Shown one piece after another: positions 1 through 46,881 of a stretch of DNA of 46,881 bases. Made by a program: the position numbers and the translations under genes. How positions within the stretch are numbered: position 1 is the first letter of the stretch; each line of letters starts with the position of its first letter. The stretch is from a virus (lineage: Duplodnaviria > Heunggongvirae > Uroviricota > Caudoviricetes), in IMG/VR virus record IMGVR_UViG_3300018065_000012. One strand, given 5' to 3'. Below the pieces are notes generated by a model. It worked only from the letters and a program-made list of their open reading frames with translations, was not told the origin of the DNA and made no database searches.

Positions 1-72
1 TTAACTGAAGTGCCTGAACTTGAGGTGGAATACGAGATTCGACCCAAGCGGCGAATCTTGCGCGGGAATTAA
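1..72 (+). CDS. 3' end of an upstream gene (partial, C-terminal 23 codons, stop TAA 70-72)
   Basis: Open frame from position 1 ending ...ILRGN*; a strong SD (AGGAGG, 81-86) for the next gene follows. Confidence 0.3.
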   Translation, partial: LTEVPELEVEYEIRPKRRILRGN

Positions 73-92
73 GTAGTCGGAGGAGGAATGGT

Positions 93-1103
93 TTGACGCG
101 AACCAACAAGGCAGGTGGGTTATTCCTGCCTGCCTTGTTCTATTGGAGAATAACTATGAGTGGCAAAAAAGGTTGTTTGCTTGGCTGGCTTATGGGCAAT
201 GGCGAGACAGGGACGCCAGACATTCCTAATCCGCCATCGCCGCCACCACCATCTGGAACAGGAAATATGAATAAAAAAGCACTCCTTATTGGTATCAATA
301 AATATCAAATGCCCGGAGCGAATCTGAATGGCTGTGTGAATGACGTAAACAATATGTGGGACATACTTGTAAACAAGCAAGGTTTTGAGCCTGATAACAT
401 CCGCATGGTTACAGATGAACGCGCAACCAAGGCAAATATTCTTTCCCGTCTTGAATGGCTTGTAGCTGGTTCGAAGGCTGGTGATTTGCTTATCTTTCAG
501 TATAGCGGACACGGTTCCCAAGTGAGAGATAGGAACGGGGATGAACTGAATGACCACATGGATGAAATACTTTGCCCGACAGATTTGGATTGGGATGACC
601 CACTGACTGATGATATTGTGGCAACTTATTTCAAGCGCATTCCTAAAGGTGCGTTCCTGACGTTCATTTGTGATGCTTGTCACTCTGGGACAATGGATAG
701 GAGTCTCGTTTCTCCCAATAGCAATCCACACCCAACGAAGGAACGTTTCTTGCCACCACCGGCAGACATCTTAGCGCGGTCAAGAGGCAGAGATTTGAAA
801 ACCAAAAAGGTTGGTTGCAGAAGTTTGTTCAAGAGCAATGGAAACGTAACATATTCTGAGCAACGGCATATGCTTCTCTCCGGTTGTCGTGATGATCAAA
901 CAAGCGCCGATGCTTTTATTGATGGAAAGTATCAAGGCGCAATGACGGCAAGCTTGTTGAAGATGTTGAAAACGCACCCAGATGCTTCTTGGGTACGTGT
1001 TCACGAAGAGATGTTGAAGTATTTGTCAGGTAGTTTTTCTCAGGTGCCTCAATTGAGTGGGCCAAAGCCTGAATTGGAAGCAAAACCTTTTTCAAAGAGC
1101 TGA
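93..1103 (+). CDS. Metacaspase-like peptidase (C14 caspase fold) with an N-terminal hydrophobic segment and a Pro-rich linker
   Basis: ORF-track protein has KKALLIGINKY..., the catalytic His in QYSGHGSQ and the catalytic Cys in FICDACHSG, matching the caspase/metacaspase His-Cys dyad. TTG start sits 6 nt after AGGAGG; an alternative ATG is at 156. The N-terminus carries a hydrophobic stretch then PNPPSPPPPSG. Confidence 0.7.
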   Translation: MTRTNKAGGLFLPALFYWRITMSGKKGCLLGWLMGNGETGTPDIPNPPSPPPPSGTGNMNKKALLIGINKYQMPGANLNGCVNDVNNMWDILVNKQGFEPDNIRMVTDERATKANILSRLEWLVAGSKAGDLLIFQYSGHGSQVRDRNGDELNDHMDEILCPTDLDWDDPLTDDIVATYFKRIPKGAFLTFICDACHSGTMDRSLVSPNSNPHPTKERFLPPPADILARSRGRDLKTKKVGCRSLFKSNGNVTYSEQRHMLLSGCRDDQTSADAFIDGKYQGAMTASLLKMLKTHPDASWVRVHEEMLKYLSGSFSQVPQLSGPKPELEAKPFSKS

Positions 1104-1106
1104 AAA

Positions 1107-1481
1107 ATGAATCATGAAGAGATTGCCGAGCGGATAGCAAAAAGCTTTTCTTCTGCAAGTTTCAAAAAGATCATGTATTACGAGAAAGCCCCTCGCGGGT
1201 ATTTCTTTCTTTTGACGTGGCGTTACAATTTGGGGACTACGCCAAAAATAGACGATGTGAAAACTGCTATTGAAAAGATGAAGAAAGATTTTAATACGGA
1301 CTTTGCCAAAGTCAAGAAGTTTGGCGCGTTCAGCGAAACATCATCTTCAGGGCATGCTTTGACGGGTCGCGGCTTGAGGATGGAGTATTCTGTCTCCTCT
1401 ACTTTGTCAATTGAAGAACCGGAAAGAAACAAGATCATTGACCAATTGGAAAAGATGGGCTTTGATTGGGGAAACAAATGA
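1107..1481 (+). CDS. hypothetical protein
   Basis: 124-aa ORF starting 4 nt after the upstream stop; no recognisable motif. Confidence 0.5.
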   Translation: MNHEEIAERIAKSFSSASFKKIMYYEKAPRGYFFLLTWRYNLGTTPKIDDVKTAIEKMKKDFNTDFAKVKKFGAFSETSSSGHALTGRGLRMEYSVSSTLSIEEPERNKIIDQLEKMGFDWGNK

Positions 1482-1618
1482 AAGTAAAACCAGAGCACAA
1501 GTATTTCAAAAACAACGCTCAAGTTGTGAAAAAGACAGCGAATGTCAAACAGGAAGAAGGCGCAGGACAAAAAGTTGGAGCACCTGTCAAAGTCGAAATC
1601 AAAGATGAAAAGGAATAA
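1478..1618 (+). CDS. small Lys-rich hypothetical protein (46 aa)
   Basis: ATG overlaps the upstream TGA (ATGA). The ORF exactly fills the gap to the next gene (stop 1616-1618, next start 1621). It is below the ORF-track size cutoff. Confidence 0.35.
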   Translation: MKVKPEHKYFKNNAQVVKKTANVKQEEGAGQKVGAPVKVEIKDEKE

Positions 1619-1620
1619 CA

Positions 1621-1890
1621 ATGGCGGATAAAAAAAGCTGGTTCAATGTGATCATTGGCGCTTTGGGAACACTTCTTAATTGGTTTTTGCGGAGAAAGCA
1701 GAACCAGCAAGTTGATCAACAACAGGAACAGAACCAGCAGGATGTTCAGAACGAAGAAGGCAAGGTTGATGGAGAGCACCAAGAAATCGACAATGGGCCT
1801 TCAGATGTAACAACGACGCCTGATGGTGGTTTGAACTTTGATGAGTTCAATAAGGGCGAAAATAAAGATGAAAAGGAGAAAGAGAAATGA
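1621..1890 (+). CDS. small membrane protein (N-terminal TM helix, Gln/Glu-rich tail)
   Basis: WFNVIIGALGTLLNWFL hydrophobic helix followed by a QQ/E-rich region. Its stop overlaps the start of the next lipoprotein gene (ATGA). Confidence 0.5.
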   Translation: MADKKSWFNVIIGALGTLLNWFLRRKQNQQVDQQQEQNQQDVQNEEGKVDGEHQEIDNGPSDVTTTPDGGLNFDEFNKGENKDEKEKEK

Positions 1891-2282
1891 GATGGTTAGT
1901 CCTTTTGCTTCCGTTGTTGCTTGTGGGTTGTATTAACGTTAAGGTGGAAATGCCCAAGGAAGTAGAAAAGAAATACGTCTTTGAAAGATACCCGACCTAT
2001 CCGGTTGCTGAAAAACCAAAGCTTGAAAACGTCCGTGGTGCAGAAATGCATCCTTGGAAAGACGCAGCGACGTTTGCCGGTGCAAAATTGAAAGGTGCAG
2101 ACAAAACGAAGTTTGATGAACTTTCAACCAAGGCCAAAACAGATGAAAAAAATGGTCTGAAGAAAATCAAGGATGGCTACGACGGCTTAATCAAGTGGGG
2201 AAAGAAAAACGAAGCGACGGTTAAATCGTATAATGAATTTGCTGAAAAGAAAAACGAACGACTCAAAGACAAGGAGAAATGA
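1887..2282 (+). CDS. putative lipoprotein (lipobox LLVGC)
   Basis: MRWLVLLLPLLLVGC signal peptide with a lipobox, then a Lys-rich mature part. Overlaps the upstream membrane-protein gene (embedded/overlapping arrangement). Confidence 0.55.
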   Translation: MRWLVLLLPLLLVGCINVKVEMPKEVEKKYVFERYPTYPVAEKPKLENVRGAEMHPWKDAATFAGAKLKGADKTKFDELSTKAKTDEKNGLKKIKDGYDGLIKWGKKNEATVKSYNEFAEKKNERLKDKEK

Positions 2283-2283
2283 G

Positions 2284-2502
2284 ATGCGTAAATTGGTGGT
2301 ATTTCTTGCTATTGTTGCAGTAATGATCGTGGGTTGCGGCGAGGTTGAAGAGGTTAAGCCGGAGACGAAACCGGAGCCAACAGTAGAGAAAAAGGCCGAA
2401 GAACCCAAGGCAGAAGAGAAAAAAGAAGAACCCAAAGTAGAACAGCCGAAGGTGGAAAAGAAGGCCGAAGAACCCAAGGCAGAACCCAAGGCAGAAAAAT
2501 AA
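2284..2502 (+). CDS. putative lipoprotein (lipobox MIVGC) with EPKAEEKK repeats
   Basis: ATG at 2284 preceded by AAGGAG. MRKLVVFLAIVAVMIVGC signal/lipobox. C-terminal Pro/Glu/Lys-rich repeats. Confidence 0.5.
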   Translation: MRKLVVFLAIVAVMIVGCGEVEEVKPETKPEPTVEKKAEEPKAEEKKEEPKVEQPKVEKKAEEPKAEPKAEK

Positions 2503-2525
2503 TTTACATTTTTTCTAAAAAGAAC

Positions 2526-2554
2526 TTGAAAGTTTGCCGTCATAAGTGTATAAT
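2526..2554 (+). promoter_or_regulatory. sigma70-like promoter TTGAAA-N17-TATAAT (copy 1 of a repeated promoter motif)
   Basis: TTGAAA 2526-2531, 17-nt spacer, TATAAT 2549-2554. Same architecture at 3639, 33608 and 40655. Confidence 0.6.
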
Positions 2555-2583
2555 GTATTGATTGGATTGATCTTTTACAAACG

Positions 2584-2658
2584 TTGCGGAGTGGAGAAGT
2601 AGAATCTCGTCTGGCTCATAACCAGAAGGTCGCTGGTGCAATTCCAGCCTCCGCTACC
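2584..2658 (+). tRNA. tRNA-Met(CAU)-like (possibly initiator or Ile2 type); position 1:72 unpaired
   Basis: Cloverleaf by eye: D-stem GAGA/TCTC, anticodon stem TCTGG/CCAGA with loop CUCAUAA, variable AGGTC, T-arm GCTGG-TGCAATT-CCAGC, acceptor GCGGAG/CTCCGC, ends ACCA. The T-loop is non-canonical (G55). Confidence 0.5.
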
Positions 2659-2665
2659 AGACTGA

Positions 2666-2688
2666 CAAGTGGGTTAGTTCCACTTTTT
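2666..2688 (+). terminator. rho-independent terminator-like hairpin (AAGTGG-GTTAGTT-CCACTT + TTTTT)
   Basis: 6-bp stem, 7-nt loop, followed by T5, immediately after the tRNA-Met-like gene. Confidence 0.45.
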
Positions 2689-2689
2689 G

Positions 2690-3062
2690 GTTAGCTCAGT
2701 GCCGATTAATGGCTAAACAGGGAAACCCCGCTGAGCTTTGAAAACAGTTCTCGCTGAAGCCGAAATATCAAAGGGCGCTTTGCGGGACGGGCCTCCGAGA
2801 ACACACGACGCAGTTCTCATGGGAGCCGTGCGAGGACTTAATATTTAAGGTGAGTGAAATGTTTTGTTTTAGATTTGCCGAACAATCTGCCTCGTTACTC
2901 ATGCGAAAGCATGAGCGCGGTATTGCCGCGTCGGGGCGACTTATTTTGTCACCCAGTTTGACAAAACAAGAAGTCGTCCTGAATACGAATGATACCAGTT
3001 GACAAGGTTCGGCGAATGAAGAAAAATGAACGCCGGACCTTGAAAAGTTCGGCGTTTTTTTG
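2690..3062 (+). other. non-coding or structured region of about 370 nt (possible small RNA); an alternative 47-aa ORF lies at 2861-3004
   Basis: No long + ORF. Multiple hairpins: AGCTCAG...CTGAGCT, CTCATGC-GAAA-GCATGAG (GNRA tetraloop), CGCGG-TATTG-CCGCG, TTGTCA...TGACAA. Ends in a strong terminator. An ATG at 2861 with AAGGTGAG SD gives a 47-aa ORF that cannot be excluded. Confidence 0.3.
3030..3062 (+). terminator. rho-independent terminator (AACGCCGGAC...GTTCGGCGTT + T7)
   Basis: GC-rich imperfect inverted repeat followed by TTTTTTT. Confidence 0.6.
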
Positions 3063-3095
3063 TTGGCTAAATATAAAAGGAAGTGGGGGTGCGTC

Positions 3096-3632
3096 ATGAA
3101 GCGGGTTTTACTGCTCGGAAGAAACGGAAGAATCCTTGATGTAGTCTGCTGGAAGGCAGCGATCAATCTGACGTACTTCCGTGGATGCGGAAGGGATGTC
3201 GTGTTCCCGCTTGAATATCATGATGTTGAGGTTCGTTCTCAATATCAGTCTTTCAAGCTTCCGGCGGTTATGATTCTGCTTGGCAACCGTGACCGCTACC
3301 CGAATAGTGACGTGCTTCCGCTGTCCCGTTCAAATGTGTTGCTTCGGGATGAATACACGTGCCAGTACTGCGGAAAGAAATTGTCTTTCACAAGCGGTAC
3401 GATCGACCACGTTTTTCCGCTGTGCAAGGGCGGCACCAATACGTGGAGAAATGTGGTTGCGTGTTGCGAAGACTGTAACAACGAAAAGGATGACTTGAGA
3501 CTGGAACAGTACACGAAGCAGACGGGTAAGAAGCTGAAGAAAAAGCCACGGACTCCAAGCCGTGGGGTGCTGTTCAGGTCTTATGTTGAAAAGGAAGGTT
3601 ACGGCTGTTGGAAACCTTACATCAGCGTGTAA
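3096..3632 (+). CDS. HNH homing endonuclease
   Basis: CQYCGKK ... TIDHVFPLCKGG...N...VACCEDCNNEK: an HNH/zinc-finger nuclease motif. ATG at 3096 with AAGGAAG SD; the ORF-track frame starts at 3060. Confidence 0.8.
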   Translation: MKRVLLLGRNGRILDVVCWKAAINLTYFRGCGRDVVFPLEYHDVEVRSQYQSFKLPAVMILLGNRDRYPNSDVLPLSRSNVLLRDEYTCQYCGKKLSFTSGTIDHVFPLCKGGTNTWRNVVACCEDCNNEKDDLRLEQYTKQTGKKLKKKPRTPSRGVLFRSYVEKEGYGCWKPYISV

Positions 3633-3638
3633 TTTTCC

Positions 3639-3667
3639 TTGAAAATGTTCTTTGACAATTGTATAAC
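3639..3667 (+). promoter_or_regulatory. sigma70-like promoter TTGAAA-N17-TATAAC (copy 2), upstream of tRNA cluster 1
   Basis: TTGAAA 3639-3644, 17-nt spacer, TATAAC 3662-3667. Same motif family as 2526. Confidence 0.55.
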
Positions 3668-3680
3668 GTAATAGCGGAAT

Positions 3681-3757
3681 TGGAGCTGTAGCTCAACTGG
3701 TCAGAGTATCGGACTGTCGATCCGAGGGTTGCGGGTTCGAGTCCCGTCAGCTCCGCC
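3681..3757 (+). tRNA. tRNA-Asp(GUC)
   Basis: Acceptor GGAGCTG/CAGCTCC, D GCTC/GAGT, anticodon stem TCGGA/TCCGA loop CUGUCGA, T-arm GCGGG-TTCGAGT-CCCGT, discriminator G, CCA. Confidence 0.8.
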
Positions 3758-3765
3758 AGATGACA

Positions 3766-3793
3766 ACGCAGTGGGGAATTCCCCACTGCTTTT
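3766..3793 (+). promoter_or_regulatory. inter-tRNA hairpin CAGTGGGG-AATT-CCCCACTG followed by CTTTTGG (processing or terminator-like)
   Basis: Perfect 8-bp stem with a 4-nt loop between two tRNA genes. Confidence 0.4.
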
Positions 3794-3869
3794 GGGCGGT
3801 TAGTTCAGTTGGTAGAACGCATGGATCACAACCATGAGGTCACTGGTTCAAGTCCAGTACCGCCCACCA
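3794..3869 (+). tRNA. tRNA-Val(CAC)
   Basis: Acceptor GGGCGGT/ACCGCCC, D GTTC/GAAC, anticodon stem CATGG/CCATG loop AUCACAA, T-arm ACTGG-TTCAAGT-CCAGT, A73, CCA. Anchored to ORF-track ATG 3834. Confidence 0.8.
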
Positions 3870-3877
3870 GAAACAAA

Positions 3878-3954
3878 CGGAAGGTTAAGGTATTTGATTC
3901 CGAGTCCTTGGTTGAATTATATGCGTTATGCGCCAGCTTTGGGTTGGCCTTCCG
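3878..3954 (+). other. 77-nt element enclosed by a perfect 7-bp helix CGGAAGG/CCTTCCG (structured RNA or degenerate tRNA-like)
   Basis: tRNA-sized unit with an acceptor-like closing helix, but the interior does not fold into a canonical cloverleaf. Confidence 0.25.
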
Positions 3955-3964
3955 TGAATAAAAT

Positions 3965-4036
3965 CCAGCACGCTTCAGTGATGGGATACTTCTCCATTTT
4001 AGGAAAAAAAGCAACCTGTCGCGTTTTTTGGTGCTG
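3965..4036 (+). ncRNA. Bracketed tRNA-array element A (minimal copy of the module-bracketed family)
   Basis: 5' module CCAGCAC-GCTTCAGTG...GATACTTC, 3' module GCGTTTTTTGGTGCTGG. Terminal helix CCAGCAC/GTGCTGG. No tRNA-like insert. Confidence 0.55.
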
Positions 4037-4041
4037 GTTTA

Positions 4042-4117
4042 TGGCCCTGTGATGTAATTGGAAACATGTCAGGTTTTCAGCCTGATTTTTGGGGTTCGAG
4101 TCCCCACAGGGTCACCA
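4042..4117 (+). tRNA. tRNA-Glu(UUC)
   Basis: Acceptor GGCCCTG/CAGGGTC (G2-U71), D ATGT/ACAT, anticodon stem TCAGG/CCTGA loop UUUUCAG, T-arm TGGGG-TTCGAGT-CCCCA, A73, CCA. Confidence 0.8.
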
Positions 4118-4127
4118 AAAAATAATT

Positions 4128-4261
4128 CCAGTACGCTTCAGTGAAGAGATACTTCGACTTGTAATCGAGAGGTTGCGGGTTCGAGTCCCGTCGGTTTGCT
4201 TCGGCAAACTGTAGCTCAATTGGCAGAGCGCTAAATACCTCTTTGCGTTTTTTGGTACTGG
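4128..4261 (+). ncRNA. Bracketed element B carrying a circularly permuted tRNA-Thr(UGU)-like core
   Basis: Order in DNA: 5' module, anticodon arm TTCGA-CUUGUAA-TCGAG, variable AGGTT, T-arm GCGGG-TTCGAGT-CCCGT, acceptor 3' strand CGGTTTG, then C-TTCG-G cap, acceptor 5' strand CAAACTG, TA, D-arm GCTC-AATTGGCA-GAGC, G26, 3' module. The D-arm, anticodon loop and variable loop are identical to the genuine tRNA-Thr(UGU) at 12586. Confidence 0.55.
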
Positions 4262-4269
4262 AATTTTTC

Positions 4270-4346
4270 GGGGATGAAGACGAAGTGGACGAGTCACTGC
4301 CCTGTCACGGCAGAGTAAGCGGGTTCAAGTCCCGTCATTCCCGCCA
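4270..4346 (+). tRNA. tRNA-Asp(GUC), second divergent copy
   Basis: Acceptor GGGGATG/CATTCCC (G4-U69), 3-bp D-stem, anticodon stem CTGCC/GGCAG loop CUGUCAC, T-arm GCGGG-TTCAAGT-CCCGT, G73, CCA. Confidence 0.7.
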
Positions 4347-4355
4347 AGTTTACGT

Positions 4356-4430
4356 TCCGGCGTGGCCCAACGGTAGGGCAGCTGGCTGTTAACCAGTTCA
4401 TTGGAAGTTCGACTCTTCCCGCCGGAGCCA
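4356..4430 (+). tRNA. tRNA-Asn(GUU)
   Basis: Acceptor TCCGGCG/CGCCGGA, D GCCC/GGGC, anticodon stem GCTGG/CCAGT loop CUGUUAA, T-arm GGAAG-TTCGACT-CTTCC, G73, CCA. Confidence 0.8.
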
Positions 4431-4433
4431 TTT

Positions 4434-4520
4434 GCGCAAGTGCTGGAACAGGTAGACAGGCCAGTTTGAGGGACTGGTGTCCGAAAGGGCGTGGGAGTTC
4501 GAATCTCCCCTTGCGCACCA
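4434..4520 (+). tRNA. tRNA-Leu(GAG), class II
   Basis: Acceptor GCGCAAG/CTTGCGC, anticodon stem CCAGT/ACTGG loop UUGAGGG, long variable arm TGTCCGAAAGGGCGT, T-arm GGGAG-TTCGAAT-CTCCC, A73, CCA. Confidence 0.8.
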
Positions 4521-4628
4521 AATAATTTTTTGATAAAGTGCAATAGGAAAGGAGAAACAACAAATGCTTGATCTCACTTGTACCAAAGGGGGTCTGCCAT
4601 GTTAGAGCCTTAACGAAAGGAGCTAAAC

Positions 4629-5018
4629 ATGAGCAGAACCTTCAAGAAGTACCCACGGCACTGGTATAGGCGTCCAAGCGGACGTAAGAGAGCGCTGGTG
4701 AATGGGGTAAGGAAACGGGCTGTGCCTCCCGACCCTTACGATGATATTCACCCCGACAGACAGTGCTTTAGTGCAGACAAAGTTGGTTTGGAGTTGCACA
4801 AGTTGGGATGGAGCAACGAAAAGATTGCCAAGCGTTTGAGTTGGAGATTCAAAGTTCCTTACTTGGTGATTTGGCACAGCATTATCCCCGACAAACCGTT
4901 TGATTGGTGGTGGTCTTGCAAGTGTAAGGAATGCAATGAAAAATACCAAGCTTGGCGGGAGTGGCGCGGAGGAATGCGTCTTTATTCTTGGGATGAGTTG
5001 GCAGTGGAACGCGGCTGA
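4629..5018 (+). CDS. hypothetical protein (basic N-terminus, Trp/Cys-rich)
   Basis: ATG with AAAGGAG SD; 129 aa; no motif recognised. Confidence 0.5.
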   Translation: MSRTFKKYPRHWYRRPSGRKRALVNGVRKRAVPPDPYDDIHPDRQCFSADKVGLELHKLGWSNEKIAKRLSWRFKVPYLVIWHSIIPDKPFDWWWSCKCKECNEKYQAWREWRGGMRLYSWDELAVERG

Positions 5019-5036
5019 GACAAGGAAGAATAGCGG

Positions 5037-5119
5037 TGTGACGAAACTGGTAAACGTGCATGGCTTAGAACCATGTGCCCTTTGTGGGCTTGAGGGTTCG
5101 ACTCCCTTCACCGCTACCA
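5037..5119 (+). tRNA. tRNA-Leu(UAG), class II
   Basis: Acceptor AGCGGTG/CACCGCT, anticodon stem CATGG/CCATG loop CUUAGAA, variable arm TGCCCTTTGTGGGCT, T-arm GAGGG-TTCGACT-CCCTT, A73, CCA. Confidence 0.8.
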
Positions 5120-5135
5120 TTTGAGGAAAGAGCAA

Positions 5136-5894
5136 ATGACAGATATCATTGTTCTGACTCACAACAAGGAAGAGAAAACCTGTCGTTGTTTTGAATCCAT
5201 TGCGTTGAATACAAAAAATTATCGGGTGCTTTGGGTTGACAATGGCTCAGAAGAAGCAAGCATTCAAAAGGTTTTGCCGTTTGCTGAAAAGCTTGAAAAC
5301 TTTCGCTTGATGCGCAACAAGGAAAATGAAGGGTTTTCAAAAGGGGTCAATTGCGCCTTGCGTCTTTTCTTGTTTGACGGATTATCTGATCACCTTATCT
5401 TGCTGAACAATGACGTTGTTGTGACGAAAGGTTGGCTTGATCATTTGATTGCTGCGATGAAGAAATCAGGTTTGGATGCAATTGGCCCAGTGACATCAGA
5501 CAATTGTCAACAAAGCCTTGAAGCATTACGGCCTCAATTGAGTAGAAAATTGCCGGAGTTCACGGACGAAACGACAGAGGAAAAAGCGAGAATATTATAT
5601 GAGGACGCAGGTAGTGCAGTTTATCCGGTGACTTCAATCTTGACTTTTTTCTGTGTGTTGTTTCGCAGGGAAACGGTTGAACAAATCGGGTTGCTTGATG
5701 AAAACATTTTCGCCTACGGTGAAGATAACGATTATTGTGAGCGAATGAAACGCACGGGGAAGAAAATGGGATTAGCTGTTGGAATTTACGTTGAGCATGA
5801 TCACGGCGCAACGGCTCAGTTGTTTGGAGACAGCTGGAAAGAGAAACAAATGAAAAAGGCTTCGGCGTATATCCAGCAGAAATATAATCTTTAG
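5136..5894 (+). CDS. Family 2 glycosyltransferase (GT-A fold)
   Basis: IIVLTHN...VDNGS...LLNNDVVV... and YGEDNDYCERM (DxD/ED motifs typical of GT2). ATG 5136 with GAGGAAAG SD; the ORF-track frame opens at TTG 5121. Confidence 0.7.
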   Translation: MTDIIVLTHNKEEKTCRCFESIALNTKNYRVLWVDNGSEEASIQKVLPFAEKLENFRLMRNKENEGFSKGVNCALRLFLFDGLSDHLILLNNDVVVTKGWLDHLIAAMKKSGLDAIGPVTSDNCQQSLEALRPQLSRKLPEFTDETTEEKARILYEDAGSAVYPVTSILTFFCVLFRRETVEQIGLLDENIFAYGEDNDYCERMKRTGKKMGLAVGIYVEHDHGATAQLFGDSWKEKQMKKASAYIQQKYNL

Positions 5895-5981
5895 GCGTTG
5901 TGGTGAAACTGGCAGACACGCATGATTCAGGGTCATGTTCCCTTTTTGGGAGTGAGGGTTCGACTCCCTCCAACGCCACCA
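5894..5981 (+). tRNA. tRNA-Leu(CAG), class II
   Basis: Acceptor GGCGTTG/CAACGCC, anticodon stem CATGA/TCATG loop UUCAGGG, variable arm TTCCCTTTTTGGGAG, T-arm GAGGG-TTCGACT-CCCTC, A73, CCA. The first G overlaps the upstream stop codon. Confidence 0.8.
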
Positions 5982-5983
5982 TC

Positions 5984-6058
5984 GGCCCTATGGAGTAATC
6001 GGAAACTCACCAGATTCTCAGTCTGGAATTCAGGGTTCGAGTCCCTGTAGGGTCACCA
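5984..6058 (+). tRNA. tRNA-Glu(CUC)
   Basis: Acceptor GGCCCTA/TAGGGTC, D GAGT/ACTC, anticodon stem CCAGA/TCTGG loop UUCUCAG, T-arm CAGGG-TTCGAGT-CCCTG, A73, CCA. Confidence 0.8.
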
Positions 6059-6089
6059 GCTTCGGATTATGAATTGCTTAAAAGATAAA

Positions 6090-6166
6090 GGGCGATTAGC
6101 TCAGCTGGACAGAGCACTTGCTCGACAAGCAAGGGGTCAGTGGTTCGAGTCCACTATCGCCCACCA
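6090..6166 (+). tRNA. tRNA-Val(GAC)
   Basis: Acceptor GGGCGAT/ATCGCCC, D GCTC/GAGC, anticodon stem CTTGC/GCAAG loop UCGACAA (C33 is unusual), T-arm AGTGG-TTCGAGT-CCACT, A73, CCA. Anchored to ORF-track frames 6069/6118. Confidence 0.75.
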
Positions 6167-6177
6167 TTGTAGGAATC

Positions 6178-6255
6178 GGACGCGTAGCTCAGATTGGTCA
6201 GAGCACTTCTCTTACAAGGAAGGGGTCACAGGTTCGAGTCCTGTCGCGTCCACCA
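6178..6255 (+). tRNA. tRNA-Val(UAC)
   Basis: Acceptor GGACGCG/CGCGTCC, D GCTC/GAGC, anticodon stem CTTCT/GGAAG loop CUUACAA, T-arm ACAGG-TTCGAGT-CCTGT, A73, CCA. Confidence 0.8.
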
Positions 6256-6273
6256 AATGAAAGGCGGTGGAAA

Positions 6274-6507
6274 ATGGAAAACAAGGCGCTACCAAAGATC
6301 AAACTACGGGCCGTAAAAGAACCACAAAAAGAAAAGGCTCCAAAGAACACGTATTTGCTCACCATGCGCTTTCCAATCACCGCACTTGACGATGTTGAAG
6401 CGCGCGAACGTGCTTGGAAGCATATGAAGTTTCATAACTTTGTTAAGCTTGATGCAAAGCTTCAACGTGTTCGTGACAAGAAGGCACCGGAGAAAGTAAA
6501 TCTATGA
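6274..6507 (+). CDS. hypothetical protein (77 aa, Lys-rich)
   Basis: ATG 6274 after the tRNA. The ORF-track entry 6118-6507 begins inside tRNA genes, so the shorter start was chosen. Confidence 0.45.
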   Translation: MENKALPKIKLRAVKEPQKEKAPKNTYLLTMRFPITALDDVEARERAWKHMKFHNFVKLDAKLQRVRDKKAPEKVNL

Positions 6508-6932
6508 TTACAGTGACGTGTAATGGCTGTTTTGACGGGTTGCATCCCGGCCACTTGTTTTATCTTGGTTATTGTCGAGCGCAAGGTGACCGTTTGGTCG
6601 TTGGGATCAATTCCGATGAATACATAGCCAACAAGAAAAGAACAAAGCCGTATTTTGATGCTAAGCAACGTAAAGAAGTATTGCTGGCGCTCAACATTGC
6701 TGAAGATGTAATTGTGTTTGATGAACCGAATCCAAACGAATTCATCCGTAAGGTTCATCCGCAAGTGCATTGTACGGGTGAAGAATACGGCTATGAATGT
6801 GCTGAGTCAGTAATTTGTAATGAGCTTGGAATCAAATTGGTATTGGTTCCAAGAACGGCAATATGGTCAACGGGAAGTTTACCGTTGATTGGAATGAAAT
6901 GGGTTGCTGATTTTATGAATAGCGGAAAATGA
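6504..6932 (+). CDS. Nucleotidyltransferase of the HldE/RfaE domain II type (heptose-1-phosphate adenylyltransferase-like or cytidylyltransferase)
   Basis: VTCNGCFDGLHPGHLFYL is the HxGH nucleotidyltransferase signature as in RfaE/HldE and TagD. ATGA overlap with the upstream gene. Confidence 0.7.
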   Translation: MITVTCNGCFDGLHPGHLFYLGYCRAQGDRLVVGINSDEYIANKKRTKPYFDAKQRKEVLLALNIAEDVIVFDEPNPNEFIRKVHPQVHCTGEEYGYECAESVICNELGIKLVLVPRTAIWSTGSLPLIGMKWVADFMNSGK

Positions 6933-6946
6933 ACGTGGAGGGGAAA

Positions 6947-7306
6947 ATGGGCAAAAACTCGCAAGATAAAGGTGATTTGAGCAAGGTTATGATCATAGGT
7001 GCCTTGATGAAGAAAGACAAAAAGGTACTTGATACAATTGGAGAAAATCACAGATTTGATCTTGCGTTTTATGAAGAAGGGACAAGATGTTTCAAAACGG
7101 TTCAATGCAAAACAGGACAGTACAAAAACGGTTGCGTGATTTTTCCTACTTGTAGTGTTGTCAAGAATTCCAAAACTGGAAAACACGAAAGAAGGACTTA
7201 TAAAGGTCAAGTGGACTTTTTTTGGAGTGTATTGTCAAAAGAAAGAAAAGTGTTATCTTGTCCCGGAGAAAATTGCCGGTCAATCTTACACGTACTTAAG
7301 AGTTGA
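6947..7306 (+). CDS. hypothetical protein
   Basis: ATG 6947 with GGAGGGG SD (ORF-track frame from 6929); ends at 7306. Confidence 0.45.
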   Translation: MGKNSQDKGDLSKVMIIGALMKKDKKVLDTIGENHRFDLAFYEEGTRCFKTVQCKTGQYKNGCVIFPTCSVVKNSKTGKHERRTYKGQVDFFWSVLSKERKVLSCPGENCRSILHVLKS

Positions 7307-7363
7307 AAAACCAAAAGTCAAATGCAACAGGATAAACCGAGCTGAAGATTATGAATTATAATC

Positions 7364-7455
7364 GGGGGGATGGCTGAGCGGCTTAAAGCGCACGGTTGCT
7401 AACCGTGTGGGCGTTAGTAGCGTCTCGTGGGTTCGAATCCCACTCCCCCCGCCAT
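7364..7455 (+). tRNA. tRNA-Ser(GCU), class II
   Basis: Acceptor GGGGGGA/TCCCCCC, anticodon stem CACGG/CCGTG loop UUGCUAA, long variable arm, T-arm GTGGG-TTCGAAT-CCCAC, G73, CCA. Confidence 0.8.
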
Positions 7456-7460
7456 TCAAG

Positions 7461-7521
7461 GAGGGCTAAACCAGTGAGGTGTTAAAGCCTCCGCAGGTTC
7501 GAATCCTGTCCCCTCCGCCAC
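7461..7521 (+). pseudogene. 61-nt tRNA-like mini-element (acceptor helix, T-arm and CCA, but no D-arm)
   Basis: GGAGGG(C)...GCAGG-TTCGAAT-CCTGT-CCCCTCC-G-CCA. Interior has a GAGG-UGUUAAAG-CCUC hairpin. Too short for a tRNA. Confidence 0.3.
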
Positions 7522-7542
7522 TTTCAAAGAAAGGAGACAAGT

Positions 7543-7698
7543 GTGTCAGATGCCAAAAAGTCTCGCAAACTGGAACGCATCAAAAGGCGCATGGAAAACG
7601 TCGTTGACGACTGCGAATCGCTTTTGAAGATTTGCAATGGCGACTTGCGCATGAAAGAATTGCGGGACAAAGCACTTGAGTTTTACAAGCTTATTTAA
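7543..7698 (+). CDS. small helical hypothetical protein (51 aa)
   Basis: GTG start 5-6 nt after AAAGGAGA. ...SRKLERIKRRMENVVDDCESLLKICNGDLRMKELRDKALEFYKLI*. The stop abuts tRNA-Ser(UGA). Confidence 0.35.
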   Translation: MSDAKKSRKLERIKRRMENVVDDCESLLKICNGDLRMKELRDKALEFYKLI

Positions 7699-7789
7699 GG
7701 AAGGTTGGCAGAGTGGTTGAATGCGCTGGTTTTGAAAACCAGTGGGCGTCAAAAACGTCTCATGGGTTCGAATCCCATACCTTCCTCCA
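7699..7789 (+). tRNA. tRNA-Ser(UGA), class II
   Basis: Acceptor GGAAGGT/ACCTTCC, anticodon stem CTGGT/ACCAG loop UUUGAAA, long variable arm, T-arm ATGGG-TTCGAAT-CCCAT, U73, CCA. Anchored to ORF-track TTG 7705. Confidence 0.8.
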
Positions 7790-7803
7790 TATATGAAATT
7801 GAT

Positions 7804-7944
7804 ATGAGACAAAACTTGACTTTGACTGACCGGATTTGTATTGTTGTCTTTGTATCGTTGATGATTCTGATGCAACCATTATGGGTTGCGTTGAGAATTC
7901 TTCAATGGTTGATCCGGTTTTGGAAACCTGACTTTCATTGGTAA
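7804..7944 (+). CDS. small hydrophobic protein (46 aa, single TM helix)
   Basis: MRQNLTLTDRICIVVFVSLMILMQPLWVALRILQWLIRFWKPDFHW; in frame with ORF-track entry 7705-7944, starting after the tRNA. Confidence 0.4.
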   Translation: MRQNLTLTDRICIVVFVSLMILMQPLWVALRILQWLIRFWKPDFHW

Positions 7945-7947
7945 TGT

Positions 7948-8024
7948 GTGCCCGTGGCTCAAATGGATAGAGCACCTGACTACGGATCAGGAGGTTGTAG
8001 GTTCGAGTCCTACCGGGCATGCCA
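7948..8024 (+). tRNA. tRNA-Arg(ACG)
   Basis: Acceptor GTGCCCG/CGGGCAT, D GCTC/GAGC, anticodon stem CCTGA/TCAGG loop CUACGGA, T-arm GTAGG-TTCGAGT-CCTAC, G73, CCA. Confidence 0.8.
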
Positions 8025-8041
8025 ACTCAAAGGAATTGCAA

Positions 8042-8122
8042 ATGAAATTCTTTGATGGAACATGGGGATGTTTGATTTGGATTGTTTTGATAGGCGGTTT
8101 ACTGGTTTACTACTTGGCCTGA
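8042..8122 (+). CDS. tiny hydrophobic ORF (26 aa)
   Basis: AAAGGAA SD then ATG. MKFFDGTWGCLIWIVLIGGLLVYYLA*. Confidence 0.25.
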   Translation: MKFFDGTWGCLIWIVLIGGLLVYYLA

Positions 8123-8134
8123 TTGGAATTCTAT

Positions 8135-8211
8135 GGTGAGAGTAGCTCAGATGGTAGAGCGTCTGGTTGTGGTCCAGAAAGTCGCGGGTTCAAGTCCCGT
8201 CTCTCACCCCA
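8135..8211 (+). tRNA. tRNA-His(GUG) with genomically encoded G-1
   Basis: G-1 pairs with C73. Acceptor GTGAGAG/CTCTCAC, D GCTC/GAGC, anticodon stem TCTGG/CCAGA loop UUGUGGU, T-arm GCGGG-TTCAAGT-CCCGT, CCA. Confidence 0.8.
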
Positions 8212-8232
8212 ATATCAACGAAAGGATGAAAT

Positions 8233-8430
8233 TTGAAATGGATAATCTTAATCCTGTTCATGTATATGATAATTGCTATGATATTTTTTCTGCATGAATG
8301 TTCTAAAATACAAAAGCATGTTCCGCCAAAACGTCTTCGACACTGTTCGGTTTACAGGACGCTTCAATGGTTTGAAGCAATTGTTCGAAGCGTTTTATGG
8401 CCGGTTGTGTTGATATTGAATATCTTTTAG
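8233..8430 (+). CDS. hypothetical small membrane protein (65 aa, TTG start)
   Basis: ORF-track frame. Strongly hydrophobic N-terminus (WIILILFMYMIIAMIFFL). Confidence 0.3.
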   Translation: MKWIILILFMYMIIAMIFFLHECSKIQKHVPPKRLRHCSVYRTLQWFEAIVRSVLWPVVLILNIF

Positions 8431-8520
8431 GAAGGGTGGCTGAGCGGCTTAAGGCACTGGTTTCGAAAACCAGCGGACGCCAAAAGCGTCCCGTGGGTTC
8501 AAATCCCATCCCTTCCTCCA
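8430..8520 (+). tRNA. tRNA-Ser(CGA), class II
   Basis: Acceptor GGAAGGG/CCCTTCC, anticodon stem CTGGT/ACCAG loop UUCGAAA, long variable arm, T-arm GTGGG-TTCAAAT-CCCAT, U73, CCA. Confidence 0.8.
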
Positions 8521-8536
8521 TTGTAGGGAACAATCG

Positions 8537-8683
8537 ATGTTCGCTTGGTTTAAGAAATTGTTTTGTAAGAAAGAGGAAGCGCCAGAAGTAGTGGGCTTGA
8601 AAAAGTTTGAGCATCACGCTGAAATCACACTTGAATATAGCGATGGCAAAAGGGTAACACTTTGCGTTCGCAAAGGAGAATAA
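8537..8683 (+). CDS. small hypothetical protein (48 aa)
   Basis: ATG 8537. MFAWFKKLFCKKEEAPEVVGLKKFEHHAEITLEYSDGKRVTLCVRKGE*. Confidence 0.35.
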   Translation: MFAWFKKLFCKKEEAPEVVGLKKFEHHAEITLEYSDGKRVTLCVRKGE

Positions 8684-8758
8684 TCATGGATCATTCAGTT
8701 ACTTCCCGGAGCGGCGAAAGCACGATGGGGCGCAGGCCGCGTGAACCGGGAGGGATTT

Positions 8759-9016
8759 ATGAATCCAGAACGTCGGAGAAAAGGGTTGCTGAAGGTTTGG
8801 AAACTGATGCGGATTTGGCGTAATTATCATGATGGCGATAAAGAATACGCCAATGATGGGTTGATTGCGCAAGGGCATGAGAAAAACCGGAAGCCGTGCT
8901 CTTGTATGATGTGTTGCAATCGTCGCCGTTCAGGTTTTAGTAAGGGAAAAGAAAAGCTTACAAGACAGGAGCGAAAATCAGAAAACAGTTTCAAGGATCA
9001 ACTGGATGAATTGTAG
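8759..9016 (+). CDS. hypothetical basic protein with a Cys cluster (85 aa)
   Basis: ATG 8759 after GGGAGGG (ORF-track frame from 8741). CSCMMCC motif. An alternative out-of-frame 45-aa ORF at 8686-8823 with AAAGGAG SD overlaps it. Confidence 0.45.
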   Translation: MNPERRRKGLLKVWKLMRIWRNYHDGDKEYANDGLIAQGHEKNRKPCSCMMCCNRRRSGFSKGKEKLTRQERKSENSFKDQLDEL

Positions 9017-9104
9017 AGGGGTGTGGTAATTGGTAGCCAGCTGGTTTGGAACACCAGTGTGCCCTAATAAGGCATTGCGGGTTCAAATCCCGTCCCCTCT
9101 GCCA
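9015..9104 (+). tRNA. tRNA-Ser(GGA), class II
   Basis: Acceptor AGAGGGG/CCCCTCT, D TGGT/GCCA, anticodon stem CTGGT/ACCAG loop UUGGAAC, long variable arm, T-arm GCGGG-TTCAAAT-CCCGT, G73, CCA. Confidence 0.75.
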
Positions 9105-9118
9105 CTTTTGAACGATGC

Positions 9119-9194
9119 TGAGGGATAGCTCAATTGGTAGAGCACTTGGCTCTGGTCCAAGCGGTTGCAGGTTCGAATCCTGTTCCCTCTGCCA
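9119..9194 (+). tRNA. tRNA-Gln(CUG) (U1/U72 unpaired, G73)
   Basis: Acceptor TGAGGGA/TCCCTCT, D GCTC/GAGC, anticodon stem CTTGG/CCAAG loop CUCUGGU, T-arm GCAGG-TTCGAAT-CCTGT. Confidence 0.75.
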
Positions 9195-9199
9195 TTTTA

Positions 9200-9274
9200 T
9201 GGCCCGTAGTATAATTGGCAATACACAAGGTTTTGGTCCTTGTATTCCACGTTCGAGTCGTGGCGGGCCAGCCA
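9200..9274 (+). tRNA. tRNA-Gln(UUG) (U1-A72, G73)
   Basis: Acceptor TGGCCCG/CGGGCCA, D GTAT/ATAC, anticodon stem CAAGG/CCTTG loop UUUUGGU, T-arm CCACG-TTCGAGT-CGTGG, CCA. Confidence 0.8.
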
Positions 9275-9276
9275 AC

Positions 9277-9354
9277 GGGACGGTAGCTCAATTTGGTTAG
9301 AGCATCTGCCTTTTAAGCAGGAGGTTGTGGGTTCGAGTCCCACCCGTCTCACCA
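9277..9354 (+). tRNA. tRNA-Lys(UUU)
   Basis: Acceptor GGGACGG/CCGTCTC, D GCTC/GAGC, anticodon stem TCTGC/GCAGG loop CUUUUAA, T-arm GTGGG-TTCGAGT-CCCAC, A73, CCA. Anchored to ORF-track TTG 9325. Confidence 0.8.
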
Positions 9355-9372
9355 ATCTTGAAAGGAGGAACA

Positions 9373-10317
9373 TTGAAGTTTTTTGTAACAGGCGTCTATG
9401 GATTCATCGGCAGTTGCTTTGCAAGAATGTTGATTGAAGAAACTAATCACACGGTTGTTGGTTTTGGCCGGAACACTGATCAAAGAAATAAAGGCCGAAT
9501 CAAAAGCATTATCAGCAGTGAACGTTTCAACCTTATCAATGGCGACCTTGCTGGGGATATAAGTGGATTGCTTGAAGGCGTTGACGTTGTAGTTCATTTT
9601 GCGGCAAAGACTTTTGTGGACCATTCAGTGAAAGACCCTGAACCGTTTGTCCGCAGCAATATTATTGGCAGTTATCAACTTTTGGAACAAGCACGGATTT
9701 ACAAGCCCAAACGCTTCATTCACATTTCAACGGATGAAGTGTATGGCGCGTGTTTAGAAGGGTCTTACAGTGAGGATTCTCCGCTGAATCCGACAAATCC
9801 ATATTCAGCGACAAAAGCAGCTGCGGACGTTTTGGCAACAGGCTACTTTCATACGTACGGGGTGAACGTTATTATCACTCGCACTGAAAACAATGTTGGT
9901 CCGTTCCAGCACCCGCAAAAGGTTCTCCCGACGTTTGTAAGGAAAGCATTGGCTGGTGAGTTGTTGCCGGTTTACGGGGATGGAAAGCACGTAAGACAAT
10001 GGCTTCACGTAAAAGACCATTGCTATGCCGTTTTGCTTTTGATTGAAAAAGGACAGATTGGAGACATTTATCATATTGCTGGCTCAAAGGAATTGCAAAA
10101 CATCGAGTTGGCAAAAATGGTTTTGAAAATCTTGAAAAAGCCGGAAGACGCTTTTGAGTTTATTCCGGACAATGAGATTCGGCCCAATCATGACCGGCGT
10201 TATGCGATTGATTCATCCAAGCTTCGAGCGTTGGGTTGGGAACCAAAGTTTGATCGTGATGAAACCATTCGCAAAACGGTTGAATGGTACGTTAAAAATC
10301 AAAACTGGTTGGTGTAA
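9373..10317 (+). CDS. NDP-sugar 4,6-dehydratase (dTDP-glucose 4,6-dehydratase/RfbB-like, extended SDR)
   Basis: KFFVTGVYGFIGS Rossmann motif, YSATKAAAD (YxxxK), VRQWLHVKDHC. Start chosen at TTG 9373 after AAAGGAGG. The ORF-track frame (9325) opens inside tRNA-Lys. Confidence 0.75.
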   Translation: MKFFVTGVYGFIGSCFARMLIEETNHTVVGFGRNTDQRNKGRIKSIISSERFNLINGDLAGDISGLLEGVDVVVHFAAKTFVDHSVKDPEPFVRSNIIGSYQLLEQARIYKPKRFIHISTDEVYGACLEGSYSEDSPLNPTNPYSATKAAADVLATGYFHTYGVNVIITRTENNVGPFQHPQKVLPTFVRKALAGELLPVYGDGKHVRQWLHVKDHCYAVLLLIEKGQIGDIYHIAGSKELQNIELAKMVLKILKKPEDAFEFIPDNEIRPNHDRRYAIDSSKLRALGWEPKFDRDETIRKTVEWYVKNQNWLV

Positions 10318-10322
10318 ATTAT

Positions 10323-10399
10323 GGACGTATAGCTCAGTTGGTTAGAGCACTCGCCTGATAAGTGAGAGGCCGCTGGTTCGAATCCAGCTACGTCCACCA
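10323..10399 (+). tRNA. tRNA-Ile(GAU)
   Basis: Acceptor GGACGTA/TACGTCC, D GCTC/GAGC, anticodon stem CTCGC/GTGAG loop CUGAUAA, T-arm GCTGG-TTCGAAT-CCAGC, A73, CCA. Confidence 0.8.
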
Positions 10400-10603
10400 A
10401 CTTTATTTGCTCTCATAGGAAGGTCAGGACACCACTGCTGAAGGTAGGAGACAATTGTCGCTCGCACTACTGAGGGTGCAACACAAATAGGCTCCGTTTG
10501 GACTGGGTGAGCAGCAGGAAGGAGCGGGTTGTGGCAAAGATGAATGACAGATTGGAAAACAAAATCCTGCCTACTGTAGAATCTGTCGATGAGAGCATTT
10601 TGT

Positions 10604-10681
10604 GGGTGCGTAGCAAACATTGGTTTTGCAGCGGACTCTTAATCCGTCTTAATGTGGGTTCGATTCCCACCGCACCTACCA
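10604..10681 (+). tRNA. tRNA-Lys(CUU)
   Basis: Acceptor GGGTGCG/CGCACCT, D GCAA/TTGC, anticodon stem GCGGA/TCCGT loop CUCUUAA, T-arm GTGGG-TTCGATT-CCCAC, A73, CCA. Anchored to ORF-track 10498 frame. Confidence 0.75.
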
Positions 10682-10686
10682 ACTTT

Positions 10687-10762
10687 GCTCCCGTAGCTCA
10701 GCTGGACAGAGCGGGACTTTCCTAAAGTTCAGGTCGCAGGTTCGAATCCTGCCGGGAGTACC
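10687..10762 (+). tRNA. tRNA-Arg(CCU)
   Basis: Acceptor GCTCCCG/CGGGAGT, D GCTC/GAGC, anticodon stem GGACT/AGTTC loop UUCCUAA, T-arm GCAGG-TTCGAAT-CCTGC, A73, CCA. Confidence 0.8.
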
Positions 10763-10765
10763 AAA

Positions 10766-11188
10766 ATGATGATTGAAGAAAAACATAAAGACCTTTTTAC
10801 AGTGAGTGATGATTATCACCTTGCTCATTGTATCGCTACTGACATGAGAATGGGCGCTGGAATTGCGTTGCCAATGCAAAAGAAATTTAGATTGAGGGCG
10901 AAAATAAGAAACAGCAACGAATCCATATTGAGTCCAACTTGTATTTTGACTGGTCGCGTTTTCAATTTGATTACAAAACGGCGCAGCAGCGGAAAGCCGA
11001 CCTATCAATCGCTTCAAGCAAGCTTAGTAAAGATGCGTGAAATCATAGAACAAAAAGGCGTTACAAAACTTGCAATGCCAAAAATTGGTTGTGGCCTTGA
11101 TCGTCTTAATTGGGCCGTTGTGCGTCAAATGCTTGAAGATATTTTTTATGGTTTGGAGATCGAAATACTGGTTTGCGTTTGGAAATGA
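10766..11188 (+). CDS. Macro domain protein (ADP-ribose binding or processing)
   Basis: HLAHCIATDMRMGAGIA ... VTKLAMPKIGCGLDRLNW match conserved macro-domain motifs. Confidence 0.6.
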   Translation: MMIEEKHKDLFTVSDDYHLAHCIATDMRMGAGIALPMQKKFRLRAKIRNSNESILSPTCILTGRVFNLITKRRSSGKPTYQSLQASLVKMREIIEQKGVTKLAMPKIGCGLDRLNWAVVRQMLEDIFYGLEIEILVCVWK

Positions 11189-11191
11189 AAT

Positions 11192-11267
11192 GGGGGATTA
11201 GCTCAGTTGGGAGAGCGTTTGACTGGCAGTCAAAAGGTCACGAGTTCGAGTCTCGTATCCTCCACCA
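11192..11267 (+). tRNA. tRNA-Ala(GGC) with G3-U70
   Basis: Acceptor GGGGGAT/ATCCTCC, D GCTC/GAGC, anticodon stem TTTGA/TCAAA loop CUGGCAG, T-arm ACGAG-TTCGAGT-CTCGT, A73, CCA. Confidence 0.8.
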
Positions 11268-11272
11268 CTTGT

Positions 11273-11349
11273 GCTCCCGTAGCTCAAATGGATAGAGTCC
11301 CTGTCTTCTAAACAGGATGTTGCAGGTTCGAGTCCTGCCGGGAGTGCCA
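11273..11349 (+). tRNA. tRNA-Arg(UCU)
   Basis: Acceptor GCTCCCG/CGGGAGT, D GCTC/GAGT, anticodon stem CCTGT/ACAGG loop CUUCUAA, T-arm GCAGG-TTCGAGT-CCTGC, G73, CCA. Confidence 0.8.
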
Positions 11350-11363
11350 ACTTGGAGAACAAA

Positions 11364-11555
11364 ATGGAATTCAGATGGTGGCCGTGCAGGTTGGCAAATG
11401 ATTTTTGTGAGTTGTTGAAAATTCCCGCATATGTTTTAGCATTGCCACTGAAACTGATTGAACATTATCAAGAGACGATTTGGAAAAATTACGCAACTCA
11501 ATCTGACCGGGCGTATACGACAACGGAAATTTCAGATGAAGATTTGGCGGTGTAG
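11364..11555 (+). CDS. hypothetical protein (63 aa)
   Basis: ATG 11364 (ORF-track TTG 11352). The stop lies inside the first 10 nt of the next tRNA. Confidence 0.4.
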   Translation: MEFRWWPCRLANDFCELLKIPAYVLALPLKLIEHYQETIWKNYATQSDRAYTTTEISDEDLAV

Positions 11556-11623
11556 CTCAGTCTGGACAGAGCATCGGATTCATACCCCGAAGGCCACTGG
11601 TTCGATTCCAGTCACCGCTACCA
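11546..11623 (+). tRNA. tRNA-Met(CAU) (initiator-like anticodon stem ...CCCGA; could be Ile2/k2C type)
   Basis: Acceptor GGCGGTG/CACCGCT, D GCTC/GAGC, anticodon stem TCGGA/CCCGA (A31/C39 mismatch) loop UUCAUAC, T-arm ACTGG-TTCGATT-CCAGT, A73, CCA. Confidence 0.7.
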
Positions 11624-11628
11624 ATTTT

Positions 11629-11716
11629 GGGCGAGTGGAGGAATTGGTATACTCGCGGGATTTAAAATCCCGTGGACTAATAGTCCATGAGGGTTCGAGT
11701 CCCTCCTCGCCTACCA
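11629..11716 (+). tRNA. tRNA-Leu(UAA), class II
   Basis: Acceptor GGGCGAG/CTCGCCT, 3-bp D-stem GAG/CTC, anticodon stem CGGGA/TCCCG loop UUUAAAA, variable arm TGGACTAATAGTCCAT, T-arm GAGGG-TTCGAGT-CCCTC, A73, CCA. Anchored to ORF-track ATG 11687. Confidence 0.8.
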
Positions 11717-11734
11717 CTTGACAGGAGAATTTCA

Positions 11735-12289
11735 ATGCCCAACGAGTATTTGTTTGAGTGCCGCGTTCCGAAACATTACTTTGTAACGTCTGGAGCAGGC
11801 CAAATAACGCAGGATGCGGGAGCTGATCATTATGAAACAGGTTCCTATGATTTGGCTTTGCTGGATGCTTCAATTGAGAACTTCAACGTTGTGAAGTATA
11901 CCAGTGTAGTCCCTAAAAATGCGGAAGAAATCCCTTTGGATGAAGCCAAAAAGTATTTCCGTCACGGCGCGGTGCTTGAATGCATCATGGCTCAAATGAA
12001 CGGCCCGCAAGGTGAACATCTTTGCGCTGGCGTAGGAAGATGCAAATGCAAAGTCAATGGAAGCTACATCGGTGGCTTTGCGGCTGAGTATGAAGGCAAT
12101 GCTTCGACAGAGAAAGCAGAAAAAATCCTTGAAAAAGATTTACAAGGCATTGTTGACAGGCGCTATGGAAAAAGTGGTGAAATGTTTGATCTTGAGTTCA
12201 CAATAAGAGATTTGGTTGTTGACGACGAATACGGCACTGTTTTGGCCGCTATTTGCTTTATCACGTACGAATTTCCGGTGATAGGATAG
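11735..12289 (+). CDS. Pyruvoyl-dependent arginine decarboxylase (PdaD)-like
   Basis: Recalled similarity to archaeal PdaD: VPKHYFVTSGAGQ (cf. NTVSLVAGSSEG), ALLDASIENFNVVKYTSVVP (cf. ALLNAGIGNVNLIRISSIMP, Ser-Ser self-cleavage region), AAEYEGNASTEKAEKIL (cf. IMEYEGKCSKKEAEK). ATG 11735 with GGAGA SD; the ORF-track frame begins inside the tRNA. Confidence 0.5.
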   Translation: MPNEYLFECRVPKHYFVTSGAGQITQDAGADHYETGSYDLALLDASIENFNVVKYTSVVPKNAEEIPLDEAKKYFRHGAVLECIMAQMNGPQGEHLCAGVGRCKCKVNGSYIGGFAAEYEGNASTEKAEKILEKDLQGIVDRRYGKSGEMFDLEFTIRDLVVDDEYGTVLAAICFITYEFPVIG

Positions 12290-12294
12290 AATGT

Positions 12295-12381
12295 GGCAGC
12301 GTGGTGAAATTGGTATACACGCGTGATTCAAAATCACGTCCGGGCAACCGGGTGAGGGTTCGAGTCCCTCCGCTGCTACCA
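12295..12381 (+). tRNA. tRNA-Leu(CAA), class II
   Basis: Acceptor GGCAGCG/CGCTGCT, anticodon stem CGTGA/TCACG loop UUCAAAA, variable arm TCCGGGCAACCGGGT, T-arm GAGGG-TTCGAGT-CCCTC, A73, CCA. Confidence 0.8.
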
Positions 12382-12388
12382 AACTAAA

Positions 12389-12595
12389 ATGAAAGACAAA
12401 AGCGTAATCCCAGAAGGCATTTATTGTCACGGCGTAAATGGCGTCTGCCCATATTGGTCCTCAAGGGAGGACAAACCAGAGCAGGAAAATGGATACTGTT
12501 CTTTTCTTGAAATGGGCGATTGGAACGATGAGCCTTTGACCCTTTTGTGGGATCAAGTGAAAGAATGCGGAATAAATGATGATTGGCCAACATAG
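12389..12595 (+). CDS. hypothetical protein (68 aa, Cys/Trp-containing)
   Basis: ATG 7 nt after the tRNA CCA. The stop lies inside the next tRNA. Confidence 0.45.
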   Translation: MKDKSVIPEGIYCHGVNGVCPYWSSREDKPEQENGYCSFLEMGDWNDEPLTLLWDQVKECGINDDWPT

Positions 12596-12661
12596 CTCAA
12601 TTGGCAGAGCAGGGCACTTGTAATGCTCAGGTTGTGGGTTCGAATCCCTCTGTTGGCTCCA
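12586..12661 (+). tRNA. tRNA-Thr(UGU)
   Basis: Acceptor GCCAACA/TGTTGGC, D GCTC-AATTGGCA-GAGC, anticodon stem GGGCA/TGCTC loop CUUGUAA, variable AGGTT, T-arm GTGGG-TTCGAAT-CCCTC, U73, CCA. Confidence 0.8.
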
Positions 12662-12677
12662 CTTCAAAGGGGAAATT

Positions 12678-13073
12678 ATGATTTGGATTTTTCTTATTGT
12701 TGCCGTTTATATTTTCATTGATGTTTGTATCCGACAACGCCCAAAAAAGGTTGATATATACAAGCAACATTTGATAGCAGACAGGGAACAAGCAGAAGAC
12801 ATTTCGAGAAAACGAGAAGCCATTTGGGAAAGGTCAAAGGAAAAGAGAGAAAAATACGAGAAGGAAATCAAAACACAACAAAAAATTGGGAGAAATCTTT
12901 TCAAGGCGTTTGAGCTGATTGGTTGGTTTCGAGACGAACATAACAGACGATGGATTACGCCTTGCGGTGTTTTAGAAGACGTTGAGATTTATTTTTCTAC
13001 GAAACTTTATGTTCATACAGCGATTTACCTTTTGAAGAAGAAAAACTTGTTTGCTGCCGTGGCTCAGTGGTAG
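12678..13073 (+). CDS. membrane protein (N-terminal TM helix, charged coiled C-terminal part)
   Basis: MIWIFLIVAVYIFIDVCI followed by a K/E/R-rich region. The last 21 nt overlap tRNA-Thr(GGU). Confidence 0.5.
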   Translation: MIWIFLIVAVYIFIDVCIRQRPKKVDIYKQHLIADREQAEDISRKREAIWERSKEKREKYEKEIKTQQKIGRNLFKAFELIGWFRDEHNRRWITPCGVLEDVEIYFSTKLYVHTAIYLLKKKNLFAAVAQW

Positions 13074-13127
13074 AGCACGTCCTTGGTAAGGACGAGGTCA
13101 TGGGTTCGAGTCCCATCGGCAGCTCCA
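13053..13127 (+). tRNA. tRNA-Thr(GGU)
   Basis: Acceptor GCTGCCG/CGGCAGC, D GCTC/GAGC, anticodon stem CGTCC/GGACG loop UUGGUAA, T-arm ATGGG-TTCGAGT-CCCAT, U73, CCA. Confidence 0.8.
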
Positions 13128-13167
13128 AGCCTTTATCACCCCGCTATTTACGTTATGCAAATCATGG

Positions 13168-13244
13168 GCCACCTTAGCACAATTTGGCGGTGCGCTGCTT
13201 TCGTAAGGCAGAGGTTCCCGGTTCGAATCCGGGAGGTGGCTCCA
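13168..13244 (+). tRNA. tRNA-Thr(CGU)
   Basis: Acceptor GCCACCT/AGGTGGC, D GCAC/GTGC, anticodon stem CTGCT/GGCAG loop UUCGUAA, T-arm CCCGG-TTCGAAT-CCGGG, U73, CCA. Confidence 0.8.
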
Positions 13245-13424
13245 TATTTCTCTTTTCTGTAAAATTCCTCACAACGTTCATTCCTTTGTCGCAATTCCAT
13301 TCCTGACAAAAACTTACCAGCAAGAACTATTTTCTATCAATTGTCGCTAACTGCTTCTTTTTTTTTATATTTTGCAGTTAGTAGATGGTATAGACTTCCC
13401 GCGTGGATTTCGTGAGGTCAAAGG

Positions 13425-14399
13425 ATGAAACAATACATTGTTACTGGACGCTTCTTTGCGGGACCGTTGAAGCGATCAATCCCGGTAAATGCATATTTCT
13501 ATGAATATGAGGAACAATCAAAGCTGGTAATGACAAATGCTCCGGACAGTAGCAATTTGTCGAATCAGCTCCTAACAAAATTTAATTACAGCGATGGAGA
13601 TTCAGTAGGTTGGTTCAAAAGCCTTGTTCATGTTCATCATGTTAATTACATTGTCTATCTTCAAGACCTGCCAGAAAGCGTTTTGGACCTTACGGGTCCA
13701 GATGGTATTCTTGATGCAAGCGATGTAAACAATGATTCGTCCGTAACGGGAACGACGGTCAAGGATGCGCTTGAAAATCTCGCAGCAGGTGCATTGGTCA
13801 TTGTCGACATCCTTGCAAACCGTCCGGCGTTTGGAGTTCAAGGGCGGGCGTTTTGGGCAACAGATACTCAACAATTTTTCATTGATACAGGAACTTCTTG
13901 GGATTTAGTTTCTGGCGGTGGTTCAGGTTTTGTTCTGAATCGAGACTTGGACTATTTCAACGGGAACACTTCACCACTCAGAGCAGATGCAGATGTTTAC
14001 GGCTTTGAAGATGCGGCTTCGTTTCTTCCTTCTGTTGATAATGATGTGATTTTCAAAGTTGCTTCTCAGTTGGCATATGCAAATTTGAATACGACGACGA
14101 TTTTCTTACTCTATTTTATGTCAACGTCTGAAGTGGGAAAGAATATTGTGCTGAAATTTGATTACACTGTACACGACAACGGAGAAGCTTACAATGCGGG
14201 TACGGCTTACAGTTCAAGTCATACAGTTGCGACGCCAAACAATGCAAACATGGCAACGATAACTGCGATTACAATACCAAACGCCAATATCACGTCAAGC
14301 ACGGTAGAAGTCGAATGTCGACTAACGCGTGCGGGAACAGACGTTTCCGATACACACTTAGGTGATTTTATTCTCAAACAGCTCTTGGTCACAGGGTAA
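13425..14399 (+). CDS. putative virion structural protein (324 aa)
   Basis: First gene of the structural block, preceded by a 180-nt intergenic region; Asn/Thr/Ser-rich. No motif recognised. Confidence 0.5.
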   Translation: MKQYIVTGRFFAGPLKRSIPVNAYFYEYEEQSKLVMTNAPDSSNLSNQLLTKFNYSDGDSVGWFKSLVHVHHVNYIVYLQDLPESVLDLTGPDGILDASDVNNDSSVTGTTVKDALENLAAGALVIVDILANRPAFGVQGRAFWATDTQQFFIDTGTSWDLVSGGGSGFVLNRDLDYFNGNTSPLRADADVYGFEDAASFLPSVDNDVIFKVASQLAYANLNTTTIFLLYFMSTSEVGKNIVLKFDYTVHDNGEAYNAGTAYSSSHTVATPNNANMATITAITIPNANITSSTVEVECRLTRAGTDVSDTHLGDFILKQLLVTG

Positions 14400-14414
14400 G
14401 GAGGGTCTTAACAA

Positions 14415-17288
14415 ATGTCATTCAGGGAACGACTCATCGGATCAAGAGTTGACAGCGTAGGTGTACAAGTCTCCGTTGTTGACTCAAGATTGGATTCGGT
14501 TGTTGACTCGCGTGTAGCGATCGTTGACAGTCGAATTCAAGTCGGTGATTCGACGGTTTCGAGCGAGGTAACCTCTGTCGGAGTACAAGTGTCGGTTGTT
14601 GACTCGCGTTTGACCGTCGTAAACACTGAGACTACAACGATTGATTCGCGGGTGACTGTCGTCGACTCCCGCGTGGTTGTAATTGACGACGAATTATCGG
14701 TTGTTGATAGTAAGATTGATGTCATCGATACTGAAGTATCAACGCTTGATTCCCGCGTTGTTGTGGTCGATGACGAAGTATCAGTTGTTGACAGCAAGGT
14801 AACAAGTGGTTTCAACGGGACTGACCTGTCAATTACCAATAGCAAGATTGACAGTATTGGTACTGGCGGTGGCGGCGAATCGACGACACAATCGAAGGTT
14901 GACAGTGTTGGTGTTCAAGTTAGCGCTGTTGATTCACAGCTTGTCGTTACTGATTCTGTTGTTGACGTCATTGACAGCGAAGTTACATCAGTCGGCGTTC
15001 AGGTGACAGCGGTTGATTCTGTTCTAACGATTGTTGACTCCACGATTGTTGTCATCGATAGTGAAGTTACATCTGTCGGAACGCAGGTTTCAACAACTGA
15101 TTCACGGCTTGTTGTCGTCGATTCAATCGTTGATGTTATTGACAGCGAAGTTACGTCTGTCGGTACGCAGGTTTCAACGGTTGATAGTAAGATTGACGTC
15201 GTTGATACTGAATTATCAACGGTTGATTCACGCCTCACGGTTGTCGATTCCCGCGTTGTGGTGATTGACGACGAGGTTTCAACGGTAGGTTCCAACGTTC
15301 TGTCCGCGCATGTTGTAACGGACAGTAAGGTTGACAGTGTTGGAGCGCAAGTCAGCACGGTTGATAGCAAGTCCGACGTACAATCCGGCGCTATCAGCAC
15401 ACTGACTGGCATGGTCGATGCGTTGGATAACAACGTAATGGCCAAGTTAATCGTCCCGCCGGTTATCGTTCGTGACGAGACTTCAACCCGTACGATCAGG
15501 GTTTGGTTGTACCTGTACGATGCTGAAGGTACGATGATGGACCCCGACAGCAATCAAGCGTATTTGGAAGTGCTTGATGAAGCTGGGGCGACGGAACTTG
15601 CTCGTGGGTTGATGACGCGGAACGACATTGGTAGGTACTACAGAGATTGGACCATTGCAACGGGGCAATCACTGGAAGCCTATCAGCTTGTTGCTGACTA
15701 TGACGTAACTGGAAGCACGGTTTACCAGACGCGTTACAGTGAGGTCGTAGACGTTGATCCTGATGTCAGTTCTTCAATTGACAGCGTTGGAACGCAGGTA
15801 TCGGTTGTTGACTCCAGAGTCACGGTTGTCGATTCCCGCGTTGTTGTCATTGATACTGAACTGTCGGTTGTTGACAGTAAGATTGATGTTATCGACGACG
15901 AGGTATCGGTTGTTGATAGTAAAATTGACGTTATCGATACTGAGGTATCGGTTGTCAATTCAACAGTTGTTGTCATCGACAGCGAGATTACATCCGTTGG
16001 TGTTCAGGTTTCTACAACTGATTCCAGACTGGTTGTCGTTGACTCGATTGTTGACGTTATCGACAGCGAAGTTACATCAGTCGGTACACAGGTGACAGCG
16101 GTTGATTCTCGCATTGTTGTCGTTGACGACGAACTATCAACGGTTGATAGTAAGGTTGATGTCATTGATGGCGAGGTTGGCGCTGGTTTTGCAGCAACGA
16201 ACCTGTCGGTCGTTAACAGTAAGATTGACAGTGTTGGCGCTGGCGGCAGTAGCGAAAGCACAACACAGTCGAAGGTTGACAGTGTTGGCGTTCAGGTCAG
16301 TGCAGTCGACTCGCAACTGGTTGTTACCGATTCGGTTGTTGATGTCATTGACAGCGAAGTTACATCTGTTGGCGTTCAGGTTACAGCGACTGACTCACGG
16401 GTTACTGTTGTCGATTCACGGGTTGTCGTCATTGATACCGAACTGTCGGTTGTTGACAGTAAGATTGATGTCATCGACACTGAATTGTCAACGGTTGATT
16501 CGCGGGTTGTCGTCATTGATACTGAACTGTCAACGGTGGACTCCAAGGTTGACGTCATTGATGATGAGGTTTCGGCGCTTAACAGTACTGTACTTTCTGC
16601 CCACACTATCACGGATAGCAAAGTTGACAGCGTGGAAGTGGAAGTTCAAAGCGTTGGGACACAAGTGTCGACAACGGATTCCAGAGTCACGGTTGTCGAT
16701 TCGCAGGTCGTTGTTACGGATAGCAAGGTTGTCAGTGGCTTCAACGGGACTGACTTGTCCGTCACGAACAGTAAGGTTGATAGTTTGGCGTCCGTTGCGG
16801 CGACGTCTGTCCAGAAGGCAGAATTCAGGGCTTATATCTGGACAAATGCAAGTGCCAACCTTGTCGACGGTAGCAATGACTACACGGAAATTGCTGCTGG
16901 AACATCGCAGGAAACAAGCTGGGTTGACGCAGGTATTGTCGCCTCGTTGGTCGTCAATGCGCCTGAATCCGGAACAAAAACGGTCAAGGACTGCGAACTT
17001 GACCTTGGTTGGGCCGGACAGATGGATGCAAACGACGGTGACTCGAAATGGATGGTCGTCACGGGCGGTTCTGCAACGGTTACCAGTGCTGAAGATATTC
17101 CCGGCACAGAGGTTGCAGAAACGACCAGCAAGACCACGCGTTGGCGTACAGGGCAGTATGTTAACGCCAACGAAATGGGCACGATGCCCTTTACCCTCAT
17201 GTTGCTCGGTAAAGTGGACAACGGCGCAGACACAGTGACGCTCACTGGTTTGCTTGGCTCGACGGTTGCAGTTGTTTACGAGGTCTAA
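14415..17288 (+). CDS. Fibrous repeat protein (tail-fibre or whisker-like) built from tandem 11-aa (33-nt) VDS[RK]V-type repeats with a globular C-terminal domain
   Basis: 957 aa. Dozens of ...VVDSRVTVVDSRVVVIDTELSVVDSKIDVID... repeats. Large internal duplication (about 14430-15300 versus 15780-16620). Non-repetitive C-terminus 16800-17288. Confidence 0.7.
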   Translation: MSFRERLIGSRVDSVGVQVSVVDSRLDSVVDSRVAIVDSRIQVGDSTVSSEVTSVGVQVSVVDSRLTVVNTETTTIDSRVTVVDSRVVVIDDELSVVDSKIDVIDTEVSTLDSRVVVVDDEVSVVDSKVTSGFNGTDLSITNSKIDSIGTGGGGESTTQSKVDSVGVQVSAVDSQLVVTDSVVDVIDSEVTSVGVQVTAVDSVLTIVDSTIVVIDSEVTSVGTQVSTTDSRLVVVDSIVDVIDSEVTSVGTQVSTVDSKIDVVDTELSTVDSRLTVVDSRVVVIDDEVSTVGSNVLSAHVVTDSKVDSVGAQVSTVDSKSDVQSGAISTLTGMVDALDNNVMAKLIVPPVIVRDETSTRTIRVWLYLYDAEGTMMDPDSNQAYLEVLDEAGATELARGLMTRNDIGRYYRDWTIATGQSLEAYQLVADYDVTGSTVYQTRYSEVVDVDPDVSSSIDSVGTQVSVVDSRVTVVDSRVVVIDTELSVVDSKIDVIDDEVSVVDSKIDVIDTEVSVVNSTVVVIDSEITSVGVQVSTTDSRLVVVDSIVDVIDSEVTSVGTQVTAVDSRIVVVDDELSTVDSKVDVIDGEVGAGFAATNLSVVNSKIDSVGAGGSSESTTQSKVDSVGVQVSAVDSQLVVTDSVVDVIDSEVTSVGVQVTATDSRVTVVDSRVVVIDTELSVVDSKIDVIDTELSTVDSRVVVIDTELSTVDSKVDVIDDEVSALNSTVLSAHTITDSKVDSVEVEVQSVGTQVSTTDSRVTVVDSQVVVTDSKVVSGFNGTDLSVTNSKVDSLASVAATSVQKAEFRAYIWTNASANLVDGSNDYTEIAAGTSQETSWVDAGIVASLVVNAPESGTKTVKDCELDLGWAGQMDANDGDSKWMVVTGGSATVTSAEDIPGTEVAETTSKTTRWRTGQYVNANEMGTMPFTLMLLGKVDNGADTVTLTGLLGSTVAVVYEV

Positions 17289-17304
17289 GTCAAAGCAAGA
17301 AAGG

Positions 17305-17338
17305 CTTGGGAAGGGCTTGAAATATAGCCCTTCCCAAG
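17305..17338 (+). promoter_or_regulatory. perfect 12-bp hairpin CTTGGGAAGGGC-(10 nt)-GCCCTTCCCAAG immediately after the fibre gene stop
   Basis: Perfect inverted repeat 17 nt downstream of TAA 17286-17288. No U-tract, so more likely a stability/processing element or a weak terminator. Confidence 0.45.
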
Positions 17339-17344
17339 TACAAT

Positions 17345-17653
17345 ATGAACGCAGACGATAAGTACAATTTCAAATTCTGCATTATTGGTCAAGAGACAAT
17401 AAGGCAAAAGTTGATGACAATTCGTTTTCTTCGATTGTCACAACAGCCAACGCTCGCGATTGATTCATTTAATGCGGAGAAAAAAGGCATCATTGAAACA
17501 GCCAAATTTGCTATCGTGTTCAGGCCGGAGAAAAAGAACGATCCAATAAAGGAAGTTGGCGCTCTGATTGATAATGGATGGCCTGAATTTCGTATTTTGG
17601 TTGAGGGTGATGACTTCCCGATGTGCGGTATACCATCGGACAATATTGCATGA
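17345..17653 (+). CDS. hypothetical protein (102 aa)
   Basis: ORF-track frame; weak RBS; function unknown. Confidence 0.4.
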   Translation: MNADDKYNFKFCIIGQETIRQKLMTIRFLRLSQQPTLAIDSFNAEKKGIIETAKFAIVFRPEKKNDPIKEVGALIDNGWPEFRILVEGDDFPMCGIPSDNIA

Positions 17654-17665
17654 AATGGAGATGAA

Positions 17666-18796
17666 ATGGGATTGTTTACAGCAGCACATTTCGTTCAAGT
17701 TGCGCCGTGTCGCAGTGGTTTGTACGAAACGACGCGTGAAATTTGCAAAGGACAAATTGAATTTCTGAATTGGGATGCCCGCATGGTAGACGTGACGGGC
17801 ATTTGCACGGCTGGCGGGAAACCGACAAAGAAAAAGGAAGAAAGAGGAGTTCCGCTTGCAAGCGTAAAATGGGCAAAAAAGAAAGCAGATGTTTTCTTTT
17901 TGCACACGGGAATTCCGACGAAAATAGAAGGTTCAAGACCAGCGCTTTACTTTGCTCATGGGATGCCGGAGTATACGTTTTATTCGCAAGTCATGCGCGA
18001 AGTTTCCCCGAGTGAAGCCATTCGGGAACAAAAGCTTAAAAACGCGAATCCGTTCTTTGGCAGTTGGGGTTTAATAGTTCAGATAGCCAAGAAAGACTGG
18101 ATGAAAGGTGCGGTCACCTTATGGCGAAGACATAAGCCATATTGGGAGCCATACTTTGAAAATGTCATTCTTGGAAATCACTTTTGTGATTTGGAACTGT
18201 TTAAGCCGGAAGGAGACAAGGCCGACTATGTTCAGCGGCCAGCAGAAAACGGCGGCTTGAATATTACTTTTGCCGATCATTGGCGTTACACGGCTTTCAA
18301 AGACCCGTTTCAAATATTGCATGGTGCCTATAAGTTTTGCAAGGAGACAAATTCGCGGATTCATTTATATGCCGTGCCCAAGGAAGAAGTAAGGGATATT
18401 CGTCACCCTTGGAATTCGATTATACACGGCGTCAGCGATGAACTGAAAGATACGATTGGTGGTTTTTATGCAGTCCACGCAGATATTGCTTCAGTTCATC
18501 GGGCAGCTGATTTATTGATTACGCCTTCTTGTGATGATACAAGAACAGTGATTGAAGCTTCGGCCTGTGGTTGTCCGGTCCTTGCAAGACATGGGACGGA
18601 AGCGGCAATTTTTCATTGTCGTATGGAAGACCCTGATGAGCTTTACAAGGCATTGAAAGACGTTTACTACAAGTTACAAGACGAGAAAAAGAAAAAGAGT
18701 ATAAAAGAACGATCAAGAGAATTGGTAACGCGCAACAACTTTTCATTGAAAGCTTGTGTGGAGAAGATCGAAACGGGGCTGGCTGAAGCCCTTTAA
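17666..18796 (+). CDS. GT-B fold glycosyltransferase (GT4-like)
   Basis: C-terminal domain with EASACGCPVLA (cf. the EAMACGxPVIA motif of GT1/GT4 glycosyltransferases); 376 aa. Confidence 0.55.
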   Translation: MGLFTAAHFVQVAPCRSGLYETTREICKGQIEFLNWDARMVDVTGICTAGGKPTKKKEERGVPLASVKWAKKKADVFFLHTGIPTKIEGSRPALYFAHGMPEYTFYSQVMREVSPSEAIREQKLKNANPFFGSWGLIVQIAKKDWMKGAVTLWRRHKPYWEPYFENVILGNHFCDLELFKPEGDKADYVQRPAENGGLNITFADHWRYTAFKDPFQILHGAYKFCKETNSRIHLYAVPKEEVRDIRHPWNSIIHGVSDELKDTIGGFYAVHADIASVHRAADLLITPSCDDTRTVIEASACGCPVLARHGTEAAIFHCRMEDPDELYKALKDVYYKLQDEKKKKSIKERSRELVTRNNFSLKACVEKIETGLAEAL

Positions 18797-18838
18797 TAAA
18801 GTGTCGCAGTGCGGTGAGCTTTTGATAATATCAAGAGC

Positions 18839-18872
18839 GAAACATTGTCTCAGTTGTAGCCAACAATGTTTC
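18839..18872 (+). promoter_or_regulatory. 10-bp perfect hairpin GAAACATTGT-(14 nt)-ACAATGTTTC in the intergenic region
   Basis: Inverted repeat between the GT gene and the next structural gene. Confidence 0.35.
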
Positions 18873-18990
18873 TTGCCGCAGGGAGAAATTGGAGAGAGAA
18901 GTAATTTGCACTTTTTCTTTCTTTCCCTGCCCGTGGTCCGCACTCCCATTTTATTCTGCATTAGTTGAAAATGCTCGAAGGAGATGAAAA

Positions 18991-21873
18991 ATGGGATTGA
19001 CTGGTTCTCAAAGGGCAGAGAAGGTTGGATTCACTTACACACCTACAAATTACATTCCTGTTCCAGTTTACAGTGAGTCGACAAACAAGGTATCTGCCCA
19101 TCTAAAAGGCATCGACAATGCCCTTGTCGGCAGTGGCGCTGTAAGTGCAGTCAACGTACCAACAGATACGAGTAATTTTGATCAAATACTTTCTTCTGCC
19201 GATACGAATGTTCAGTTGGCATTGGAAACGCTTGATAGTCTTGGTGGATATTTTCCTTTGAGTGCAAGTGCTGTTGGCGTTGTAACGGATAATTTCGACG
19301 ACATTCTTTCCTCTGCCGACGACACGGTTCAAAAAGCATTTGACACACTTGACGACCACGACCACTATTCTGAAGGGTTGTTTGAGGACCGTCCAGCACC
19401 AAGCACTGAAGGCCGTTGGTACAATGCAACAGACAACAGGCAGCTTTTCATCGACAACGGAACACAATGGAGAGAAGTTGCTGCTTTGGGGACGTCTGCT
19501 CCAACGATTTATGAACGTCACGTAGCGACGGCAGCGCAGACGGTCTTTGATCTTTCAAGCCATTACGATGTAGGCGTCAACGCGCTTCAGGTCTATGTAA
19601 ACGGTGAAAGACAAACTGTTGGCGCAAGCAATGATTATGTTGAAACGGATTCTGATACAATCACATTCAATGCGGGGTTGAACGCTTCTGATGAAGTAAT
19701 TTTCTTGCAGCACGCCGGTGGTGCCAAATCGATTATTACAGCGAGAACAGATTTCACGGCAACAGGTGGACAAACTGAATTCAATCTTTCATTCAGTTAT
19801 CGTCCCGGCTATCAAGACATCCTTGTTTATTCATCGGGTGTTGTTCAAAGAGTTGGTGCCAGCTATGACTATTTGGAAACAGATGAAACAACTGTAACGT
19901 TCAATTCTGGCCGTGCCCTCAATGAGCAAATTGCTATCATAAGGATTGGTTCAAACGATGCTGGTACAGTCGGGTTGTATGACAGACATGTTGCTACAGC
20001 AGGACAAACAGTTTTCAATTTGGCTGGTGCATATCCAACGGGTACAAATGCGTTGTTAGTGTTCAAAAATGGCGCATTGCTTTCGGTCACGGCTGACTAC
20101 ACTGAAACAGATGGCGATACGGTTACGCTTACCGCTCCTGCCAATCTCAGCGATGTTCTGATCTTCCGTATTCCTTATGGAGATACGGAAGTTGGAACAG
20201 GTGGCCCAGCGATCAACGTGACGACGGATACGAGTAATTTTGATCAAATACTTTCTTCTGCTGATACAACTGTTCAAGCGGCATTGGAAACGCTTGACAG
20301 TCTTGGTGGATATTTCCCACTTAGCGCAAGTGCGGTTGGAGTTGCAACAGATGATTTTGATGACTTCATTTTGACTTCTGCCGACGACACGGTTCAAAAA
20401 GCGTTGGATACACTGGATGACCATGACCATTATGTTGAAGGCTTGTTCTCAAATCGCCCCGCTGCTGGTATTGAAGGCCGTTGGTATTACGCTACTGATA
20501 CGGGTATTCTATATGCGGATAATGGAATTGCTTGGAGGGAAGTATCTGCCAACGTTGCCGCCAGTGCTGTGAGCGTCGCTACAAGCGGTTTTGGCGGTTT
20601 CATTCTTGATTCTGACGATGACACAGCTCAAAAAGCTTTCGATACGCTGGACGATCACGATCACTATGTTGAAGGATTATTGGATGATCGTCCTGCTTTT
20701 GGAATTGATGGGCGGTGGTACCGAGCAACTGATACAGGACAACTCTTTGTAGACAATGGTTCCTCTTGGAACGAAGTTGCTGCAATTGGTACTGGCGCTC
20801 CAACGTTATATGAGCGTCACGTTGCGACAGCGGCTCAAACAGTCTTCGATCTTTCGACCAATTATGATACGGGAGTAAACGCACTTCAGGTTTATCGTAA
20901 TGGAAACAGGCAGACTGTAGGGGCCACCAATGATTATGTAGAAACTGATTCCGATACGGTAACTTTTAATGTTGGTTTGGACGCCAGTGATGAAGTAATT
21001 TTCATTCAGTTCTCAGGCGGTGCAAAGACGGTCATTACAGCGCGTGCAGATTTTGCCGCTACCGCTGGACAAACCGTTTTTGATTTGCCGTTTACATATC
21101 GTCCCGGCTACCAAGACATTCAGGTGTATTCTGGTGGCTTAATTCAGCGTCTTGGCGGCAGTTATGATTATCTGGAAACGGATGCTGATACCATCACCTT
21201 CAATGTTGGGCGTGTTCTGAATGAAAACGTCACTGTCTTGAAGATGGGCGGCAATGAAGCTGGCACAGTCGGGTTGTATGAGAAACATGTAGCTACTGCC
21301 GCACAGACAGTTTTCAATTTGACAGGTACTTATCCTGTTGGCACACACTCTCTGCTCGTTTTTCAAGAAGGTGCGTTGCTTACGATTGGCGACGACTATA
21401 CTGAAACGGACGCTGACACGGTAACGTTGACTGTTGGTGCTACTGTTAGCGACGTACTTCTTTTCCGTGTGATGAATGGCGACACGGAACTTTCAGCGCA
21501 CGATATTGACTACCATAGTGATTATCCGACAGGTTTGCATCCGTATGAGGCGAGTACAGCGGGTGTGGGTAGTCCAAACATCTTGTTGGATTCCGAAAGC
21601 GGCTTGACGGTTTCCAATGTCGGAGCAGGAGCGGAAAACTACAACACGTTGCCTTCTGCTGTGGCTGGTTTGAAGTACACATTCATTTGCGAGAATGCCA
21701 ATGGTATTCGGGCAACTGCTGCGGCTGGCGATACGGTGCGTGTTGGCAGCAATGTGAGTGCTGCTGCTGGATACGCAAGGGCTACTACAGTTGGAAATGC
21801 TGTTACGCTTGTTGCTGTAGACTCAACACAATGGATAGCGACTTCTGTTGTCGGTGTATGGACTGTTGTGTAA
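18991..21873 (+). CDS. Large structural protein (960 aa) with an internal duplication of about 400 aa and Ig-like/beta-sandwich-type repeats
   Basis: GAAGGAGA SD. Repeated blocks such as ...YERHVATAAQTVFDLS..GVNALQVYVNGERQTVGASNDYVETDSDTITFN... occur twice (about 19500-20200 and 20800-21450), and the DTSNFDQILSSADT...HDHY motif occurs three times. Confidence 0.6.
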   Translation: MGLTGSQRAEKVGFTYTPTNYIPVPVYSESTNKVSAHLKGIDNALVGSGAVSAVNVPTDTSNFDQILSSADTNVQLALETLDSLGGYFPLSASAVGVVTDNFDDILSSADDTVQKAFDTLDDHDHYSEGLFEDRPAPSTEGRWYNATDNRQLFIDNGTQWREVAALGTSAPTIYERHVATAAQTVFDLSSHYDVGVNALQVYVNGERQTVGASNDYVETDSDTITFNAGLNASDEVIFLQHAGGAKSIITARTDFTATGGQTEFNLSFSYRPGYQDILVYSSGVVQRVGASYDYLETDETTVTFNSGRALNEQIAIIRIGSNDAGTVGLYDRHVATAGQTVFNLAGAYPTGTNALLVFKNGALLSVTADYTETDGDTVTLTAPANLSDVLIFRIPYGDTEVGTGGPAINVTTDTSNFDQILSSADTTVQAALETLDSLGGYFPLSASAVGVATDDFDDFILTSADDTVQKALDTLDDHDHYVEGLFSNRPAAGIEGRWYYATDTGILYADNGIAWREVSANVAASAVSVATSGFGGFILDSDDDTAQKAFDTLDDHDHYVEGLLDDRPAFGIDGRWYRATDTGQLFVDNGSSWNEVAAIGTGAPTLYERHVATAAQTVFDLSTNYDTGVNALQVYRNGNRQTVGATNDYVETDSDTVTFNVGLDASDEVIFIQFSGGAKTVITARADFAATAGQTVFDLPFTYRPGYQDIQVYSGGLIQRLGGSYDYLETDADTITFNVGRVLNENVTVLKMGGNEAGTVGLYEKHVATAAQTVFNLTGTYPVGTHSLLVFQEGALLTIGDDYTETDADTVTLTVGATVSDVLLFRVMNGDTELSAHDIDYHSDYPTGLHPYEASTAGVGSPNILLDSESGLTVSNVGAGAENYNTLPSAVAGLKYTFICENANGIRATAAAGDTVRVGSNVSAAAGYARATTVGNAVTLVAVDSTQWIATSVVGVWTVV

Positions 21874-21885
21874 GGAACTTGACTG

Positions 21886-22650
21886 ATGACAAAGACAGTA
21901 GTTCCAGCGCATAGTATTGATGCGTTGATGAACAAAAAACTGTTGCGGAATCTGGAAATTCATAGCAACGCTGCCGCTGCAATATCCAAAGTTGATATTG
22001 ATTCTGGTATTGTTGCTTCTGAGGATGGCACAACCGTAATGAAAGTCAGCAGTCCTATCACTGTTGACATTGCTGCTTCCGGTGTCAATGGTCTTGACAC
22101 GGGCAGCGAAGCAGTTTCAACGTGGTATTACCTTTATATCATTTACAATCCAACGACTGATACCGAAGCTGGACTATTTTCGATTTCTGCTTCGAGTCCT
22201 ACAATGCCAAGTGGGTATACGAAAAAACGTTTGGTCAGCGCCATTTACAATCAATCTGGTGGTGACTTCTTAACATTCAAACAAGAGAACTACGAGTTTT
22301 ATCTGCTTGGTCGGCAAAGCGTCATATACGGTGGAACTGCTACGGCTTGGACTCCTCTAACAATGAGCAGTTATGTTCCAAGTAATATTTGTCGCACGGC
22401 TAAACTGAATTTGGTTGCTTTTTATGGCAGTACGAATGTTGGTACGGAATGGAGCCAACTTGCATGGAAAACAGGAACGGCTTGGACGCAGATTGATTGG
22501 CGTCGTGGAGTAAGTGGTGATTATATTGTGAATTCGCAAACATTTGATATACCATTGGACACGAAATCACCACCGACAATTTGGTATCGGAATTCAAATT
22601 CGGACTCACATTTTCGAGTATATGTCAACGGATGTAGATTGCAATTGTAG
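21886..22650 (+). CDS. Tandem paralog 1 of 6 (about 255-aa family, function unknown, probably virion-associated)
   Basis: Shared motifs: MTKTVVPAHSI, GLDTGSEAVSTWYYLYIIYNP, SSPTMPSGYTKKRL, PSNICRTAK, DIPLDTKSPPTIWY, C-terminal GCRLxL. Confidence 0.6.
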   Translation: MTKTVVPAHSIDALMNKKLLRNLEIHSNAAAAISKVDIDSGIVASEDGTTVMKVSSPITVDIAASGVNGLDTGSEAVSTWYYLYIIYNPTTDTEAGLFSISASSPTMPSGYTKKRLVSAIYNQSGGDFLTFKQENYEFYLLGRQSVIYGGTATAWTPLTMSSYVPSNICRTAKLNLVAFYGSTNVGTEWSQLAWKTGTAWTQIDWRRGVSGDYIVNSQTFDIPLDTKSPPTIWYRNSNSDSHFRVYVNGCRLQL

Positions 22651-22671
22651 AATCACTAAAGGACTTGACCG

Positions 22672-23439
22672 ATGACAAAGACAACAGTTCCAGCGCACAG
22701 TATGGAAGCGCTGATGAATAAAAAACTGTTGCGGAATCTGGAAATTCATAGCAACGCTGCCGCTGCGATTTCCAAGGTTGACATTGATTCTGGTCTTGTA
22801 GGCAGTGATGATGGAACGACTATAATGGAAGTTCCGAGTACCATTACGGTGGACATTGCGGCTTCAGGGGCTAATGGTCTTGATACAGGTTCAGAAGCGG
22901 TTTCGACTTGGTATTACTTGTACTTGATTTACAATCCAAGCACGGACACTGAGGCTGGATTGTTTTCAGCAAGCGCAAGCAGCCCCACGATGCCAAGTGG
23001 GTATACGAAGAAGCGTTTGATAAGCGCCGTCTATAATCATTCAGGTGGCGATTTTTTGACGTTCAGACAAGATGATTATGAATTTTATCAGCTTGGTTAT
23101 CAAAGTGTTTTAGCGGCTGGAACTGCTACGTCTTGGACTGCTGTTACAATGGGCAATTTTATTCCGAGTAATATTTGTCGCACAGCTAAAATGCTTGGGC
23201 TTGCTATTTACGGTGGTACGGCTGGCGTCAATAGCCGACAAAGCTATATTGCGTGGAAAACGGGAACAATTTGGACAGGTCTTATGTGGCGACGTGGGGC
23301 AAGTGGTGACCTTAATATCAATACGCAAACATTGGATATACCATTGGACACAAAATCACCGCCGACAATTTGGTATTATAACACACACGCAGCTTCAAAT
23401 TTTAATTTGTACGTTGTTGGATGTAGGCTGAACTTGTAA
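22672..23439 (+). CDS. Tandem paralog 2 of 6
   Basis: About 80% identical to paralog 1 by eye. Confidence 0.6.
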   Translation: MTKTTVPAHSMEALMNKKLLRNLEIHSNAAAAISKVDIDSGLVGSDDGTTIMEVPSTITVDIAASGANGLDTGSEAVSTWYYLYLIYNPSTDTEAGLFSASASSPTMPSGYTKKRLISAVYNHSGGDFLTFRQDDYEFYQLGYQSVLAAGTATSWTAVTMGNFIPSNICRTAKMLGLAIYGGTAGVNSRQSYIAWKTGTIWTGLMWRRGASGDLNINTQTLDIPLDTKSPPTIWYYNTHAASNFNLYVVGCRLNL

Positions 23440-23464
23440 AGAGAAATCTGGAAGAGGACTTGTA

Positions 23465-24229
23465 ATGACAAAGACAGTGCTTCCAGCGCATAGCATTGAA
23501 GTGGCGCTGAACGAAAAACTGTTGAAGGATTTGGAAATCGAATCCAATTCCTCAAACCCGACGTATCAGGTGGACATCAATTCTGGTATCGTTAGTAGTG
23601 AAGATGGAACTGTTGTGGTGGAGGTAACTTCACCAATTACAGTAGACATTACTGCTTCAGGAGTTAATGGACTCGATACGGGTTCAGAGGCAGTTTCAAC
23701 ATGGTATTATCTCTATATCATTTACAACTTGACAAGCGACACGGTTGCAGGACTTTTTTCGACAAGCGCAAGTTCGCCAACAATGCCGAGTGGGTACACA
23801 AAAAAGCGTTTGGTCAGTGCTATCTATAATCAATCTGGTGGTGATTTTTTGACCTTCAGACAAGATGATAACGAGTTTTATCTGCTTGGCTATCAAAGCA
23901 TCTTGTCTGGTGGAAGTGCTACCTCTTGGACTGCTGTAACGATGGGCAATTATGTTCCGAGCAATATTTGTCGCACGGTTAAACTCTCTTTGGTTTCCAC
24001 TTGGGGGGGGGCTGATGGCGGGTCAAAGGCTGCTTACCTTGGATGGAAAACAGGAACGATTTGGATGTCGTCTCGCTATCGTTACAGTTCCGGTGGTGAC
24101 TTGTATCGTAACTCGCATACATTTGATTTGCCATTAGACACAAAATCGCCACCGACGCTTTGGTATTATCAATCGTCATCAGTGTCAAGCCTCGCTTTGC
24201 TTGTTAATGGATGCAGACTGGATATATAA
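23465..24229 (+). CDS. Tandem paralog 3 of 6
   Basis: Same motif set; stop TAA overlaps the next start (TAATG). Confidence 0.6.
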   Translation: MTKTVLPAHSIEVALNEKLLKDLEIESNSSNPTYQVDINSGIVSSEDGTVVVEVTSPITVDITASGVNGLDTGSEAVSTWYYLYIIYNLTSDTVAGLFSTSASSPTMPSGYTKKRLVSAIYNQSGGDFLTFRQDDNEFYLLGYQSILSGGSATSWTAVTMGNYVPSNICRTVKLSLVSTWGGADGGSKAAYLGWKTGTIWMSSRYRYSSGGDLYRNSHTFDLPLDTKSPPTLWYYQSSSVSSLALLVNGCRLDI

Positions 24230-24987
24230 TGCCTGAAACTGAAATCAAAGCTGGACGCATTGACCCGTTGTTGACCAAGACGATGATACAGAGTCTTGAG
24301 ATACGTTGCAATTTTACGGACTTCGTTTACATTGACGCTGGCGTTGTCGGTTCAGATGACGGTGAGGAAATTATGGAAGTCACGGCCACTCTTTCTGTGG
24401 ATATTGACACGAACGGAGCGAACGGGCTGGACACAGGTTCACCAGCAGACAATACGTGGTATTATGTCTACGTCATAAGCAATTACACAACGGTTGCGGG
24501 TTTGCTTTCGACAAGTGCTTCTGCTCCGACAATGCCAAGTGGATATGTGAAGAAAAAAGCAGTAAGCAAATTGCGTCGTGGTACTGGCGCTTTTTACTTT
24601 GTAAGACAGTATAATGATTACGTGAAATATGCAAATAGGCTCAATGTCCTTACGAATGGAAGTGCGACATCTCGAACTCAAATCAGTCTGTCGAATTATG
24701 TTCCAGATGAAGCATACAGTGCCGACATCAATTGGAGATTCGAGCCTGATGGTACAAACATTCAAGCAAGCAGAGTGGGTTATGTTGAAGCCTTGAGTGG
24801 TTCGGCTCATCAGTGGTGTTACATGGGAATTGATGAGACGGCAAGCACAGTTTATCATTATCGCCAGTTTTGTCATATTGAATTACCGATGTATTATACC
24901 AGCCCAACAAGACTTTATTACTATCAAAGTGGTAGCGATGCTGATACTTCGCTTTGGGTTCAGGGATACAGATTGAAAGGGCTTTAG
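24229..24987 (+). CDS. Tandem paralog 4 of 6 (divergent)
   Basis: Retains GLDTGS...TWYY(V/L)Y...SAPTMPSGY(V/T)KK and C-terminal QGYRLKGL. The ORF track starts at 24211; the ATG at 24229 (TAATG junction) is preferred. Confidence 0.55.
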   Translation: MPETEIKAGRIDPLLTKTMIQSLEIRCNFTDFVYIDAGVVGSDDGEEIMEVTATLSVDIDTNGANGLDTGSPADNTWYYVYVISNYTTVAGLLSTSASAPTMPSGYVKKKAVSKLRRGTGAFYFVRQYNDYVKYANRLNVLTNGSATSRTQISLSNYVPDEAYSADINWRFEPDGTNIQASRVGYVEALSGSAHQWCYMGIDETASTVYHYRQFCHIELPMYYTSPTRLYYYQSGSDADTSLWVQGYRLKGL

Positions 24988-24991
24988 AGCA

Positions 24992-25744
24992 ATGGCTGAA
25001 ACAGTCGTACTTACAGAACGCATTCAGTCTGCATTGCTGAAGAAGGTAAATGGTCTTCGTGTCAGAGGAACAAGCGATACGGTTATAGCTATTGATTCGG
25101 GCGTTGTTGGTAGTGACGATGGTGACGTATGTATGGAAGTCACGTCCACAATTTCAGTGGATATTACGAATTCAGGTGCTAATGGATTGGATACGGGTGC
25201 GGCTGCGGCAAACACGTGGTATTACCTATTTTTGATTTATAATCCAACGACAGATACGGTTGCTGGATTGCTTTCAACGAGTCAAAGTTCGCCAACGATG
25301 CCTTTAGGATATACAAAGAAACGATGGATAAGTGCAGTGCGTCGAACCACTGTGTTGTTTCGATATACACAATGGAATGAAGAAATTTTGTTTGCTTACT
25401 ATATAGGCGTATTGAGCAATGGGAGTTCTACAAGCCGCACTCAAATCAGTTGCTCAAATTATGTTCCTGATGCTCATGCTTCTGCTTTTCTGGTTTTTGC
25501 AAATGCTACTTCATCAAATTTCCACGGAAGAGATATATGTACGATAGAGGAAGAAAGCGGCACCACGTACATGAGATTGTTCGCTGACTATGACGATGTT
25601 CCAACGCCGTTAAGTTTTATGAACCGAAACACTTGTAGCTGTTGGTTTCCAAACTATTATTCAACAGCCCGTGTGTACTATTACGTGAGTCATTCGCAAC
25701 AAGATTTAGACATTCTTATTCAAGGTTTCCAGTTGAGGTTATAA
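24992..25744 (+). CDS. Tandem paralog 5 of 6 (divergent)
   Basis: GANGLDTGAAAANTWYYLFLIYNPTTDT...SSPTMPLGYTKKR, C-terminal QGFQLRL. Confidence 0.55.
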   Translation: MAETVVLTERIQSALLKKVNGLRVRGTSDTVIAIDSGVVGSDDGDVCMEVTSTISVDITNSGANGLDTGAAAANTWYYLFLIYNPTTDTVAGLLSTSQSSPTMPLGYTKKRWISAVRRTTVLFRYTQWNEEILFAYYIGVLSNGSSTSRTQISCSNYVPDAHASAFLVFANATSSNFHGRDICTIEEESGTTYMRLFADYDDVPTPLSFMNRNTCSCWFPNYYSTARVYYYVSHSQQDLDILIQGFQLRL

Positions 25745-26499
25745 TGGCAGAGTTGGCCGTTGACATCAAGCGAATCAAGCAACTTCTGACAAAGAAGAAG
25801 TTGGACAATCTTGGAATCCAGTACAACAGTGCCAATGTTGTTCGGATTACAGATGGCGTTGTTGGAACTGATGATGGTGATGCTATCATGGAAGTCGGTT
25901 CTAACATCGACGTGGATATTTCAACGACTGGAGCAAACGCACTGGATACGGGTACGGTCAGCAATGATACTTGGTATTATCTCTTTCTCATTTTGAACCC
26001 GACGAATGGAACTGTTGCTGGATTGTTTTCATTGAGTGATACTGCCCCTACAATGCCTTCAGGATATACGAAGAAGCGACTTGTTAGTGTTCTTCGATAT
26101 TTCACAGCATCGTTTTCAAATTTCAGGCAATACAATTTTAGGGTGTACTATCCTCAAAATTATACCATCCTTTCTGGTGGGGGAAGCACGAGTCGGGTTC
26201 AACTAAACATAAGCAATTATGCGCCGAATGACTATACTCATTCTGCTCGACTTTTATTTATGGCGAACTGGAATAATGCTTTTGGAAACAGTGTAGTTTA
26301 TCTCGAAGCATTAAGTGGAAGCACCTATCATTACACAAGGGCTGGACTTTTTTCTGGTTCGTGGTGGTATAGATTCAGACAGACAAACGAAGCGGATGTA
26401 GGAATGATGTATGACAATCCCGTGCGTGTTTACTATTACACGGGCGATGCACAATGCCGATGCTCGATTTATGTCAAGGGCTACACGTTGAGATTATAA
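25744..26499 (+). CDS. Tandem paralog 6 of 6 (divergent)
   Basis: Starts at ATG 25744 (TAATG junction; the ORF-track frame opens at 25642). GANALDTGTVSNDTWYYLFLILNPTNGT...APTMPSGYTKKRL, C-terminal KGYTLRL. Confidence 0.55.
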   Translation: MAELAVDIKRIKQLLTKKKLDNLGIQYNSANVVRITDGVVGTDDGDAIMEVGSNIDVDISTTGANALDTGTVSNDTWYYLFLILNPTNGTVAGLFSLSDTAPTMPSGYTKKRLVSVLRYFTASFSNFRQYNFRVYYPQNYTILSGGGSTSRVQLNISNYAPNDYTHSARLLFMANWNNAFGNSVVYLEALSGSTYHYTRAGLFSGSWWYRFRQTNEADVGMMYDNPVRVYYYTGDAQCRCSIYVKGYTLRL

Positions 26500-26536
26500 C
26501 GTTTAGTAGAAGATACTCGAAAAGGAGAGAATAACA

Positions 26537-26752
26537 ATGGCACAGTGGTATGCACGGTACAATCAACTCGACAGTGACAAGGTGGAAGAAGCGGGATTTG
26601 TCGAGCAGTCGGAGCGTGATCGTTGGAGTGCTATGTCGGGCATGTCGGCTTGTGGTGGTTTCGATGATGAAATTCCGAACGACTTGATGGACATTGACGG
26701 CAACCCGAACTATTACTACAACACAGGCACGGGCGAAATTGTTCACCTGTAA
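26537..26752 (+). CDS. small acidic hypothetical protein (71 aa)
   Basis: AAAGGAGAG SD then ATG 26537. Confidence 0.5.
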   Translation: MAQWYARYNQLDSDKVEEAGFVEQSERDRWSAMSGMSACGGFDDEIPNDLMDIDGNPNYYYNTGTGEIVHL

Positions 26753-26819
26753 GTGTTGTGGGTTCTGAAAGGTTCTTGTCTGAAAGTCTATTCTTACGGC
26801 TGAGAAGTATGGAGAAGCA

Positions 26820-28055
26820 ATGCCGCATCTTTTGACTCAAGCCCAACAGAAGGAACAGGTGGCAGACCTTTCCTTGTATGTTGACCCTTCTGCATCGACC
26901 ATGACGGGGACAAATACTTCTGCTGTTACCAAGAAGTTGATTGACAGTGGCGGGGGTTTTTCGTCTTTGAAACCCCGTCAAGTAGTCGTCAATACCACTG
27001 ACCATACTGCTACAATTATTGATTACGTAGAAGATGACACGACACTCGTTTTGAAGAATCACATCTTTACCGCGACTTCAAAAGGCTATTCTATCGACAA
27101 CAATGCAGGAACTTCGGGTGACAAATTTAAGTATCCTCAATCAGCAATGGAAGCAGTACCAGAGACAATTGGCTTCTATCTTCATGTGTATCTTGCCGAT
27201 GGGACGTATAGCGAAATCGGAACAAGTGACATAGTGCTTGGTCGTGCAACAGTTTCAGATGCGTTTCTTTACATCAACAAAAAGATGGCGGCTGGTGGAC
27301 GTATTATAATCGAAGGCAACACGACGACTCCAGCCAACGTGCATTTTAACGGAACAACTCCATCTGCTGCTGCTGGTGTTTTAATTCAGAATGCTCAGAA
27401 AGTAGAAGTTGGAGGGTTGAAGGTATCCAACTGTACCTATGGGATTACTGCTGAAGAAAATTCATCTTTCAGGCTTTATGATGTTATTGCGACTGATTGT
27501 ACTTATGGAATTTCTTTGTTTGATGATTCGGATGGACAAGGTTGGCGGTTGATTTCTGGTCAAAGTGGGACAGGCAACACTTATGGCGTTTATATGGAGC
27601 GTGGATATTTCTACGTTTCCGATGAATCTGTTGGGTCAAGTTCATCCTCTTTGCGCTACAATGGATACAATATCTATCTAAAGACTTCGAGAATCAAAGT
27701 TATTGGAAATGCTACTGCCAATGTAAATCTTTCGGACTCGACAAATCAAGGCGTCTTTGCTACTGAAGGAAGTTCGCTTGAATTTGACCGCATTACAGTC
27801 GATAGTGCAGGGGCAGCGGGAATAGAGATAACATTTGAGAGCAGTGGAAGTGTAGCCAATTCTACTATCTCAAACAATACGGCTCAAGGAATTTTAGCGT
27901 TTAATAATTCCGTGATATACTCAGATACCAATACGGGTGCTGGAAGCACTTATGGTTTATCTGCTCAGAATGGTTCGGTAATCTCTAAGAATAGTACACA
28001 GCCTACGGGTACTGTAAGCAATGAACAAACGGTAAATGGTGGAGCGATTTACTAA
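26820..28055 (+). CDS. Tandem paralog 1 of 3: putative tailspike/depolymerase-like protein with right-handed beta-helix (pectate-lyase-like) repeats
   Basis: Conserved N-terminus (ADLSLYVD...TMTGTNTS...LKP.QVVVNT.D.TAT(I/V)(I/V)DY) followed by repeated (V/I)xNCTxGIxxxEN / NTYGxxxE beta-helix-like motifs; 411 aa. Confidence 0.55.
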   Translation: MPHLLTQAQQKEQVADLSLYVDPSASTMTGTNTSAVTKKLIDSGGGFSSLKPRQVVVNTTDHTATIIDYVEDDTTLVLKNHIFTATSKGYSIDNNAGTSGDKFKYPQSAMEAVPETIGFYLHVYLADGTYSEIGTSDIVLGRATVSDAFLYINKKMAAGGRIIIEGNTTTPANVHFNGTTPSAAAGVLIQNAQKVEVGGLKVSNCTYGITAEENSSFRLYDVIATDCTYGISLFDDSDGQGWRLISGQSGTGNTYGVYMERGYFYVSDESVGSSSSSLRYNGYNIYLKTSRIKVIGNATANVNLSDSTNQGVFATEGSSLEFDRITVDSAGAAGIEITFESSGSVANSTISNNTAQGILAFNNSVIYSDTNTGAGSTYGLSAQNGSVISKNSTQPTGTVSNEQTVNGGAIY

Positions 28056-28075
28056 ATAGGTGCAGGAGTTAGCGA

Positions 28076-29311
28076 ATGCCCCTTTTGACTCAAAACCAGA
28101 AAAAAGCGCAAGTTGCAGACCTGAGTTTGTATGTTGATAATTCTCAGTCCACAATGACAGGAACGAATACATCCGTTGTTTCCAATAAACTGATTGATTC
28201 GAGTGCAGATTTCTCGACGTTGAAACCGCATCAGGTAGTAGTGAACACAAGCGACCATACAGCGACAATCATTGACTATGTTGAAAACGATACTACAATA
28301 GTTCTGAAAGAGAATATTTTTACGGCGACTCCAAAGGGCTATTCCGTTGACAATCACACAGGTGCTTCAAGCGACAAATTCAAATATCCGCAATCGACAA
28401 TGGAATCTGTTCCTGCAAATATTGACTTTTATCTACACGTCTATATTGCTGACGGGACATACAGTGAGATTTCGGCAAGTGATATAGATACTATTCGTGG
28501 TAGCTTTGGAAAGGCTTTTCTTTTCATCAACAAAAGAATGAACGCTGGTGGGCGTATTGTTGTTGAAGGTAATACGACCACTCCCGCCAATGTTCTTTTC
28601 AATGGTACAACTCCATCGGCTGCTGTTGGTGTTCTTGTTCAAGATACTCAGAAGGTTGAAGTGAAAGGATTGAAAGTAACGAATTGTACGCATGGGATTG
28701 GTGTTGTCGAGAATTCTTTCTTGACTGTTTCCGATACCATTACAAACAGCAACAATAATGGGTTTACGGTCTATATGTACTCGTATGTTTTAGCCTCTCG
28801 GATAATTTCTGGCGAAAGTGGCGTTAAGAACACTTATGGTATATTGATGGAGTCGAGTACCTTCAATATTGACGATTCAGGTTCGGGAGCAAACTCGTCG
28901 TCGTTGCGTTACAACACTGACAACATCAATGCGTATTCTTCGACAGTCGCAGTTACAGGCAATGCTACCGCTAACGTTAATTTGTCCGATTCTACAAATT
29001 GGGGCGTCATTTTAAGAACATGCAATACAGCGATTCTTGACCGTGTTATTATTGACAGTGCGAGTTCTGGTGGGGCAATTCAAGTCAATTACGAAGGCAA
29101 TTTGAGTATCAGCAATTCTGTTATCTCAAACAATTCAACGAGAGGAATTACAGCTTATAGTAATTCCTTCGTATACTCAAGCAACAATACTGGTGCGGGT
29201 CAATCGTATGGTTTGGTTGCTCAACATGGTTCGGTTATTTTGAAGAACGGTACACAACCCACAGGAACAACGTCAAATGAACAAACATCAACAGGTGGAG
29301 CGATTTATTAA
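28076..29311 (+). CDS. Tandem paralog 2 of 3 (beta-helix tailspike-like)
   Basis: Same architecture; AGGAG SD. Confidence 0.55.
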   Translation: MPLLTQNQKKAQVADLSLYVDNSQSTMTGTNTSVVSNKLIDSSADFSTLKPHQVVVNTSDHTATIIDYVENDTTIVLKENIFTATPKGYSVDNHTGASSDKFKYPQSTMESVPANIDFYLHVYIADGTYSEISASDIDTIRGSFGKAFLFINKRMNAGGRIVVEGNTTTPANVLFNGTTPSAAVGVLVQDTQKVEVKGLKVTNCTHGIGVVENSFLTVSDTITNSNNNGFTVYMYSYVLASRIISGESGVKNTYGILMESSTFNIDDSGSGANSSSLRYNTDNINAYSSTVAVTGNATANVNLSDSTNWGVILRTCNTAILDRVIIDSASSGGAIQVNYEGNLSISNSVISNNSTRGITAYSNSFVYSSNNTGAGQSYGLVAQHGSVILKNGTQPTGTTSNEQTSTGGAIY

Positions 29312-29330
29312 GAAGGTGTAGGAGTCAGAA

Positions 29331-30569
29331 ATGCAGCATCTTTTAGTCAGAGCGCAACAGAAGGAAAAAGTCACAAGCCTTGACCTTTACGTTGATGCTT
29401 CTCAAACAACGACGACAGGAACCAACACATCTGTTGTTAGTGGAAAGCTGGTTGATTCCACCGCAGATTTTCGGTCTTTGAAACCGCATCAAGTGGTTGT
29501 CAACACAACTGATGGTACGGCTACGGTTGTCGACTATGCGGAAAACAGAACAACGTTGGTTTTGAAGAACCACATTTTCACAGCAACAAGCAAAGCATAT
29601 AGTATTGATGACCATACAGGTTCTTCAAGCGACAAATTCAAGTATCCTCAATCAGCTTTAGAAGCGATGCCTTCAACAATTGGTATTATTTCTCGTGTCT
29701 ATATTGCTGACGGTACATATAATGTGATGGGAACAACTGATGTAATTTGTAATCGTGGCGATGTTACAAAAGCTATCCTTTACGTCAACAAAAGTTTTAC
29801 TGCTGGTGGTCGTATAGACATTATAGGCAATGTATCAACTCCGGCGAATGTTGCTTTTAATGGTACAACTCCTTCTTCGAATGCTGGTGTATTCGTTCAA
29901 GGCAGTCAGAAAATAGAAGTTGAAGGAATCAAGGTAACGAATTGTGTGCATGGGATTACTGCTCAAGAAAAATCATCGGTAGAGGTTTTCGATACGATTA
30001 CAAATAGCAACACTTATGGGTTGTCTGTTTTTTCTCAATCGGTTATGGATTGTTTTAGGGTAATTTCTGGCGAGAGTGGTGCGGGAAATTCTTATGGCGC
30101 ATACCTCGAAGACAGCAATTGTTACATTGCAGATTCAGCTTCAGGAGCAAATTCGTCTTCGCTTCGTTATAATACGACAAACAATATCTATGCGGTGTTT
30201 TCAAGATTGAGGGCGTTGGGCAATGTTACTGCCAATGTGAACTTGTCCAATGCTACGGGATGGGGAGTAATTGCAAGCAGAGGCAGCACGGTAGATTTTG
30301 ACTATGTAACGATTGACAGTTCGGGTGCAGGGGGTTTTCAGGCTACATATGAGAGCAATGCCAGTTTAAGGGATTCCGTTGTTTCAAATAATACCACTTG
30401 GGGCATTTCAGCCGACCTTAATTCGTATGTGAACTCCCGTGATATGAGTGGTGCTGGAAATGATTATGGTTTGGTTTCTGAACTTGGCTCCGTTGTTCAG
30501 AAAGTCGGTACACAGCCCACAGGAGTATCAGGAAACGAATTGACAGCTACGGGCGGTACGATTATCTAA
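29331..30569 (+). CDS. Tandem paralog 3 of 3 (beta-helix tailspike-like)
   Basis: Same architecture; AGGAG SD. Confidence 0.55.
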   Translation: MQHLLVRAQQKEKVTSLDLYVDASQTTTTGTNTSVVSGKLVDSTADFRSLKPHQVVVNTTDGTATVVDYAENRTTLVLKNHIFTATSKAYSIDDHTGSSSDKFKYPQSALEAMPSTIGIISRVYIADGTYNVMGTTDVICNRGDVTKAILYVNKSFTAGGRIDIIGNVSTPANVAFNGTTPSSNAGVFVQGSQKIEVEGIKVTNCVHGITAQEKSSVEVFDTITNSNTYGLSVFSQSVMDCFRVISGESGAGNSYGAYLEDSNCYIADSASGANSSSLRYNTTNNIYAVFSRLRALGNVTANVNLSNATGWGVIASRGSTVDFDYVTIDSSGAGGFQATYESNASLRDSVVSNNTTWGISADLNSYVNSRDMSGAGNDYGLVSELGSVVQKVGTQPTGVSGNELTATGGTII

Positions 30570-30578
30570 GGAGAGAGT

Positions 30579-30872
30579 GTGGGGAAATTTATTCGCAAAA
30601 AAGCAGATGATGTTCTTATTACTCAGTTCCTTGGGACGTTGGATAATGAAGGGACGATGTTTGCCGATGGGTACTTGCAGGAATCAGGTGGTGGCAATAT
30701 GTTGCTTTCGAGTTTTCCAGCCAGTGCGACATGGAATGCAACGCAAGAAATCATTGACATTGGGGATACGAGCTACATTGACAATAATGGCGGTTGGGAT
30801 GATGGGAAATTCATTTACGACGGTTCATGGAGTCTGAATCCCAGTTACGTTCCTGAACCAGAAGATGAATAA
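30579..30872 (+). CDS. hypothetical protein (97 aa, GTG start)
   Basis: AAGGAGAGAG SD immediately upstream; Gly/Asp-rich. Confidence 0.45.
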   Translation: MGKFIRKKADDVLITQFLGTLDNEGTMFADGYLQESGGGNMLLSSFPASATWNATQEIIDIGDTSYIDNNGGWDDGKFIYDGSWSLNPSYVPEPEDE

Positions 30873-30877
30873 GATGA

Positions 30878-31063
30878 ATGCAAGTGATAAAGGCGATAAG
30901 AAAAAGAAAAATTTGCGCACAATGTTTGAAGATTCTTAATCCTCATTCCATACAATATTTTGTGGAGAAAGGATGCATCTGCGACGGGTGTTACAAACTG
31001 AATAAGTGGAAAGAAGAAAACCCAACGTCTTTAATACTTCCCTATTGCGGAAGGAGAATATGA
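30878..31063 (+). CDS. small Cys-rich (zinc-ribbon-like) protein (61 aa)
   Basis: CAQC...CICDGC...C pattern. The 3' end contains the GGAAGGAG RBS of the next gene. Confidence 0.4.
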   Translation: MQVIKAIRKRKICAQCLKILNPHSIQYFVEKGCICDGCYKLNKWKEENPTSLILPYCGRRI

Positions 31064-32521
31064 ATGAGCAGTAGAACACAACAGCGTGAAAAAAAGCGAA
31101 GGGAAAAACGGCAAAGGAAAAAAGAGAAAGATAGAGTTCAACAAACTGTTTCCCCAATGCCTCCAGAACAAAGAATAAGGCGACTGCCATACATTGTTCT
31201 CAAGTTGCTTACAGGCGCTAACATTGCTGAAAACTACAAGCTGAATAAAGATGCAGTTGCTATCATTTGGGACAACGATACTGATCATATCAGTAGTGAA
31301 GATTTCAAGATTGCTCAGAAAATAGCTGACGAACTTTTCAAGGAGCAAGTAAAAGAAAAAAGCTTGATGCCTACTATCAATACGCTTCCAGTTGGAATGA
31401 TGCTCCATAGGCTTGCTACGCAAAAAATCGAGCGTATGGTGCGGAACGAAACAGAAGGCAAAAAGAAAATCCTGTTTATCAAAGACAGAAGCGGATGTGG
31501 CTACTGGAGAATGTTAGTTCCTTCGCGTTACATGGATGCAGAAAACCTGTATATCGACATCACTGAATCGGAATTGGTCTTTGACTTTCTTTTGGAATAC
31601 GATACAATCGTCATTCAGCGTCTTTGCAATTGGCGTGAATATTACATCATTGAAAGACTGAAGCGGCACGGCAAGCGTATTGTTTACGACATTGATGATG
31701 ATATTTTTGACGTGCCTGTGGATAATCCCGCTGCTCGCTACGTGAAAAAAGATCAACACAAAGCGGCTTACGGAATTATGCGGCTTTGTGATGCGGTGAC
31801 GACAACCAGTGAGATTTTGAAAGAGCGTTTGAAGTGCCCTGAAACAACGGTTGTTATTCCAAACGCGATTGATCTTGAAGACGGTTACCCCGCGAAGTAT
31901 CGTCAAAGTGAAGACGGTATCAAACGTATTGTTTGGATGGGCGGTGGAAGTCATAGCAAGGATTGGCTTGAATGTTTTGAAGCTGTGGACAAGATTCTTC
32001 AAGAGCGCGAAGATGTTCGGCTTGTAATTTACGGGGATATACCACGGGCCTTGAGAGCAGCCCTTGCTACTGATGATAAACCATGGTTTACGAAAAGAAT
32101 TGAATTTGTACCGTTTCAAGCAGTTGAGACATATGTGGAATTGACAAAGGAAACAACGGCTGATTGCGCATTGGCTCCGTTATCCAATGAAAGTTTCAAC
32201 GCCGCAAAGAGTAATATCAAATGGTTGGAATACACGGCAATGGGGGTTCCAACTGTAGCCAGCAATGTAAGCCCGTACAAAGAACATATTGACAGCGGCA
32301 GAAACGGTGTCTTGGTTTCAAACACGGATGAATGGTATCGGGCAATTACAGCGTTTCTGGATGACCCAGAACTTTGTGCTAATGTTGTTGATGAAGCAGT
32401 GAAATCAGTTGACGAGCGTTTTGACGTAAAGAAAATTGTGCATGATTGGGAAGAAGTAATTTTGGGCCATGAGATGTATTCAGAAGAAAATCAACCACAG
32501 CTTGTAAACATCGAGACATGA
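31064..32521 (+). CDS. GT-B fold glycosyltransferase with a highly basic N-terminus
   Basis: C-terminal SNIKWLEYTAMGVPTVAS...GRNGVLV resembles the GT1/GT4 donor-binding domain. N-terminal KKRREKRQRKKEK. Confidence 0.55.
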   Translation: MSSRTQQREKKRREKRQRKKEKDRVQQTVSPMPPEQRIRRLPYIVLKLLTGANIAENYKLNKDAVAIIWDNDTDHISSEDFKIAQKIADELFKEQVKEKSLMPTINTLPVGMMLHRLATQKIERMVRNETEGKKKILFIKDRSGCGYWRMLVPSRYMDAENLYIDITESELVFDFLLEYDTIVIQRLCNWREYYIIERLKRHGKRIVYDIDDDIFDVPVDNPAARYVKKDQHKAAYGIMRLCDAVTTTSEILKERLKCPETTVVIPNAIDLEDGYPAKYRQSEDGIKRIVWMGGGSHSKDWLECFEAVDKILQEREDVRLVIYGDIPRALRAALATDDKPWFTKRIEFVPFQAVETYVELTKETTADCALAPLSNESFNAAKSNIKWLEYTAMGVPTVASNVSPYKEHIDSGRNGVLVSNTDEWYRAITAFLDDPELCANVVDEAVKSVDERFDVKKIVHDWEEVILGHEMYSEENQPQLVNIET

Positions 32522-32534
32522 AAAGGAGAAAACT

Positions 32535-32633
32535 ATGGTACAGCAAGCAAAAAAATTGATCACGAAATACAAAAAGTCACTCTCGCTAAAACGTGACAGG
32601 ATTGTTAAAAGAAAGCCAAAACCACAGGCATAA
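32535..32633 (+). CDS. tiny basic ORF (32 aa)
   Basis: AAAGGAGAAAACT then ATG. Fills the gap exactly; the stop lies 2 nt before the next ATG. Confidence 0.3.
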   Translation: MVQQAKKLITKYKKSLSLKRDRIVKRKPKPQA

Positions 32634-32635
32634 TT

Positions 32636-33571
32636 ATGACAAAGTATTTGGTTACTGGCGCGGCAGGTTTCATTGGTTCGCACCTTGTCGAAAATCTAAT
32701 CAAGCGTGGAGATAAAGTACGGGGTGTTGACAATTTTGCGACAGGTCGTCTTGAAAACATAAAGTCATTTCTCGATGATTTTGAATTTGTTGAAGGCGAT
32801 TTGAGAGAAGACAAAGTAGTTTCAGAAACAGTCAAAGACGTTGACGTAATCTTTCATGAAGCTGCAATTCCTTCTGTTCCCCGTTCTGTAGCCGACCCTT
32901 GGCTAAGTCACGAATCCAACGTTGATGTCACTTTGAAATTGCTAATGGCTTCGCGGGGGACGGTCAAGCGTTTGATTTATGCAGCGTCGTCTTCGGCCTA
33001 TGGTCAAAATCCACGATTGCCAAAAATTGAGAGTTTTCCAATTGCTCCAATTTCTCCGTATGCTGTAACGAAAGTCGTTGGCGAGTTGTATTGCAAAGTG
33101 TTTACTGAGATTTTTGAAGTTGAGACGATTTCTCTCCGGTATTTCAACGTTTTTGGTCCGCGTCAAAATCCAAAGTCACAGTATGCAGCGGTGATTCCAA
33201 AATTTATCGTTTCCATGTTGAGAGGAGAGCAACCACGTATTTATGGAGACGGTTTGCAATCCCGCGATTTTACATATGTCCAAAACGTCGTTGAAGCAAA
33301 TTTGTTAGCAGCGAAAGCAAAGAAGGCTTCAGGTCAGGTGTATAATATAGCCTGTGGACAACAGATTGATTTACTTACGTTGGTAACGAAAATCAATCAA
33401 CTTCTTGAAACAGAGATTGAACCAATTTTAGACCCGGAAAGAGCAGGCGACGTAAAGCATTCTTTGGCCGCTATTGATAATGCAAGGCGTGGATTGAAGT
33501 TTGAGCCGGTTGTGAGTTTTGATGAAGGTTTGGCAAAAACAGTTGATTGGTTTAAGTGTTGTCCTGAATAG
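32636..33571 (+). CDS. NAD-dependent sugar epimerase/dehydratase (UDP-sugar 4-epimerase-like, extended SDR)
   Basis: YLVTGAAGFIGSHL Rossmann motif, YAVTK (YxxxK), DGLQSRDFTYVQNVV. Confidence 0.75.
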   Translation: MTKYLVTGAAGFIGSHLVENLIKRGDKVRGVDNFATGRLENIKSFLDDFEFVEGDLREDKVVSETVKDVDVIFHEAAIPSVPRSVADPWLSHESNVDVTLKLLMASRGTVKRLIYAASSSAYGQNPRLPKIESFPIAPISPYAVTKVVGELYCKVFTEIFEVETISLRYFNVFGPRQNPKSQYAAVIPKFIVSMLRGEQPRIYGDGLQSRDFTYVQNVVEANLLAAKAKKASGQVYNIACGQQIDLLTLVTKINQLLETEIEPILDPERAGDVKHSLAAIDNARRGLKFEPVVSFDEGLAKTVDWFKCCPE

Positions 33572-33607
33572 TGTTATAAATTTTTGTTAAAAGTTTTAAG
33601 ATTTTCC

Positions 33608-33636
33608 TTGAAAACAAACGTCTAAGGTTGTATAAT
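33608..33636 (+). promoter_or_regulatory. sigma70-like promoter TTGAAA-N17-TATAAT (copy 3)
   Basis: TTGAAA 33608-33613, 17-nt spacer ending GGTTG, TATAAT 33631-33636. Confidence 0.6.
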
Positions 33637-33642
33637 GTATCG

Positions 33643-33847
33643 TTGAACAAAGGTCTTTTTGAAACTGGTGTAAAATGAATTTGGTCATAGCAAGCTCAAA
33701 CCATCCATGTCGATTCCCCGGACGCGGCGATGCCGCCCCAGCACGGGGTTGGTATGCGCCGTATTTCGGGCGTTTCGGGAGCTTGCTATGAGATAGGTAA
33801 CACAAAGTACTCAAGCAAGCCCCGAATGAAAATTCGGGGCTTTTTTA
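33643..33847 (+). ncRNA. candidate structured small RNA (about 200 nt) with its own promoter and terminator
   Basis: 13-bp perfect helix TCATAGCAAGCTC/GAGCTTGCTATGA enclosing GC-rich hairpins (CCCCG...CGGGG, GCGGC-GAT-GCCGC). Ends with a perfect terminator GCCCCGAA-TGAAAA-TTCGGGGC + T6 (33818-33847). A 38-aa ORF is possible but lacks an RBS. Confidence 0.45.
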
Positions 33848-33891
33848 TTGTTCTTTGACAACCAAATCGACAGCTTAACGCGGAAAAATTC

Positions 33892-33967
33892 GGGGATGTA
33901 GCTCAGTTGGGAGAGCGCTGCGTTCGCAATGCAGAGGTCAGGGGTTCGAATCCCCTCGTCTCCACCA
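33892..33967 (+). tRNA. tRNA-Ala(CGC) with G3-U70
   Basis: Acceptor GGGGATG/CGTCTCC, D GCTC/GAGC, anticodon stem CTGCG/TGCAG loop UUCGCAA, T-arm AGGGG-TTCGAAT-CCCCT, A73, CCA. Confidence 0.75.
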
Positions 33968-33975
33968 AATATAAT

Positions 33976-34052
<77 letters not shown>

Positions 34053-34054
34053 TT

Positions 34055-34130
34055 GGGGGCATAGCTCAGCTGGGAGAGCACAAGCTTTGCAAGCTTGGGG
34101 TCAGGAGTTCGAGTCTCCTTGCCTCCACCA
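34055..34130 (+). tRNA. tRNA-Ala(UGC) with G3-U70
   Basis: Acceptor GGGGGCA/TGCCTCC, D GCTC/GAGC, anticodon stem CAAGC/GCTTG loop UUUGCAA, T-arm AGGAG-TTCGAGT-CTCCT, A73, CCA. Confidence 0.8.
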
Positions 34131-34137
34131 AATACAA

Positions 34138-34271
34138 AAGGCACGCTTCAGTGAAGAGTTACTTCCCTTCGGCGGACGAAGTTCAGGTTCGATTCCTGAC
34201 CCTCCAACCATGATGGAGGGTAGTGTAATGGTAGCACGCGTAAAATATCTCTTTGCGTCTTTTGGTGCCTT
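34138..34271 (+). ncRNA. Bracketed element C1 with a permuted tRNA-like core (acceptor closed by an ACCATGA loop that encodes the discriminator and CCA)
   Basis: Terminal helix AAGGCAC/GTGCCTT; 5' module GCTTCAGTGAAGAGTTACTTC; T-arm TCAGG-TTCGATT-CCTGA; CCCTCCA-ACCATGA-TGGAGGG; D-arm GTGT-AATGGTA-GCAC; 3' module ...CTCTTTGCGTCTTTTGG. The anticodon region is aberrant. Confidence 0.5.
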
Positions 34272-34280
34272 TTATATTTT

Positions 34281-34388
34281 TCAGCACGCTTCAGTGATGA
34301 CATACTTCTTGGTTCAACTCCAACATCGCCCTCTATATGGGCGATGGTGCCACGTGGGTGGCGGTGTTGTTACGTTTTTTGGTGCTGA
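34281..34388 (+). ncRNA. Bracketed element C2 with a permuted tRNA-like core lacking an anticodon arm
   Basis: Terminal helix TCAGCAC/GTGCTGA; T-arm TTGG-TTCAACT-CCAA; acceptor CATCGCC-loop-GGCGATG; D-arm GCCA-CGTGGG-TGGC; 3' module CGTTTTTTGG. Confidence 0.5.
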
Positions 34389-34404
34389 ACTTTTTGAATA
34401 AATT

Positions 34405-34513
34405 CCGGCACGCTTCAGCGTGGGCTTACTTCTTTCTTAAAAAAAGAACCTGCCTGTTCGATTCAGGTGTTGGGTGGACCCGGTACAATTCGCTCATGCG
34501 TCTTTTGGTGCTG
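34405..34513 (+). ncRNA. Bracketed element C3 (anticodon-like arm and T-arm, degenerate acceptor and D parts)
   Basis: Terminal helix CCGGCAC/GTGCTGG (one G-U); TTCTTT-CUUAAAA-AAAGAA arm; T-arm GCCTG-TTCGATT-CAGGT; 3' module GCGTCTTTTGG. Confidence 0.45.
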
Positions 34514-34518
34514 GATTT

Positions 34519-34593
34519 AGCGGTGTTAGTGTATTGGTTGCACATTTGGTTCCCAGCCAGAAGGAGCCAGTTCGAGTCTGGTACACCGCTCCA
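34519..34593 (+). tRNA. tRNA-Gly(CCC)
   Basis: Acceptor GCGGTGT/ACACCGC, D GTGT/GCAC, anticodon stem TTTGG/CCAGA loop UUCCCAG, T-arm GCCAG-TTCGAGT-CTGGT, U73, CCA. Confidence 0.75.
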
Positions 34594-34596
34594 TTT

Positions 34597-34673
34597 GTCA
34601 AGGTAGCTCAGCACGGTAGAGCACTGGCCTGAAGAGCCGGGTGTCGTCGGTTCAAATCCGACCCTTGACGCCA
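34597..34673 (+). tRNA. tRNA-Phe(GAA)
   Basis: Acceptor GTCAAGG/CCTTGAC, D GCTC/GAGC, anticodon stem CTGGC/GCCGG loop CUGAAGA, T-arm GTCGG-TTCAAAT-CCGAC, G73, CCA. Confidence 0.8.
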
Positions 34674-34676
34674 CAC

Positions 34677-34752
34677 GCAGGCGCATGTTCCAAGGCTGGC
34701 GACGGGGATTCCAAATCCTTGTGGGTAGGTTCGATTCCTACCGTCTGCGCCA
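34677..34752 (+). tRNA. tRNA-Trp(CCA), copy 1
   Basis: Acceptor GCAGGCG/CGTCTGC, irregular D-arm, anticodon stem GGGGA/TCCTT loop UUCCAAA, T-arm GTAGG-TTCGATT-CCTAC, G73, CCA. Confidence 0.7.
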
Positions 34753-34755
34753 TAC

Positions 34756-34830
34756 AGGGCCATAGTTTAATTGGTAAAACGGGGGATTCCAAATCCTTTG
34801 ATGCGGGTTCGATTCCTGCTGGCCCTGCCA
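34756..34830 (+). tRNA. tRNA-Trp(CCA), copy 2 (identical anticodon arm, different body, A1-U72)
   Basis: Acceptor AGGGCCA/TGGCCCT, D GTTT/AAAC, anticodon stem GGGGA/TCCTT loop UUCCAAA, T-arm GCGGG-TTCGATT-CCTGC, G73, CCA. Confidence 0.7.
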
Positions 34831-34836
34831 ATCTGT

Positions 34837-34928
34837 GGAGAGTGTTCCCCACGGCAGACTGTAAATCTGTTGCCCATCAGAATAAGTGGGGTGGCGGCGA
34901 ATGGGTTCAATTCCCTCACTCTCCACCA
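34837..34928 (+). tRNA. atypical tRNA-Tyr(GUA)-like, 92 nt: 8-bp acceptor, no canonical D-arm, enlarged variable region (possible pseudo-tRNA)
   Basis: Acceptor GGAGAGTG/CACTCTCC; anticodon arm GCAGA-CUGUAAA-TCTGT; only TT-CCCC-ACG between the acceptor and anticodon stems; GTGGGG in the variable region could pair with CCCC; weak T-stem GGG/CCC; A73, CCA. Confidence 0.4.
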
Positions 34929-34932
34929 TTAA

Positions 34933-35018
34933 GGAGCGGTAGTCTAATTGGTAAGGCAGTGGGCTGTAAACCCACCGGCATTGCGCCATTGGAGGTTCGA
35001 GTCCTCCCCGCTCCACCA
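34933..35018 (+). tRNA. tRNA-Tyr(GUA), class II
   Basis: Acceptor GGAGCGG/CCGCTCC, D GTCT/AGGC, anticodon stem GTGGG/CCCAC loop CUGUAAA, variable arm CGGCATTGCGCCAT, T-arm GGAGG-TTCGAGT-CCTCC, A73, CCA. Confidence 0.8.
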
Positions 35019-35039
35019 TTTTTCTTTTTCAGCAAAAAT

Positions 35040-35061
35040 CTTTTATATTCGGTTGTATAAT
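35040..35061 (+). promoter_or_regulatory. weaker promoter-like site sharing the GGTTGTATAAT -10 element (no good -35)
   Basis: TATAAT 35056-35061 preceded by GGTTG as in the other promoters; the -35 region is CAAAAA. Confidence 0.3.
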
Positions 35062-35083
35062 ATAAGGGTAATTCTCACAGGGG

Positions 35084-35338
35084 ATGAATATGGAAACTCG
35101 GCCAGAAACGGGCAAAATGAAGTTTGGCGACGACTGGTCTGGAATATTCATCCGAGGCGACAATGCTTTCAATTATCATATGCAACTCAAAGAAGTTTTG
35201 AAAGACAATGGCGGTGAATTCGGCATTATTGCGAAACATACAATCCGAGATTTGATTGATCTTTTGGAATCTTGCGAAGAGCATAATGATATCAAACCGC
35301 AAAAATTGAAATCATTCGAGGAATGCCGTTATGAATGA
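35084..35338 (+). CDS. hypothetical protein (84 aa)
   Basis: ORF-track frame; overlaps the dCMP deaminase start by 8 nt. Confidence 0.45.
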   Translation: MNMETRPETGKMKFGDDWSGIFIRGDNAFNYHMQLKEVLKDNGGEFGIIAKHTIRDLIDLLESCEEHNDIKPQKLKSFEECRYE

Positions 35339-35786
35339 TAGACCATCCATTGACCAGACGATGATGGATATTGCAAAAACTTGGTCCTTTCGATCAAGAT
35401 GTTTACGGCGACAAGTGGGTTCAGTAATCGTAAAAGACAAACATGTTTTGACTTCTGGTTATAATGGCCCGCCAAAAGGGTTGCCTCATTGCGATGAATG
35501 TGGTGGTTGTTTGCGGCAAGAAATGGATTTGCCGTCAGGCGAACGTCAAGAACTTTGCAGAGGTTCTCACGCAGAATTGAATGCAATTATTCAAGCGGCA
35601 ATATTTGGGATAAGCGTAAAAGGCGCAACGCTGTATTGCACAAACTTTCCTTGTAACTTTTGTGCCAAAGCAATTGTTCAAGCTGAGATTAAAAAAGTCA
35701 TTTACGAAGATGACTATACGGAAGACGATAACATGGCAAAACAAATGCTTGAACATGTTGGAATTAAAATGGAGAAATTTGAATGA
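35331..35786 (+). CDS. cd: dCMP deaminase (cytidine/deoxycytidylate deaminase family)
   Basis: Zinc-binding HAELNAI and PCNFCAKAI (H[AC]E...PCxxC) motifs; size and context as in T4-type dCMP deaminases. Confidence 0.8.
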   Translation: MNDRPSIDQTMMDIAKTWSFRSRCLRRQVGSVIVKDKHVLTSGYNGPPKGLPHCDECGGCLRQEMDLPSGERQELCRGSHAELNAIIQAAIFGISVKGATLYCTNFPCNFCAKAIVQAEIKKVIYEDDYTEDDNMAKQMLEHVGIKMEKFE

Positions 35787-35962
35787 GCTGGAAAGATTTT
35801 CTTTACGGCGCGGCATCTGTTCTCGACTTGTCTGGTTCAATGGGCAATGCGCAAGTGAATGAAATTTTGCGCAAGTCTGACGCGGAAGCATTGAGGTCAG
35901 ATTGGGAAGCAGTTGGACAAGACATGTGGAAGGCGATTGAACAATCTGAAGATGTCGGGTGA
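35783..35962 (+). CDS. small acidic hypothetical protein (59 aa), translationally coupled to cd
   Basis: ATGA overlap with the cd stop; MSWKDFLYGAASVLDLSGSMGNAQVNEILRKSDAEALRSDWEAVGQDMWKAIEQSEDVG*. The stop lies inside the next tRNA. Confidence 0.45.
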   Translation: MSWKDFLYGAASVLDLSGSMGNAQVNEILRKSDAEALRSDWEAVGQDMWKAIEQSEDVG

Positions 35963-36038
35963 GCGCAGCTGGTGCTGTGAGTGGCCTGCAAAGCCATTTG
36001 GCCTTTGGGTCCAACTGGTTCGATTCCAGCATCCGACT
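35954..36038 (+). tRNA. tRNA-Sec-like (8/4 'allo-tRNA' architecture) tRNA with GCA (Cys) anticodon
   Basis: 8-bp acceptor GTCGGGTG/CATCCGAC; 6-bp D-stem CGCAGC/GCTGTG with 4-nt loop TGGT; 6-bp anticodon stem AGTGGC/GCCATT with loop CUGCAAA; long variable arm TGGCCTTTGGGTCCAA; 4-bp T-stem CTGG/CCAG with loop TTCGATT; U73; no encoded CCA. Confidence 0.5.
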
Positions 36039-36056
36039 CTAATTTGGAGAACATGA

Positions 36057-36311
36057 ATGCCAAAAAGAAGTTTCCCGCTCAAGATCAGTTTTGATCATGA
36101 AATTGATCGAGATACGATGTTTTTTCTTGCTGTAAAGTTTGCGAGAGAATATCCAAAAGCAGCGACACAAATAATTGGAGCATTGGAAGGGGAACGGAAA
36201 TATTGCAAGATCAATTGTCCGTTCCCTTTTGTATGTAGTGAGTTTCCTTGCAAAACGCTTTGTTGTAACGCAGACTGCTGCGACAACGGCCACGCTTATA
36301 GGATGAGCTGA
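36057..36311 (+). CDS. hypothetical Cys-rich protein (84 aa)
   Basis: GGAG SD. The C-terminus has CKINCPFPFVCSEFPCKTLCCNADCCDNGH. Confidence 0.45.
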   Translation: MPKRSFPLKISFDHEIDRDTMFFLAVKFAREYPKAATQIIGALEGERKYCKINCPFPFVCSEFPCKTLCCNADCCDNGHAYRMS

Positions 36312-36685
36312 TGCAATACGAACTTGAAAATGGTTACAAGGTTTGGGTGAACGCGAAGACTTACCGCTCGAAATTGAACAAGCAAGTTTGCATCAAATGT
36401 TTGAAACAGTATTGGCCAGATGCAGATTCCGTTTGGGATGTTCAAGCAGAACTGAAATGGGAAGAAGGCAGGTTGTATATTTGTCCTTGTTCTTCTGTTA
36501 ACGGGCGCGATGAAAACCGCAGAGCAGGCCGATACAACGAAGGCCGGTTGATCGAACACGACCCACCGGAAGCTTGCCCATTCAAAACAGAGCATCTTGT
36601 CAGTTGTAATAAACAAGGTTTCATCTATTATAAAAGCCGCATTGAGGAGTATTGCGAAAAGAATTTCAAAAAGGTGAAAAGGTGA
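36311..36685 (+). CDS. hypothetical protein (124 aa, Cys-containing)
   Basis: TGATG overlap with the upstream gene. Confidence 0.5.
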   Translation: MQYELENGYKVWVNAKTYRSKLNKQVCIKCLKQYWPDADSVWDVQAELKWEEGRLYICPCSSVNGRDENRRAGRYNEGRLIEHDPPEACPFKTEHLVSCNKQGFIYYKSRIEEYCEKNFKKVKR

Positions 36686-36873
36686 AGCTGATTGTAAAAT
36701 TTGTCGTCTTGATTGCTGGAAGTTATCTTTGCTATTTGTCTTGGGCTGAGCCAAAAACAATTATTTGGCTGTATGGAAATTATATCATGCCGGTTTTCTT
36801 TGCATGTATTCCGTTTTATGCAGCATGGTGGTGCTATCAAGACTTAAAGAGCGCCCGTAGCTCAGATGGATAG
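36682..36873 (+). CDS. small membrane protein (about 63 aa, two hydrophobic helices)
   Basis: GTG start overlapping the upstream TGA (GTGA). VKLIVKFVVLIAGSYLCYLSW...IMPVFFACIPFYAAWWCY. The 3' end overlaps tRNA-Arg(CCG). The ORF-track frame starts at 36652. Confidence 0.4.
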   Translation: MKLIVKFVVLIAGSYLCYLSWAEPKTIIWLYGNYIMPVFFACIPFYAAWWCYQDLKSARSSDG

Positions 36874-36927
36874 AGCGTCTGCCTCCGGAGCAGAAGGTCA
36901 CAGGTTCGAGTCCTGTCGGGCGTGCCA
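36851..36927 (+). tRNA. tRNA-Arg(CCG)
   Basis: Acceptor GCGCCCG/CGGGCGT, D GCTC/GAGC, anticodon stem TCTGC/GCAGA loop CUCCGGA, T-arm ACAGG-TTCGAGT-CCTGT, G73, CCA. Confidence 0.8.
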
Positions 36928-36946
36928 AACATACGAGGATGAAAGA

Positions 36947-37204
36947 ATGATAATCATGGAGCATGGAAACGTCGATAAACAAGTACCCAATCAAGGCGCG
37001 TGGGATATTCATGTTGCGGGGCAAGAAAAATATCCACTGGTGGTGATCCTTTGTCCCAAATGTCAAAAAGTATCTTGTCTCCGTAATCATACGATTCATC
37101 GCGACGGGACAGTTTCACCAAGCTTGGTCTGTCCAAGAGATGAATGTAATTTTCATGAAATGATCAAGTTGAAAGACTGGAAAGGGTTGCCTCAAAAATT
37201 GTAG
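36947..37204 (+). CDS. small zinc-ribbon-like protein (85 aa)
   Basis: ATG 36947 after GAGGATGAAAGA (the ORF-track frame from 36866 opens inside the tRNA). CPKCQ...CPRDEC. Confidence 0.45.
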   Translation: MIIMEHGNVDKQVPNQGAWDIHVAGQEKYPLVVILCPKCQKVSCLRNHTIHRDGTVSPSLVCPRDECNFHEMIKLKDWKGLPQKL

Positions 37205-37207
37205 TTT

Positions 37208-37283
37208 GGGCCGGTAACTCAATTGGTAGAGAACCGTTCTTATACAGCGGTAGTCGTTGGTTCGAATCCAACCCGGCCTACCA
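37208..37283 (+). tRNA. tRNA-Ile(UAU)
   Basis: Acceptor GGGCCGG/CCGGCCT, D ACTC/GAGA (3 bp), anticodon stem CCGTT/AGCGG loop CUUAUAC, T-arm GTTGG-TTCGAAT-CCAAC, A73, CCA. Anchored to ORF-track TTG 37223. Confidence 0.75.
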
Positions 37284-37304
37284 AATTCAAGATGGAGTGG
37301 AATT

Positions 37305-37559
37305 ATGAAAGAGGGACGCATAAGCAAAGGTGGCGTGGGAAATCCTCCAACAAGACCAAGACCCAAGCCACCAAAGGGACAAGGAGGCTCTCAAAAGTTG
37401 AAAGAAGTTTTGGAAGCCCTTGAATTCTATGCTGATGAAAGCAATTGGAAAAACGGGACGTCAGTTCATTACGAATGGGCGACGTTTGCTGAGTTGGATG
37501 AAGGCAAACGGGCAAGAAAAGCACTTGAAAAATATCGGGGTGTAGGAAAGTCTGGTTAA
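37305..37559 (+). CDS. hypothetical protein (84 aa)
   Basis: ATG 37305 after GGAGTGG (the ORF-track frame starts at 37257 inside the tRNA). The last 24 nt overlap tRNA-Pro(CGG). Confidence 0.4.
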   Translation: MKEGRISKGGVGNPPTRPRPKPPKGQGGSQKLKEVLEALEFYADESNWKNGTSVHYEWATFAELDEGKRARKALEKYRGVGKSG

Positions 37560-37613
37560 TCCGCTACGTTCGGGACGTAGAGATCGCCGGTTCAAATCCG
37601 GCCACCCCGACCA
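37536..37613 (+). tRNA. tRNA-Pro(CGG)
   Basis: Acceptor CGGGGTG/CACCCCG, D GGAA/ATCC (3 bp), anticodon stem CTACG/CGTAG loop UUCGGGA, T-arm GCCGG-TTCAAAT-CCGGC, A73, CCA. Confidence 0.8.
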
Positions 37614-37629
37614 CTTTAGGAAAAGGCTG

Positions 37630-37764
37630 ATGAACGATCCAAAAGCTTATCAATACACAGGCTCATTGAGTGACAAGTTCTTTATTGTGTTGATCATTTT
37701 AGCAATGATTTCTGTTCCTATTTTTATTATAATTGCGTTTTTGTATTGGGTTCCAAGGAGCTAA
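37630..37764 (+). CDS. small single-TM membrane protein (44 aa)
   Basis: AGGAAAAGG SD then ATG 37630. MNDPKAYQYTGSLSDKFFIVLIILAMISVPIFIIIAFLYWVPRS*. The stop lies 1 nt before the next ATG. Confidence 0.4.
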   Translation: MNDPKAYQYTGSLSDKFFIVLIILAMISVPIFIIIAFLYWVPRS

Positions 37765-37765
37765 A

Positions 37766-38008
37766 ATGCTTTACACGGTTGGCGAGACAGAAAAATACGA
37801 GCAATATATAAAAGAGCAAGGCACGATTTCAAAGGCAGTTGGTGGCTCAGTTTGGAGTTCAAAAGAAGCCGCGCAAAAGTATTTGAAAGAAAGAGGGTTG
37901 CTTGGAAAATTTACTGTTTACGGCATTGACGCCGGTTGGAATGATACTGAATATACAGGTAATCCTTGGCGTGATTTGAAAATTGTTGCAAAAATAATTG
38001 AACTTTGA
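37766..38008 (+). CDS. hypothetical protein (80 aa)
   Basis: ATG 37766 after AAGGAG (the ORF-track frame starts at 37733). Confidence 0.5.
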   Translation: MLYTVGETEKYEQYIKEQGTISKAVGGSVWSSKEAAQKYLKERGLLGKFTVYGIDAGWNDTEYTGNPWRDLKIVAKIIEL

Positions 38009-38082
38009 GCGGGTGTAGCTTAATGGTAAAGCTCCAGCCTTCCAAGCTGATCACGTGGGTTCGATTCCCATCGCCCGCTCCA
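38009..38082 (+). tRNA. tRNA-Gly(UCC)
   Basis: Acceptor GCGGGTG/CGCCCGC, D GCTT/AAGC, anticodon stem CCAGC/GCTGA (C27/A43 mismatch) loop CUUCCAA, T-arm GTGGG-TTCGATT-CCCAT, U73, CCA. Confidence 0.7.
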
Positions 38083-38087
38083 TTTAA

Positions 38088-38161
38088 GCGGCTGTAGCTC
38101 AGTGGTAGAGCGCAAGGTTGCCAATCTTGCTACGAGGGTTCGATTCCCTTCAGCCGCTCCA
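38088..38161 (+). tRNA. tRNA-Gly(GCC)
   Basis: Acceptor GCGGCTG/CAGCCGC, D GCTC/GAGC, anticodon stem CAAGG/TCTTG loop UUGCCAA, T-arm GAGGG-TTCGATT-CCCTT, U73, CCA. Confidence 0.8.
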
Positions 38162-38223
38162 AAATTAAAGATGAAACGGAGATATATGATGAGCCAATCA
38201 CCTTTTGTTCGGGGGATTACATC

Positions 38224-38481
38224 ATGGACGCTCCAAAATGCGAACATCTGTTACCATTTTTGCAAGCTCAAACGCGGCTGATAACAAAACATTTGGGCGA
38301 GCATAAATGGTTCCAAAAAATTGAAAGTGAAAATGAAGCAGTTGGAGATTTCATTGAAAAGTTTGGGTGGGTAATGCGAGAATTCTTTTGTGGTTATTGT
38401 TGTGAACATCGTTATGAATGCGACATTGCCATAGAATACGATTTCTTGCCGCCAGAGAGGAAAAAGCAAAATGACCCTTGA
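38224..38481 (+). CDS. hypothetical protein (85 aa, Cys/His-containing)
   Basis: ORF-track frame; a GGGGGA lies upstream. Confidence 0.4.
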   Translation: MDAPKCEHLLPFLQAQTRLITKHLGEHKWFQKIESENEAVGDFIEKFGWVMREFFCGYCCEHRYECDIAIEYDFLPPERKKQNDP

Positions 38482-39274
38482 AGAAGCACGCAAACTTGTT
38501 TTGAAATCATTCAACAAAAGTGATTTCTATTACAACCATCAATCGCCGCATGGCTATACAAACTTCATTGACGGGATGGCGTGGGTTGGTTTATTGTGCG
38601 GCGCATGTCATCTTGTGGATGACAAAGAGTTGGCGGCATTAGCAGAAAACTACTTGAGAATGCTTTTGAAAGTTGGACCGGATGCAAGAAATTATGCGCC
38701 GATGAAAGTAAGAGACGACTGGATCAAATCTGAAACAGCTCCCGGATTTTGGTACCGTAAAAAGCCGCAGTCCTTCGCGGGGCCAGCGGCTTTATTGTTT
38801 GCTATCAACTGCGGCGCAAAATTGGATAACCCCTTCAACATTGAATCACGTGCCAAGTGGATGCGTTTCTTAAATCCATTCTTTGGTTATCTTGTGCGTT
38901 GGTTTCATTGGTTCAGACAGCATATCAATAGTCAGTTTATCGCTCATTTGATTAACGATTCCAAACCGCCAAGCTCAATGCTTTGGTTGTGCGAGGAAAA
39001 TCCTTTTTTCAGCGCTATTGCTGGAATTGAATGCAGTGTTGAATACCCGAAATCATGGAGCCGGTTTCAAAAGTATGAAACAAAAGACGTGGACGATATT
39101 CAACCGCTGAAAAACCGGAAACCATCAGCTTGGATTTTCAGAAGTTGGCCCAAGGCCGAATACACTGGCGCACTTCCTTACGCGGGCAGTGCTTATACGC
39201 CAACGGCAATGGTTGTTGGTGAATATTTGCAACAGCATTTGAGGAAGAAAAATGCCAAAGTACAAGACAGTTGA
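38471..39274 (+). CDS. hypothetical protein (267 aa, Trp/Phe-rich)
   Basis: Overlaps the upstream gene by 11 nt. No motif recognised. Confidence 0.5.
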   Translation: MTLEEARKLVLKSFNKSDFYYNHQSPHGYTNFIDGMAWVGLLCGACHLVDDKELAALAENYLRMLLKVGPDARNYAPMKVRDDWIKSETAPGFWYRKKPQSFAGPAALLFAINCGAKLDNPFNIESRAKWMRFLNPFFGYLVRWFHWFRQHINSQFIAHLINDSKPPSSMLWLCEENPFFSAIAGIECSVEYPKSWSRFQKYETKDVDDIQPLKNRKPSAWIFRSWPKAEYTGALPYAGSAYTPTAMVVGEYLQQHLRKKNAKVQDS

Positions 39275-39491
39275 GGAACTTGCGCAAGCATTCCAAACAG
39301 GTGAGTTTGGAGCAGATGGTCAAGTTATCAAGATTGAATCGGATGACATAAACGCTTCATTGGTTCGGGTAACTTGCGCAGAGGAAAGTCCTGACGAGTT
39401 TGAAATAATGTTCGAAGGATACGTACAAGGCGGTTATACAAAAGTGAAAAACGAGCTTGGGCCGTCTTTTGGAAGAGCGAAAAAAGAATGA
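39252..39491 (+). CDS. hypothetical acidic protein (79 aa)
   Basis: Overlaps the upstream gene by 23 nt. Confidence 0.45.
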   Translation: MPKYKTVEELAQAFQTGEFGADGQVIKIESDDINASLVRVTCAEESPDEFEIMFEGYVQGGYTKVKNELGPSFGRAKKE

Positions 39492-39494
39492 CGT

Positions 39495-39571
39495 CGGGGT
39501 GTGGCTCAGCTTGGTAGAGCGCTTGACTGGGGGTCAAGAGGTCGCTGGTTCAAATCCAGTCACCCCGACCA
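39495..39571 (+). tRNA. tRNA-Pro(GGG)
   Basis: Acceptor CGGGGTG/CACCCCG, D GCTC/GAGC, anticodon stem CTTGA/TCAAG loop CUGGGGG, T-arm GCTGG-TTCAAAT-CCAGT, A73, CCA. Confidence 0.8.
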
Positions 39572-39586
39572 TTTTGGAAACGGATA

Positions 39587-39814
39587 ATGATAGACAAAAA
39601 GCAAATAGAAATCGAAACACTAAAGCATAAAGTCAACGAACAAAAAGCGTTCATAATGCATTTGAAACGACTTTATGGCAGCGCGAGGCGGTGGGAACTT
39701 TCAAGAACGACACAGTGCCACAAGTGCCACGTCGACGCGGATGCTGAATTTTTTGCATTCATGAGAGCAATGCCTCATATTGAATGGGACAACTGGGGAA
39801 ACGCTAAAAAATGA
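39587..39814 (+). CDS. hypothetical protein (75 aa)
   Basis: ORF-track frame; Cys/His pairs (CHKCH). Confidence 0.45.
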   Translation: MIDKKQIEIETLKHKVNEQKAFIMHLKRLYGSARRWELSRTTQCHKCHVDADAEFFAFMRAMPHIEWDNWGNAKK

Positions 39815-40113
39815 GTTGGGCGAAGTATGCAAAAGAAACGTTGAAAAAGGGTCTTGACGCGGCTGTAAAGCCTCGTGGAAGCTCAATGAAGCCAAAGATT
39901 GAAAGTGGTGACGTTGTAACCATTGCCCCTTGTGACCCGTTCAGACTCAAGGTGGATGATATTGTTTTGGTTACAGTAAAAGGGAAAGACTATTTGCATT
40001 TGATCAAGGCGGTTGATAGCAAAAGGTTTTTGATTGGAAACAATCGTGGCGGGATAAATGGCTGGGTTGGCTGGAACTCAATTCATGGAAAAGCGGTAGA
40101 GGTTTCAAAATGA
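39811..40113 (+). CDS. S24/S26-like serine peptidase fold protein (LexA/UmuD/signal-peptidase-like catalytic domain only)
   Basis: GSSMKPKIESGDVVTI (cf. GDSMxPxxxxGDxxxV) and a downstream Lys in HLIKAV. ATGA overlap with the upstream gene. Confidence 0.45.
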   Translation: MSWAKYAKETLKKGLDAAVKPRGSSMKPKIESGDVVTIAPCDPFRLKVDDIVLVTVKGKDYLHLIKAVDSKRFLIGNNRGGINGWVGWNSIHGKAVEVSK

Positions 40114-40646
40114 TTCGACGTATCAACTTGTACGCTGGCCCATGTGCAGGAAAGTCGACCATTGCGGCGCATGTGTTTTCTCATTTCAGAGCCAAGCAAG
40201 TCAACATTGAGCTTGTGACAGAATATGTGAAATCTTGGGCATATGAAGAGCGCAAAATTACATCGTATGATCAATTGTACTTACTCGCAAAACAGTTGCG
40301 GCAAGAGGATTTAATTTTGCGAAACGGAGTTGACCTAATCGTAACGGATTCCCCGATTTTACTTTCTGCTTGTTACGCGCAGAAATATGGGTTTCCAAGC
40401 GTTTCTGCGTTGCGGGAAATTGCTGCTGAGTTTGAGAAAACATACCCGTCGTTAAACATTTTTATCGAACGCGGAAGGACGCCTTACAATCAAAGTGGTC
40501 GTTACGAGACTTACGAACAAGCAGTTGAGATGGATGCGGCAATTGAAAAAACCATTTTTGCTGCTGGGGTTAAAGAGTTGTTCAGCGTATCATTGGATAC
40601 TGAAATAATTATCAAATTGATTGAAACAAAGTTAGAGACTTTTTAA
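40110..40646 (+). CDS. P-loop NTPase (predicted kinase/AAA-like ATPase)
   Basis: Walker A GPCAGKST near the N-terminus. ATGA overlap with the upstream gene. Confidence 0.55.
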   Translation: MIRRINLYAGPCAGKSTIAAHVFSHFRAKQVNIELVTEYVKSWAYEERKITSYDQLYLLAKQLRQEDLILRNGVDLIVTDSPILLSACYAQKYGFPSVSALREIAAEFEKTYPSLNIFIERGRTPYNQSGRYETYEQAVEMDAAIEKTIFAAGVKELFSVSLDTEIIIKLIETKLETF

Positions 40647-40654
40647 TTTTTCCC

Positions 40655-40682
40655 TTGAAAGCTGTCGGCTTGGTTGTATAAT
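40655..40682 (+). promoter_or_regulatory. sigma70-like promoter TTGAAA-N16-TATAAT (copy 4)
   Basis: TTGAAA 40655-40660, spacer ending GGTTG, TATAAT 40677-40682. Confidence 0.55.
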
Positions 40683-40705
40683 AAAACAGTGGTCCAGCAA
40701 ATAAT

Positions 40706-40770
40706 TCGACACGCTTCAGCGCAAAGATACTTCTTGGTATAGAAAAGCTTTGCTCGATTTTTGGTGTCGA
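40706..40770 (+). ncRNA. Bracketed element D (minimal copy) in its own promoter-to-hairpin unit
   Basis: Terminal helix TCGACAC/GTGTCGA; 5' module GCTTCAGCGCAAAGATACTTC; inner helix GCAAAG/CTTTGC; 3' module TCGATTTTTGG. Confidence 0.55.
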
Positions 40771-40781
40771 TTTTCTTAATA

Positions 40782-40842
40782 GGCTCGGGGCGGAACCTAT
40801 CACACCACACCAAATTGGATCGCCTCTATACTGCCCCGAGCC
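40782..40842 (+). terminator. long hairpin GGCTCGGGGC-(41 nt)-GCCCCGAGCC followed by a U-rich TTCTCTT (terminator-like)
   Basis: Perfect 10-bp GC-rich inverted repeat downstream of element D. Confidence 0.4.
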
Positions 40843-41002
40843 TTCTCTTAATATATTGATATGAACGGAATTACACTTGCGTCAAACACCTTACCCATTA
40901 TTTTTTTATATTTTTCCTTATAGTAGAGGACGCTATTATTGTGTTCGGCTGAGGTTGTGTAAATACGATTCTCCAAGAATCTTAAGACGTGACGGGTAGA
41001 CA

Positions 41003-41494
41003 ATGAGAAAGTGGCGCGTAATCCGAGATTTTTACCTTGGAGAGTCTGATCGCATCAAAGCGAGAAATCCGAATGAAGACAATTTCATGCTTTATGAAGG
41101 CACAATTATCTATGAGGCAGAAAATACCGATCGCGTAGTCATCAATGGAAAAGTTTATCATTTCAGAATTGGAACAGTTTTTACTCGCTTTTGCGTTCTT
41201 GAAGAAACACTTCCAGAATCGGTTACAGGCGACACAATGCCGGGTGGGGTGTTACCAGCGGACCTTGTTTGGAAAGGTCCAAGTGATCTGACCACCATCA
41301 TCGCCGGGAAACGATATCAAACCCCAGATAGATTTTTTGAGGAGAGTCTCGTTGTTGCAATTCGTGGTTTGATTGTTGCCGATGAAAATGTCGATGGATT
41401 CACAATCATCGACGACCAAACATTTGAAATGAAAGAAACCTACACAAAACCGAAGGATTGGATCATGTGTGGGTATGTTAAGAAAAGCTCATGA
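41003..41494 (+). CDS. hypothetical protein (163 aa)
   Basis: ORF-track frame; its stop overlaps the start of the collagen-like gene (ATGA). Confidence 0.5.
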   Translation: MRKWRVIRDFYLGESDRIKARNPNEDNFMLYEGTIIYEAENTDRVVINGKVYHFRIGTVFTRFCVLEETLPESVTGDTMPGGVLPADLVWKGPSDLTTIIAGKRYQTPDRFFEESLVVAIRGLIVADENVDGFTIIDDQTFEMKETYTKPKDWIMCGYVKKSS

Positions 41495-44400
41495 CACGTA
41501 GCCTTCTCAGCCAATCACTCCAAGTCGATGCTTCCGCAACTTATGATGATACTATAGCTTCAGTACATACTCAACCTGTTGCGGAAGGTCAAGCCAATCT
41601 TGAAGGTGATCTGAATGTTCTTCGTACGTTATTGAAGAATTTGATCGGAGAACCTGATTGGTATGACCCCGCTGAATTATCGATGAAGGAACTTGCTGAT
41701 AAGTTCCTGATGGAAGCACTCCATCAGAGTGGTTTTGAAAATGTCACGGTTGGAACGGGAACCAGCACAACAGTTTTTGATGGCCCAATCAAGTCAATCG
41801 CGAATCACAACAATGGTCAAGGTTCTTCCACTGTTGAGGGCGTCGTCGTTGACTCGGAAAGGGCATATCGACTCTTTATTCGAGACCATGATTCAGGCGA
41901 CCCAATTTCAGACGGCAGCGGAAATGCAGTTTATGGCCGTTTGAGTTTTGGCGCTGGTACATATACGATAAGTTGGCACACCTTCAATGGTGGTTCTGAG
42001 TCAACTTACAACTTCACTTCCCCTATCGACCTTGATCTTGCGTTTGTCGCTGTTTCAAGGCAGTTCAAAAATCTTGATTGGAATCATTTTCTTGACGTTG
42101 AATTTTATGACATCGGTATCGGCGGCATTGGTTCGCAAGGTAACCAAGGAAATCAAGGTGACGTTGGCATCGATGGAGTTCAGGGGCCGCAAGGAAACAC
42201 GGGTATTGACGGCGTTCAAGGCGGCCAAGGACGCCAAGGAAATCAAGGCGAAGTTGGTGAGTCTGGCGTTCAAGGTTATCAGGGTTGGCAAGGTACCATT
42301 GGAGTTGATGGCGTTCAAGGAGCGCAAGGAAATCAAGGAAATATTGGTATCGACGGTGTTCAAGGCGCACAAGGCAATCAGGGTGACATTGGTACAGACG
42401 GTGTCCAAGGTGGTCAAGGCGTTCAGGGTTGGCAGGGAACGGGTGATACAGGCCCGCAAGGAAACGACGGTGTTCAGGGCTGGCAAGGTGATTTTGGAGC
42501 GCAAGGTAATCAAGGCGACGAGGGCACAGGCAATCAGGGCAACCAAGGGCCAGCAGGAATTGATGGACAGCAAGGTGCTCAAGGTGATGTAGGTATTCAG
42601 GGCTATCAAGGCAATCAGGGCTTCATCGGCGTTCAAGGATTTTCTCCGCAAGGTTGGCAAGGCCCACAAGGTGGAATTGGCGTTGATGGCGTCCAAGGAA
42701 ATCAAGGACGACAAGGTAATCAGGGCAACGCTGGCGACACTGGCGGGCAAGGTCGTCAGGGTGCGCAAGGCGCTGTCGGTGCTGATGGATTCCAAGGAAA
42801 TCAAGGCGACATAGGCGTTGATGGAGTTCAAGGGCCGCAAGGCAATGTTGGTTTGCAAGGCGTTCAAGGATGGCAAGGCGACCAAGGCGTTGACGGTGTT
42901 CAGGGCAACCAAGGTAATCAGGGTGATGTTGGCTCTGATGGTGCTGACGGTGCGCAAGGCCGTCAGGGAAATCAGGGTCAAGTTGGTGACATCGGCGCAC
43001 AAGGAGCGCAAGGCTGGCAAGGACTTCAAGGTATTGACGGAGTCCAAGGCAATCAGGGTGTTGCGGGTGACATCGGTTTCCAAGGCGCACAGGGTTATCA
43101 AGGAACAGGCGTACAAGGTAGTCAGGGAAACCAAGGAGACATCGGTGTTGACGGTGTTCAGGGAACGCAAGGCAATCAAGGTGACATCGGTGTTGATGGA
43201 GTTCAGGGGCCGCAGGGTGACGTTGGTATTGACGGTGTCCAAGGCGTTCAAGGTTCGCAAGGCAATCAAGGTCAAGTTGGAGATACCGGAGCGCAGGGTA
43301 ACCAAGGACGCCAAGGAAATCAAGGTCAAGTTGGAGATACAGGCTCTCAAGGCAACCAAGGAGATATCGGCGTTCAGGGTGCGCAGGGCAATCAAGGACT
43401 TCAGGGTGACCAAGGCGTAGATGGTGTTCAGGGCAGTCAAGGTAACCAAGGCGACATTGGTGTTGATGGAGTACAGGGTGCGCAGGGCAATCAAGGACTT
43501 CAGGGCGACCAAGGAATTGACGGAGTTCAAGGCACTCAAGGTTGGCAAGGTATAGTTGGCTTCCAAGGTAATCAGGGTTTGCAAGGGATAGACGGTGTTC
43601 AAGGTAATCAAGGTTCGCAAGGAAATCAAGGTCAAGTTGGAGATACGGGTTCGCAAGGAACACAGGGCAACCAAGGAGATGTAGGACAAGACGGCGTTCA
43701 AGGGAACCAAGGCCGTCAAGGAAATCAGGGCGACATCGGTGTTGACGGTGTTCAGGGCAGTCAAGGTAATCAGGGCGCTGTTGGCGTTGATGGAGTCCAA
43801 GGCGTGCAGGGCGATGTCGGTTCTGATGGAGTCCAAGGTGTTCAGGGAAATCAGGGTTGGCAAGGAGATGTCGGCATTGATGGCGTTCAAGGCCCACAAG
43901 GTAACGTGGGTGTCGACGGCGTTCAAGGCGTACAAGGCTCTCAGGGTTGGCAGGGAATTGACGGAGTTCAAGGCGTACAAGGTTGGCAAGGACTTCAAGG
44001 CGACCAAGGAATAGATGGCGTTCAGGGCAATCAGGGAAATCAGGGTTCACAAGGCAATCAGGGTGAAGTAGGCGATACTGGAACACAAGGGACGCAGGGC
44101 AACCAAGGCATTATTGGACAAGATGGAGTTCAGGGTAACCAAGGTCGTCAAGGGAATCAAGGTGCTATCGGTGTTGATGGCGTTCAAGGCAATCAGGGGA
44201 ATCAAGGCGACCAAGGGATAGATGGAGTACAGGGTAATCAAGGTTGGCAAGGAACGGGCGACACAGGGGCGCAAGGCAGTCAAGGCAATCAGGGTTGGCA
44301 AGGTGAATTTGGCCCACAAGGAGATGAAGGCACAGGCAATCAGGGTTCACAGGGGCCAGCGGGAATTGATGGTACACAGGGTTTCCAAGGTTCTGACGGT

Positions 44401-46881
44401 ACGCAAGGTTGGCAAGGCAATCAAGGTTATTTGGGGCCACAGGGTTATTCTCCGCAAGGTTGGCAAGGAGCGCAGGGAAATCAAGGCGATATTGGTTCTG
44501 ATGGAGTTCAGGGCGTACAAGGAAATCAAGGGGACGTAGGTGATACAGGCATTCAAGGAAATCAAGGCAATCAGGGCGATATCGGTATTGATGGAATCCA
44601 AGGGCCACAGGGGAATCAAGGTAATCAGGGCGCAGTTGGTGTTGATGGCGTCCAAGGCGTTCAAGGAAACCAAGGTGACGTAGGTGATACAGGTAGTCAG
44701 GGGGCGCAGGGCAACCAAGGCATTATTGGACAAGACGGAGTTCAGGGCAACCAAGGTTCACAAGGAAACCAAGGTCAAGTTGGCGATACAGGCTCTCAAG
44801 GAAATACTGGTGCTGATGGAGTTCAAGGCAATCAAGGAGCGCAGGGGAACCAAGGCTTACAAGGCGATACTGGCGATACAGGCGTACAAGGAAATCAAGG
44901 TTGGCAGGGTGTTGTTGGCGCTGATGGAGTTCAAGGTGCGCAAGGGGACGTAGGTGCGGATGGCGTACAAGGCAATCAGGGTTGGCAAGGTGCTATCGGT
45001 GTTGATGGAGTTCAGGGCAGTCAAGGAAATCAGGGCGATATTGGTGCGGATGGTGTTCAGGGTTCACAAGGGAATCAAGGCGTTGTTGGTTCTGATGGAG
45101 TCCAAGGCGTTCAAGGCAACCAAGGCGACGTAGGCGATACGGGCATTCAGGGTTCACAAGGTTCGCAGGGCAACGTTGGTCAGGACGGGGTTCAGGGAAA
45201 TCAGGGAGCGCAAGGAAATCAAGGTCAGGTTGGAGATACAGGTTCGCAAGGTAATCAGGGCTGGCAAGGAACAGGCGATACAGGCGTACAAGGAGTGCAG
45301 GGAAACCAAGGCGATGTTGGCTCTGATGGAGTTCAAGGCGCACAAGGTGACGTAGGAGATACAGGCGCTCAAGGTAATCAGGGCGCAGTTGGTGCGGATG
45401 GAGTCCAAGGGAATCAGGGAAGTCAAGGAGACGCTGGTACTGATGGCGTACAAGGCAATCAGGGGAATCAGGGTTCTATTGGCGTCGATGGGGTTCGGGG
45501 TAATCAGGGACGACAAGGTAATCAGGGCAATGCTGGCGACACAGGCACACAGGGGAATCAGGGCAACCAAGGAAATGTCGGTCAGACAGGCGTACAAGGG
45601 AGTCAGGGAAACCAAGGCGATGAAGGTACTGACGGGGCGCAAGGCAATCAAGGCAATACAGGCGCACAAGGGAATCAGGGCAACCAAGGAAACGTAGGAC
45701 AAGACGGTGTTCAGGGAAATCAGGGAAACCAAGGCGATGAAGGTTTCCAAGGTTATCAAGGGACAAATCCCGGTGTTCAAGGGCCGCAAGGTTGGCAAGG
45801 ACAAGATGGCCTCGGCGCTGCTGCTACTCTTGGAGAGTTGTACGCAAAGGATTATGGAACAGGACAAACGCTGGATACCGTCAACACGTGGGAAGTGGTT
45901 GAAGCCCTTGCGACGGCTGGCAATAGTTACAACACCACTCTAAGCACCGTAAACCATACCATTACAGTGTTGAAAACGGCACTGTATAACATGGATTGGC
46001 AAATATCGTTCAGTGGCACAGCAAACCATCAAATGGAGTTTGCTGTCTTTGTAAACAATGTTGCTCAGAATGACACGTATCAAGAACGAAAACTGAATGC
46101 AAATGGTGATACAGGCAATGTTGGCGGCACTGCAATTCTGTCATTGACTGCTAACGACGTTGTTGATTTGCGTGTTCGGGATACGACATCTTCTGGAAGC
46201 ATCACTGTAAATCATGCGAATCTTAACGTTGATGAAATTGTTGGTGTTGGGCCGCAAGGAGTTCAGGGCGCACAAGGCAATGATGGAGTTCAGGGAAATC
46301 AAGGTAATGTAGGTGATACAGGCGATACAGGAGCGCAAGGAAATCAAGGTTGGCAAGGTGATGCTGGCACGGACGGCGTACAGGGAAATCAAGGCAATCA
46401 GGGCTGGCAAGGAACGGGCGATACAGGAGCGCAAGGAAATCAAGGAGATGTAGGACAAGATGGAGTCCAAGGCAATCAGGGTAATCAAGGGGATGTAGGC
46501 ACTGATGGTTCACAAGGAAATCAAGGCTTACAAGGCGATACTGGCGATACAGGTGCACAAGGAAATCAAGGTAATGTAGGTGATACAGGCGTTCAAGGCG
46601 CGCAGGGTCGTCAAGGGAATCAGGGCGACATTGGCGATACAGGAGCGCAGGGGAATCAAGGAAACGTAGGACAAGATGGAGTTCAGGGAAATCAAGGCAA
46701 TCAAGGATGGCAAGGTACGGGTGATACAGGGCCACAAGGGTATCAAGGTTGGCAGGGAGATGAAGGTTCACAAGGCAATCAAGGATGGCAAGGTTGGCAA
46801 GCAAGCGGTGGCGAAGAAAGAGCGTTGTTCTGTTGTTCGTTCTTTACTTCAAAGCGGTCATACATTGAGTATTCACAAACA
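41491..46881 (+). CDS. Giant collagen-like (Gly-X-Y) protein, open at the window end (more than 1796 aa): N-terminal 210-aa non-collagen domain, about 1200 aa of GXY triplets, an internal 150-aa C1q/BclA-CTD-like globular insert, then GXY resumes
   Basis: Read in frame from ATG 41491 with no stop to 46881. It is absent from the ORF track, which appears to list only stop-closed ORFs. Translation from 42121 is GGIGSQGNQGNQGDVGIDGVQGPQGNTGID...; the insert at about 45790-46250 has beta-rich TNF/C1q-like sequence (...ITVLKTALYNMDWQISFSGTANHQMEFAVFVNN...DLRVRDTTSSGSITVNHANLNV). Confidence 0.75.
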   Translation, partial: MTRSLLSQSLQVDASATYDDTIASVHTQPVAEGQANLEGDLNVLRTLLKNLIGEPDWYDPAELSMKELADKFLMEALHQSGFENVTVGTGTSTTVFDGPIKSIANHNNGQGSSTVEGVVVDSERAYRLFIRDHDSGDPISDGSGNAVYGRLSFGAGTYTISWHTFNGGSESTYNFTSPIDLDLAFVAVSRQFKNLDWNHFLDVEFYDIGIGGIGSQGNQGNQGDVGIDGVQGPQGNTGIDGVQGGQGRQGNQGEVGESGVQGYQGWQGTIGVDGVQGAQGNQGNIGIDGVQGAQGNQGDIGTDGVQGGQGVQGWQGTGDTGPQGNDGVQGWQGDFGAQGNQGDEGTGNQGNQGPAGIDGQQGAQGDVGIQGYQGNQGFIGVQGFSPQGWQGPQGGIGVDGVQGNQGRQGNQGNAGDTGGQGRQGAQGAVGADGFQGNQGDIGVDGVQGPQGNVGLQGVQGWQGDQGVDGVQGNQGNQGDVGSDGADGAQGRQGNQGQVGDIGAQGAQGWQGLQGIDGVQGNQGVAGDIGFQGAQGYQGTGVQGSQGNQGDIGVDGVQGTQGNQGDIGVDGVQGPQGDVGIDGVQGVQGSQGNQGQVGDTGAQGNQGRQGNQGQVGDTGSQGNQGDIGVQGAQGNQGLQGDQGVDGVQGSQGNQGDIGVDGVQGAQGNQGLQGDQGIDGVQGTQGWQGIVGFQGNQGLQGIDGVQGNQGSQGNQGQVGDTGSQGTQGNQGDVGQDGVQGNQGRQGNQGDIGVDGVQGSQGNQGAVGVDGVQGVQGDVGSDGVQGVQGNQGWQGDVGIDGVQGPQGNVGVDGVQGVQGSQGWQGIDGVQGVQGWQGLQGDQGIDGVQGNQGNQGSQGNQGEVGDTGTQGTQGNQGIIGQDGVQGNQGRQGNQGAIGVDGVQGNQGNQGDQGIDGVQGNQGWQGTGDTGAQGSQGNQGWQGEFGPQGDEGTGNQGSQGPAGIDGTQGFQGSDGTQGWQGNQGYLGPQGYSPQGWQGAQGNQGDIGSDGVQGVQGNQGDVGDTGIQGNQGNQGDIGIDGIQGPQGNQGNQGAVGVDGVQGVQGNQGDVGDTGSQGAQGNQGIIGQDGVQGNQGSQGNQGQVGDTGSQGNTGADGVQGNQGAQGNQGLQGDTGDTGVQGNQGWQGVVGADGVQGAQGDVGADGVQGNQGWQGAIGVDGVQGSQGNQGDIGADGVQGSQGNQGVVGSDGVQGVQGNQGDVGDTGIQGSQGSQGNVGQDGVQGNQGAQGNQGQVGDTGSQGNQGWQGTGDTGVQGVQGNQGDVGSDGVQGAQGDVGDTGAQGNQGAVGADGVQGNQGSQGDAGTDGVQGNQGNQGSIGVDGVRGNQGRQGNQGNAGDTGTQGNQGNQGNVGQTGVQGSQGNQGDEGTDGAQGNQGNTGAQGNQGNQGNVGQDGVQGNQGNQGDEGFQGYQGTNPGVQGPQGWQGQDGLGAAATLGELYAKDYGTGQTLDTVNTWEVVEALATAGNSYNTTLSTVNHTITVLKTALYNMDWQISFSGTANHQMEFAVFVNNVAQNDTYQERKLNANGDTGNVGGTAILSLTANDVVDLRVRDTTSSGSITVNHANLNVDEIVGVGPQGVQGAQGNDGVQGNQGNVGDTGDTGAQGNQGWQGDAGTDGVQGNQGNQGWQGTGDTGAQGNQGDVGQDGVQGNQGNQGDVGTDGSQGNQGLQGDTGDTGAQGNQGNVGDTGVQGAQGRQGNQGDIGDTGAQGNQGNVGQDGVQGNQGNQGWQGTGDTGPQGYQGWQGDEGSQGNQGWQGWQASGGEERALFCCSFFTSKRSYIEYSQT

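Follow-up and report, generated by a model that had tools for sequence, protein, structure and literature searches.

Y RNAs rank among the conserved non-coding RNAs that are least understood, and no role is known for the tRNA-like head borne by those of the YrlA type. In YrlA RNAs (RF02553; Salmonella Typhimurium and Mycobacterium smegmatis; crystal structure 6CU1), the ends of the molecule pair into a protein-binding stem that contains an internal loop, and enclose a permuted tRNA-like head composed of a T arm, a closed acceptor stem and a D arm, with tertiary nucleotides that include a Levitt pair of the A15-U48 type; they also have a YUAY motif and, upstream of the T arm, a "V" stem-loop. 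Chen 2014 reported RNAs of the YrlA type from 254 bacteria and 22 phages. Permuted order is also seen in certain tRNA genes of Cyanidioschyzon merolae and of archaea, in which the 3' half lies upstream of the 5' half, a short linker joins the acceptor ends and the outer ends pair, while tmRNA (including its two-piece permuted form), viral 3' tRNA-like structures and mascRNA combine a T arm/D loop elbow with an acceptor-like stem to engage tRNA-binding enzymes.

The window analyzed here, a stretch of 46,881 nucleotides of DNA from a virus of the Caudoviricetes, contains an element (B, 4128-4261) that shares each of these YrlA features. Judged by its sequence, B belongs to this known class of tRNA-shaped, YrlA-type Y RNAs and is not a new kind of gene. 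We place at roughly 0.7 the probability that it is a Y-RNA-like non-coding RNA gene of the YrlA family, predicted to act as an unspliced, tRNA-mimicking scaffold for protein, and not a decoding tRNA gene. An earlier, sequence-only reading had proposed a circularly permuted tRNA-Thr(UGU) gene of a sort reported from neither bacteria nor phages; that statement of novelty was mistaken, as YrlA RNAs have been published as circularly permuted tRNA mimics from bacteria and phages alike. The new feature here is the closing stem of B (the handle), which is of an undescribed type.

The assignment to the family draws on several comparisons. A covariance model (R1) derived from only 28 RNAs, each encoded just upstream of a phage TROVE (Ro60) gene, matched B at 4129-4260 over model positions 1-133 of 133 (99.9 bits, E 7e-20). 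The Rfam YrlA model RF02553 recognized the tRNA-like core (4168-4232, model positions 24-84; 33.9 bits, E 3e-6) without reaching its gathering score of 69 bits, a threshold that does not separate the TROVE-adjacent phage RNAs either, since these score 35-47 bits. The standard tRNA model RF00005 gave only a partial match (20.4 bits, against a gathering score of 29). By BLASTN, B is ~80% identical over 86 nt to an unannotated stretch beside a Ro-like gene in Gordonia phage Sixama, and the genes adjoining related RNAs encode TROVE proteins, as determined with Pfam and an HMM search; no cultured phage relative was found. B has the T arm, closed acceptor-like stem and D arm in that order, the tertiary nucleotides, and ends that pair as stem, internal loop and stem, all of them among the features by which membership in this class is judged. 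Phage Y-RNA-like genes adjacent to TROVE genes, comprising those of mycobacteriophages (Chen 2014), of Gordonia phages Sixama and GMA2, of Thermus phage phiLo (Yrl1 and Yrl2) and of the 129 IMG/VR loci examined, are collinear with B over its full length. They share with it the UUACUUC sequence (nearly invariant in both sets), an anticodon-arm mimic, a T arm, an acceptor stem that is often UUCG-capped, a D arm and a CUAAA linker, and in the handle a second stem of 8 bp that begins with a G-C pair and an asymmetric internal loop whose 3' strand is the longer one and rich in U. The geometry of the handle of B matches that of 97 TROVE-linked handles.

The tRNA segments listed in the sequence-only reading were each found where it had placed them, running from the anticodon-like arm through the variable loop, T arm and UUCG-capped acceptor stem to the D arm (Table 1), and its structural interpretation, a complete cloverleaf rotated by a break between positions 26 and 27 with the acceptor ends joined through UUCG, was borne out. 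When B was rotated (4204-4230 followed by 4153-4199), ARAGORN called tRNA-Thr(tgt); no tRNA was called in the native order. The free ends had been described as held together by a module helix: they are indeed paired, not by a single helix but by two, of 7 bp and 8 bp, with an internal loop between them. The YrlA of S. Typhimurium differs from B in that its anticodon stem consists of the two strands leading to the handle, without an anticodon loop; it is the separate 5-bp/7-nt hairpin occupying the anticodon-arm position in B that places the break at 26/27. Tertiary-contact nucleotides read from the sequence at 4170-4230 (U8, A14, A21, A9-U12-A23, C13-G22-G46, A15-U48, G18G19 and T loop UUCGA) coincide, in a comparison at the sequence level, with the contacts listed for the YrlA crystal (Wang 2018). 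Across the family the D arm hardly varies, and the UUCG cap recurs in Sixama, GMA2 and two of the related loci (L025 and L033).

Table 1. Features of element B and its paralogues in the window.
Feature	Position	Strand	Basis
Handle stem 1, 5' strand CCAGUAC (partner 4255-4261)	4128-4134	+	Minimum-free-energy fold; covariation in 32 elements, 5/7 pairs compensatory
Handle internal loop, 5' strand GCUUCA	4135-4140	+	Invariant in the elements collected (motif selected by the searches)
Handle stem 2, 5' strand GUGAAGAG (partner 4239-4246)	4141-4148	+	7/8 pairs compensatory
Linker AUAC, within the conserved (A/U)UACUUC motif ("YUAY" of YrlA RNAs)	4149-4152	+	Motif comparison
Anticodon-arm mimic: 5-bp stem UUCGA/UCGAG, 7-nt loop CUUGUAA ("V" stem-loop of Chen 2014)	4153-4169	+	ARAGORN; covariation, 4/5 pairs
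Variable loop AGGUU (G46; U48 for the A15-U48 Levitt pair)	4170-4174	+	Read from sequence
T arm GCGGG-UUCGAGU-CCCGU	4175-4191	+	Rfam YrlA match; ARAGORN; covariation; model R1
Closed acceptor stem: 3' strand CGGUUUG (4192-4198), cap C-UUCG-G (4199-4204), 5' strand CAAACUG (4205-4211)	4192-4211	+	Covariation, 7/7 pairs compensatory; minimum-free-energy fold
U8-A9, D arm GCUC-AAUUGGCA-GAGC (4214-4229), G26 (4230)	4212-4230	+	ARAGORN; Rfam; covariation
3' linker CUAAAUAC; CUAAA common to Ro60-linked relatives	4231-4238	+	Sequence comparison
Handle stem 2, 3' strand CUCUUUGC	4239-4246	+	Covariation; minimum-free-energy fold
Handle internal loop, 3' strand GUUUUUUG; consensus G-N-Y-UUUU-G	4247-4254	+	Element comparison
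Handle stem 1, 3' strand GUACUGG	4255-4261	+	Covariation; minimum-free-energy fold
Paralogue A: same handle, short head (small hairpin and A-rich tract), resembling short Y RNAs of TROVE loci	3965-4037	+	
Paralogue C: same handle, permuted tRNA-like head, acceptor loop ACCAUGA (discriminator and CCA kept)	34138-34271	+	Model R1, 61.2 bits, E 3e-11
Paralogue D: same handle; head of T arm, closed 7-bp stem and hairpin replacing the D arm	34281-34388	+	z-score -5.7
Paralogue E: same handle; head of A/U hairpin, T arm and GGGUGGNCCC hairpin; head type recurs in other contigs	34405-34514	+	
Paralogue F: minimal form, handle and small hairpin	40706-40770	+	

The tRNA-like structure of B is far above chance expectation. 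Across 20 related RNAs the four helices of the head covary, with 98% of cells being paired, against 69% after shuffling, and 17/21 pairs compensatory, in an alignment whose parse itself selected for pairing. The two helices of the handle covary across 32 elements (98% against 74% shuffled; 12/15 pairs compensatory), and all eight pairs of the second stem form in 27/34 elements, though this stem played no part in their selection. By minimum free energy, the anticodon-like and T regions of B would pair otherwise than in the cloverleaf, and the arrangement indicated by covariation was preferred. The anticodon-arm mimic keeps a U as the second and an A as the seventh nucleotide of its loop in 90% or more of the sequences, around a middle triplet that varies. 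These observations bear on the notion that B is a non-functional relic, left as a scar when tRNA genes duplicated in tandem or recombined, or else a small mobile element bounded by terminal inverted repeats, a reading which we credit least of all the readings considered. Such an origin would explain why elements occur in multiple copies with inverted ends, and it is true that adjacent standard tRNAs provide the permuted order by themselves, as exemplified by a match of model R1 to 33991-34106, which spans the 3' part of a tRNA-Pro and the 5' part of a tRNA-Ala. On the other hand, six helices show compensatory changes and include many G-U pairs that work only in RNA of the + strand; the loops are conserved in about 30 elements from many metagenome contigs; the terminal repeats covary without their sequence being conserved; and the strand is always that of the tRNAs. 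The permuted order that arises where standard tRNAs adjoin is likely to be the evolutionary origin of the element.

That B is a true permuted gene, from which RNase P and a 3' nuclease would cut at the cap, the handle would be removed and positions 26 and 27 would be ligated to give a decoding tRNA-Thr(UGU), is in our estimation highly improbable. The rotated sequence does score as tRNA-Thr(UGU), and, as had been claimed, the D arm, 7-nt loop and variable loop AGGUU are identical to those of the standard tRNA-Thr(UGU) at 12586-12661. Cleavage by RNase P at the cap has a precedent in the M. smegmatis YrlA, which is cut there and then receives CCA, and an N73-CCA following the acceptor 3' strand is kept in paralogue C and in elements of two related contigs (one in L011 and two in L060), but the counterpart of C does not keep it (ACUA in L044). 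The threonine identity is not supported. The loop of the closest counterparts (L025, L049 and L055) is CUAUUAA, with AUU as its triplet; the loop CUUGUAA, and the D-arm sequence with it, are family features that appear also in Ro60-linked RNAs (L085, L105 and L190); and the tRNAs of the window cover all 20 amino acids, threonine (UGU) being served by the standard gene. Excision of the handle with ligation at 26/27 is similarly unsupported. The permuted genes of C. merolae and some archaea yield essential decoding tRNAs by means of a bulge-helix-bulge (3-nt bulge, 4-bp helix, 3-nt bulge) together with a ligase and a splicing endonuclease; in B a 6/8-nt internal loop separates the 7-bp and 8-bp stems in place of this motif, the tRNA is not needed and its anticodon is not conserved. 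The ORFs scanned in the window revealed no RNA ligase, polynucleotide kinase, splicing endonuclease or CCA-adding enzyme. Moreover, the same outer helix frames heads that could not become tRNAs (those of A, F, D and E, and inserts of 121-223 nt). Of the interpretations offered by the sequence-only reading, its fallback of an unprocessed tRNA mimic is the best supported. The closed acceptor stem and separate protein handle of B also set it apart from tmRNA, viral 3' tRNA-like structures and mascRNA, which have a free CCA end and whose function involves aminoacylation or cleavage by RNase P.

Six elements in the window bear this handle. The heads are long and tRNA-like in B and C, reduced in D and E, and short in A and F. 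Counting these six, about 30 elements in related contigs carry the handle; all are situated in tRNA arrays except two on one short contig, and a TROVE gene was found close to none of them. Clustering of the ORFs around them returned only homing endonucleases and ORFs overlapping tRNA genes as conserved neighbors. Genomes with TROVE loci likewise encode several of these RNAs, both long and short: the loci contain 1-5 each, in size classes of 60-80 nt and 120-140 nt, all with YUACUUC; A/F and B/C of the window correspond to the short and long classes, respectively. Handle-like matches rejected as chance include a single one in a "Bathyarchaeia" MAG (from a scan of genome collections) and those in L053 and L057, all in coding DNA, together with 20/23 matches in a first viral handle scan.

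The handle differs from those of described Y RNAs at the very site where Ro60 is bound. The Ro60-binding motif of YrlA, GNCGAAN0-1G (CGAA), is absent from B, in which the strands of the loop are ACGCUUCAG and GNYUUUUG; ACGCUUCAG forms the 5' strand in 6/6 elements of the window and in the approximately 30 relatives. TROVE-linked handles, although of the same geometry, carry UGG(C/U)G(U/A/C)A where the window type has GCUUCA, or, with both strands of the internal loop considered, UGG(C/U)GNA and GYYUGUUCC as opposed to GCUUCA and GNYUUUUG. The two types were never mixed among the loci examined (129 TROVE loci and the window-type loci): the window-type handle occurs in 0/129 phage TROVE loci among the IMG/VR matches listed, and the sole match to the TROVE-type motif in window-type loci (L048) looks like chance. 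Natural variants of the 5' loop (GCUCCA and ACUUCA) were encountered in L059 and L019; its invariance otherwise must be viewed in light of element searches that selected for GCUUCA. Their genomic settings also differ, as the window type is found within tRNA arrays and the TROVE-linked type beside its partner gene. No TROVE gene was detected by tblastn, phmmer or a custom HMM in the window or in the related loci, which include ~120 kb carrying the window-type handle, and none was present in the 8 kb upstream and 4 kb downstream of the window; B has no rsr/TROVE gene within 4 kb. Two scans of IMG/VR for TROVE, conducted with few peptide patterns, included neither of the two viral contigs with this handle among the matches listed. 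Rfam, at E-value and gathering thresholds, returned no family for the handle, and matched the head only with YrlA and a partial tRNA. The handle matched no self-cleaving ribozyme or other known motif, and by inspection fits none of the consensuses for hammerhead, hairpin, twister, pistol or kink-turn; an ENE-like, U-rich clamp for an A-rich linker was dropped because the CUUC of the 5' loop is unsuited to it.

Taken together, these features suggest how a YrlA-type scaffold encoded by B might operate. The elements lie on the same strand as every tRNA, often 6-10 nt from a neighboring one, and no promoter-like sites were found near them; on account of this spacing, strand and want of promoters, B would probably be transcribed with the surrounding tRNA array and freed through processing of the adjoining tRNAs. 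Its ends pair into the two-stem handle that covariation defines, with GCUUCA opposite GUUUUUUG, and its middle folds as a complete tRNA-shaped head, as covariation and homology show, for which the YrlA crystal structure predicts an L shape. As in other Y RNAs, the handle may be the docking site of a dedicated protein, and the head may offer a tRNA-like surface to tRNA-binding factors. In relatives, the handle bears the Ro60 motif and the RNA gene adjoins one for Ro60/TROVE; in B the Ro60-contacting loop has been rewritten, and, as no TROVE gene is nearby, the partner would be either a protein other than Ro60 or a divergent Ro60 encoded elsewhere in the genome, which spans no less than 338 kb (the window is the terminal 46.9 kb of the 338,319-bp contig ena:ERZ27256780:k141_931436). 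We tentatively entertain, as a possibility on the doubtful side, that the window-type handle marks a Ro60-independent branch of Y RNAs that recruits a different protein and whose genes have relocated to tRNA arrays in very large phages. Its heads, complete mimics of tRNA that differ in their anticodon-like loops and in related contigs are permuted at further positions, would then act as lures or adaptors directed at tRNA-targeting or tRNA-sensing systems of the host.

An unlikely alternative would dispense with the protein altogether, making B a tRNA decoy that soaks up or lures host enzymes attacking or using tRNAs (for instance anticodon nucleases, toxins or modification enzymes), with a handle that does nothing but close the ends and protect them from exonucleases. 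A full tRNA-mimic head would suit this purpose, as would its 5-bp/7-nt anticodon-arm mimic, in which U33-like and A38-like positions are conserved; the diversity of loop triplets is what one would expect of baits differing in specificity, and the elements, set in the tRNA arrays of large phages, are linked to a partner gene in no instance. Arguing against it is the handle itself, whose internal loop is invariant while the flanking stems change freely, a pattern that specific binding sites typically show and simple clamps do not. Paralogues A and F, the short ones, furthermore retain the handle without a tRNA-like head, and homologues of the same architecture are partners of Ro60, as indicated here by gene linkage and, for M. 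smegmatis and Thermus phage phiLo, by experiment.

A protein scaffold of the YrlA type is thus the reading that we favor for B, and the window-type family provides a natural experiment, in which head and architecture have been kept while the Ro60-binding loop was replaced, the Ro60 gene was unlinked and the elements multiplied in phage tRNA arrays. Two outcomes are conceivable, that phage Ro60 recognizes a second handle quite unlike the first or that a new partner has taken over the tRNA-mimic module, and each would inform the purpose of the tRNA-like head. There is also a consequence for annotation: genes of this sort in tRNA arrays escape tRNA finders and score under the Rfam threshold, and rotating them could mislead a reader into calling a permuted tRNA gene.

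The window is phage-like, with its tRNA genes gathered in two arrays and all encoded on the + strand, and element B lies within the first of these (see table). Read base by base, B agrees with the segment-by-segment description given in the sequence-only reading. Its 5' part runs from the CCAGUAC stem strand through GCUUCA and the GUGAAGAG stem strand to AUAC, followed by a hairpin (UUCGA-CUUGUAA-UCGAG), AGGUU and the T arm (GCGGG-UUCGAGU-CCCGU); then come CGGUUUG, C-UUCG-G, CAAACUG and UA, the D arm (GCUC-AAUUGGCA-GAGC) and a G, and the 3' part comprises CUAAAUAC, CUCUUUGC, GUUUUUUG and GUACUGG in turn. ARAGORN made no tRNA call on B in its native order; rotated, with 4204-4230 placed ahead of 4153-4199, the sequence was called as tRNA-Thr(UGU), and its D arm, 7-nt loop and AGGUU are the same as in the standard tRNA-Thr(UGU) gene at 12586-12661. 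In B, the strand that adjoins the D arm does not pair with the one that adjoins the variable loop; the hairpin thus takes the place of an anticodon arm, and the chain break falls at 26/27, as had been proposed, whereas the break in S. Typhimurium YrlA falls at the anticodon loop.

Positions of the tRNA arrays and of the elements with common ends in the window
Feature	Coordinates	Strand	Description
tRNA arrays	2585-13244 and 33892-39571	+	47 tRNAs, 20/20 amino acids, including Ile(UAU) at 37208-37283
Element A	3965-4037		Same ends as B
Element B	4128-4261	+	Between tRNA-Glu (4043-4117) and tRNA-Asp (4270-4346)
Element C	34138-34271		Same ends as B
Element D	34281-34388		Same ends as B
Element E	34405-34514		Same ends as B
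Element F	40706-40770		Same ends as B

The sequence-only reading took permuted tRNA genes to be unreported in bacteria and phages; B is not the first of its kind there, since it falls in a known family. YrlA RNAs were described near the Ro60 genes of 254 bacteria and 22 phages; in them an acceptor-like stem separates the T arm from the D arm, a "V" stem-loop lies upstream, and a YUAY motif is present (Chen et al. 2014). A 2024 structure-comparison paper found the Y RNA/tRNA pair to be the main natural circular permutation among RNA folds. The Rfam YrlA model (Y RNA-like, RF02553; model positions 24-84) matches 4168-4232, comprising the T arm, closed acceptor stem and D arm, at 33.9 bits (E 3e-6), less than the gathering score of 69; Ro60-linked phage RNAs score 35-47 bits with this model, a range comparable with the score of B. 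Among isolated phages, BLASTN found 4154-4239 to be ~80% identical to unannotated DNA of the Gordonia phages Sixama, Forza, Boopy and GMA2. The Sixama counterpart lies inside a tRNA/tmRNA array, immediately downstream of a "Ro-like RNA binding protein" gene, and that of GMA2 downstream of an ORF 62% identical to the Sixama protein. No cultured relative was present in the phage collection. The GMA2 tRNA array also contains a pistol ribozyme (L002 1762-1818, 56.8 bits), and a metagenomic phage contig has a twister-P5 match barely at the gathering score (L012 12687-12763).

The relationship was tested without recourse to Rfam, using 129 phage loci from IMG/VR that encode TROVE (Ro60) proteins, the TROVE domain being confirmed by Pfam in representatives. 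In 94 of these loci there are between one and five RNAs whose 5' motif is UGG(C/U)GNA-N8-YUACUUC, mostly immediately upstream of the gene; 110 of 117 distinct elements share its strand. They form two size classes, of 60-80 nt and 120-140 nt, and 97 distinct copies parse into stem 1, followed by an internal loop (5' YGNA, 3' GYYUGU), an 8-bp stem 2 and YUACUUC. A covariance model, R1, built only from 28 long TROVE-linked RNAs, matches 4129-4260 over all 133 model positions (99.9 bits, E 7e-20) and paralogue C at 34139-34270 (61.2 bits). Its alignment with B spans both stems of the handle (the paired outer ends), UUACUUC, the hairpin, T arm, acceptor stem, D arm and a CUAAA linker; B is therefore a full-length homologue of the phage Y RNAs linked to Ro60.

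The alternative, that B is a true tRNA-Thr(UGU) gene matured by ligation of 26/27, draws on the rotated call and on the segments shared with the standard gene, and is not supported. Throughout the family the D arm (GCUCAAUUGGCAGAGC) hardly varies, and the CUUGUAA loop occurs also in TROVE-linked RNAs (L085, L105, L190). The closest counterpart of B, in three related contigs (L025, L049, L055), with an identical stem 1 CCAGUAC, has the loop CUAUUAA, and other heads enclosed by the window-type handle give GUU, UUU, UGA, GCU, GAU, UCG or UAG when rotated; the "anticodon" of the family is thus not conserved. An additional tRNA-Thr would also be superfluous, as the tRNAs of the window already cover the full set of 20 amino acids, including Thr(UGU). 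Nor does B correspond to the permuted tRNA genes of archaea and algae: its outer helices do not form a bulge-helix-bulge motif, and the scanned ORFs yielded no ligase, kinase, splicing endonuclease or CCA-adding enzyme. B does not require ligation. Moreover, the heads of A, F, D and E, framed by the handle that B has, are unable to become tRNAs. Support goes instead to the fallback offered with that reading, that B is a tRNA mimic, which puts B in a known family.

Elements A to F form a set of six with common ends. Scanning the window, and viral and metagenome contigs by pattern, yielded 34 distinct handle sequences, 32 of them clean. Among the clean sequences, pairing in stem 1 (7 bp) and stem 2 (8 bp) reaches 98% (shuffles, 74%), with compensatory changes in 12 of 15 pairs, the search filter having included stem 1 but not stem 2. 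Many of the pairs are G-U, and selection therefore acts on the + strand RNA. The internal loop, GCUUCA opposite G-N-Y-UUUU-G, is without variation in a set whose searches demanded much of the 5' motif; a model search recovered two variants, GCUCCA and ACUUCA. Exactly where this loop stands in B, relatives carry instead the Ro60 motif GNCGAAN0-1G (CGAA). The two types of handle keep apart. The window-type handle was found in none of the 129 TROVE loci, and tblastn, phmmer and a custom HMM detected no TROVE gene in the window-type loci (~120 kb besides the window), which also lacked any convincing TROVE-type handle, a single motif match (L048) looking like chance. The flanks read, 8 kb past one end of the window and 4 kb past the other, likewise held no TROVE gene. 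The window represents the terminal 46.9 kb of a contig of 338,319 bp. Apart from two elements on a short contig without a called tRNA (L054), all window-type elements are embedded in tRNA arrays, where they share the strand of the tRNAs and often lie 6-10 nt from a neighbour, and no promoter-like sites were found near them. By virtue of its handle and genomic setting, B is a new variant of the known Y RNA family.

The four helices of the head, compared in 9 window-type and 11 TROVE-linked RNAs, are 98% paired, versus 69% in shuffles and 35-49% with partners slid, and compensatory changes affect 17 of 21 pairs; the alignment parse itself favoured pairing, which raises the percentage and leaves the compensatory changes unaffected. 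The hairpin earlier described as an anticodon arm is a conserved family hairpin, with a 7-nt loop on a 5-bp stem; the middle triplet of the loop is free, and its positions 2 and 7 are U and A, respectively, in at least 90% of sequences. All the nucleotides listed as making tertiary contacts in the YrlA crystal (Wang et al.) are present in B, including an A15-U48 Levitt pair. Both handle and head are established as structures at the RNA level.

Related contigs carry the same handle around other contents. In L046 (28-157) and L060 (- strand, 1474-1609 and 1251-1385) it encloses tRNA-like heads permuted elsewhere, with arm orders acceptor-D-anticodon-T and T-acceptor-D-anticodon, which ARAGORN calls as tRNAs once rotated. 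In L051 (2942-3164) and L012 (~10308-10545; L014 is alike), the handle or a close variant surrounds a structured insert of ~180-220 nt, which has no Rfam match and whose start (...GGNUCUAAGGUAGC...) is common to L051 and L012. The same tRNA-like head occurs in L032 (~5310-5470) on a plain 7-bp closing stem lacking the internal loop; it adjoins an ORF (2980-4569) for a DUF2828/DUF7788 vWA protein, not TROVE, which may represent a third type of partner.

By its setting, B would be co-transcribed with the tRNAs and freed by tRNA processing. Its head is probably L-shaped and could be recognised by tRNA-binding enzymes, by analogy with YrlA, for which others have shown this, while the handle loop is a putative specific protein site; the partner might be a divergent Ro60, possibly encoded elsewhere in the genome, or another protein. 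A discriminator base and CCA immediately follow the acceptor 3' strand in C (ACCAUGA), in L011 and in two elements of L060. Retention of CCA fits either descent from tandem tRNA genes or processing by RNase P and CCA addition as in M. smegmatis, where RNase P cuts YrlA in the acceptor loop and CCA is added (Chen et al. 2014). In L044, however, the element corresponding to C reads ACUA, so that CCA is not strictly retained. R1 also matches adjacent standard tRNA junctions, for example 33991-34106 (44 bits), where 3' tRNA-Pro and 5' tRNA-Ala sequences meet; this shows how permuted order can arise, and is both a caution for permuted Y RNA searches and a hint at the origin of the genes.

Several other features of the window merit mention. 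An 86-nt tRNA at 35953-36038, Cys(GCA) by ARAGORN, is best matched by the selenocysteine tRNA model (RF01852, 60.6 bits); its fold is Sec-like and its anticodon that of Cys. A 72-nt tRNA-Trp(CCA) at 34681-34752, its anticodon at position 31, was called by ARAGORN only, was absent from the Rfam matches at the gathering threshold, and lies immediately upstream of a second tRNA-Trp. The second array also holds a TadA-like deaminase ORF (35331-35786). Between 5121 and 12289, tRNAs are interspersed with sugar and polyamine metabolism genes, including a cytidylyltransferase and a pyruvoyl arginine decarboxylase; the window has two glycosyltransferases, the second at 31064-32521, and two GDP-mannose-dehydratase-like epimerases (9325-10317 and 32636-33571). 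A caspase-like (Peptidase_C14) ORF at 93-1103 has a 728-aa homologue (L055 1613-3796) in a related contig, enlarged by a long insertion reminiscent of an intein or homing endonuclease. Six consecutive ORFs of ~250-285 aa (21886-26499), two with weak matches to the Mtd second domain, are followed by three tandem ORFs of 411-412 aa, of which the one scanned gave a beta-helix match. The two sets have the look of receptor-binding or depolymerase protein arrays, and assemblies from related samples break in this region (21886-30569). Finally, an ORF of 1894 aa with many collagen triple-helix repeats (41491-46881) runs past the window end.

Follow-up and report, generated by a model that had tools for sequence, protein, structure and literature searches.

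The window analysed here, a stretch of 46,881 nucleotides, is a portion of a jumbo phage genome that spans at least 338 kb and carries 47 tRNA genes, the capsid genes being located outside the window. Six plus-strand open reading frames (ORFs) with significant family matches were confirmed at the positions originally predicted (Table 1) and encode bona fide sugar-nucleotide or glycosyltransferase (GT) enzymes, of classes already known in cultured phages and large phages, of which this is another instance. The original prediction also placed two of them inside the structural module, which was correct: one GT-B gene lies between fibre genes, and the second, together with the epimerase gene, closes the fibre/receptor-binding block.

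Table 1. Glycan-related and fibre-related features of the window
Positions	Strand	Feature	Length	Basis
5136-5894	+	Soluble GT2 (GT-A type) glycosyltransferase	252 aa	PF00535
6504-6932	+	HIGH-superfamily sugar-phosphate nucleotidyltransferase, HldC/RfaE-domain-II type	142 aa	PF01467
9373-10317	+	RmlB-type NDP-glucose 4,6-dehydratase	314 aa	TIGR01181, PDB matches
13425-14399	+	Protein opening the fibre/GT cassette	324 aa	Synteny
14415-17288	+	Fibre of VDS-type repeats	957 aa	Sequence, 25% Ser+Thr
17345-17653	+	Protein directly upstream of GT-B gene	102 aa	Synteny
17666-18796	+	GT4-type GT-B glycosyltransferase, distinct phage-structural-module family	376 aa	AlphaFold2 and Foldseek
18991-21873	+	Fibre with internally duplicated Ig-like segments	960 aa	Sequence
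21886-26499	+	Six tandem paralogs	about 250-258 aa	Weak Mtd second-domain and tail-fibre matches
26820-30569	+	Three tandem beta-helix paralogs	411-412 aa	PF13229
30878-31063	+	Cys-rich ORF, zinc-ribbon-like	61 aa	Sequence
31064-32521	+	GT4-type GT-B glycosyltransferase	485 aa	PF13692, PF00534, model
32636-33571	+	WbpP/WbgU/TviC-type UDP-HexNAc(A) C4-epimerase	311 aa	PDB matches
41491-46881	+	Collagen-like tail-fibre protein	1,894 aa on parent contig	ORF from about 41491, extends past window end

Three of the six genes lie in a tRNA array. The GT2 gene is placed between tRNA-Leu(tag) and tRNA-Leu(cag); the first codon of its ORF is a TTG at 5121, but tRNA-Leu ends at 5119 and gene callers choose the ATG at 5136. 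Its product matched Glycos_transf_2 (E 7.8e-20, profile positions 2-167 of 168) with the motifs VDNGS, LLNNDVV and YGEDNDYCERM readable, and the best subfamily matches were of the rhamnosyltransferase, MftF and GlfT1 type, the match to NCBIfam rhamnosyltran (1.6e-12) lying far under its cutoff; a PDB sequence search gave no match. The nucleotidyltransferase (PF01467, E 7.1e-13) carries the HxGH motif as HPGH, with rfaE_dom_II as best NCBIfam match (91.7 bits, under the cutoff of 181.5) and 5x9q, deposited as a ‘putative cytidylyltransferase’, as top solved structure (9.6e-14). The RmlB-type enzyme scored 347.7 bits against TIGR01181 (dTDP-glucose 4,6-dehydratase; cutoff 365.1), its best PDB matches were dTDP-glucose 4,6-dehydratases (2hun, 2.9e-84), and GxxGxxG and the catalytic TDE and YxxxK are present; the product of RmlB is a 4-keto-6-deoxy intermediate only. 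The GT2 and RmlB genes are strain-variable insertions: neither occupies its slot in the corresponding, syntenic array of the relative L021, where the tRNA-Lys(ttt) and tRNA-Ile(gat) genes that flank RmlB here adjoin with no gene between. The HldC-like gene has a homolog in the same slot of L021 (67% identity) and another in L022 (53%) within a GT2/NTP_transferase/GT2/methyltransferase/GT2 island. A PD-(D/E)XK nuclease gene and an arginine decarboxylase gene also lie between tRNA genes and are likewise missing in L021, and HNH and PD-(D/E)XK nuclease genes are found close to the insertions.

Sequence evidence for the 376-residue GT-B enzyme was weak (PF13692, E 2.4e-3), with no match in PHROGs and none in 50,697 GenBank phage records, no homolog of the family being detectable among records of cultured phages. 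Its identity is recognisable only by the predicted fold: the top Foldseek matches of the AlphaFold2 model (pLDDT 91.1) were all GT4 GT-B enzymes (E about 1e-12, TM 0.65-0.71), and its BFVD structural neighbours were mostly GT1-family proteins of giant viruses and uncultured phages. A search of 1.84 billion representatives returned 243 clusters of the family at E<=1e-30, and 17 residues, including E297, G302 and P304, were invariant in 40 sequences. The catalytic residues do not vary among the members from the virion contexts described below. Fusions of family members to SAM methyltransferases and other GTs mark these as working glycan enzymes.

The gene is flanked by two fibre genes (about 960 aa each) and belongs to a conserved cassette of 324-aa protein, VDS-repeat fibre, 102-aa protein and GT, found in relatives at 52-73% identity. 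Homologs of the 324-aa protein occur in L016 (57%), L021 (75%), L015 and L006, in every case immediately ahead of a VDS-repeat fibre gene, and this fibre, which has a weak tail-needle PHROG match, is syntenic with a GT of the same type in L016, L015 and L006; homologs of the 102-aa protein hold the same position in L016 (49%) and L015 (42%). The VDS-repeat fibre is the candidate acceptor of this GT, and the 102-aa protein is possibly its partner or adaptor. The family lies within virion modules in all seven contexts examined, of which the window is one, with baseplate V/W/J/P2_I genes upstream in L016, L015 and L006, directly after an SU10-type portal gene whose stop overlaps the GT start in L007/L008, in a P22-portal phage in L009/L010, and between large He_PIG and LPD38 proteins in L011/L012. 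In unrelated podophages, distant members (28-30% identity) were found among the genes of a head or tail module. Both GT-B genes of the window are fibre-module components in relatives (52-81% identity), and the L016 homolog of the Ig-like fibre directly follows a GT of the second, 485-residue type.

The block preceding this second GT-B gene contains the six tandem paralogs, with conserved N-terminal and divergent C-terminal halves, which are probably alternative receptor-binding tips and candidate glycosylation acceptors; arrays of 4-6 such paralogs adjoin the GT in L001, L003 and L016. The three beta-helix proteins (57-63% identical to each other) are spike-like or depolymerase-like and are missing in L001. 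The Cys-rich ORF ends one base ahead of the GT start codon, L001 has a weak homolog of it ahead of its own GT, and Zn_ribbon_8 proteins recur near the paralogous GT in L023, L024 and L025. The GT itself matched PF13692 (1.1e-15) and PF00534 (3.8e-13), and the top structural matches of its model (pLDDT 91.2) were GT4 enzymes, including UDP-HexNAc-using ones such as the protein O-GlcNAc transferase SdgB, in agreement with the adjacent UDP-HexNAc epimerase. Its N-terminal domain (about 130 aa) is specific to the family and its polybasic tail to the clade; the N-terminus, originally predicted to be poly-basic, has 13 K/R among the first 30 residues, and the tail is limited to the closest relatives, other family members being without it. 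At least 174 homologs were found, many of their contigs measuring about 300 kb, with D209, D211, D212, K382 and E389 invariant and, in five of them, inteins inserted at residues 382/383. The gene is retained in the fibre module of L001 and L016, and distant homologs accompany sugar-tailoring genes beside terminase and capsid genes in KimJongPhill and between capsid and tail genes in MW202801. A paralogous branch (P0070, P0170, P0175) lies outside structural modules, in glycan islands or among genes of DNA/RNA metabolism, such as those for ParB and DNA methylases. The epimerase, with WbpP (3.6e-76) and WbgU as best PDB matches, has no homolog in L001 or L016 and is a strain-variable accessory adjoining the GT.

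The collagen-like protein named in the original prediction was also confirmed. The window contains 460 of its G-X-Y triplets, mostly GNQ and GVQ, with Ser or Thr in 81 of the 460 and Lys in none. About 2 kb downstream on the parent contig (L019) lies a gene for a triple-GT2 protein (1,002 aa, three PF00535 domains), and the same genome carries an island of at least 14 genes with GT, methyltransferase, radical-SAM, PIG-L and GT9 members.

The six genes had been proposed to synthesise and transfer an activated sugar together, and this was not supported, as they do not make up a single pathway: RmlA, RmlC, RmlD and an aminotransferase were not found within the window, nor were the GmhA, HldA and GmhB partners of an HldC-like enzyme, and it holds no heptose kinase or isomerase. 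GT2 and RmlB are missing from the L021 array and the epimerase is missing beside the GT in L001 and L016. Therefore, they form a conserved core with strain-variable accessories, reliant on host enzymes or other loci of the genome, and are best explained as part of a large glycan-assembly toolkit of this jumbo phage.

Since the phage has both sugar-activating and sugar-transferring enzymes, two of them inside the tail-fibre block, it probably decorates its own tail fibres with sugars. The preferred reading (probability about 0.5) is that fibre proteins are glycosylated in the cytoplasm, while accessory enzymes provide or diversify the donors. The conserved core in the window consists of the two soluble GT4-type (retaining, GT-B) enzymes of the fibre block, which late in infection would attach O-linked sugars to fibre proteins, inside the host cytoplasm and either ahead of assembly or in its course. 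For the 376-residue enzyme the target would be the adjacent Ser/Thr-rich VDS-repeat fibre, with the conserved 102-aa protein perhaps taking part; the 485-residue enzyme would modify the fibre/receptor-binding paralogs, using UDP-GalNAc that the WbpP-like epimerase would make from host UDP-GlcNAc. Additional or altered donors would come from the genes of the tRNA array. RmlB would yield an NDP-4-keto-6-deoxyhexose, to be completed by enzymes of the host or others of the phage and used by the rhamnosyltransferase-like GT2, and the GT9, whose gene lies at another locus of the genome, would receive an ADP-heptose-type donor from the HldC-like enzyme.

This reading is supported by the association of the first GT-B family with virion genes in 7/7 independent contexts, by the retention of the second GT-B gene in the L001 and L016 fibre modules, by the triple-GT2 protein near the collagen-like fibre and the GT9 in the glycan island, and by the lack of a polytopic Wzx-, Wzy- or Gtr-type membrane protein in the window or the island. 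The predicted glycosylation of virion proteins has gained comparative support, while the acceptor (virion protein rather than host glycan or DNA) is inferred from gene position, which is circumstantial. The paralogous branch outside structural modules and the incomplete donor pathways also argue against it, as does the sporadic occurrence of GT2, RmlB and epimerase, and peripheral GT4/GT2 enzymes could equally use host lipid-linked intermediates in the absence of a phage membrane protein.

Remodelling of the host surface, also raised originally, would have the enzymes alter LPS, capsule or exopolysaccharide intermediates of the infected cell and so block superinfecting phages. It is the published interpretation, proposed computationally, of clusters with the same enzyme mix in jumbo phages and cyanophages (S-B43, S-SM2, P-SSM2), where 1-4 SDR epimerase/dehydratase paralogs, small HIGH-superfamily nucleotidyltransferases, several GTase families and O-methyltransferases occur, as here, and where a sporadic, polymorphic distribution was read as outer-polysaccharide diversification (Iyer et al., 2021; PMC7824862). 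In cyanomyophages, genes of the RmlB-like, TagD/HldC-like and epimerase types are found in clusters, GT2 and RmlB vary between close relatives here too, GT9 is the LPS heptosyltransferase family, and among the closest solved structures to the GT-B enzymes are WaaG, PimA and PglA, which have lipid-linked acceptors. However, the genes here are scattered through the window, no sugar kinase of the PfkB type was seen, and both GT-B genes are kept in the fibre or virion modules of very different phages, an arrangement not predicted by superinfection exclusion; the published function fits the fibre-linked GTs poorly. Nor did the window or island contain a flippase, polymerase, initiating phosphoglycosyltransferase or, as in classical gtrABC-type seroconversion, GtrA/GtrB/GtrC-like membrane proteins, and no lysogeny genes were seen within the window; we consider host-surface remodelling unlikely, though deserving of weight.

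It is improbable that the genes share no function at all, being independent insertions and fibre-module passengers whose grouping is a coincidence of annotation. The four inter-tRNA insertions missing in L021 (GT2, RmlB, PD-(D/E)XK nuclease, arginine decarboxylase), the nearby nuclease genes, suggestive of mobile insertions, the incomplete donor pathways and an epimerase not kept beside the GT would all be expected. However, glycan clusters are organised elsewhere in the genome, with a GT9 matching the HldC-like enzyme, whose L022 homolog is itself in a glycan island; the epimerase adjoins a HexNAc-type GT4; and the GT-B genes are syntenic across wide divergence. A role in DNA hypermodification, with sugars placed on modified phage bases against restriction and the polybasic N-terminus aiding DNA binding, is highly improbable. 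Phage GT-A and GT-B enzymes do glycosylate 5hmC and can adjoin epimerases, ParB-like proteins and methyltransferases, in pathways that are usually clustered (bioRxiv 10.1101/2023.12.21.572611); about 7 kb separate P0170 from genes for ParB and DNA methylases, and a dCMP/cytidine-deaminase-family gene was found at 35331-35786. However, no thymidylate-synthase-like hydroxymethylase, 5mYOX/TET or C5-methyltransferase was found in the 46.9-kb window or 10-kb flanks, both models match GT4 enzymes and neither resembles the alpha- or beta-glucosyltransferase of classical T4 DNA glucosylation, the polybasic tail occurs only in the closest relatives, and the GT-B genes lie within virion modules.

Precedents and parallels for the proposed fibre glycosylation come from several systems. 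Virion glycoproteins are known from the myophage XacN1, like this phage a tRNA-rich jumbo phage (PMC5852040), and from mycobacteriophages, phage-encoded GTs having been proposed or shown to act on the phage's own structural proteins. The documented actinophage acceptors are capsid and tail-tube subunits, at their C-termini, in the account cited in PMC12619734 (Freeman et al., 2023), whereas here the linkage, drawn from gene position, is to fibres. BclA of B. anthracis and BclA3 of C. difficile are O-glycosylated on Thr or Ser of their G-X-Y repeats, a GT-A is encoded beside the collagen-like filament gene, SgtA beside bclA3 glycosylating Thr, and the BclA glycan consists of HexNAc, rhamnose and a further sugar, anthrose (PMC7793302, PMC7157674). 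In contrast, the phage triplets are not GPT repeats and are poor in Ser/Thr, and the neighbouring triple-GT2 protein is not SgtA-like. The 6-deoxyhexoses of such glycans derive from the RmlB product, and by analogy similar chemistry could be fed here by RmlB and the HexNAc epimerase. In chloroviruses and Mimivirus fibrils, virus-encoded nucleotide-sugar enzymes, including RmlB-like 4,6-dehydratases, and multi-domain GTs and methyltransferases, all gene types also present here, build the decoration of capsid or fibril proteins without relying on the host (PMC9614988, PMC5408694). Here, however, the host is bacterial, the virus is a tailed phage, orthology at the sequence level does not extend beyond superfamilies, and the virion-protein acceptor is a candidate. 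The PDB matches of the RmlB-type dehydratase include 6vlo, which we take to be a Mimivirus enzyme.

All six sugar-enzyme genes proved to be real, each being recovered at its coordinates (see table) by family matches, motifs and models, and catalytic or donor-binding motifs are present in the sequences or alignments of all six enzymes. The original prediction that together they could synthesise and transfer an activated sugar did not hold for a single pathway, however: the genes resolve into a conserved core and variable accessories, with donor routes that are incomplete in the window and its 10-kb flanks. Proteins of the window are found, as exact copies, on public contigs from metagenomes, the longest of 338,319 bp, which identifies the source as an uncultured jumbo phage; an anaerobic ribonucleotide reductase is encoded in the flanking DNA upstream. 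Almost all long ORFs of the window lie on the plus strand, and 47 tRNA genes, which together serve all 20 amino acids and include tRNA-Ile(tat), were identified in it using ARAGORN, in agreement with Rfam. Megablast of the fibre block against 50,697 GenBank phage records matched nothing but a tRNA.

Features of the window and of related stretches (L-handles) used in the analysis
Feature	Coordinates	Strand	Content or position
Caspase-family (Peptidase_C14) protein	93-1103	+	
tRNA blocks	2585-13244 and 33892-39571	+	flank the fibre module
GT2, predicted GT-A fold	5136-5894		
HldC-like nucleotidyltransferase (predicted)	6504-6932		
RmlB-type 4,6-dehydratase (predicted)	9373-10317		
Pyruvoyl-dependent arginine decarboxylase	11720-12289	+	between tRNA-Leu(taa) and tRNA-Leu(caa)
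tRNA-free stretch	13425-33571		between the two tRNA blocks; two ~960-aa fibre-like proteins, six ~250-aa tandem paralogs, three 411-aa beta-helix tandem paralogs
Palindromic hairpin	17305-17338		56-nt gap between VDS fibre and 102-aa/GT pair
GT-B closest to GT4 (modelled)	17666-18796		
Tandem paralogs	21886-26499	+	six, ~250-258 aa
Right-handed beta-helix tandem paralogs	26820-30569	+	three, 411-412 aa
GT4-type GT-B (modelled)	31064-32521		
SDR epimerase, substrate predicted	32636-33571		
Cytidine/dCMP-deaminase-family protein	35331-35786	+	within or just past second tRNA block
Selenocysteine-like tRNA (predicted)	35953-36038	+	86 nt
Short Peptidase_S24-like protein	39811-40113	+	within or just past second tRNA block
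AAA_28 (NadR-kinase-like) protein	40110-40646	+	within or just past second tRNA block
Collagen-like tail fibre	41491-46881	+	1,894 aa on the parent contig (L019:10489-16173)
Glycan island, glycosyltransferases	L023:1-12671		CgeB-like GT, GT1, GT7C/GT2, GT2, GT9 (heptosyltransferase family), GT4 (P0070)
Glycan island, tailoring enzymes	L023:1-12671		FkbM and other methyltransferases, two radical-SAM enzymes (one with SPASM), PIG-L deacetylase
Glycan island, other	L023:1-12671		weak MptE/Maf-like protein; Zn_ribbon_8 protein after P0070
C14 peptidase gene	L024:7831-8706		
Intein-bearing GT P0175	L025:10001-12499		

The GT-B gene beginning at 17666 gave the weakest sequence call of the six, its PF13692 score of 18.6 bits (E 2.4e-3) falling below the gathering score of 27, and its product has no PHROG match. 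A model calculated from a 40-homologue alignment (pLDDT 91.1, pTM 0.88) matched PDB structures with a best E of 7.7e-13 and TM values up to 0.71, the top 50 matches including the GT4 enzymes BshA, MshA, WaaG, PimA and GlgM. The residues of the C-terminal donor-binding Glu/Gly/Pro motif (R293, E297, G302 and P304) do not vary among 40 sequences with identities down to 26%, and the model points to a two-Rossmann-domain GT-B enzyme closest to GT4. No homologue was returned by tblastn against 50,697 GenBank phage records or by a peptide-pattern scan of IMG/VR. A family profile searched against 1.84 billion representatives retrieved 243 clusters at E<=1e-30 as opposed to 2,889 at E<=1e-3 and, by this measure, the family is sharply bounded. 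It occupies a virion-module setting in 7/7 contexts examined, window included; at 28-30% identity, members are found directly 3' of an SU10-type podophage portal gene with overlapping stop and start codons, within the structural block of a P22-portal phage, and flanked by large He_PIG and LPD38 proteins. Among long members, fusions to SAM methyltransferases, a GT11-like domain or CgeB-like GT domains are seen, and the family therefore appears to do genuine glycan work. An inactive structural pseudo-enzyme was considered and rejected on the invariance of the donor-site residues over the 40 divergent sequences and on the methyltransferase and GT fusions.

The second GT-B protein, encoded from 31064, scores above gathering for both PF13692 (58.5 bits) and PF00534 (49.8 bits). 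A PDB sequence search gave no match and fold-level evidence was used instead: the model (pLDDT 91.2) has GT4 enzymes as its top structural matches (E ~1e-13), in support of a GT4-type GT-B assignment. The family runs to at least 174 members, and contigs of ~300 kb carry many of them; an N-terminal domain of ~100 residues is common to all members, and the polybasic tail is confined to the clade of the window. K382, S383, K386 and E389 are invariant in 45 family sequences. Inteins are usually placed at conserved functional sites, and LAGLIDADG/Hint inteins are inserted at the invariant donor-binding residues K382/S383 in P0172, P0175, P0179, P0180 and P0182, which points to strong functional constraint. 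The ribonucleotide reductase on the contig bearing P0175 (L025) also carries an intein.

Five of the eight contexts examined for this second family lie in or adjoin virion modules (the window and four stretches from other phages, L001, L016, L013 and L014). In L016, the gene is placed between the first GT and a 910-aa fibre, followed by four ~250-aa paralogs, and in L001 it comes after five such paralogs. The remaining three contexts are the glycan island L023, a stretch with a DegT aminotransferase, an acetyltransferase and GT2 and GT1 genes (L025), and a stretch of miscellaneous DNA and RNA metabolism genes (L024). The more distant of the contexts are KimJongPhill, where the gene neighbours those for terminase and capsid along with an SDR and a methyltransferase, and MW202801, where it separates capsid from tail genes in the company of NodB, methyltransferase and GT2. 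Next to this GT in the window lies the epimerase gene, whose product (motifs SSSAYG and YAVTK) matches WbpP (3.6e-76) and WbgU (1.2e-71) in the PDB, as against ~1e-52 or weaker for GalE, and has TviC as its best NCBIfam match (257 bits, under the cutoff). It is an SDR closest to the group-3 WbpP/WbgU-type UDP-HexNAc 4-epimerases, the substrate being predicted. Several structural neighbours of the GT model use UDP-HexNAc, among them the GT4 enzyme SdgB, which O-GlcNAcylates repeat proteins, in agreement with the adjacent epimerase.

The remaining three enzymes are encoded in the tRNA array. The GT2 protein matches PF00535 over profile positions 2-167 of 168 (71.9 bits against a gathering score of 23.3, E 7.8e-20) and has the motifs VDNGS, LLNNDVV and YGEDNDYCERM, corresponding to the acidic motifs expected for nucleotide and metal binding (DxS, xDD/DxD equivalent) and to the ED catalytic region, as read in the sequence rather than by structural superposition. 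C-terminal TM helices are missing and a PDB sequence search gave no match, so that the predicted GT2, GT-A-fold assignment is founded on Pfam and the motifs. The RmlB protein scores 347.7 bits for TIGR01181 (equivalog cutoff 365.1), its top PDB matches are all dTDP-glucose 4,6-dehydratases (down to 2.9e-84), and the NAD site GVYGFIG (GxxGxxG), the Thr-Asp-Glu motif ISTDEVYG and the YxxxK motif YSATKAAAD are intact. It is classed from its sequence as a probable RmlB-type 4,6-dehydratase, which would use either dTDP or UDP as its nucleotide. Close relatives of the RmlB and GT2 proteins were sought in IMG/VR and none were found. The third protein is a HIGH-superfamily nucleotidyltransferase (HxGH present as HPGH) with rfaE_dom_II (RfaE domain II) as its best family (91.7 bits against a cutoff of 181.5), a further match to the TagD type, and a best PDB match to 5x9q, deposited as a 'putative cytidylyltransferase'. 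A 53% homologue in L022, a stretch from a homologue-bearing phage, lies amid GT2, RmlA/GalU-type NTP_transferase and methyltransferase genes, which argues for a sugar-phosphate substrate rather than one of NAD or CoA type. Pairing with the AAA_28 protein as an NMN adenylyltransferase was also considered; no NadR or NMNAT model scored, and the idea was rejected in view also of the RfaE-II/HldC/TagD best matches and of the L022 homologue.

The division into core and accessories became apparent from relatives. The cassette of a 324-aa protein, the VDS-repeat fibre, a 102-aa protein and the first GT-B is kept in the related stretches L016 (73%), L015 (63%) and L006 (52%), with the baseplate genes V, W, J and P2_I just 5' of it in the latter two. 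The hairpin within the cassette is a perfect palindrome with a 13-bp stem and 8 G-C pairs, and may mark a transcript boundary or an RNA-processing site; a promoter/terminator scan of the fibre block found terminator-like sites at shuffled expectation. In L021, a relative in which a 32-tRNA syntenic array is followed by homologues of the 324-aa protein and the VDS-repeat fibre, the HldC-like gene is retained with 67% identity, flanked as in the window by tRNA-Val(tac) and tRNA-Ser(gct), and both GT2 and RmlB are absent from the syntenic positions examined, tRNA-Lys(ttt) directly adjoining tRNA-Ile(gat) at the site of RmlB in the window. No epimerase homologue lies next to the GT in L001 or L016. 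RmlA, RmlC, RmlD, a heptose kinase and a heptose isomerase were all absent from the window and the 10-kb flanks on either side, so that no complete dTDP-rhamnose pathway (RmlABCD) is encoded there, and the HldC partners GmhA, HldA kinase and GmhB are absent from the window. Donor supply would therefore rely on host enzymes or on phage genes in other parts of the genome.

Glycan genes are also encoded outside the window, in the island L023, which appears to belong to the same genome (both GTs are recorded on contigs of 338,319 bp) and ends with P0070, a 56%-identical paralog of the second GT-B. Its GT9 (PF01075, 43 bits) is a plausible consumer for the product of the HldC-like enzyme.

The candidate acceptors are rich in Ser and Thr, which together make up 25% of the residues of the VDS fibre and 17-25% of those of the ~250-aa paralogs and beta-helix proteins. 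The collagen-like protein of the original prediction was found as an ORF that starts at ~41491 and leaves the window at its end, with 460 G-X-Y triplets inside the window. Downstream of it on the parent contig come five small ORFs, of which one has three TM-like segments, and then, at a distance of ~2 kb, a 1,002-aa triple-GT2 protein. The triplets of the collagen-like protein are mostly GNQ and GVQ, with no Lys and little Pro, and its gene is the source of the high GC (53%) and the strong purine skew with which the window ends on its 3' side. The six tandem paralogs share 48-86% identity in their N-terminal halves and 22-61% in their C-terminal halves, give weak Mtd-second-domain and tail-fibre matches and vary from 4 to at least 6 copies across relatives; their sequences suggest a cassette that supplies alternative receptor-binding tips. 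The three beta-helix paralogs are 57-63% identical, one having a weak match to a chlorovirus glycoprotein repeat, and the triplet is absent from L001.

Taking the observed enzyme identities, folds, motifs and synteny together with an inferred acceptor and inferred donors, we assign a probability of about 0.5 to a reading in which the two GT4 enzymes would O-glycosylate fibre proteins in the cytoplasm and the accessory enzymes would feed or vary the sugar donors. The association of GT genes with structural genes across relatives (7/7 and 5/8 contexts) is as expected of a virion system. Precedents include the virion glycoproteins of the tRNA-rich jumbo phage XacN1 (PMC5852040), the glycans described on mycobacteriophage capsid and tail tube (Freeman et al. 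2023, as cited in PMC12619734), the glycosylated capsid and fibrils of giant viruses (PMC9614988), the collagen-like filament BclA3, glycosylated by the adjacent GT SgtA (PMC7157674), and the HexNAc-rhamnose-anthrose glycan of BclA (PMC7793302). For jumbo phages and cyanophages, the published computational reading of such genes is remodelling of the host surface (Iyer et al. 2021, PMC7824862), which suits the sporadic GT2, RmlB and epimerase genes well; the poor fit of that reading to the fibre-embedded GTs leaves it rather unlikely here. All component classes of the cluster of Iyer et al. (SDR paralogs, HIGH nucleotidyltransferase, several GTase families) are present, but those of the window are spread across 28 kb among tRNA and fibre genes, a compact cluster being present in what appears to be the same genome (L023). 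A hydropathy scan of the island and of all plus-strand ORFs of the window detected no polytopic membrane protein of the Wzx, Wzy, WecA or Gtr kind, and the window does not match the gtrABC seroconversion module, having no GtrA, TM-bearing GtrB or polytopic GtrC.

That the genes are unrelated insertions is partly true of those in the tRNA blocks; as the whole story it is improbable, given the organised glycan clusters elsewhere in the genome. Glycosylation of DNA could be entertained from one distant homologue of the second GT-B near ParB and DNA-methylase genes, yet it is very improbable, as no ThyS-like hydroxymethylase, 5mYOX or C5-MT is encoded in the window or flanks and the GT-B folds match GT4 rather than T4 beta-GT. 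Fibre O-glycosylation can also be extended, tentatively and with greater doubt, to an autonomous glycosylation of giant-virus scale, in which a multi-sugar methylated glycan would decorate the fibres, including the 1,894-aa collagen-like fibre, donor genes of the tRNA array would vary it by strain as a phage 'serotype', and the fibre-linked GT4 family (243 clusters, absent from cultured phages) would be a new class of virion-protein O-glycosyltransferase in jumbo myophages and small podophages.

The gene class itself has been reviewed for jumbo phages (PMC7824862); hundreds of records of cultured phages contain RmlB-like dehydratases, TagD/HldC-like nucleotidyltransferases and nucleotide-sugar epimerases, and cyanomyophage clusters place them side by side. 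Modestly new are the fibre/GT cassette, the size of the toolkit, the GT family with inteins and an uncharacterised GT4 family with clear bounds, linked to virion modules in jumbo myophages as well as in small podophages. On either reading the practical gain is likewise modest: the annotation becomes cleaner, an uncharacterised GT family has been delimited, and the 'set' has been recast as conserved core plus variable accessories rather than one pathway. If fibres are glycosylated by GTs of their own module, environmental phages would widely carry sugar coats on their receptor-binding organelles, an overlooked feature with bearing on host recognition, resistance to proteases and fibre-targeting defences, and phage antigenicity, and the VDS-repeat fibre and its adjacent GT would be a concrete testable pair; if the host surface is remodelled instead, the locus would represent superinfection exclusion by a lytic jumbo phage.

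Several features of the tRNA arrays were recorded separately. Protein genes lie between individual tRNAs (HNH nuclease, PD-(D/E)XK nuclease, GT2, RmlB, arginine decarboxylase and deaminase), and the syntenic array of L021 is without several of them. The arginine decarboxylase (PF01862, 6e-32), which would make agmatine, has no homologue in L021, and the deaminase is possibly TadA-like and tRNA-editing, from its location. The tRNA at 35953 is called tRNA-Sec by Rfam (60.6 bits, gathering score 47) and tRNA-Cys by ARAGORN; it has a long acceptor stem, a 6-bp D stem, a long variable arm and the anticodon GCA (Cys), is the sole Cys tRNA in the window, and is classed on these features as a selenocysteine-like tRNA with a cysteine anticodon in a phage. 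The caspase-family protein (E 3.5e-32) has a 74% counterpart in L021, and a C14 peptidase gene also lies close to the GT homologue on L024, from a distant 318-kb phage contig.

Follow-up and report, generated by a model that had tools for sequence, protein, structure and literature searches.

A stand-alone TARG1/OARD1-type macrodomain encoded between tRNA genes of a huge phage: a predicted nucleic-acid ADP-ribose eraser

All analyses refer to a 46,881-nucleotide stretch of caudoviricete virus DNA (IMG/VR record IMGVR_UViG_3300018065_000012), termed the window. ARAGORN located 47 tRNA genes in it, all on the + strand and grouped in two arrays (2585-13244 and 33892-39571). Rfam confirmed 46 of the 47 at the gathering score; the predicted tRNA-Trp at 34681-34752 had no Rfam match. 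The first array contains a protein-coding gene (Table 1) whose ATG lies 2 nt past the encoded CCA end of the upstream tRNA-Arg(CCU), and a gap of 3 nt separates its stop codon from the start of the downstream tRNA-Ala(GGC). A sequence-only reading of this DNA had proposed both the open reading frame and its embedding among tRNA genes, and both were borne out, the former as a 140-residue product on the + strand. The frame was confirmed as real, far above chance: a phmmer search of PDB sequences returned human TARG1 (OARD1, C6orf130; hereafter hTARG1) with an E-value of 1.6e-28 over residues 9-136, and 402 homologues (90% clusters) were found at E ≤ 1e-5.

Table 1. Positions of the macrodomain gene, its flanking tRNA genes and the active-site elements of its product
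Feature	Coordinates	Strand	Basis
tRNA-Arg(CCU), CCA encoded	10687..10763	+	ARAGORN; Rfam tRNA, 64.3 bits
Predicted TARG1-type macrodomain gene, stand-alone, 140 aa	10766..11188	+	ATG start, TGA stop
GAGIA, residues 30-34; loop 1, ADP-ribose-binding glycine-rich loop (hTARG1 G41-A45)	10853..10867	+	hTARG1 global alignment
T70-K71; K71 equivalent to hTARG1 nucleophile Lys84	10973..10978	+	Alignment; start of TARG1 pattern match
GCGLDRLNW, residues 108-116; diphosphate-binding GxG loop	11087..11113	+	hTARG1 alignment
D112, equivalent to hTARG1 catalytic Asp125	11099..11101	+	hTARG1 alignment
tRNA-Ala(GGC)	11192..11267	+	ARAGORN; Rfam tRNA, 68.7 bits

The only Shine-Dalgarno-like sequence available to the macrodomain gene is GGGAG at 10754-10758, which is located inside the 3' strand of the tRNA-Arg(CCU) acceptor stem. 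Because this sequence is buried in the tRNA, expression of the gene is uncertain. Other open reading frames in the arrays start 16-18 nt past a tRNA, each with its own Shine-Dalgarno sequence, and in several cases the next tRNA follows the stop codon by 0-5 nt; this spacing suggests that the arrays are transcribed as tRNA-punctuated transcripts. Promoter and terminator scans at the gene yielded nothing specific, and the terminator scan located no terminator-like site on the + strand between 10400 and 11900.

The sequence-only reading had called the product a macrodomain protein. Sequence, profile and structure searches agreed with this claim and placed the protein in the TARG1/DarG (ALC1-like) class; the profile searches assigned a macrodomain and not a different fold. 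DarG macrodomains were matched in the phmmer search of PDB sequences with E-values of 0.005-0.08 only, and a family profile search returned TARG1 with an E-value of 1.3e-43, compared to 2e-8 for DarG. PHROG 335 was matched (E-value 1e-24); the label of this family, “phosphatase”, refers to Appr-1-p processing. The Pfam Macro model (PF01661), which is dominated by MacroD-type sequences, scored 21.1 bits against a gathering cutoff of 22 and covered the C-terminal half alone, and precomputed matches to this model exist for many homologues that are 55-69% identical to the phage protein. Global alignment with hTARG1 gave 44% identity over the full length; the human sequence used in this alignment was checked against the phmmer alignment for residues 20-149.

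An AlphaFold2 model, calculated with an alignment of 53 homologues (47-69% identity), had a pLDDT of 96.4 and a pTM of 0.91. Its six strands and four helices form the three-layer alpha/beta/alpha fold of the macrodomain superfamily (PF01661, PS51154), which has a mixed six-stranded sheet and a cleft for ADP-ribose. When the model was compared to the PDB using Foldseek, TARG1 ranked first (TM 0.90, 1.6 Å, 42% identity; the PDB entries of the human protein are 4J5R, 4J5S and 2L8R). It was followed by DarG macrodomains from Mycobacterium and Thermus (TM 0.82-0.83, ca. 20% identity) and, at lower ranks, by Poa1p (TM 0.73-0.75, 18-19% identity) and viral macrodomains. Among the best 50 of the 165 PDB matches (E ≤ 1e-3), all were macrodomains except 4j4z, 4etk, 4etj and 7d3y, the first three of which are designed hydrolases on a macrodomain scaffold. 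In BFVD, the best viral matches were TARG1-like domains of eukaryotic viruses (37-40% identity), and assorted phage macrodomains came next. By sequence and by structure, TARG1 was closer than any other macrodomain subclass. The protein is therefore assigned to the TARG1/OARD1 subclass, as a macrodomain that stands alone.

The active-site elements of hTARG1 were located in the phage protein by alignment (Table 1), and the adenine-binding Asp20 of the human enzyme corresponds to D9. Both proteins are single macrodomains of similar size with a Lys/Asp dyad, an adenine-binding Asp and a GxG loop in common; they differ in that S35 of hTARG1 is Ala24 in the phage protein, and the eukaryotic PARP context of the human enzyme is absent for a phage-encoded protein. 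The motifs GAGIA and GCGLDRLNW quoted in the sequence-only reading are present, whereas the spacing that it gave for the first (H..C....GAGIA) was approximate; the actual arrangement is H18-L-A-H21-C22-IATDMRM-GAGIA. In the alignment of 53 homologues, 16 columns were invariant, including G32, T70, K71, G108, G110, D112, L114 and W116, and G30, I33 and A34 were conserved in at least 90% of the sequences. The published active-site pattern of the TARG1 type, TKx(30,35)Px[IL]GxGxD (PMC6397177), was matched by residues 70-112, as it was by hTARG1, by 50 of the 53 alignment members and by 81 of 84 viral homologues; it failed on DarG fragments and on Simmy50 gp155, a phage macrodomain of the AdfM type. 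Hence, by both alignment and pattern, the catalytic residues of the hydrolase are intact; the earlier reading had envisaged either binding or hydrolysis of ADP-ribose. The predicted pI of 9.5 is compatible with a nucleic-acid binder.

Assignment as a DarG antitoxin was rejected. The protein has 140 residues, it is devoid of the C-terminal DarT-binding domain, and no darT gene is adjacent. DarG antitoxins that include this domain comprise about 330-400 residues. The DarG model of PADLOC was matched with an E-value of 7e-14 over profile positions 1-142 of 329 only, i.e. the macro part, and the NCBIfam DarG equivalog reached 45.5 bits, its cutoff being 250. The macrodomain of DarG2 (5M3E, 5M3I and 7OMU) resembles the phage protein in fold class (TM 0.82-0.83) and in the position of the catalytic Lys, but the two are ca. 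20% identical, and the DarT-binding domain and neighboring DarT are missing in the phage case.

AdfM (anti-DarT factor macro) from chimalliviruses is the proven model of counter-defense by an orphan eraser. Its family was represented in the comparison by Simmy50 gp155, which tblastn links to phages Goslar and Asesino and to PhiKZ-like phages. The AdfM proteins (PhiKZ gp104, Goslar gp83 and Asesino gp217) are, like the present protein, stand-alone phage macrodomains of the TARG1/DarG class with a catalytic Lys. Nevertheless, assignment to this family was rejected on the grounds of identity (26% to Simmy50 gp155), the reciprocal search and the presence of GCGLDRL instead of GCGNGNL. In searches of the PDB, Simmy50 gp155 matched DarG best (E-value 1e-22) and TARG1 with an E-value of 3e-6. 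The position of Asp112 is occupied by G or N in DarG and Simmy50 gp155, and the DarG2-like motifs of AdfM (TVNxxGxMGKG, PTK and GxGNG) are replaced in the present protein by AHCIxxDxxMGAGIA and GCGLDRL. Because of these differences in identity, reciprocal search and motifs, the TARG1-type and AdfM-type phage families are placed within the TARG1/DarG (ALC1-like) clade as sisters of each other.

Other characterized proteins were compared in the same manner. FmTARG1 of Fusobacterium mortiferum and the Paenibacillus homologues conform to the same TKx(30,35)Px[IL]GxGxD pattern; however, FmTARG1 adjoins an immunity-protein-51 gene and the Paenibacillaceae copies reside in a NADAR-PARG-TARG1 cassette, whereas the phage gene stands alone between tRNAs. 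SCO6735 of Streptomyces coelicolor, which removes thymine- and uracil-linked ADP-ribose (T- and U-ADPr; PMC11833690, PMC13036486), and yeast Poa1p also belong to the ALC1-like clade, but they are much more distant (5e3b, TM 0.70; Poa1p, TM 0.75; 16-19% identity). A Poa1p-like ADP-ribose-1''-phosphatase was not accepted as the closest relative, Poa1p being ranked by Foldseek below TARG1 and DarG. AdfN, a phage NADAR protein (T4 30.3) that acts as an orphan antitoxin, resembles the present protein in its proposed logic, that of an eraser of DNA ADP-ribose with no cognate toxin; it differs in having an unrelated fold and a specificity for guanine-linked ADP-ribose.

An identical protein with an unchanged neighborhood was found on metagenome contigs of up to 338 kb, and the window thus derives from an uncultured huge phage. 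A megablast search of the region against deposited phages matched isolated tRNAs only, so that none of the deposited genomes is close to this phage. Relatives of the macrodomain protein are widespread: 3009 representatives of 50% clusters were found at E ≤ 1e-3, including 1528 at E ≤ 1e-10. They are frequent in large phages that have not been cultured, being encoded on 300 IMG/VR stretches, and they are also encoded on 159 stretches of species-representative prokaryote genomes, the cellular homologues being 41-59% identical. Members from cultured phages include gp437 of Bacillus phage G (45% identity) and proteins of Fusobacterium phages Fnu1, FNU2 and FNU3 and Lactobacillus phages LP65 and LpeD. 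Values of dN against homologues of 62-69% identity were 0.23-0.32; dS was saturated against all available homologues, and hence dN alone is given. On the basis of these substitution values, the gene is judged to be under purifying selection.

The tRNA setting was surveyed with ARAGORN at 80 IMG/VR loci that encode homologues of 43-63% identity and represent 28 lineages. None of the 80 had a tRNA gene within 500 bp of the homologue, and five had one within 5 kb; the homologues in phage G, Fnu1 and Simmy50 had no tRNA neighbors. Only the closest relatives, L095-L097 (65-69% identity), have the array setting in common with the window. In L095 and L096 (both 69%), the gene begins 6 nt after a tRNA-Arg(CCG), and eight tRNAs are near the gene in L097 (65%). 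Given the result for the 80 loci and the cultured phages, a functional link to tRNAs as a general association was rejected, and the tRNA neighborhood is regarded as lineage history or an accident of genome layout, not as functional evidence. L095 is syntenic with the second array of the window, as it contains homologues of 35099-36308 and 38224-40104; its macrodomain gene thus occupies the counterpart of the second array, compared to the first array here, which indicates that the gene was shuffled between arrays. Also found in the arrays are genes for a GT2 glycosyltransferase, a cytidylyltransferase, a sugar 4,6-dehydratase, PvlArgDC, an HNH protein and a PD-(D/E)XK nuclease, and the arrays have the character of a plastic region for accessory genes. 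NAD salvage was considered as a theme of the window and rejected: the CTP_transf_like frame at 6504-6932 matches sugar/alcohol-phosphate cytidylyltransferases, not NMNAT. The AAA_28 frame at 40110-40646 had no relative in the PDB, and a tblastn search of the window located no homologue of the YAcAr protein encoded next to the macrodomain gene in L095.

The neighbors of the relatives do not include a single conserved partner; the most widespread was present in four of 28 lineages. Two themes nonetheless recur, nucleic-acid enzymes and NAD/ADP-ribose enzymes. To the former belong an ATP-dependent DNA ligase directly upstream in several lineages, DnaB helicase, AAA_24, DNA methylases, RNA ligase, RlaP, Thg1, an intein-containing RtcB near the gene in L009 and a CCA-adding enzyme in L098. 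To the latter belong a NADAR protein encoded two genes upstream in a related 205-kb phage, SIR2 (E-value 2e-56) 10 nt upstream in L091, microbial PARG at a distance of 2.5-4 kb in L041 and L050 (by BLAST), NAPRTase, isochorismatase and PARP-catalytic domains. A pooled Pfam scan yielded one PARP-catalytic case among 129 neighbor representatives, and motif searches for a PARP-domain neighbor returned SIR2 only. A YAcAr/SLOG gene overlaps the stop codon of the macrodomain gene in the closest relative, L095. In cellular genomes, the clearest pattern was that of Paenibacillaceae: 26-28 of 80 loci had a tight same-strand cassette of NADAR, microbial PARG and, as the third gene, the TARG1-like protein; no transferase was found among the conserved neighbors. 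Guanine-ADPr is the target of NADAR, whereas PARG removes ADPr from the 2'-OH of RNA and from phosphate ends, and TARG1-like proteins remove it from thymine/uracil and from phosphate ends (PMC11833690, PMC13036486). With its three complementary eraser specificities, the cassette fits a role in the detoxification of externally imposed nucleic-acid ADP-ribosylation.

The interpretation preferred here, which is given about an even chance of being correct, is that the phage protein serves as an orphan eraser that frees the nucleic acids of the phage from base-linked (thymine or uracil) or end-linked ADP-ribose in opposition to DarT2-like defenses. By homology, Lys71 would attack C1'' of the distal ribose of the substrate, and Asp112 would resolve the lysyl-ADP-ribose intermediate, with the liberation of free ADP-ribose. 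The ADP-ribose removed would be that which host ADP-ribosyltransferase (ART) defenses, DarT2-like or related, attach to ssDNA thymine, to RNA uracil and perhaps also to 5'/3' phosphate ends, and its removal would allow the phage to go on replicating and expressing its genes. We infer the hydrolase activity, the substrate and the counter-defense role because the substrates of TARG1-type enzymes, the precedents of AdfM and AdfN and the neighbors of the relatives favor this interpretation over the others. Human TARG1 and TARG1-like proteins hydrolyze thymine- and uracil-linked ADP-ribose, and TARG1 itself removes DarT2-made ADP-ribose from DNA in vitro (PMC13036486); the subclass also removes phosphate-end ADPr from RNA and DNA (PMC11833690). 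Antagonism of ADP-ribosylation-based defenses such as DarT, the role that the sequence-only reading had suggested, has direct precedent in phages. The macrodomain AdfM of chimalliviruses erases the marks made by DarT2 and neutralizes DarTG2 (PMC13309987), and the phage NADAR protein AdfN erases DarT1 marks and neutralizes DarTG1 (PMC11825919).

Several observations count against the eraser interpretation. Neither a DarT-like gene nor any other ART gene was found near the macrodomain gene or among the window frames scanned, and the gene is surrounded here by tRNAs, sugar-nucleotide genes and PvlArgDC instead of replication genes. Enzymes of the TARG1 type are promiscuous, accepting OAADPr, Glu/Asp-linked mono-ADPr and PAR (PMC6397177), so the substrate cannot be read from the sequence. 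According to comparative-genomic surveys, most phage macrodomains act on small ADP-ribose derivatives (PMC9503650). Finally, the phage factor that has been characterized, AdfM, falls in the DarG branch, with an identity of only 26%.

Macrodomains are already known to be commonplace in large phages (56% of jumbo phages carry one; PMC9503650), and the counter-defense logic has been demonstrated for the sister branch. The finding concerns a known kind of system and opens no new category. Among phage macrodomains, AdfM, of the DarG-type branch, is the sole experimentally validated anti-defense factor (PMC13309987); the present gene represents a second branch, of the TARG1 type. What is new is this phage TARG1 branch, a predicted eraser, and the unusual tRNA-punctuated slot that the gene occupies. 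Should the protein erase DarT-type marks as well, orphan-eraser counter-defense would extend to a new enzyme lineage, one that is 44% identical to a human enzyme linked with neurodegeneration, and a compact 140-residue enzyme would be available for T-/U-ADPr biochemistry.

It is possible, if rather unlikely, that the protein cleans up small ADP-ribose derivatives and not macromolecular adducts. Candidate substrates would be ADP-ribose-1''-phosphate from RNA/tRNA repair by Tpt1/KptA, the O-acetyl-ADP-ribose of sirtuins, and ADP-ribose-derived immune signals or toxins. The survey opinion cited above is in accord with such targets, as are the “phosphatase/Appr-1-p processing” label that PHROG and GenBank give the family, the high activity of FmTARG1 on O-acyl-ADP-ribose (PMC6397177) and the structural kinship to Poa1p, an ADP-ribose-1''-phosphatase; yet this kinship (TM 0.75, 18-19% identity) is far looser than that to TARG1 (TM 0.90, 42%). 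The genomic evidence is likewise divided. RtcB, RNA ligase, RlaP, the CCA-adding enzyme and Thg1 among the relatives' neighbors, the SIR2 gene directly upstream in L091, the YAcAr/SLOG overlap in the closest relative and the retention of the gene inside tRNA arrays by the three closest phages would suit RNA repair or small-molecule metabolism, but KptA/Tpt1, 2H and RNA ligase were not found in the window frames scanned, and the tRNA association vanishes beyond the closest relatives (0 of 80 loci within 500 bp). Moreover, both phage erasers that have been tested experimentally act on DNA adducts (PMC13309987, PMC11825919).

That the protein erases ADP-ribosylation of proteins is judged unlikely. 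It could reverse Glu/Asp modifications that host ARTs make on phage or host proteins, or it could be the off switch of a phage-encoded ART in a writer-eraser toggle for host reprogramming. In its founding activity, TARG1 cleaves Glu-linked mono-ADP-ribose off proteins, which FmTARG1 clears of both mono- and poly-ADPr (PMC6397177). ARTs are common in jumbo phages according to a literature survey, but the 47-kb window has none among the frames scanned. A protein with a PARP-catalytic domain and a SIR2 protein do occur among the relatives' neighbors; the PARP-like neighbor is the single case mentioned above, and the partners that recur are enzymes of nucleic acids and erasers specific for nucleic acids (NADAR and PARG).

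A variant in which RNA is the molecule protected is considered distinctly improbable. In this scenario, the protein would clear tRNA or mRNA, and not DNA, of ADP-ribose linked to uracil or to phosphate ends, and would thereby counter an undescribed RNA-ADP-ribosylating defense of the host. In this lineage, its transcript would be tRNA-punctuated, and its translation would be coupled to the processing of the tRNA. The coupling is proposed because the sole Shine-Dalgarno-like sequence is part of the tRNA-Arg(CCU) acceptor stem; once this tRNA had been processed, the mRNA would be essentially without a leader.

A non-catalytic binder of ADP-ribose or of a cyclic-ADPR-type signal, i.e. an immune-signal sponge as in Thoeris, is highly improbable: macrodomains can be pure readers and the signal-bound macro domain of ThsA is a distant structural match (TM 0.74), but its identity is 11% compared to 42% for TARG1, and the family shows no variation in either catalytic residue or in the TARG1 active-site pattern as a whole.

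One tRNA gene of the second array, at 35953-36038, has a Cys anticodon (GCA), yet it scores as tRNA-Sec (60.6 bits). With its 9-bp acceptor, 6-bp D stem, long variable arm and 4-bp T stem, it resembles the selC* class of tRNA-Cys, which was described from anaerobic bacteria (PMC5389517).

The 47 tRNA genes of the window have 44 distinct anticodons that cover all 20 amino acids, and they constitute a near-complete decoding set. They are arranged in two arrays on the same strand, and their CCA ends are apparently encoded. No canonical tRNA-Cys was found among them. The gene bearing the Cys anticodon GCA was matched in Rfam to tRNA-Sec with a score of 60.6 bits (gathering score, 47); its acceptor is 9 bp long, its D stem has 6 bp and a tetraloop, its variable arm is long, and its T stem has 4 bp. 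This phage-borne tRNA is similar to the selC* class of tRNA-Cys found in anaerobic bacteria (PMC5389517).

The tRNAs punctuate the ORFs of the tRNA array. At the window junctions, ORFs start 16–18 nt past a tRNA and have their own Shine-Dalgarno (SD) sequences; several stop 0–5 nt ahead of the next tRNA or overlap it by 1 nt. This arrangement is most extreme at the macro ORF, which is only 2 nt from the tRNA on its 5′ side and 3 nt from that on its 3′ side. Its sole SD-like sequence, GGGAG (10754-10758), is located within the acceptor stem of tRNA-Arg, and the maturation of this tRNA would, given that location, leave behind a near-leaderless macro mRNA.

In L095, the closest relative (69% identity), the macro gene is paired with one encoding YAcAr (SLOG family), and an ATGA overlap joins the macro stop codon to the YAcAr start. 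The pair is positioned 3′ of a tRNA-Arg(CCG), in the counterpart of the window's second array, and a search for a YAcAr homologue in the window found none. The macro gene has thus moved from one array to the other.

Other genes are also located in or near the arrays. The HNH and PD-(D/E)XK endonucleases are candidate homing-type nucleases that may add to the plasticity of the tRNA array. The gene for a pyruvoyl-dependent arginine decarboxylase (PvlArgDC), a polyamine-synthesis enzyme that is unusual for a phage, is flanked by two tRNA-Leu genes; L095 likewise encodes PvlArgDC. The scattered sugar-nucleotide and glycosylation set comprises GT2, a sugar/alcohol-phosphate cytidylyltransferase, a 4,6-dehydratase, GT1-like proteins, and an epimerase, and part of it sits within the tRNA array.

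Coordinates of features in the window and in loci with macrodomain homologues
Feature	Locus	Position	Strand	Support
tRNA arrays	window	2585-13244; 33892-39571
tRNA, Cys anticodon GCA, 86 nt	window	35953-36038	+	ARAGORN
Macro ORF/tRNA junctions	window	10687-10766; 11186-11192
Other ORF/tRNA junctions	window	9355-9373; 10317-10323; 11717-11735; 12289-12295; 5894
HNH endonuclease, within tRNA array	window	3060-3632	+
PD-(D/E)XK endonuclease, within tRNA array	window	6947-7306	+
PvlArgDC	window	11735-12289	+	E 7e-32
Sugar-nucleotide/glycosylation genes	window	5136-5894; 6504-6932; 9373-10317; 17666-18796; 31064-32521; 32636-33571
Caspase-family peptidase (Peptidase_C14), at window edge	window	93-1103	+	E 3.5e-32
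Tandem paralogue arrays	window	21886-26499; 26820-30569	+
Macro and YAcAr gene pair	L095	6001-6767
NADAR-PARG-TARG1-like cassette	L110; 25+ further Paenibacillaceae loci among L111-L179	2557-4414 (L110)
Intein-containing RtcB and EF-G-like protein	L009	906-3299 and 9843-11864
IF3	L097	5260-5694
DruA-like (Druantia) proteins	L017; L024	3784-5001; 5613-6293

In Paenibacillaceae, a chromosomal cassette of ADP-ribose-removing enzymes was observed in the conserved order NADAR, microbial-type PARG, and TARG1-like macrodomain, tightly packed on one strand. The published specificities of the three complement one another (PMC11833690, PMC13036486). No transferase was present among the conserved neighbors of the cassette in these loci, and a literature search on such an operon found no paper naming both NADAR and Paenibacillus.

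Elsewhere in the window, the two tandem paralogue arrays resemble receptor-binding or tail-fibre modules that have diversified. The first encodes six proteins of about 254 aa (37–74% identical) that weakly matched the second domain of Mtd; the second encodes three right-handed beta-helix proteins of about 411 aa (57–63% identical). Only one homologue of these proteins is encoded in L095. In related huge phages, there are genes for RtcB with an intein and for an EF-G-like protein (L009) and for IF3 (L097), and in both L017 and L024 a DruA-like gene immediately adjoins the macro gene (see table).

Follow-up and report, generated by a model that had tools for sequence, protein, structure and literature searches.

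Does a phage gene lying within a tRNA array give its host a route from arginine to polyamines, and if so, with which enzyme fold? This question is raised by positions 11735 to 12289 (+ strand) of the viral record IMGVR_UViG_3300018065_000012, whose whole analysed stretch of 46,881 nucleotides is referred to here as the window. The open reading frame in this interval encodes a proenzyme of 184 amino acids that belongs to the PvlArgDC family and is a predicted pyruvoyl-dependent arginine decarboxylase. It opens with ATG at 11735 and closes with a stop codon at 12287-12289, and inspection of the sequence revealed a Shine-Dalgarno-like AGGAG 7 nt 5' of the ATG (11723-11727, +), so that the coordinates given in a preliminary description of this DNA proved exact. 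A longer stop-to-stop frame runs from 11687, and because this start falls within tRNA-Leu(taa), 11735 is regarded as the true start of the gene; the alignment of homologs to the phage protein likewise begins only at residue ~6-10.

The gene is tightly enclosed by tRNA genes. The last base of tRNA-Leu(taa) (11629-11716, +) lies 18 nt before the start codon and the first base of tRNA-Leu(caa) (12295-12381, +) lies 5 nt past the stop codon, both tRNAs being called by ARAGORN and Rfam, and the order of the PvlArgDC gene followed by tRNA-Leu(caa) is also kept in a sibling phage (locus L007). According to ARAGORN, the gene sits inside the first block of the array, which comprises 32 tRNAs (2585-13244, +), and the window as a whole holds 47 tRNA genes, each encoded on the + strand, whose 44 anticodons serve all 20 amino acids. 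No promoter-like or terminator-like sites beside the gene rose above the shuffled background. Transcription probably runs through the gene and the tRNAs together, and the mRNA of the gene would then be freed by tRNA processing.

The window is phage DNA, as had been proposed at the outset. Besides the large single-strand set of tRNAs, this is seen in PHROG tail-fibre and tail-needle matches and an Mtd-like domain within large repeat-rich proteins and tandem paralog sets, and in synteny with the IMG/VR viral genome UViG_3300018080_000129 (loci L007 and L009), in which a 960-aa protein is 48% identical and paralogs of ~250 aa are 46-81% identical to their counterparts in the window. Nearly all credible genes of the window lie on one strand, with HNH and PD-(D/E)XK nucleases interspersed. 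Other relatives of the gene occupy settings typical of jumbo phages; one is a 436-kb IMG/VR genome in which DnaB, a primase, DNA polymerase A and DNA methyltransferases are encoded beside the PvlArgDC gene. The tRNA-Tyr of the window is 86 nt long with a long variable arm, which is the bacterial type, and an NrdD/NrdG pair (NrdD and its activase) lies just upstream of the window; based on these two features, an anaerobic bacterium is the probable host. The closest cellular PvlArgDC proteins, the SpeY protein of the sibling phage and the anaerobic NrdD lead us to a current guess of a host among the Desulfobacterota.

Membership in the PvlArgDC family is clear from both profile and fold. The Pfam model PF01862 was matched with an E-value of 5.5e-32 and 111.3 bits (cut-off 22.7 bits), residues 11-176 covering positions 1-161 of a profile of 161, and the only other Pfam match was a weak one to DUF7362 (E 0.17, under the cut-off). 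Among PDB sequences, phmmer recovered solely PvlArgDC of M. jannaschii (1n2m, 2qqd; E ~1e-5). An AlphaFold2 model computed from an input alignment of 30 sequences reached a pLDDT of 95 and a pTM of 0.89, and a Foldseek search of the PDB with this model gave 12 matches at E <=1e-3, all of them chains of the M. jannaschii enzyme, with best values of E 1e-13 and a TM-score of 0.72 (query-normalised) or up to 0.86 (target-normalised). The similarity to PdaD suggested in the preliminary description is thus borne out over the whole profile and by structure. An AdoMetDC fold was not found in the protein, PF01862 being the only Pfam family above its cut-off and PdaD structures the only ones returned by the fold search. 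Identity to the crystallised M. jannaschii enzyme is ~22-30% (~22% over the structure alignment).

The residues on which self-processing and catalysis depend in this family are intact. Ser57 is the counterpart of M. jannaschii Ser53, the pyruvoyl precursor, and is invariant among 30 family members, while the residue before the pyruvoyl serine is Thr or Ser across the family alignment and Thr56 in the phage protein. The predicted autoserinolysis site therefore lies between Thr56 and Ser57 in the motif YTSVVP (codons of the two residues at 11900-11905, +; aligned with M. jannaschii Ser52-Ser53), and not at a Ser-Ser pair as had been read from the sequence before. Cleavage at this point is predicted to leave 56 aa in the beta chain and 128 aa in the alpha chain, with the pyruvoyl group at the N-terminus of the latter. 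Asn51 (codon 11885-11887, +) occupies an invariant column and aligns with Asn47 of the M. jannaschii enzyme, which acts in self-processing and catalysis and is replaced in the N47A mutant structure 2qqd. Asp39 (11849-11851, +), conserved in >=90% of the alignment and invariant in the closer set, corresponds to M. jannaschii Asp35, which was reportedly described by Tolbert et al. in 2003 as the guanidinium-binding residue. Glu118 (12086-12088, +), conserved in >=90% and placed by the alignment of AAEYEG with MEYEG, corresponds to Glu109, the catalytic and cleavage-assisting acid whose role in the M. jannaschii enzyme has been described (PMC2720952). Between the phage gene and the 74%-identical copy of the sibling phage, pN is 0.185 and pS 0.816, with synonymous sites saturated, and pN is also well under pS among phage copies of 55-74% identity; purifying selection acts on the gene. 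Its product is apparently a functional, genuine full-length member of the family.

How close this member stands to archaeal PdaD is a separate matter, and here the likeness to archaeal sequences put forward in the preliminary description holds for family and fold only. With PdaD/PvlArgDC of M. jannaschii (MJ0316; PDB 1MT1, 1N2M, 2QQC, 2QQD) the phage protein shares the Pfam family, the fold, the size class, the self-cleaving serine, the counterparts of Asn47, Glu109 and Asp35, and the predicted division into a small beta and a large alpha chain. It differs in having a Thr-Ser instead of a Ser-Ser site, in an extra loop at residues ~24-35 ('QITQDAGADHYET') that is typical of the bacterial subfamily, and in its scores against the NCBIfam equivalog models TIGR00286 and NF009064, which are 57.4 bits (cut-off 106.95) and 60.2 bits (cut-off 207). 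The phage protein is therefore a family member and not an ortholog-level equivalog of archaeal PdaD, and it belongs to a largely bacterial subfamily. It would moreover work in a probable bacterial host, in which agmatidine synthesis is irrelevant. A bacterial member that resembles it is chlamydial AaxB. AaxB has a Thr-Ser site as well, in the similar motif 'IENFN..YTSV'. It cuts itself at Ser53 and is an arginine decarboxylase (PMC2720952). It differs from the phage case in the company it keeps, since the window has no partner of the aaxA porin or aaxC antiporter type, and in features of its own, being most active at acid pH and taking part in acid resistance or virulence.

When 1.84 billion representative proteins were searched exhaustively with HMMER, only 446 relatives emerged at E <=1e-3, and 352 matching loci were found with one genome per GTDB species. 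Metagenome proteins are the nearest relatives, and several of them are encoded on contigs of 100-440 kb. The identical protein was recovered from several contigs in different samples, of which the longest measures 338 kb. The closest cellular homolog is that of Dethiosulfatarculus sandiegensis (55% identity), followed by a Desulfarculaceae MAG (51%), many Methanothrix MAGs (46-50%) and Sorangium (46-48%), with Desulfovibrionaceae, Chlorobium, Omnitrophota and others at lower identity. Across the 232 full-length relatives that were retrieved, identity to the M. jannaschii core never exceeded ~39%. Many of the cellular members carry signal-like hydrophobic segments at the N-terminus.

Genes beside the relatives offer a view on what the enzyme might feed. 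In five Sorangium genomes the homolog is divergently oriented to, and adjoins, a gene of the arginase/agmatinase family (PF00491), which is the classic pairing of an arginine decarboxylase with SpeB. In the sibling phage, a gene for a SpeY-like protein of the deoxyhypusine synthase (DS) family (318 aa; 65-69% identity to Desulfovibrionaceae proteins) lies 2 kb downstream of the PvlArgDC gene in the same tRNA island, and on the IMG/VR contig L019, which bears the giant-virus-like genes DUF723, DUF5889, Tpt1 and DnaJ, a DS-family gene lies directly upstream. In bacteria, SpeY joins two molecules of agmatine in a condensation that gives N1,N9-bis(guanidino)homospermidine (G44G), from which a ureohydrolase or iminohydrolase releases homospermidine, and a cluster of Caldilinea aerophila combines SpeY, SpeB and a PdaD-type decarboxylase (PMC13625781). 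The contexts in Sorangium, L007 and L019 all fit an enzyme that produces agmatine, and a link of the phage gene to the agmatine/SpeY route to homospermidine is plausible. A PvlArgDC gene lies within 10 kb at only 2 of 54 IMG/VR SpeY loci, and of 80 cellular PvlArgDC loci just one has a DS homolog nearby, a distantly related one. Some of the 54 SpeY-like loci in IMG/VR may represent mis-binned bacterial DNA.

The window itself holds no such partner. Neither SpeY (tblastn, HMM search) nor an agmatinase-family gene (tblastn with the Sorangium seed) was found in its 46.9 kb, no agmatine deiminase, spermidine synthase or other polyamine gene was present among its ~40 ORFs (Pfam), and the Pfam table of the 10 kb upstream likewise listed no polyamine gene; the search for speB that the preliminary description had recommended was therefore negative over this range. 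None of the best 120 SpeY relatives of the sibling's protein lies on the 338-kb or a 182-kb contig, a suggestive sign that the window's own genome has no close SpeY copy. As the window and the 10 kb upstream are devoid of a downstream polyamine gene, the phage presumably depends on host enzymes for the processing of agmatine, the other options being genes elsewhere in the ~338-kb genome or use of agmatine as such. A conserved neighbourhood of the PvlArgDC gene was ruled out, with five related phage loci each showing different neighbours, and the gene behaves as a mobile 'moron' without a fixed partner.

Taken with the properties of characterised relatives, these observations make it likely that the phage gene is an auxiliary metabolic gene for a self-cleaving pyruvoyl-dependent arginine decarboxylase that supplies agmatine to the polyamine synthesis of the host. 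The biochemically characterised family members described in the literature cited here, PdaD of M. jannaschii and AaxB of C. pneumoniae and C. trachomatis, are all arginine decarboxylases (PMC2720952, PMC9992855). Phages benefit from higher levels of polyamines derived from arginine, and other enzymes of polyamine metabolism are encoded by them (PMC9992855, PMC11898732). Under this reading the gene would be expressed from within the tRNA array during infection, and the proenzyme, predicted to be cytoplasmic and to have no signal peptide, would fold, probably as a trimer, and cut itself between Thr56 and Ser57, with Ser57 turning into the covalent pyruvoyl cofactor. The mature enzyme would decarboxylate L-arginine to agmatine and so divert host arginine into an agmatine pool. 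On the assumption that the host is able to use agmatine, its own enzymes could convert it further, either by agmatinase, by agmatine deiminase together with NCPAH, or by SpeY together with a ureohydrolase, giving putrescine and spermidine or, via N1,N9-bis(guanidino)homospermidine, homospermidine. These polyamines may serve heavy translation, DNA replication and the packaging of a genome of >300 kb. The production of agmatine for polyamine synthesis, as anticipated in the preliminary description, is thus the best-supported reading, with the agmatinase-family genes next to the Sorangium homologs and the SpeY neighbours as the evidence behind it.

Other explanations have to be weighed against this reading, and they diverge first over what the enzyme acts on. 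Since the protein scores far under the equivalog cut-offs and shares only ~22-30% identity with the crystallised enzyme, it is conceivable, if fairly unlikely, that it is a neofunctionalised pyruvoyl decarboxylase with ornithine, lysine, or another basic amino acid or peptide as its substrate. The distance of the whole subfamily from archaeal PdaD would suit such a shift, as would the signal-like N-terminal segments of many cellular members, which hint at non-canonical roles, and there is precedent in AdoMetDC homologs, among which substrate shifts have occurred and phage-encoded forms have switched to ornithine or arginine (PMC9992855). The counterpart of Asp35 and all catalytic residues are conserved in the phage protein, however, the agmatinase-family and SpeY neighbours of its relatives fit agmatine as the product, and an activity other than that on arginine is not reported for the PdaD fold in the literature cited here. 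Alternatively, the reaction could be the one proposed and its purpose be the removal of arginine or the consumption of protons, so that host arginine is depleted or pH is buffered in the manner of chlamydial AaxABC or enteric Adi. Within the family, bacterial AaxB does act in arginine:agmatine exchange (PMC2720952), but antiporter and porin genes are missing from the window (Pfam) and from the Pfam families of four related phage loci, and no data point to a setting of acid stress, which renders this option very improbable. That the gene is a recently captured passenger of no use to the phage, or encodes an inactive pseudoenzyme, would be in keeping with the variable neighbours among relatives and with an insertion-prone tRNA region. 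It is nevertheless extremely unlikely in view of an intact frame with its own ribosome-binding site, the conservation of all key residues, the low pN relative to pS among the 55-74%-identical phage copies, and the retention of the gene in several distinct jumbo-phage lineages.

A last group of explanations accepts an active enzyme and concerns the fate of its product. Perhaps agmatine or a direct derivative is itself the end product and is used for phage translation rather than for bulk polyamine, be it by stabilising the phage's own 47 tRNAs and ribosomes or by serving as a donor for an agmatidine-like tRNA modification or a DNA hypermodification. The position of the gene inside the tRNA array invites this idea, as do the tRNA arrays, often with tmRNA, that lie <=10 kb from the gene in four of the six closest phage relatives and at 6 of 17 viral loci, and a tRNA with a CAU anticodon is found ~110 nt upstream of the gene. 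In archaea, agmatine is essential for the agmatidine of tRNA-Ile(CAU) (PMC8503589). Against this stand the bacterial type of the phage tRNAs, exemplified by the long-arm tRNA-Tyr, a phage tRNA-Ile(tat) that reads AUA without agmatidine or lysidine, and a Pfam annotation of the window ORFs in which no TiaS-like or other modification enzyme appears. Use of agmatine for agmatidine by TiaS was rejected on these grounds. The tRNA islands of large phages also gather unrelated HNH nucleases and glycosyltransferases, and because of such unrelated insertions a position in a tRNA array is weak evidence; nor are the related tRNA-array loci independent of each other, as the window and the sibling locus are syntenic. 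We consider a direct use of agmatine in translation unlikely. Quite improbable, too, is a jumbo-phage 'translation-support island', in which the product of the PdaD-fold enzyme would act directly on the translation machinery or nucleic acids of the phage. In such an island the gene would share its transcription with an almost complete set of tRNAs and, in relatives, also with tmRNA; the product could be agmatine or, where SpeY is present, G44G or homospermidine. Phage tRNAs or ribosomes may be stabilised or modified by this product, or it may, in a bacterial system, be the donor in a tRNA or DNA modification of a new kind.

Returning to the supply of agmatine for host polyamines, both the enzyme family and the idea of polyamine genes in phages are already established, and the phage gene extends known biology without adding a new mechanism. 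Its nearest functional parallel is the SpeD homolog of pelagiphage HTVC201P (Li et al. 2023, PMC9992855), which is also phage-encoded and pyruvoyl-dependent and also converts arginine to agmatine, and for enzymes of this type a boost to host polyamine synthesis via the agmatine-converting enzymes of the host has been proposed. The two differ in fold, the HTVC201P protein having the unrelated AdoMetDC/SpeD class 1b fold and ~122 aa, whereas the present protein has the PdaD fold. All arginine decarboxylases that the same survey of the virosphere described from phages had the AdoMetDC-derived fold; it did not mention the PdaD fold, and it found no SpeY/DHS homologs in viruses (PMC9992855). The second parallel is the homospermidine pathway of an arginine decarboxylase with SpeY, with or without a ureohydrolase (Li et al. 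2026, PMC13625781), in which a PdaD-fold decarboxylase feeds SpeY. L007 and L019 carry both genes close together and so resemble this pathway, while the window is without SpeY or ureohydrolase, and genes of the host or other genes of the phage would be needed to complete it.

As the phage gene and its relatives demonstrate, viruses have recruited the PdaD fold too, and no fewer than two viral genomes have the gene close to SpeY of the recently described agmatine-dependent route to homospermidine. This widens the set of virus-encoded entry points to polyamine metabolism and adds a further arginine decarboxylase fold to the virosphere, and it provides a testable case of a phage that feeds a pathway based on agmatine, the hosts possibly being anaerobic sulfate reducers. 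Reference collections of viruses gave no sign of the family: tblastn against 50,697 GenBank phage records returned no PvlArgDC homolog at E-values up to 1, either with the phage protein or with a divergent viral homolog as query, Foldseek against the BFVD viral structures gave no match at E <=1e-3, PHROGs yielded a chance-level match only, and full-text literature searches turned up no report of a phage PvlArgDC. In IMG/VR, by contrast, at least 13 contigs carry relatives, including contigs of ~100-440 kb and giant-virus bins, and the gene is kept in several distinct lineages of jumbo phages. Homologs occur as well in green algae, bryophytes and Selaginella, alongside those in two giant-virus bins.

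Two viral contigs carry a gene of the SpeY/deoxyhypusine-synthase family, whose SpeY members use agmatine on the homospermidine route, adjoining a PvlArgDC gene. In the syntenic sibling phage (L007, IMGVR_UViG_3300018080_000129) the SpeY-family gene lies near PvlArgDC at 12562-13518, and in a giant-virus-like IMG/VR contig (L019) the SpeY-family and PvlArgDC genes form an adjoining pair at 6374-7345 and 7449-7976. A 2023 survey of the virosphere reported no SpeY or deoxyhypusine synthase homologs in viruses (PMC9992855). SpeY-like proteins 42-57% identical to that of the sibling phage are encoded on 54 IMG/VR viral contigs (L026-L079), part of which may be prophage flanks or bacterial fragments, and in at least three of these contigs (L028, L048, L049) an arginase-family gene is found within a few kb of the SpeY-like gene.

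In other large viral contigs, tRNA arrays are often found close to the PvlArgDC homolog (within 10 kb in L022, L023, L015, L018 and the sibling phage L007), accompanied in L022, L023 and L015 by a phage-encoded tmRNA. Near the homolog in L015 there is also a tRNA with anticodon CTA, which ARAGORN calls tRNA-Pyl. A further IMG/VR contig (L012) encodes PvlArgDC-family ORFs as a tandem pair (9271-9942 and 9965-10603).

The window itself contains 47 tRNA genes on the plus strand, arranged in two blocks (2585-13244 and 33892-39571), with 44 different anticodons that cover all 20 amino acids. Two CAU tRNAs and tRNA-Ile(tat) are among them, which gives the phage an almost full decoding set. Between tRNA genes lies a gene for a 140-aa protein (10766-11188, plus strand) matching PHROG 335 'phosphatase' (E 1e-24). 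An 86-nt tRNA at 35953-36038 (plus strand) is assigned as tRNA-Cys(gca) by ARAGORN, and it also matches the Rfam tRNA-Sec model RF01852 at 60.6 bits, above the gathering score of 47. Its fold has an acceptor stem of 8 bp, a D stem of 6 bp, a T stem of 4 bp and a long variable arm. This is a phage-encoded tRNA in which a cysteine anticodon is placed on a selenocysteine-like or 'allo-tRNA' architecture, and it resembles the selC*/tRNA-ReC genes known from some Deltaproteobacteria.

Among cellular PvlArgDC proteins of the subfamily, many (L093, L114, L116, L120; P0116, P0117), from Methanothrix, Pseudodesulfovibrio, Chlorobium and Desulfovibrionaceae, have a hydrophobic N-terminal extension resembling a signal peptide, which suggests an extracytoplasmic location for these members. 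The phage copies are without this extension. In a Methanotrichaceae MAG (L160, 6446-8620), MC1, an archaeal chromatin protein, is encoded on either side of the Methanothrix homolog, which adjoins a type I CRISPR-Cas locus. Close homologs (~45-52% identical), frequently with N-terminal extensions, were also found in green algae, liverworts and Selaginella, and two giant-virus metagenome bins encode close homologs as well (eukaryotic and giant-virus set: P0047, P0049, P0051, P0056, P0062, P0067, P0082, P0097; L011, L013). This distribution hints at transfer of the PvlArgDC gene between eukaryotes and viruses.

The 10 kb that precede the window (L162) encode an anaerobic ribonucleotide reductase NrdD and its radical-SAM activase (5984-8600), a pair that points to an anaerobic host. 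Near its own start the window encodes a 315-aa member of the caspase family (Peptidase_C14; 156-1103, plus strand).

Six tandem paralogs of ~250 aa (21886-26499) are followed by three tandem 411-aa paralogs (26820-30569), all on the plus strand. The former, present in six copies compared with four in the sibling phage, match domain 2 of Mtd, the tropism determinant of a Bordetella phage, as well as a PHROG tail fibre; the latter contain right-handed beta-helix domains. Both sets may represent alternative receptor-binding or depolymerase cassettes. A 957-aa protein (14415-17288, plus strand) consists almost entirely of short repeats of the type V(V/I)DS(R/K/E), and its PHROG matches are tail needle and families of unknown function. 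Finally, a very long ORF of collagen-like G-X-Y repeats (~42600-46881, plus strand) runs off the window end; its GNQGDxG... units are broken by a non-repeat domain, and GC content here jumps from ~0.43 to 0.53 with a strong GC skew.

Follow-up and report, generated by a model that had tools for sequence, protein, structure and literature searches.

Six tandem paralogs of a phage tail-fibre tip module, probably free-standing receptor-binding proteins of a huge tailed phage

Why would a tailed phage carry six related genes of about 255 codons each, one directly after another, within its fibre module? The question is posed by a window of 46,881 nucleotides (the whole stretch of DNA analysed here, from a huge phage of ~338 kb), for which an earlier note, made from the letters alone, had described six tandem paralogs and suggested that they serve as receptor-binding tips or decoration proteins. 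The description of the array itself holds: six intact, co-oriented, consecutive plus-strand ORFs of 254, 255, 254, 252, 250, and 251 aa span positions 21886 to 26499. They are unmistakable paralogs, with 46 invariant columns in the six-copy alignment and a family HMM that matches each copy at E values of 1e-71 to 1e-86. The array and its immediate neighbours are as follows.

18991..21873, plus strand: fibre shaft protein, 960 aa, repeat-rich, directly upstream of copy 1
21886..22650, plus strand: copy 1, 254 aa, member of a fast-turnover clade
22672..23439, plus strand: copy 2, 255 aa, 74% identical to copy 1, preceded by a 21-nt spacer that holds its own ribosome-binding site
23465..24229, plus strand: copy 3, 254 aa, 65 to 67% identical to copies 1 and 2
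24229..24987, plus strand: copy 4, 252 aa from ATG 24229, TAATG overlap with copy 3, stable slot
24992..25744, plus strand: copy 5, 250 aa, stable slot
25744..26499, plus strand: copy 6, 251 aa from ATG 25744, TAATG overlap with copy 5, stable slot
26537..26752, plus strand: acidic companion ORF, 71 aa, 70% identical to ORFs in the related contigs L008 and L011 and 35 to 39% identical to ORFs in L013 and L015
26820..30569, plus strand: three tandem paralogs (411, 411, and 412 aa) with a right-handed beta-helix (Pfam Beta_helix, E values of 4.4e-11 and 4.3e-6)

The six genes look functional, judging from their intact frames, close spacing, and ribosome-binding sites or stop/start coupling (for copies 4 and 6 the starts are the gene-caller ATGs at 24229 and 25744, not the longer mechanical ORF starts). 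TAATG overlaps, which had been described as reused at the junctions, occur at only two of the five, 3/4 and 5/6; at junctions 1/2 and 2/3, spacers of 21 and 25 nt carry an AGGA-type ribosome-binding site in duplicate, and the genes at junction 4/5 are 4 nt apart. This tight spacing suggests that the array is co-transcribed, and a scan of positions 17000 to 33800 showed no clear enrichment of either promoter-like sites (41, versus 30.2 ± 5.6 expected) or terminator-like sites (11, versus 14.5 ± 3.7 expected).

The first indication of what these proteins do comes from their homologs in cultured phages. A tblastn search with copy 1 matched 46 GenBank phage records (E values of 5e-7 to 2e-11; 25 to 39% identity over up to 85% of copy 1), with five places covering at least 80% of the query, and PHROG tail-fibre family 11518 matched at an E value of 4e-6. 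In cultured myophages, the module makes up ~215 aa at the C terminus of proteins annotated as tail fibres. The annotation was inspected in two records, the Yersinia phage YeP1 tail fibre (QCW23367, 399 aa) and BcepMu gp52 (the fibre at the P2 gpH position), and in both the same two-domain module lies C-terminally, at the fibre's distal end. Significant similarity over both domains places the array in this tail-fibre tip module family. In these direct sequence homologs, which also include fibres of Burkholderia phages phiE131 and PE067, the module is fused to a shaft of 150 to 550 aa and is present once per genome, whereas here it is free-standing, with ~20 residues before the first domain, and occurs six times in tandem. 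The family is very large, with 21,343 representative clusters at E ≤ 1e-3 (~21,000 clusters at 50% identity), and there is no Pfam model for the whole module. A megablast of positions 18000 to 31000 against GenBank phages gave no match, and the genome is therefore uncultured and unrepresented there. A literature search on tandem tail-fibre paralog arrays in jumbo phages returned general multi-fibre examples and nothing on this module family.

Fold prediction, which the earlier note had named as a check, gave a full-length monomer model of high confidence (pLDDT 92.1, pTM 0.89) that supports the receptor-binding option. In copy 1, an N-terminal helix (residues 8 to 16) precedes a shoulder domain (residues ~20 to 128) and a head domain (residues ~129 to 254). 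The former superposes on the shoulder fold shared by the receptor-binding proteins (RBPs) of phages p2 and 1358, TssK, and Mtd, a beta-sandwich with a helix. The latter is a small twisted beta-sandwich of the type seen in Bd2133 (PDB 8OK3), a fibre-tip adhesin domain fold, and is also similar to carbohydrate-binding modules and TNF-like lectins. In p2 RBP, 1358 RBP, and TssK, the shoulder attaches the trimer to the baseplate, a partner loop being inserted between the three shoulders (PMC7291167, PMC6300606), and Mtd occurs as a free trimer on the ends of tail fibres (PMC2408619). The Bd2133 tip is likewise a trimer about a three-fold axis, with its binding pocket at the trimer interface; it is the only solved structure of the head, and its authors found no homologs in the PDB (PMC10769870). 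The shoulder fold alone is no proof of a docking role because the shoulder is internal to a long fibre in most family members. In the monomer model, the two domains directly adjoin, with strands 131 to 134 and 137 to 150 at the boundary, and no interlaced neck of the p2 RBP kind was recognised between them, a feature that would be visible only in a trimer.

Each of the known proteins resembles the array in part. The lactococcal RBPs (p2 ORF18, 264 aa, and the 1358 RBP) have the same shoulder fold, but there is no detectable sequence similarity, the array heads are of the Bd2133 and not the p2 type, and p2 and 1358 are small siphophages of Gram-positive bacteria (p2 docks its RBPs on a Dit arm), not huge phages. 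Bd2133 itself, the MAT fibre tip of Bdellovibrio bacteriovorus (PDB 8OK3, 8OND), shares the head fold with marginal sequence similarity (E = 0.036), but it is a 1031-aa bacterial surface fibre whose tip follows beta-helix domains without a shoulder. The type VI secretion protein TssK has the shoulder at its N terminus and docks as a trimer onto baseplate partner loops (PMC6300606), but its neck is helical, its head binds to the membrane complex, and it is not a host-recognition protein.

A lectin-like head would also suit decoration of the capsid or tail, by trimers that stick to surfaces or to mucus-like matrices and that infection does not require. Decoration fibres are frequent in huge phages, and neither a partner "hand" loop nor a docking site for the shoulders was identified. 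Nevertheless, we regard decoration as improbable: where sequence homologs are known from cultured phages, they are tail fibres that occupy the P2 gpH position, the N-terminal domain has the fold of a baseplate- or fibre-anchoring shoulder, and the array is flanked by fibre-like and tailspike-like genes rather than lying beside capsid genes. Besides the three beta-helix paralogs, the surrounding module encodes a collagen-like fibre protein and fibre-like proteins of 957 and 960 aa.

How the copies differ from one another bears on the same choice. Copies 1 to 3, which had been called nearly identical, share only 65 to 74% of their amino acids and ~75% of their nucleotides, with near-saturated synonymous divergence. 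Copies 4 to 6 are 42 to 45% identical among themselves and 35 to 40% identical to copies 1 to 3. They do not diverge progressively, as had been thought, but represent three old, separate lineages, because each has a one-to-one ortholog (71 to 84% identity) in related contigs: L008_2 (71%) and L018_1 (72%) for copy 4, L008_3 and L018_2 (74%) for copy 5, and L008_4 (81%) and L018_3 (84%) for copy 6. The proposed core of common motifs survives in part. Relaxed forms of the LDTG/TWYY motif, (G/A)LDTG.....TWYY, and of the C-terminal one, G[CYF][RQT]L..[LI], are common to all six copies, as is PTMP.GY.KK; SSPTMPSGYTKKR is restricted to copies 1 to 3, PSNICRTAK to copies 1 and 2, and SPPT.WYY to copies 2 and 3.

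The divergence is concentrated in the heads, which are 19 to 35% identical between slots, versus 53 to 62% for the shoulders (72 to 87% among copies 1 to 3). All copies are under purifying selection over their whole length (dN/dS of 0.08 to 0.22). In the clade of copies 1 to 3, however, dN/dS at residues 169 to 228, within the head, rises to 0.43 to 0.60 among the three copies and to 0.84 to 1.05 against ortholog r1. Homology, fold, and head-concentrated divergence together favour the receptor-binding half of the earlier suggestion and make its decoration half the less likely one.

We therefore put a probability of roughly 0.7 on the reading that the six genes encode free-standing RBPs with which the phage achieves multivalent host recognition. 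Each protein would be a complete minimal RBP, its short N-terminal helix and beta-sandwich shoulder (residues ~1 to 128) bearing a beta-sandwich head (residues ~129 to 254). Each copy would form a homotrimer, by analogy with every relative whose structure is characterised. In the virion, the shoulder trimer would dock noncovalently on a component of the tail-fibre or baseplate apparatus, leaving the distal head to bind a ligand on the host surface, probably a glycan. Since a conserved anchor is combined with very different heads, several specificities could be displayed together, and a virion that did so would broaden or secure its recognition of hosts. For a large phage, recognising several receptors by means of multiple small host-recognition genes is fairly ordinary. 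In CBA120, with four tailspikes, and the Klebsiella phage PhiK64-1, with many depolymerases, clustered RBPs are displayed together and widen the host range; the units there are large beta-helix tailspikes joined by N-terminal adaptor domains, whereas the array consists of 250-aa shoulder-head proteins of one family.

A Pfam match to Mtd raised the prospect that the copies are targets of a diversity-generating retroelement (DGR); alternatively, they might form an invertible tip switch like the Mu G segment, the P1 C segment, or a shufflon. The match itself is slight. Copies 1, 4, and 6 score 22.3, 18.5, and 17.0 bits against PF21916 (the second domain of Mtd), below its gathering threshold of 24.6, although at E < 0.01 the model is matched by 77 of 102 members of the family, with a best E value of 3.3e-6. 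The hhalign comparison with BPP-1 Mtd is marginal (E = 0.098) and aligns only the TWYY...PSGYTKKR region, to Mtd residues 107 to 149, so the relationship to Mtd rests on the fold. Bordetella phage BPP-1 Mtd has an N-terminal beta-prism, a C-type lectin head, and DGR diversification, none of which is found in the array. The head here is a Bd2133-type beta-sandwich and not the C-type lectin fold that bears the Mtd variable region, and the 46.9-kb window contains no template/variable repeat pair, all repeats being paralog to paralog. Differences between copies are scattered, largely synonymous, and not adenine-specific. None of the ORFs searched matched a reverse transcriptase (the unsearched plus-strand ORFs of at least 100 aa are all shorter than 170 aa, too short for one), and five independent assemblies provided no sign of variation between samples. 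As to inversion, all six genes point the same way and have their own starts, only short, imperfect inverted repeats are present, and there was no recombinase among the ORFs searched in the window. Both mechanisms are largely refuted for the window, and we give them almost no weight.

Changes do appear between related contigs. Other large contigs carry arrays of four to nine standalone family members, and family copy number and order vary between relatives. The clade of copies 1 to 3 is in these relatives duplicated, relocated, or fused to the upstream fibre shaft. In L008, a 910-aa shaft protein is 48 to 70% identical to the 960-aa shaft up to the motif GDTEL(S/T)AHD..YHSD, downstream of which it continues into a module of the copy 1 to 3 clade that is absent from that place in the 960-aa protein. 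The latter contains Ig-like repeats and repeated TVQKA.DTLDDHDHY units and ends in a C-terminal region of ~115 aa of its own, which is not a family module and not an obvious free end. From these comparisons, the evolution of the array reads as a birth-and-death pattern in which copies 4 to 6 are old and stably inherited, and the copy 1 to 3 clade duplicates, relocates, and shows the fastest head divergence. Copies 1 and 2 show a mosaic of synonymous divergence (pS of 0.29 in codons 1 to 45 and 0.77 in codons 46 to 128), which suggests past gene conversion between them.

The fusion in L008 past a conserved junction motif, the shifting copy number and order, and the mosaic of copies 1 and 2 are also what would be expected if the copies were a silent reserve of cassettes, acting mainly as recombination donors that replace the shaft tip and not all present in virions. 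Yet every copy starts at a codon of its own, served by a ribosome-binding site or coupled translation, each retains a full N-terminal helix and shoulder under purifying selection along its whole length, and copies 4 to 6 are kept as one-to-one orthologs. Furthermore, the shaft in the window has no family module to replace, and the five assemblies keep all six genes at 99.93 to 100% identity over the region without rearrangement. A reserve store is accordingly a long shot. The same observations qualify the idea that the copies are recombination substrates for host-range switching: the shaft fusion and the differences in copy number and order support it indirectly, and the near-identity of the five assemblies speaks against switching that is ongoing.

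Within the reading of the copies as free-standing RBPs, a more speculative and rather doubtful elaboration is that adsorption is plug-and-play. One docking interface would accept any of the six shoulder-head trimers, possibly with mixed trimers of copies 1 to 3; the module would move between free-standing and shaft-fused states, and three fixed "core" heads would be accompanied by one slot serving as an evolutionary test bed. If so, a single infection would release virions of differing receptor specificity, a form of bet-hedging.

These results assign a concrete function and a domain layout to phage fibre tips of a family that is very large and unnamed, and they link that family to Bd2133. They also suggest that some huge phages use the module as free-standing mini RBPs, in arrays that combine a stable core with a fast-evolving slot. 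This should help in the annotation of huge-phage genomes and in efforts to predict or engineer host range, and it does not overturn current understanding.

The 71-aa acidic ORF, four copies of which are interleaved with family genes in L015, is a candidate assembly chaperone or adaptor; Pfam and PHROG searches returned no match for it, for the C-terminal 120 aa of the shaft, or for the neighbouring 102-aa and 97-aa ORFs. The three beta-helix paralogs, which constitute direct repeat family D9, are probably further tailspike-like adsorption proteins of the module, and the same gene order is found in L003 and L005.

Six ORFs follow one another on the + strand at 21886-26499, and public gene calls from five independent assemblies of the same genome give products of 254, 255, 254, 252, 250 and 251 aa for copies 1 to 6 (numbered 5' to 3'), with copy 4 starting at ATG 24229 and copy 6 at ATG 25744. 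All six proteins can be aligned over their full length, 46 columns being invariant, and the family HMM finds each of them at E values of 1e-71 to 1e-86, which places their paralogy, as judged from sequence, beyond doubt. An earlier note on this DNA had described six tandem paralogs of about 255 aa, and six consecutive ORFs of 250-255 aa that align throughout bear this out, but several of its details need correction. Copies 1-3, which it called nearly identical, share 65-74% protein identity and about 75% DNA identity, with near-saturated synonymous divergence; copies 4-6, said to diverge progressively, form no gradient, being 42-45% identical among themselves and 35-40% identical to copies 1-3; and PSNICRTAK, SPPT.WYY and SSPTMPSGYTKKR, listed as common to all six, are confined to subsets of copies 1-3. 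The TAATG overlaps it saw reused at the junctions are present at two of the five and absent from the other three: spacers of 21 and 25 nt with a duplicated AGGA-type ribosome-binding site lie at junctions 1/2 and 2/3, and 4 nt separate the genes at junction 4/5.

The array is surrounded by fibre-like genes, and the region is the adsorption apparatus of an uncultured huge phage. Contigs on which the copy 1 protein is recorded reach 338,319 bp, and no near match to the window was found among GenBank phages. The neighbouring genes are as follows.

Near the array: 957-aa coiled-coil, tail-needle-like protein
18991-21873, + strand: 960-aa repeat-rich fibre protein (the shaft), directly upstream
26537-26752, + strand: 71-aa acidic ORF, conserved
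26820-28055, 28076-29311 and 29331-30569, + strand: three tandem beta-helix paralogs of 411-412 aa, directly downstream (Pfam Beta_helix and NosD)
41491-46881, + strand: collagen-like ORF of >1,790 aa, continuing past the window end, its N-terminal part matching tail-fibre PHROGs (E 1e-30)

The downstream trio is probably tailspike-like: its members have right-handed beta-helix regions, with one weak match to a Chlorovirus glycoprotein repeat, and are 66-71% identical in DNA over the first ~100 (N-terminal) codons. The collagen-like ORF, with about 77% Gly-X-Y periodicity, accounts for the high GC content and purine skew at the 3' end of the window. A strong GC-rich hairpin of 13 bp at 17305-17338 (CTTGGGAAGGGCT...AGCCCTTCCCAAG) separates the 957-aa gene from the ORF that follows. 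It was reported on the - strand, which satisfies the T-run requirement, and may be a terminator or processing site.

By sequence, the array proteins resemble tail fibres. Copy 1 matched 46 GenBank phage records by tblastn, and in the two whose annotation was inspected (Yersinia phage YeP1, a 399-aa fibre adjoining baseplate genes, and BcepMu gp52, a fibre at the P2 gpH position) the match is to the C-terminal ~215 aa of a tail-fibre protein. Against 1.84 billion representative proteins, the family profile recovered 21,343 clusters at E<=1e-3, falling to 4,811 at E<=1e-30; in most of the top 150 the module lies at the C-terminus of a longer protein, and some polypeptides contain 2-6 copies of it. 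The sole Pfam match, below threshold, is that of residues about 50-115 to PF21916, the second domain of Mtd; 77 of 102 family members show it, none of them reaching the gathering score.

The AlphaFold2 model built from a 102-sequence alignment is confident (pLDDT 92.1, pTM 0.89); an N-terminal helix (residues 8-16) precedes two all-beta domains. The N-terminal one (about residues 20-128) is a shoulder domain, which in the p2 and 1358 receptor-binding proteins (RBPs) and in TssK is where the trimer clamps a loop of a baseplate partner (PMC7291167, PMC6300606); Mtd is likewise a free trimer attached at fibre ends (PMC2408619, PMC10743442). For the C-terminal head (about residues 129-254), the top PDB match by far is the Bdellovibrio Bd2133 fibre tip (Foldseek E 1.4e-6), a chain that the family profile also picks from sequence (E 0.036). 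That tip is a trimeric distal beta-sandwich on a "mosaic adhesive trimer" fibre, for which its authors reported no PDB homologs (PMC10769870). Other receptor-binding jelly rolls match less well (PM2 spike P1, phage 1358 RBP, TNF-like lectins, carbohydrate-binding modules). With a shoulder as anchor and a head, each paralog is therefore anatomically a complete small RBP, and its size (250-255 aa) is close to that of p2 ORF18 (264 aa).

These results, together with the gene order and selection pattern described below, are best read as six free-standing, trimeric RBPs that give multivalent or broadened recognition, to which we assign a probability of about 0.7. The conserved shoulders would dock on a partner within the fibre or baseplate apparatus and six different heads would face the host surface. 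By analogy with solved relatives, the proteins would trimerize, dock and enter the virion, and their ligand is probably saccharidic. That they are instead dispensable decoration lectins seems unlikely, given that their homologs are tail fibres and that an anchoring fold is present.

Most relatives use the module differently: 75 of the 84 loci with a match have it only once, typically as a fusion with a fibre. Arrays recur in related contigs: L008 (103.5 kb) has a homologous shaft with four standalone members after it, L011/L018 (one relative) has at least six, and the more distant large contigs L013 and L015/L020 have five and nine family members, the last set including one that is shaft-fused. 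A neighbour-joining tree pairs each of copies 4, 5 and 6 one to one with an ortholog in L008 and with one in L018 (71-84% identity). It places copies 1-3 in a clade apart from these, together with L018_4, L018_5, L011_6, L008_1 and the shaft-fused module of L008. On this tree the L013 and L020 arrays are independent, lineage-specific expansions. The window shaft, with its internal duplication (three Ig-like repeats in each of two blocks) and its five "DTLDDHDHY...GRWY.ATD" units, is about 70% identical to that of L008 (910 aa; 7243-9975) until GDTEL(S/T)AHD..YHSD, past which the L008 protein continues into a linker and family module and the window protein into an unrelated ~115-aa C-terminal region; the module has therefore moved between free-standing and fused states. 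The acidic ORF accompanies the arrays in all compared contigs.

L008 4124-4339, L011 3452-3667, L013 7036-7242: acidic ORF
L015 3372-3593, 4711-4932, 6556-6777, 12770-12991: the same ORF four times, interleaved with family genes

Its product, 71-73 aa long across the contigs, has the motif W(Y).(R/I)Y...D.V..AGF ... EIPNDL...DG..NY.YNT, no Pfam or PHROG match, and may be an assembly chaperone or adaptor.

Divergence is concentrated in the heads, which are only 19-35% identical between array positions (slots), against 53-62% for shoulders. Overall dN/dS is 0.08-0.22 in every comparison, so purifying selection maintains all six copies. The ratio rises in head residues 169-228 of the copy 1-3 clade, to 0.43-0.60 among copies 1-3 and 0.84-1.05 against the L008 ortholog; copy 4-6 orthologs give 0.05-0.2 in sub-regions with estimable dS. 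On the favoured reading, three specificities would be long-lived, and one slot would serve as a test bed that evolves fast and duplicates. Copies 1 and 2 (21886-22650 and 22672-23439) show a mosaic of synonymous divergence: pS is 0.29 in codons 1-45, 0.77 in codons 46-128 and 0.38-0.39 in codons 129-228, codons 46-128 being the stretch most conserved in protein yet highest in pS. The pattern points to partial gene conversion in the past, or to selection against long stretches of DNA identity between the tandem genes. The mosaic and the fused/free swap would also suit a silent cassette store for replacing the fibre tip, an idea made improbable by the individual start of each copy, purifying selection and stable orthologs.

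The array region is 99.93-100% identical across the five assemblies, which indicates no hypervariation or rearrangement. A diversity-generating retroelement or an invertible switch is, taken jointly, very improbable. The former was rejected on the head's wrong fold, no template/variable repeat in the window, no reverse transcriptase match among the ORFs searched, substitutions without adenine bias and absent population variation; the latter on co-oriented array genes and no meaningful inverted repeats.

Multi-RBP clusters in large phages, shoulder-head RBPs and the Bd2133 tip fold were already known separately. Of modest interest are the tie between the Bd2133 tip and an enormous phage fibre-tip family, the free-standing, arrayed use of the module in a small group of huge phages, and the clear "stable trio plus fast slot" evolutionary pattern.

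Elsewhere, the window encodes a caspase-family peptidase C14 (93-1103, + strand; E 3.5e-32) and a pyruvoyl-dependent arginine decarboxylase (11687-12289, + strand), and L008 has a deoxyhypusine-synthase-like gene (19849-20756); these are unusual auxiliary genes, tied to polyamine or hypusine metabolism. The decarboxylase is among ORFs (also HNH endonuclease, GT2 glycosyltransferase, GDP-mannose-dehydratase-like epimerase and dCMP deaminase) scattered among 47 tRNA genes, all on the + strand in two clusters (2585-13244 and 33892-39571), which span all 20 amino acids and most anticodons. The sole tRNA-Cys (35954-36038, + strand) is shaped like a selenocysteine tRNA (Rfam tRNA-Sec 60.6 bits, gathering score 47), with 8-bp acceptor, 4-bp T and 6-bp D stems, a long variable arm, a GCA anticodon and discriminator U73; the gene does not encode the CCA. 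By these predicted features it matches the "selC* tRNA-Cys" class from anaerobic bacteria, e.g., Deltaproteobacteria, Firmicutes and Nitrospirae (PMC5389517), and it may either hint at the host or be an element for non-canonical Cys/Sec decoding carried by the phage.
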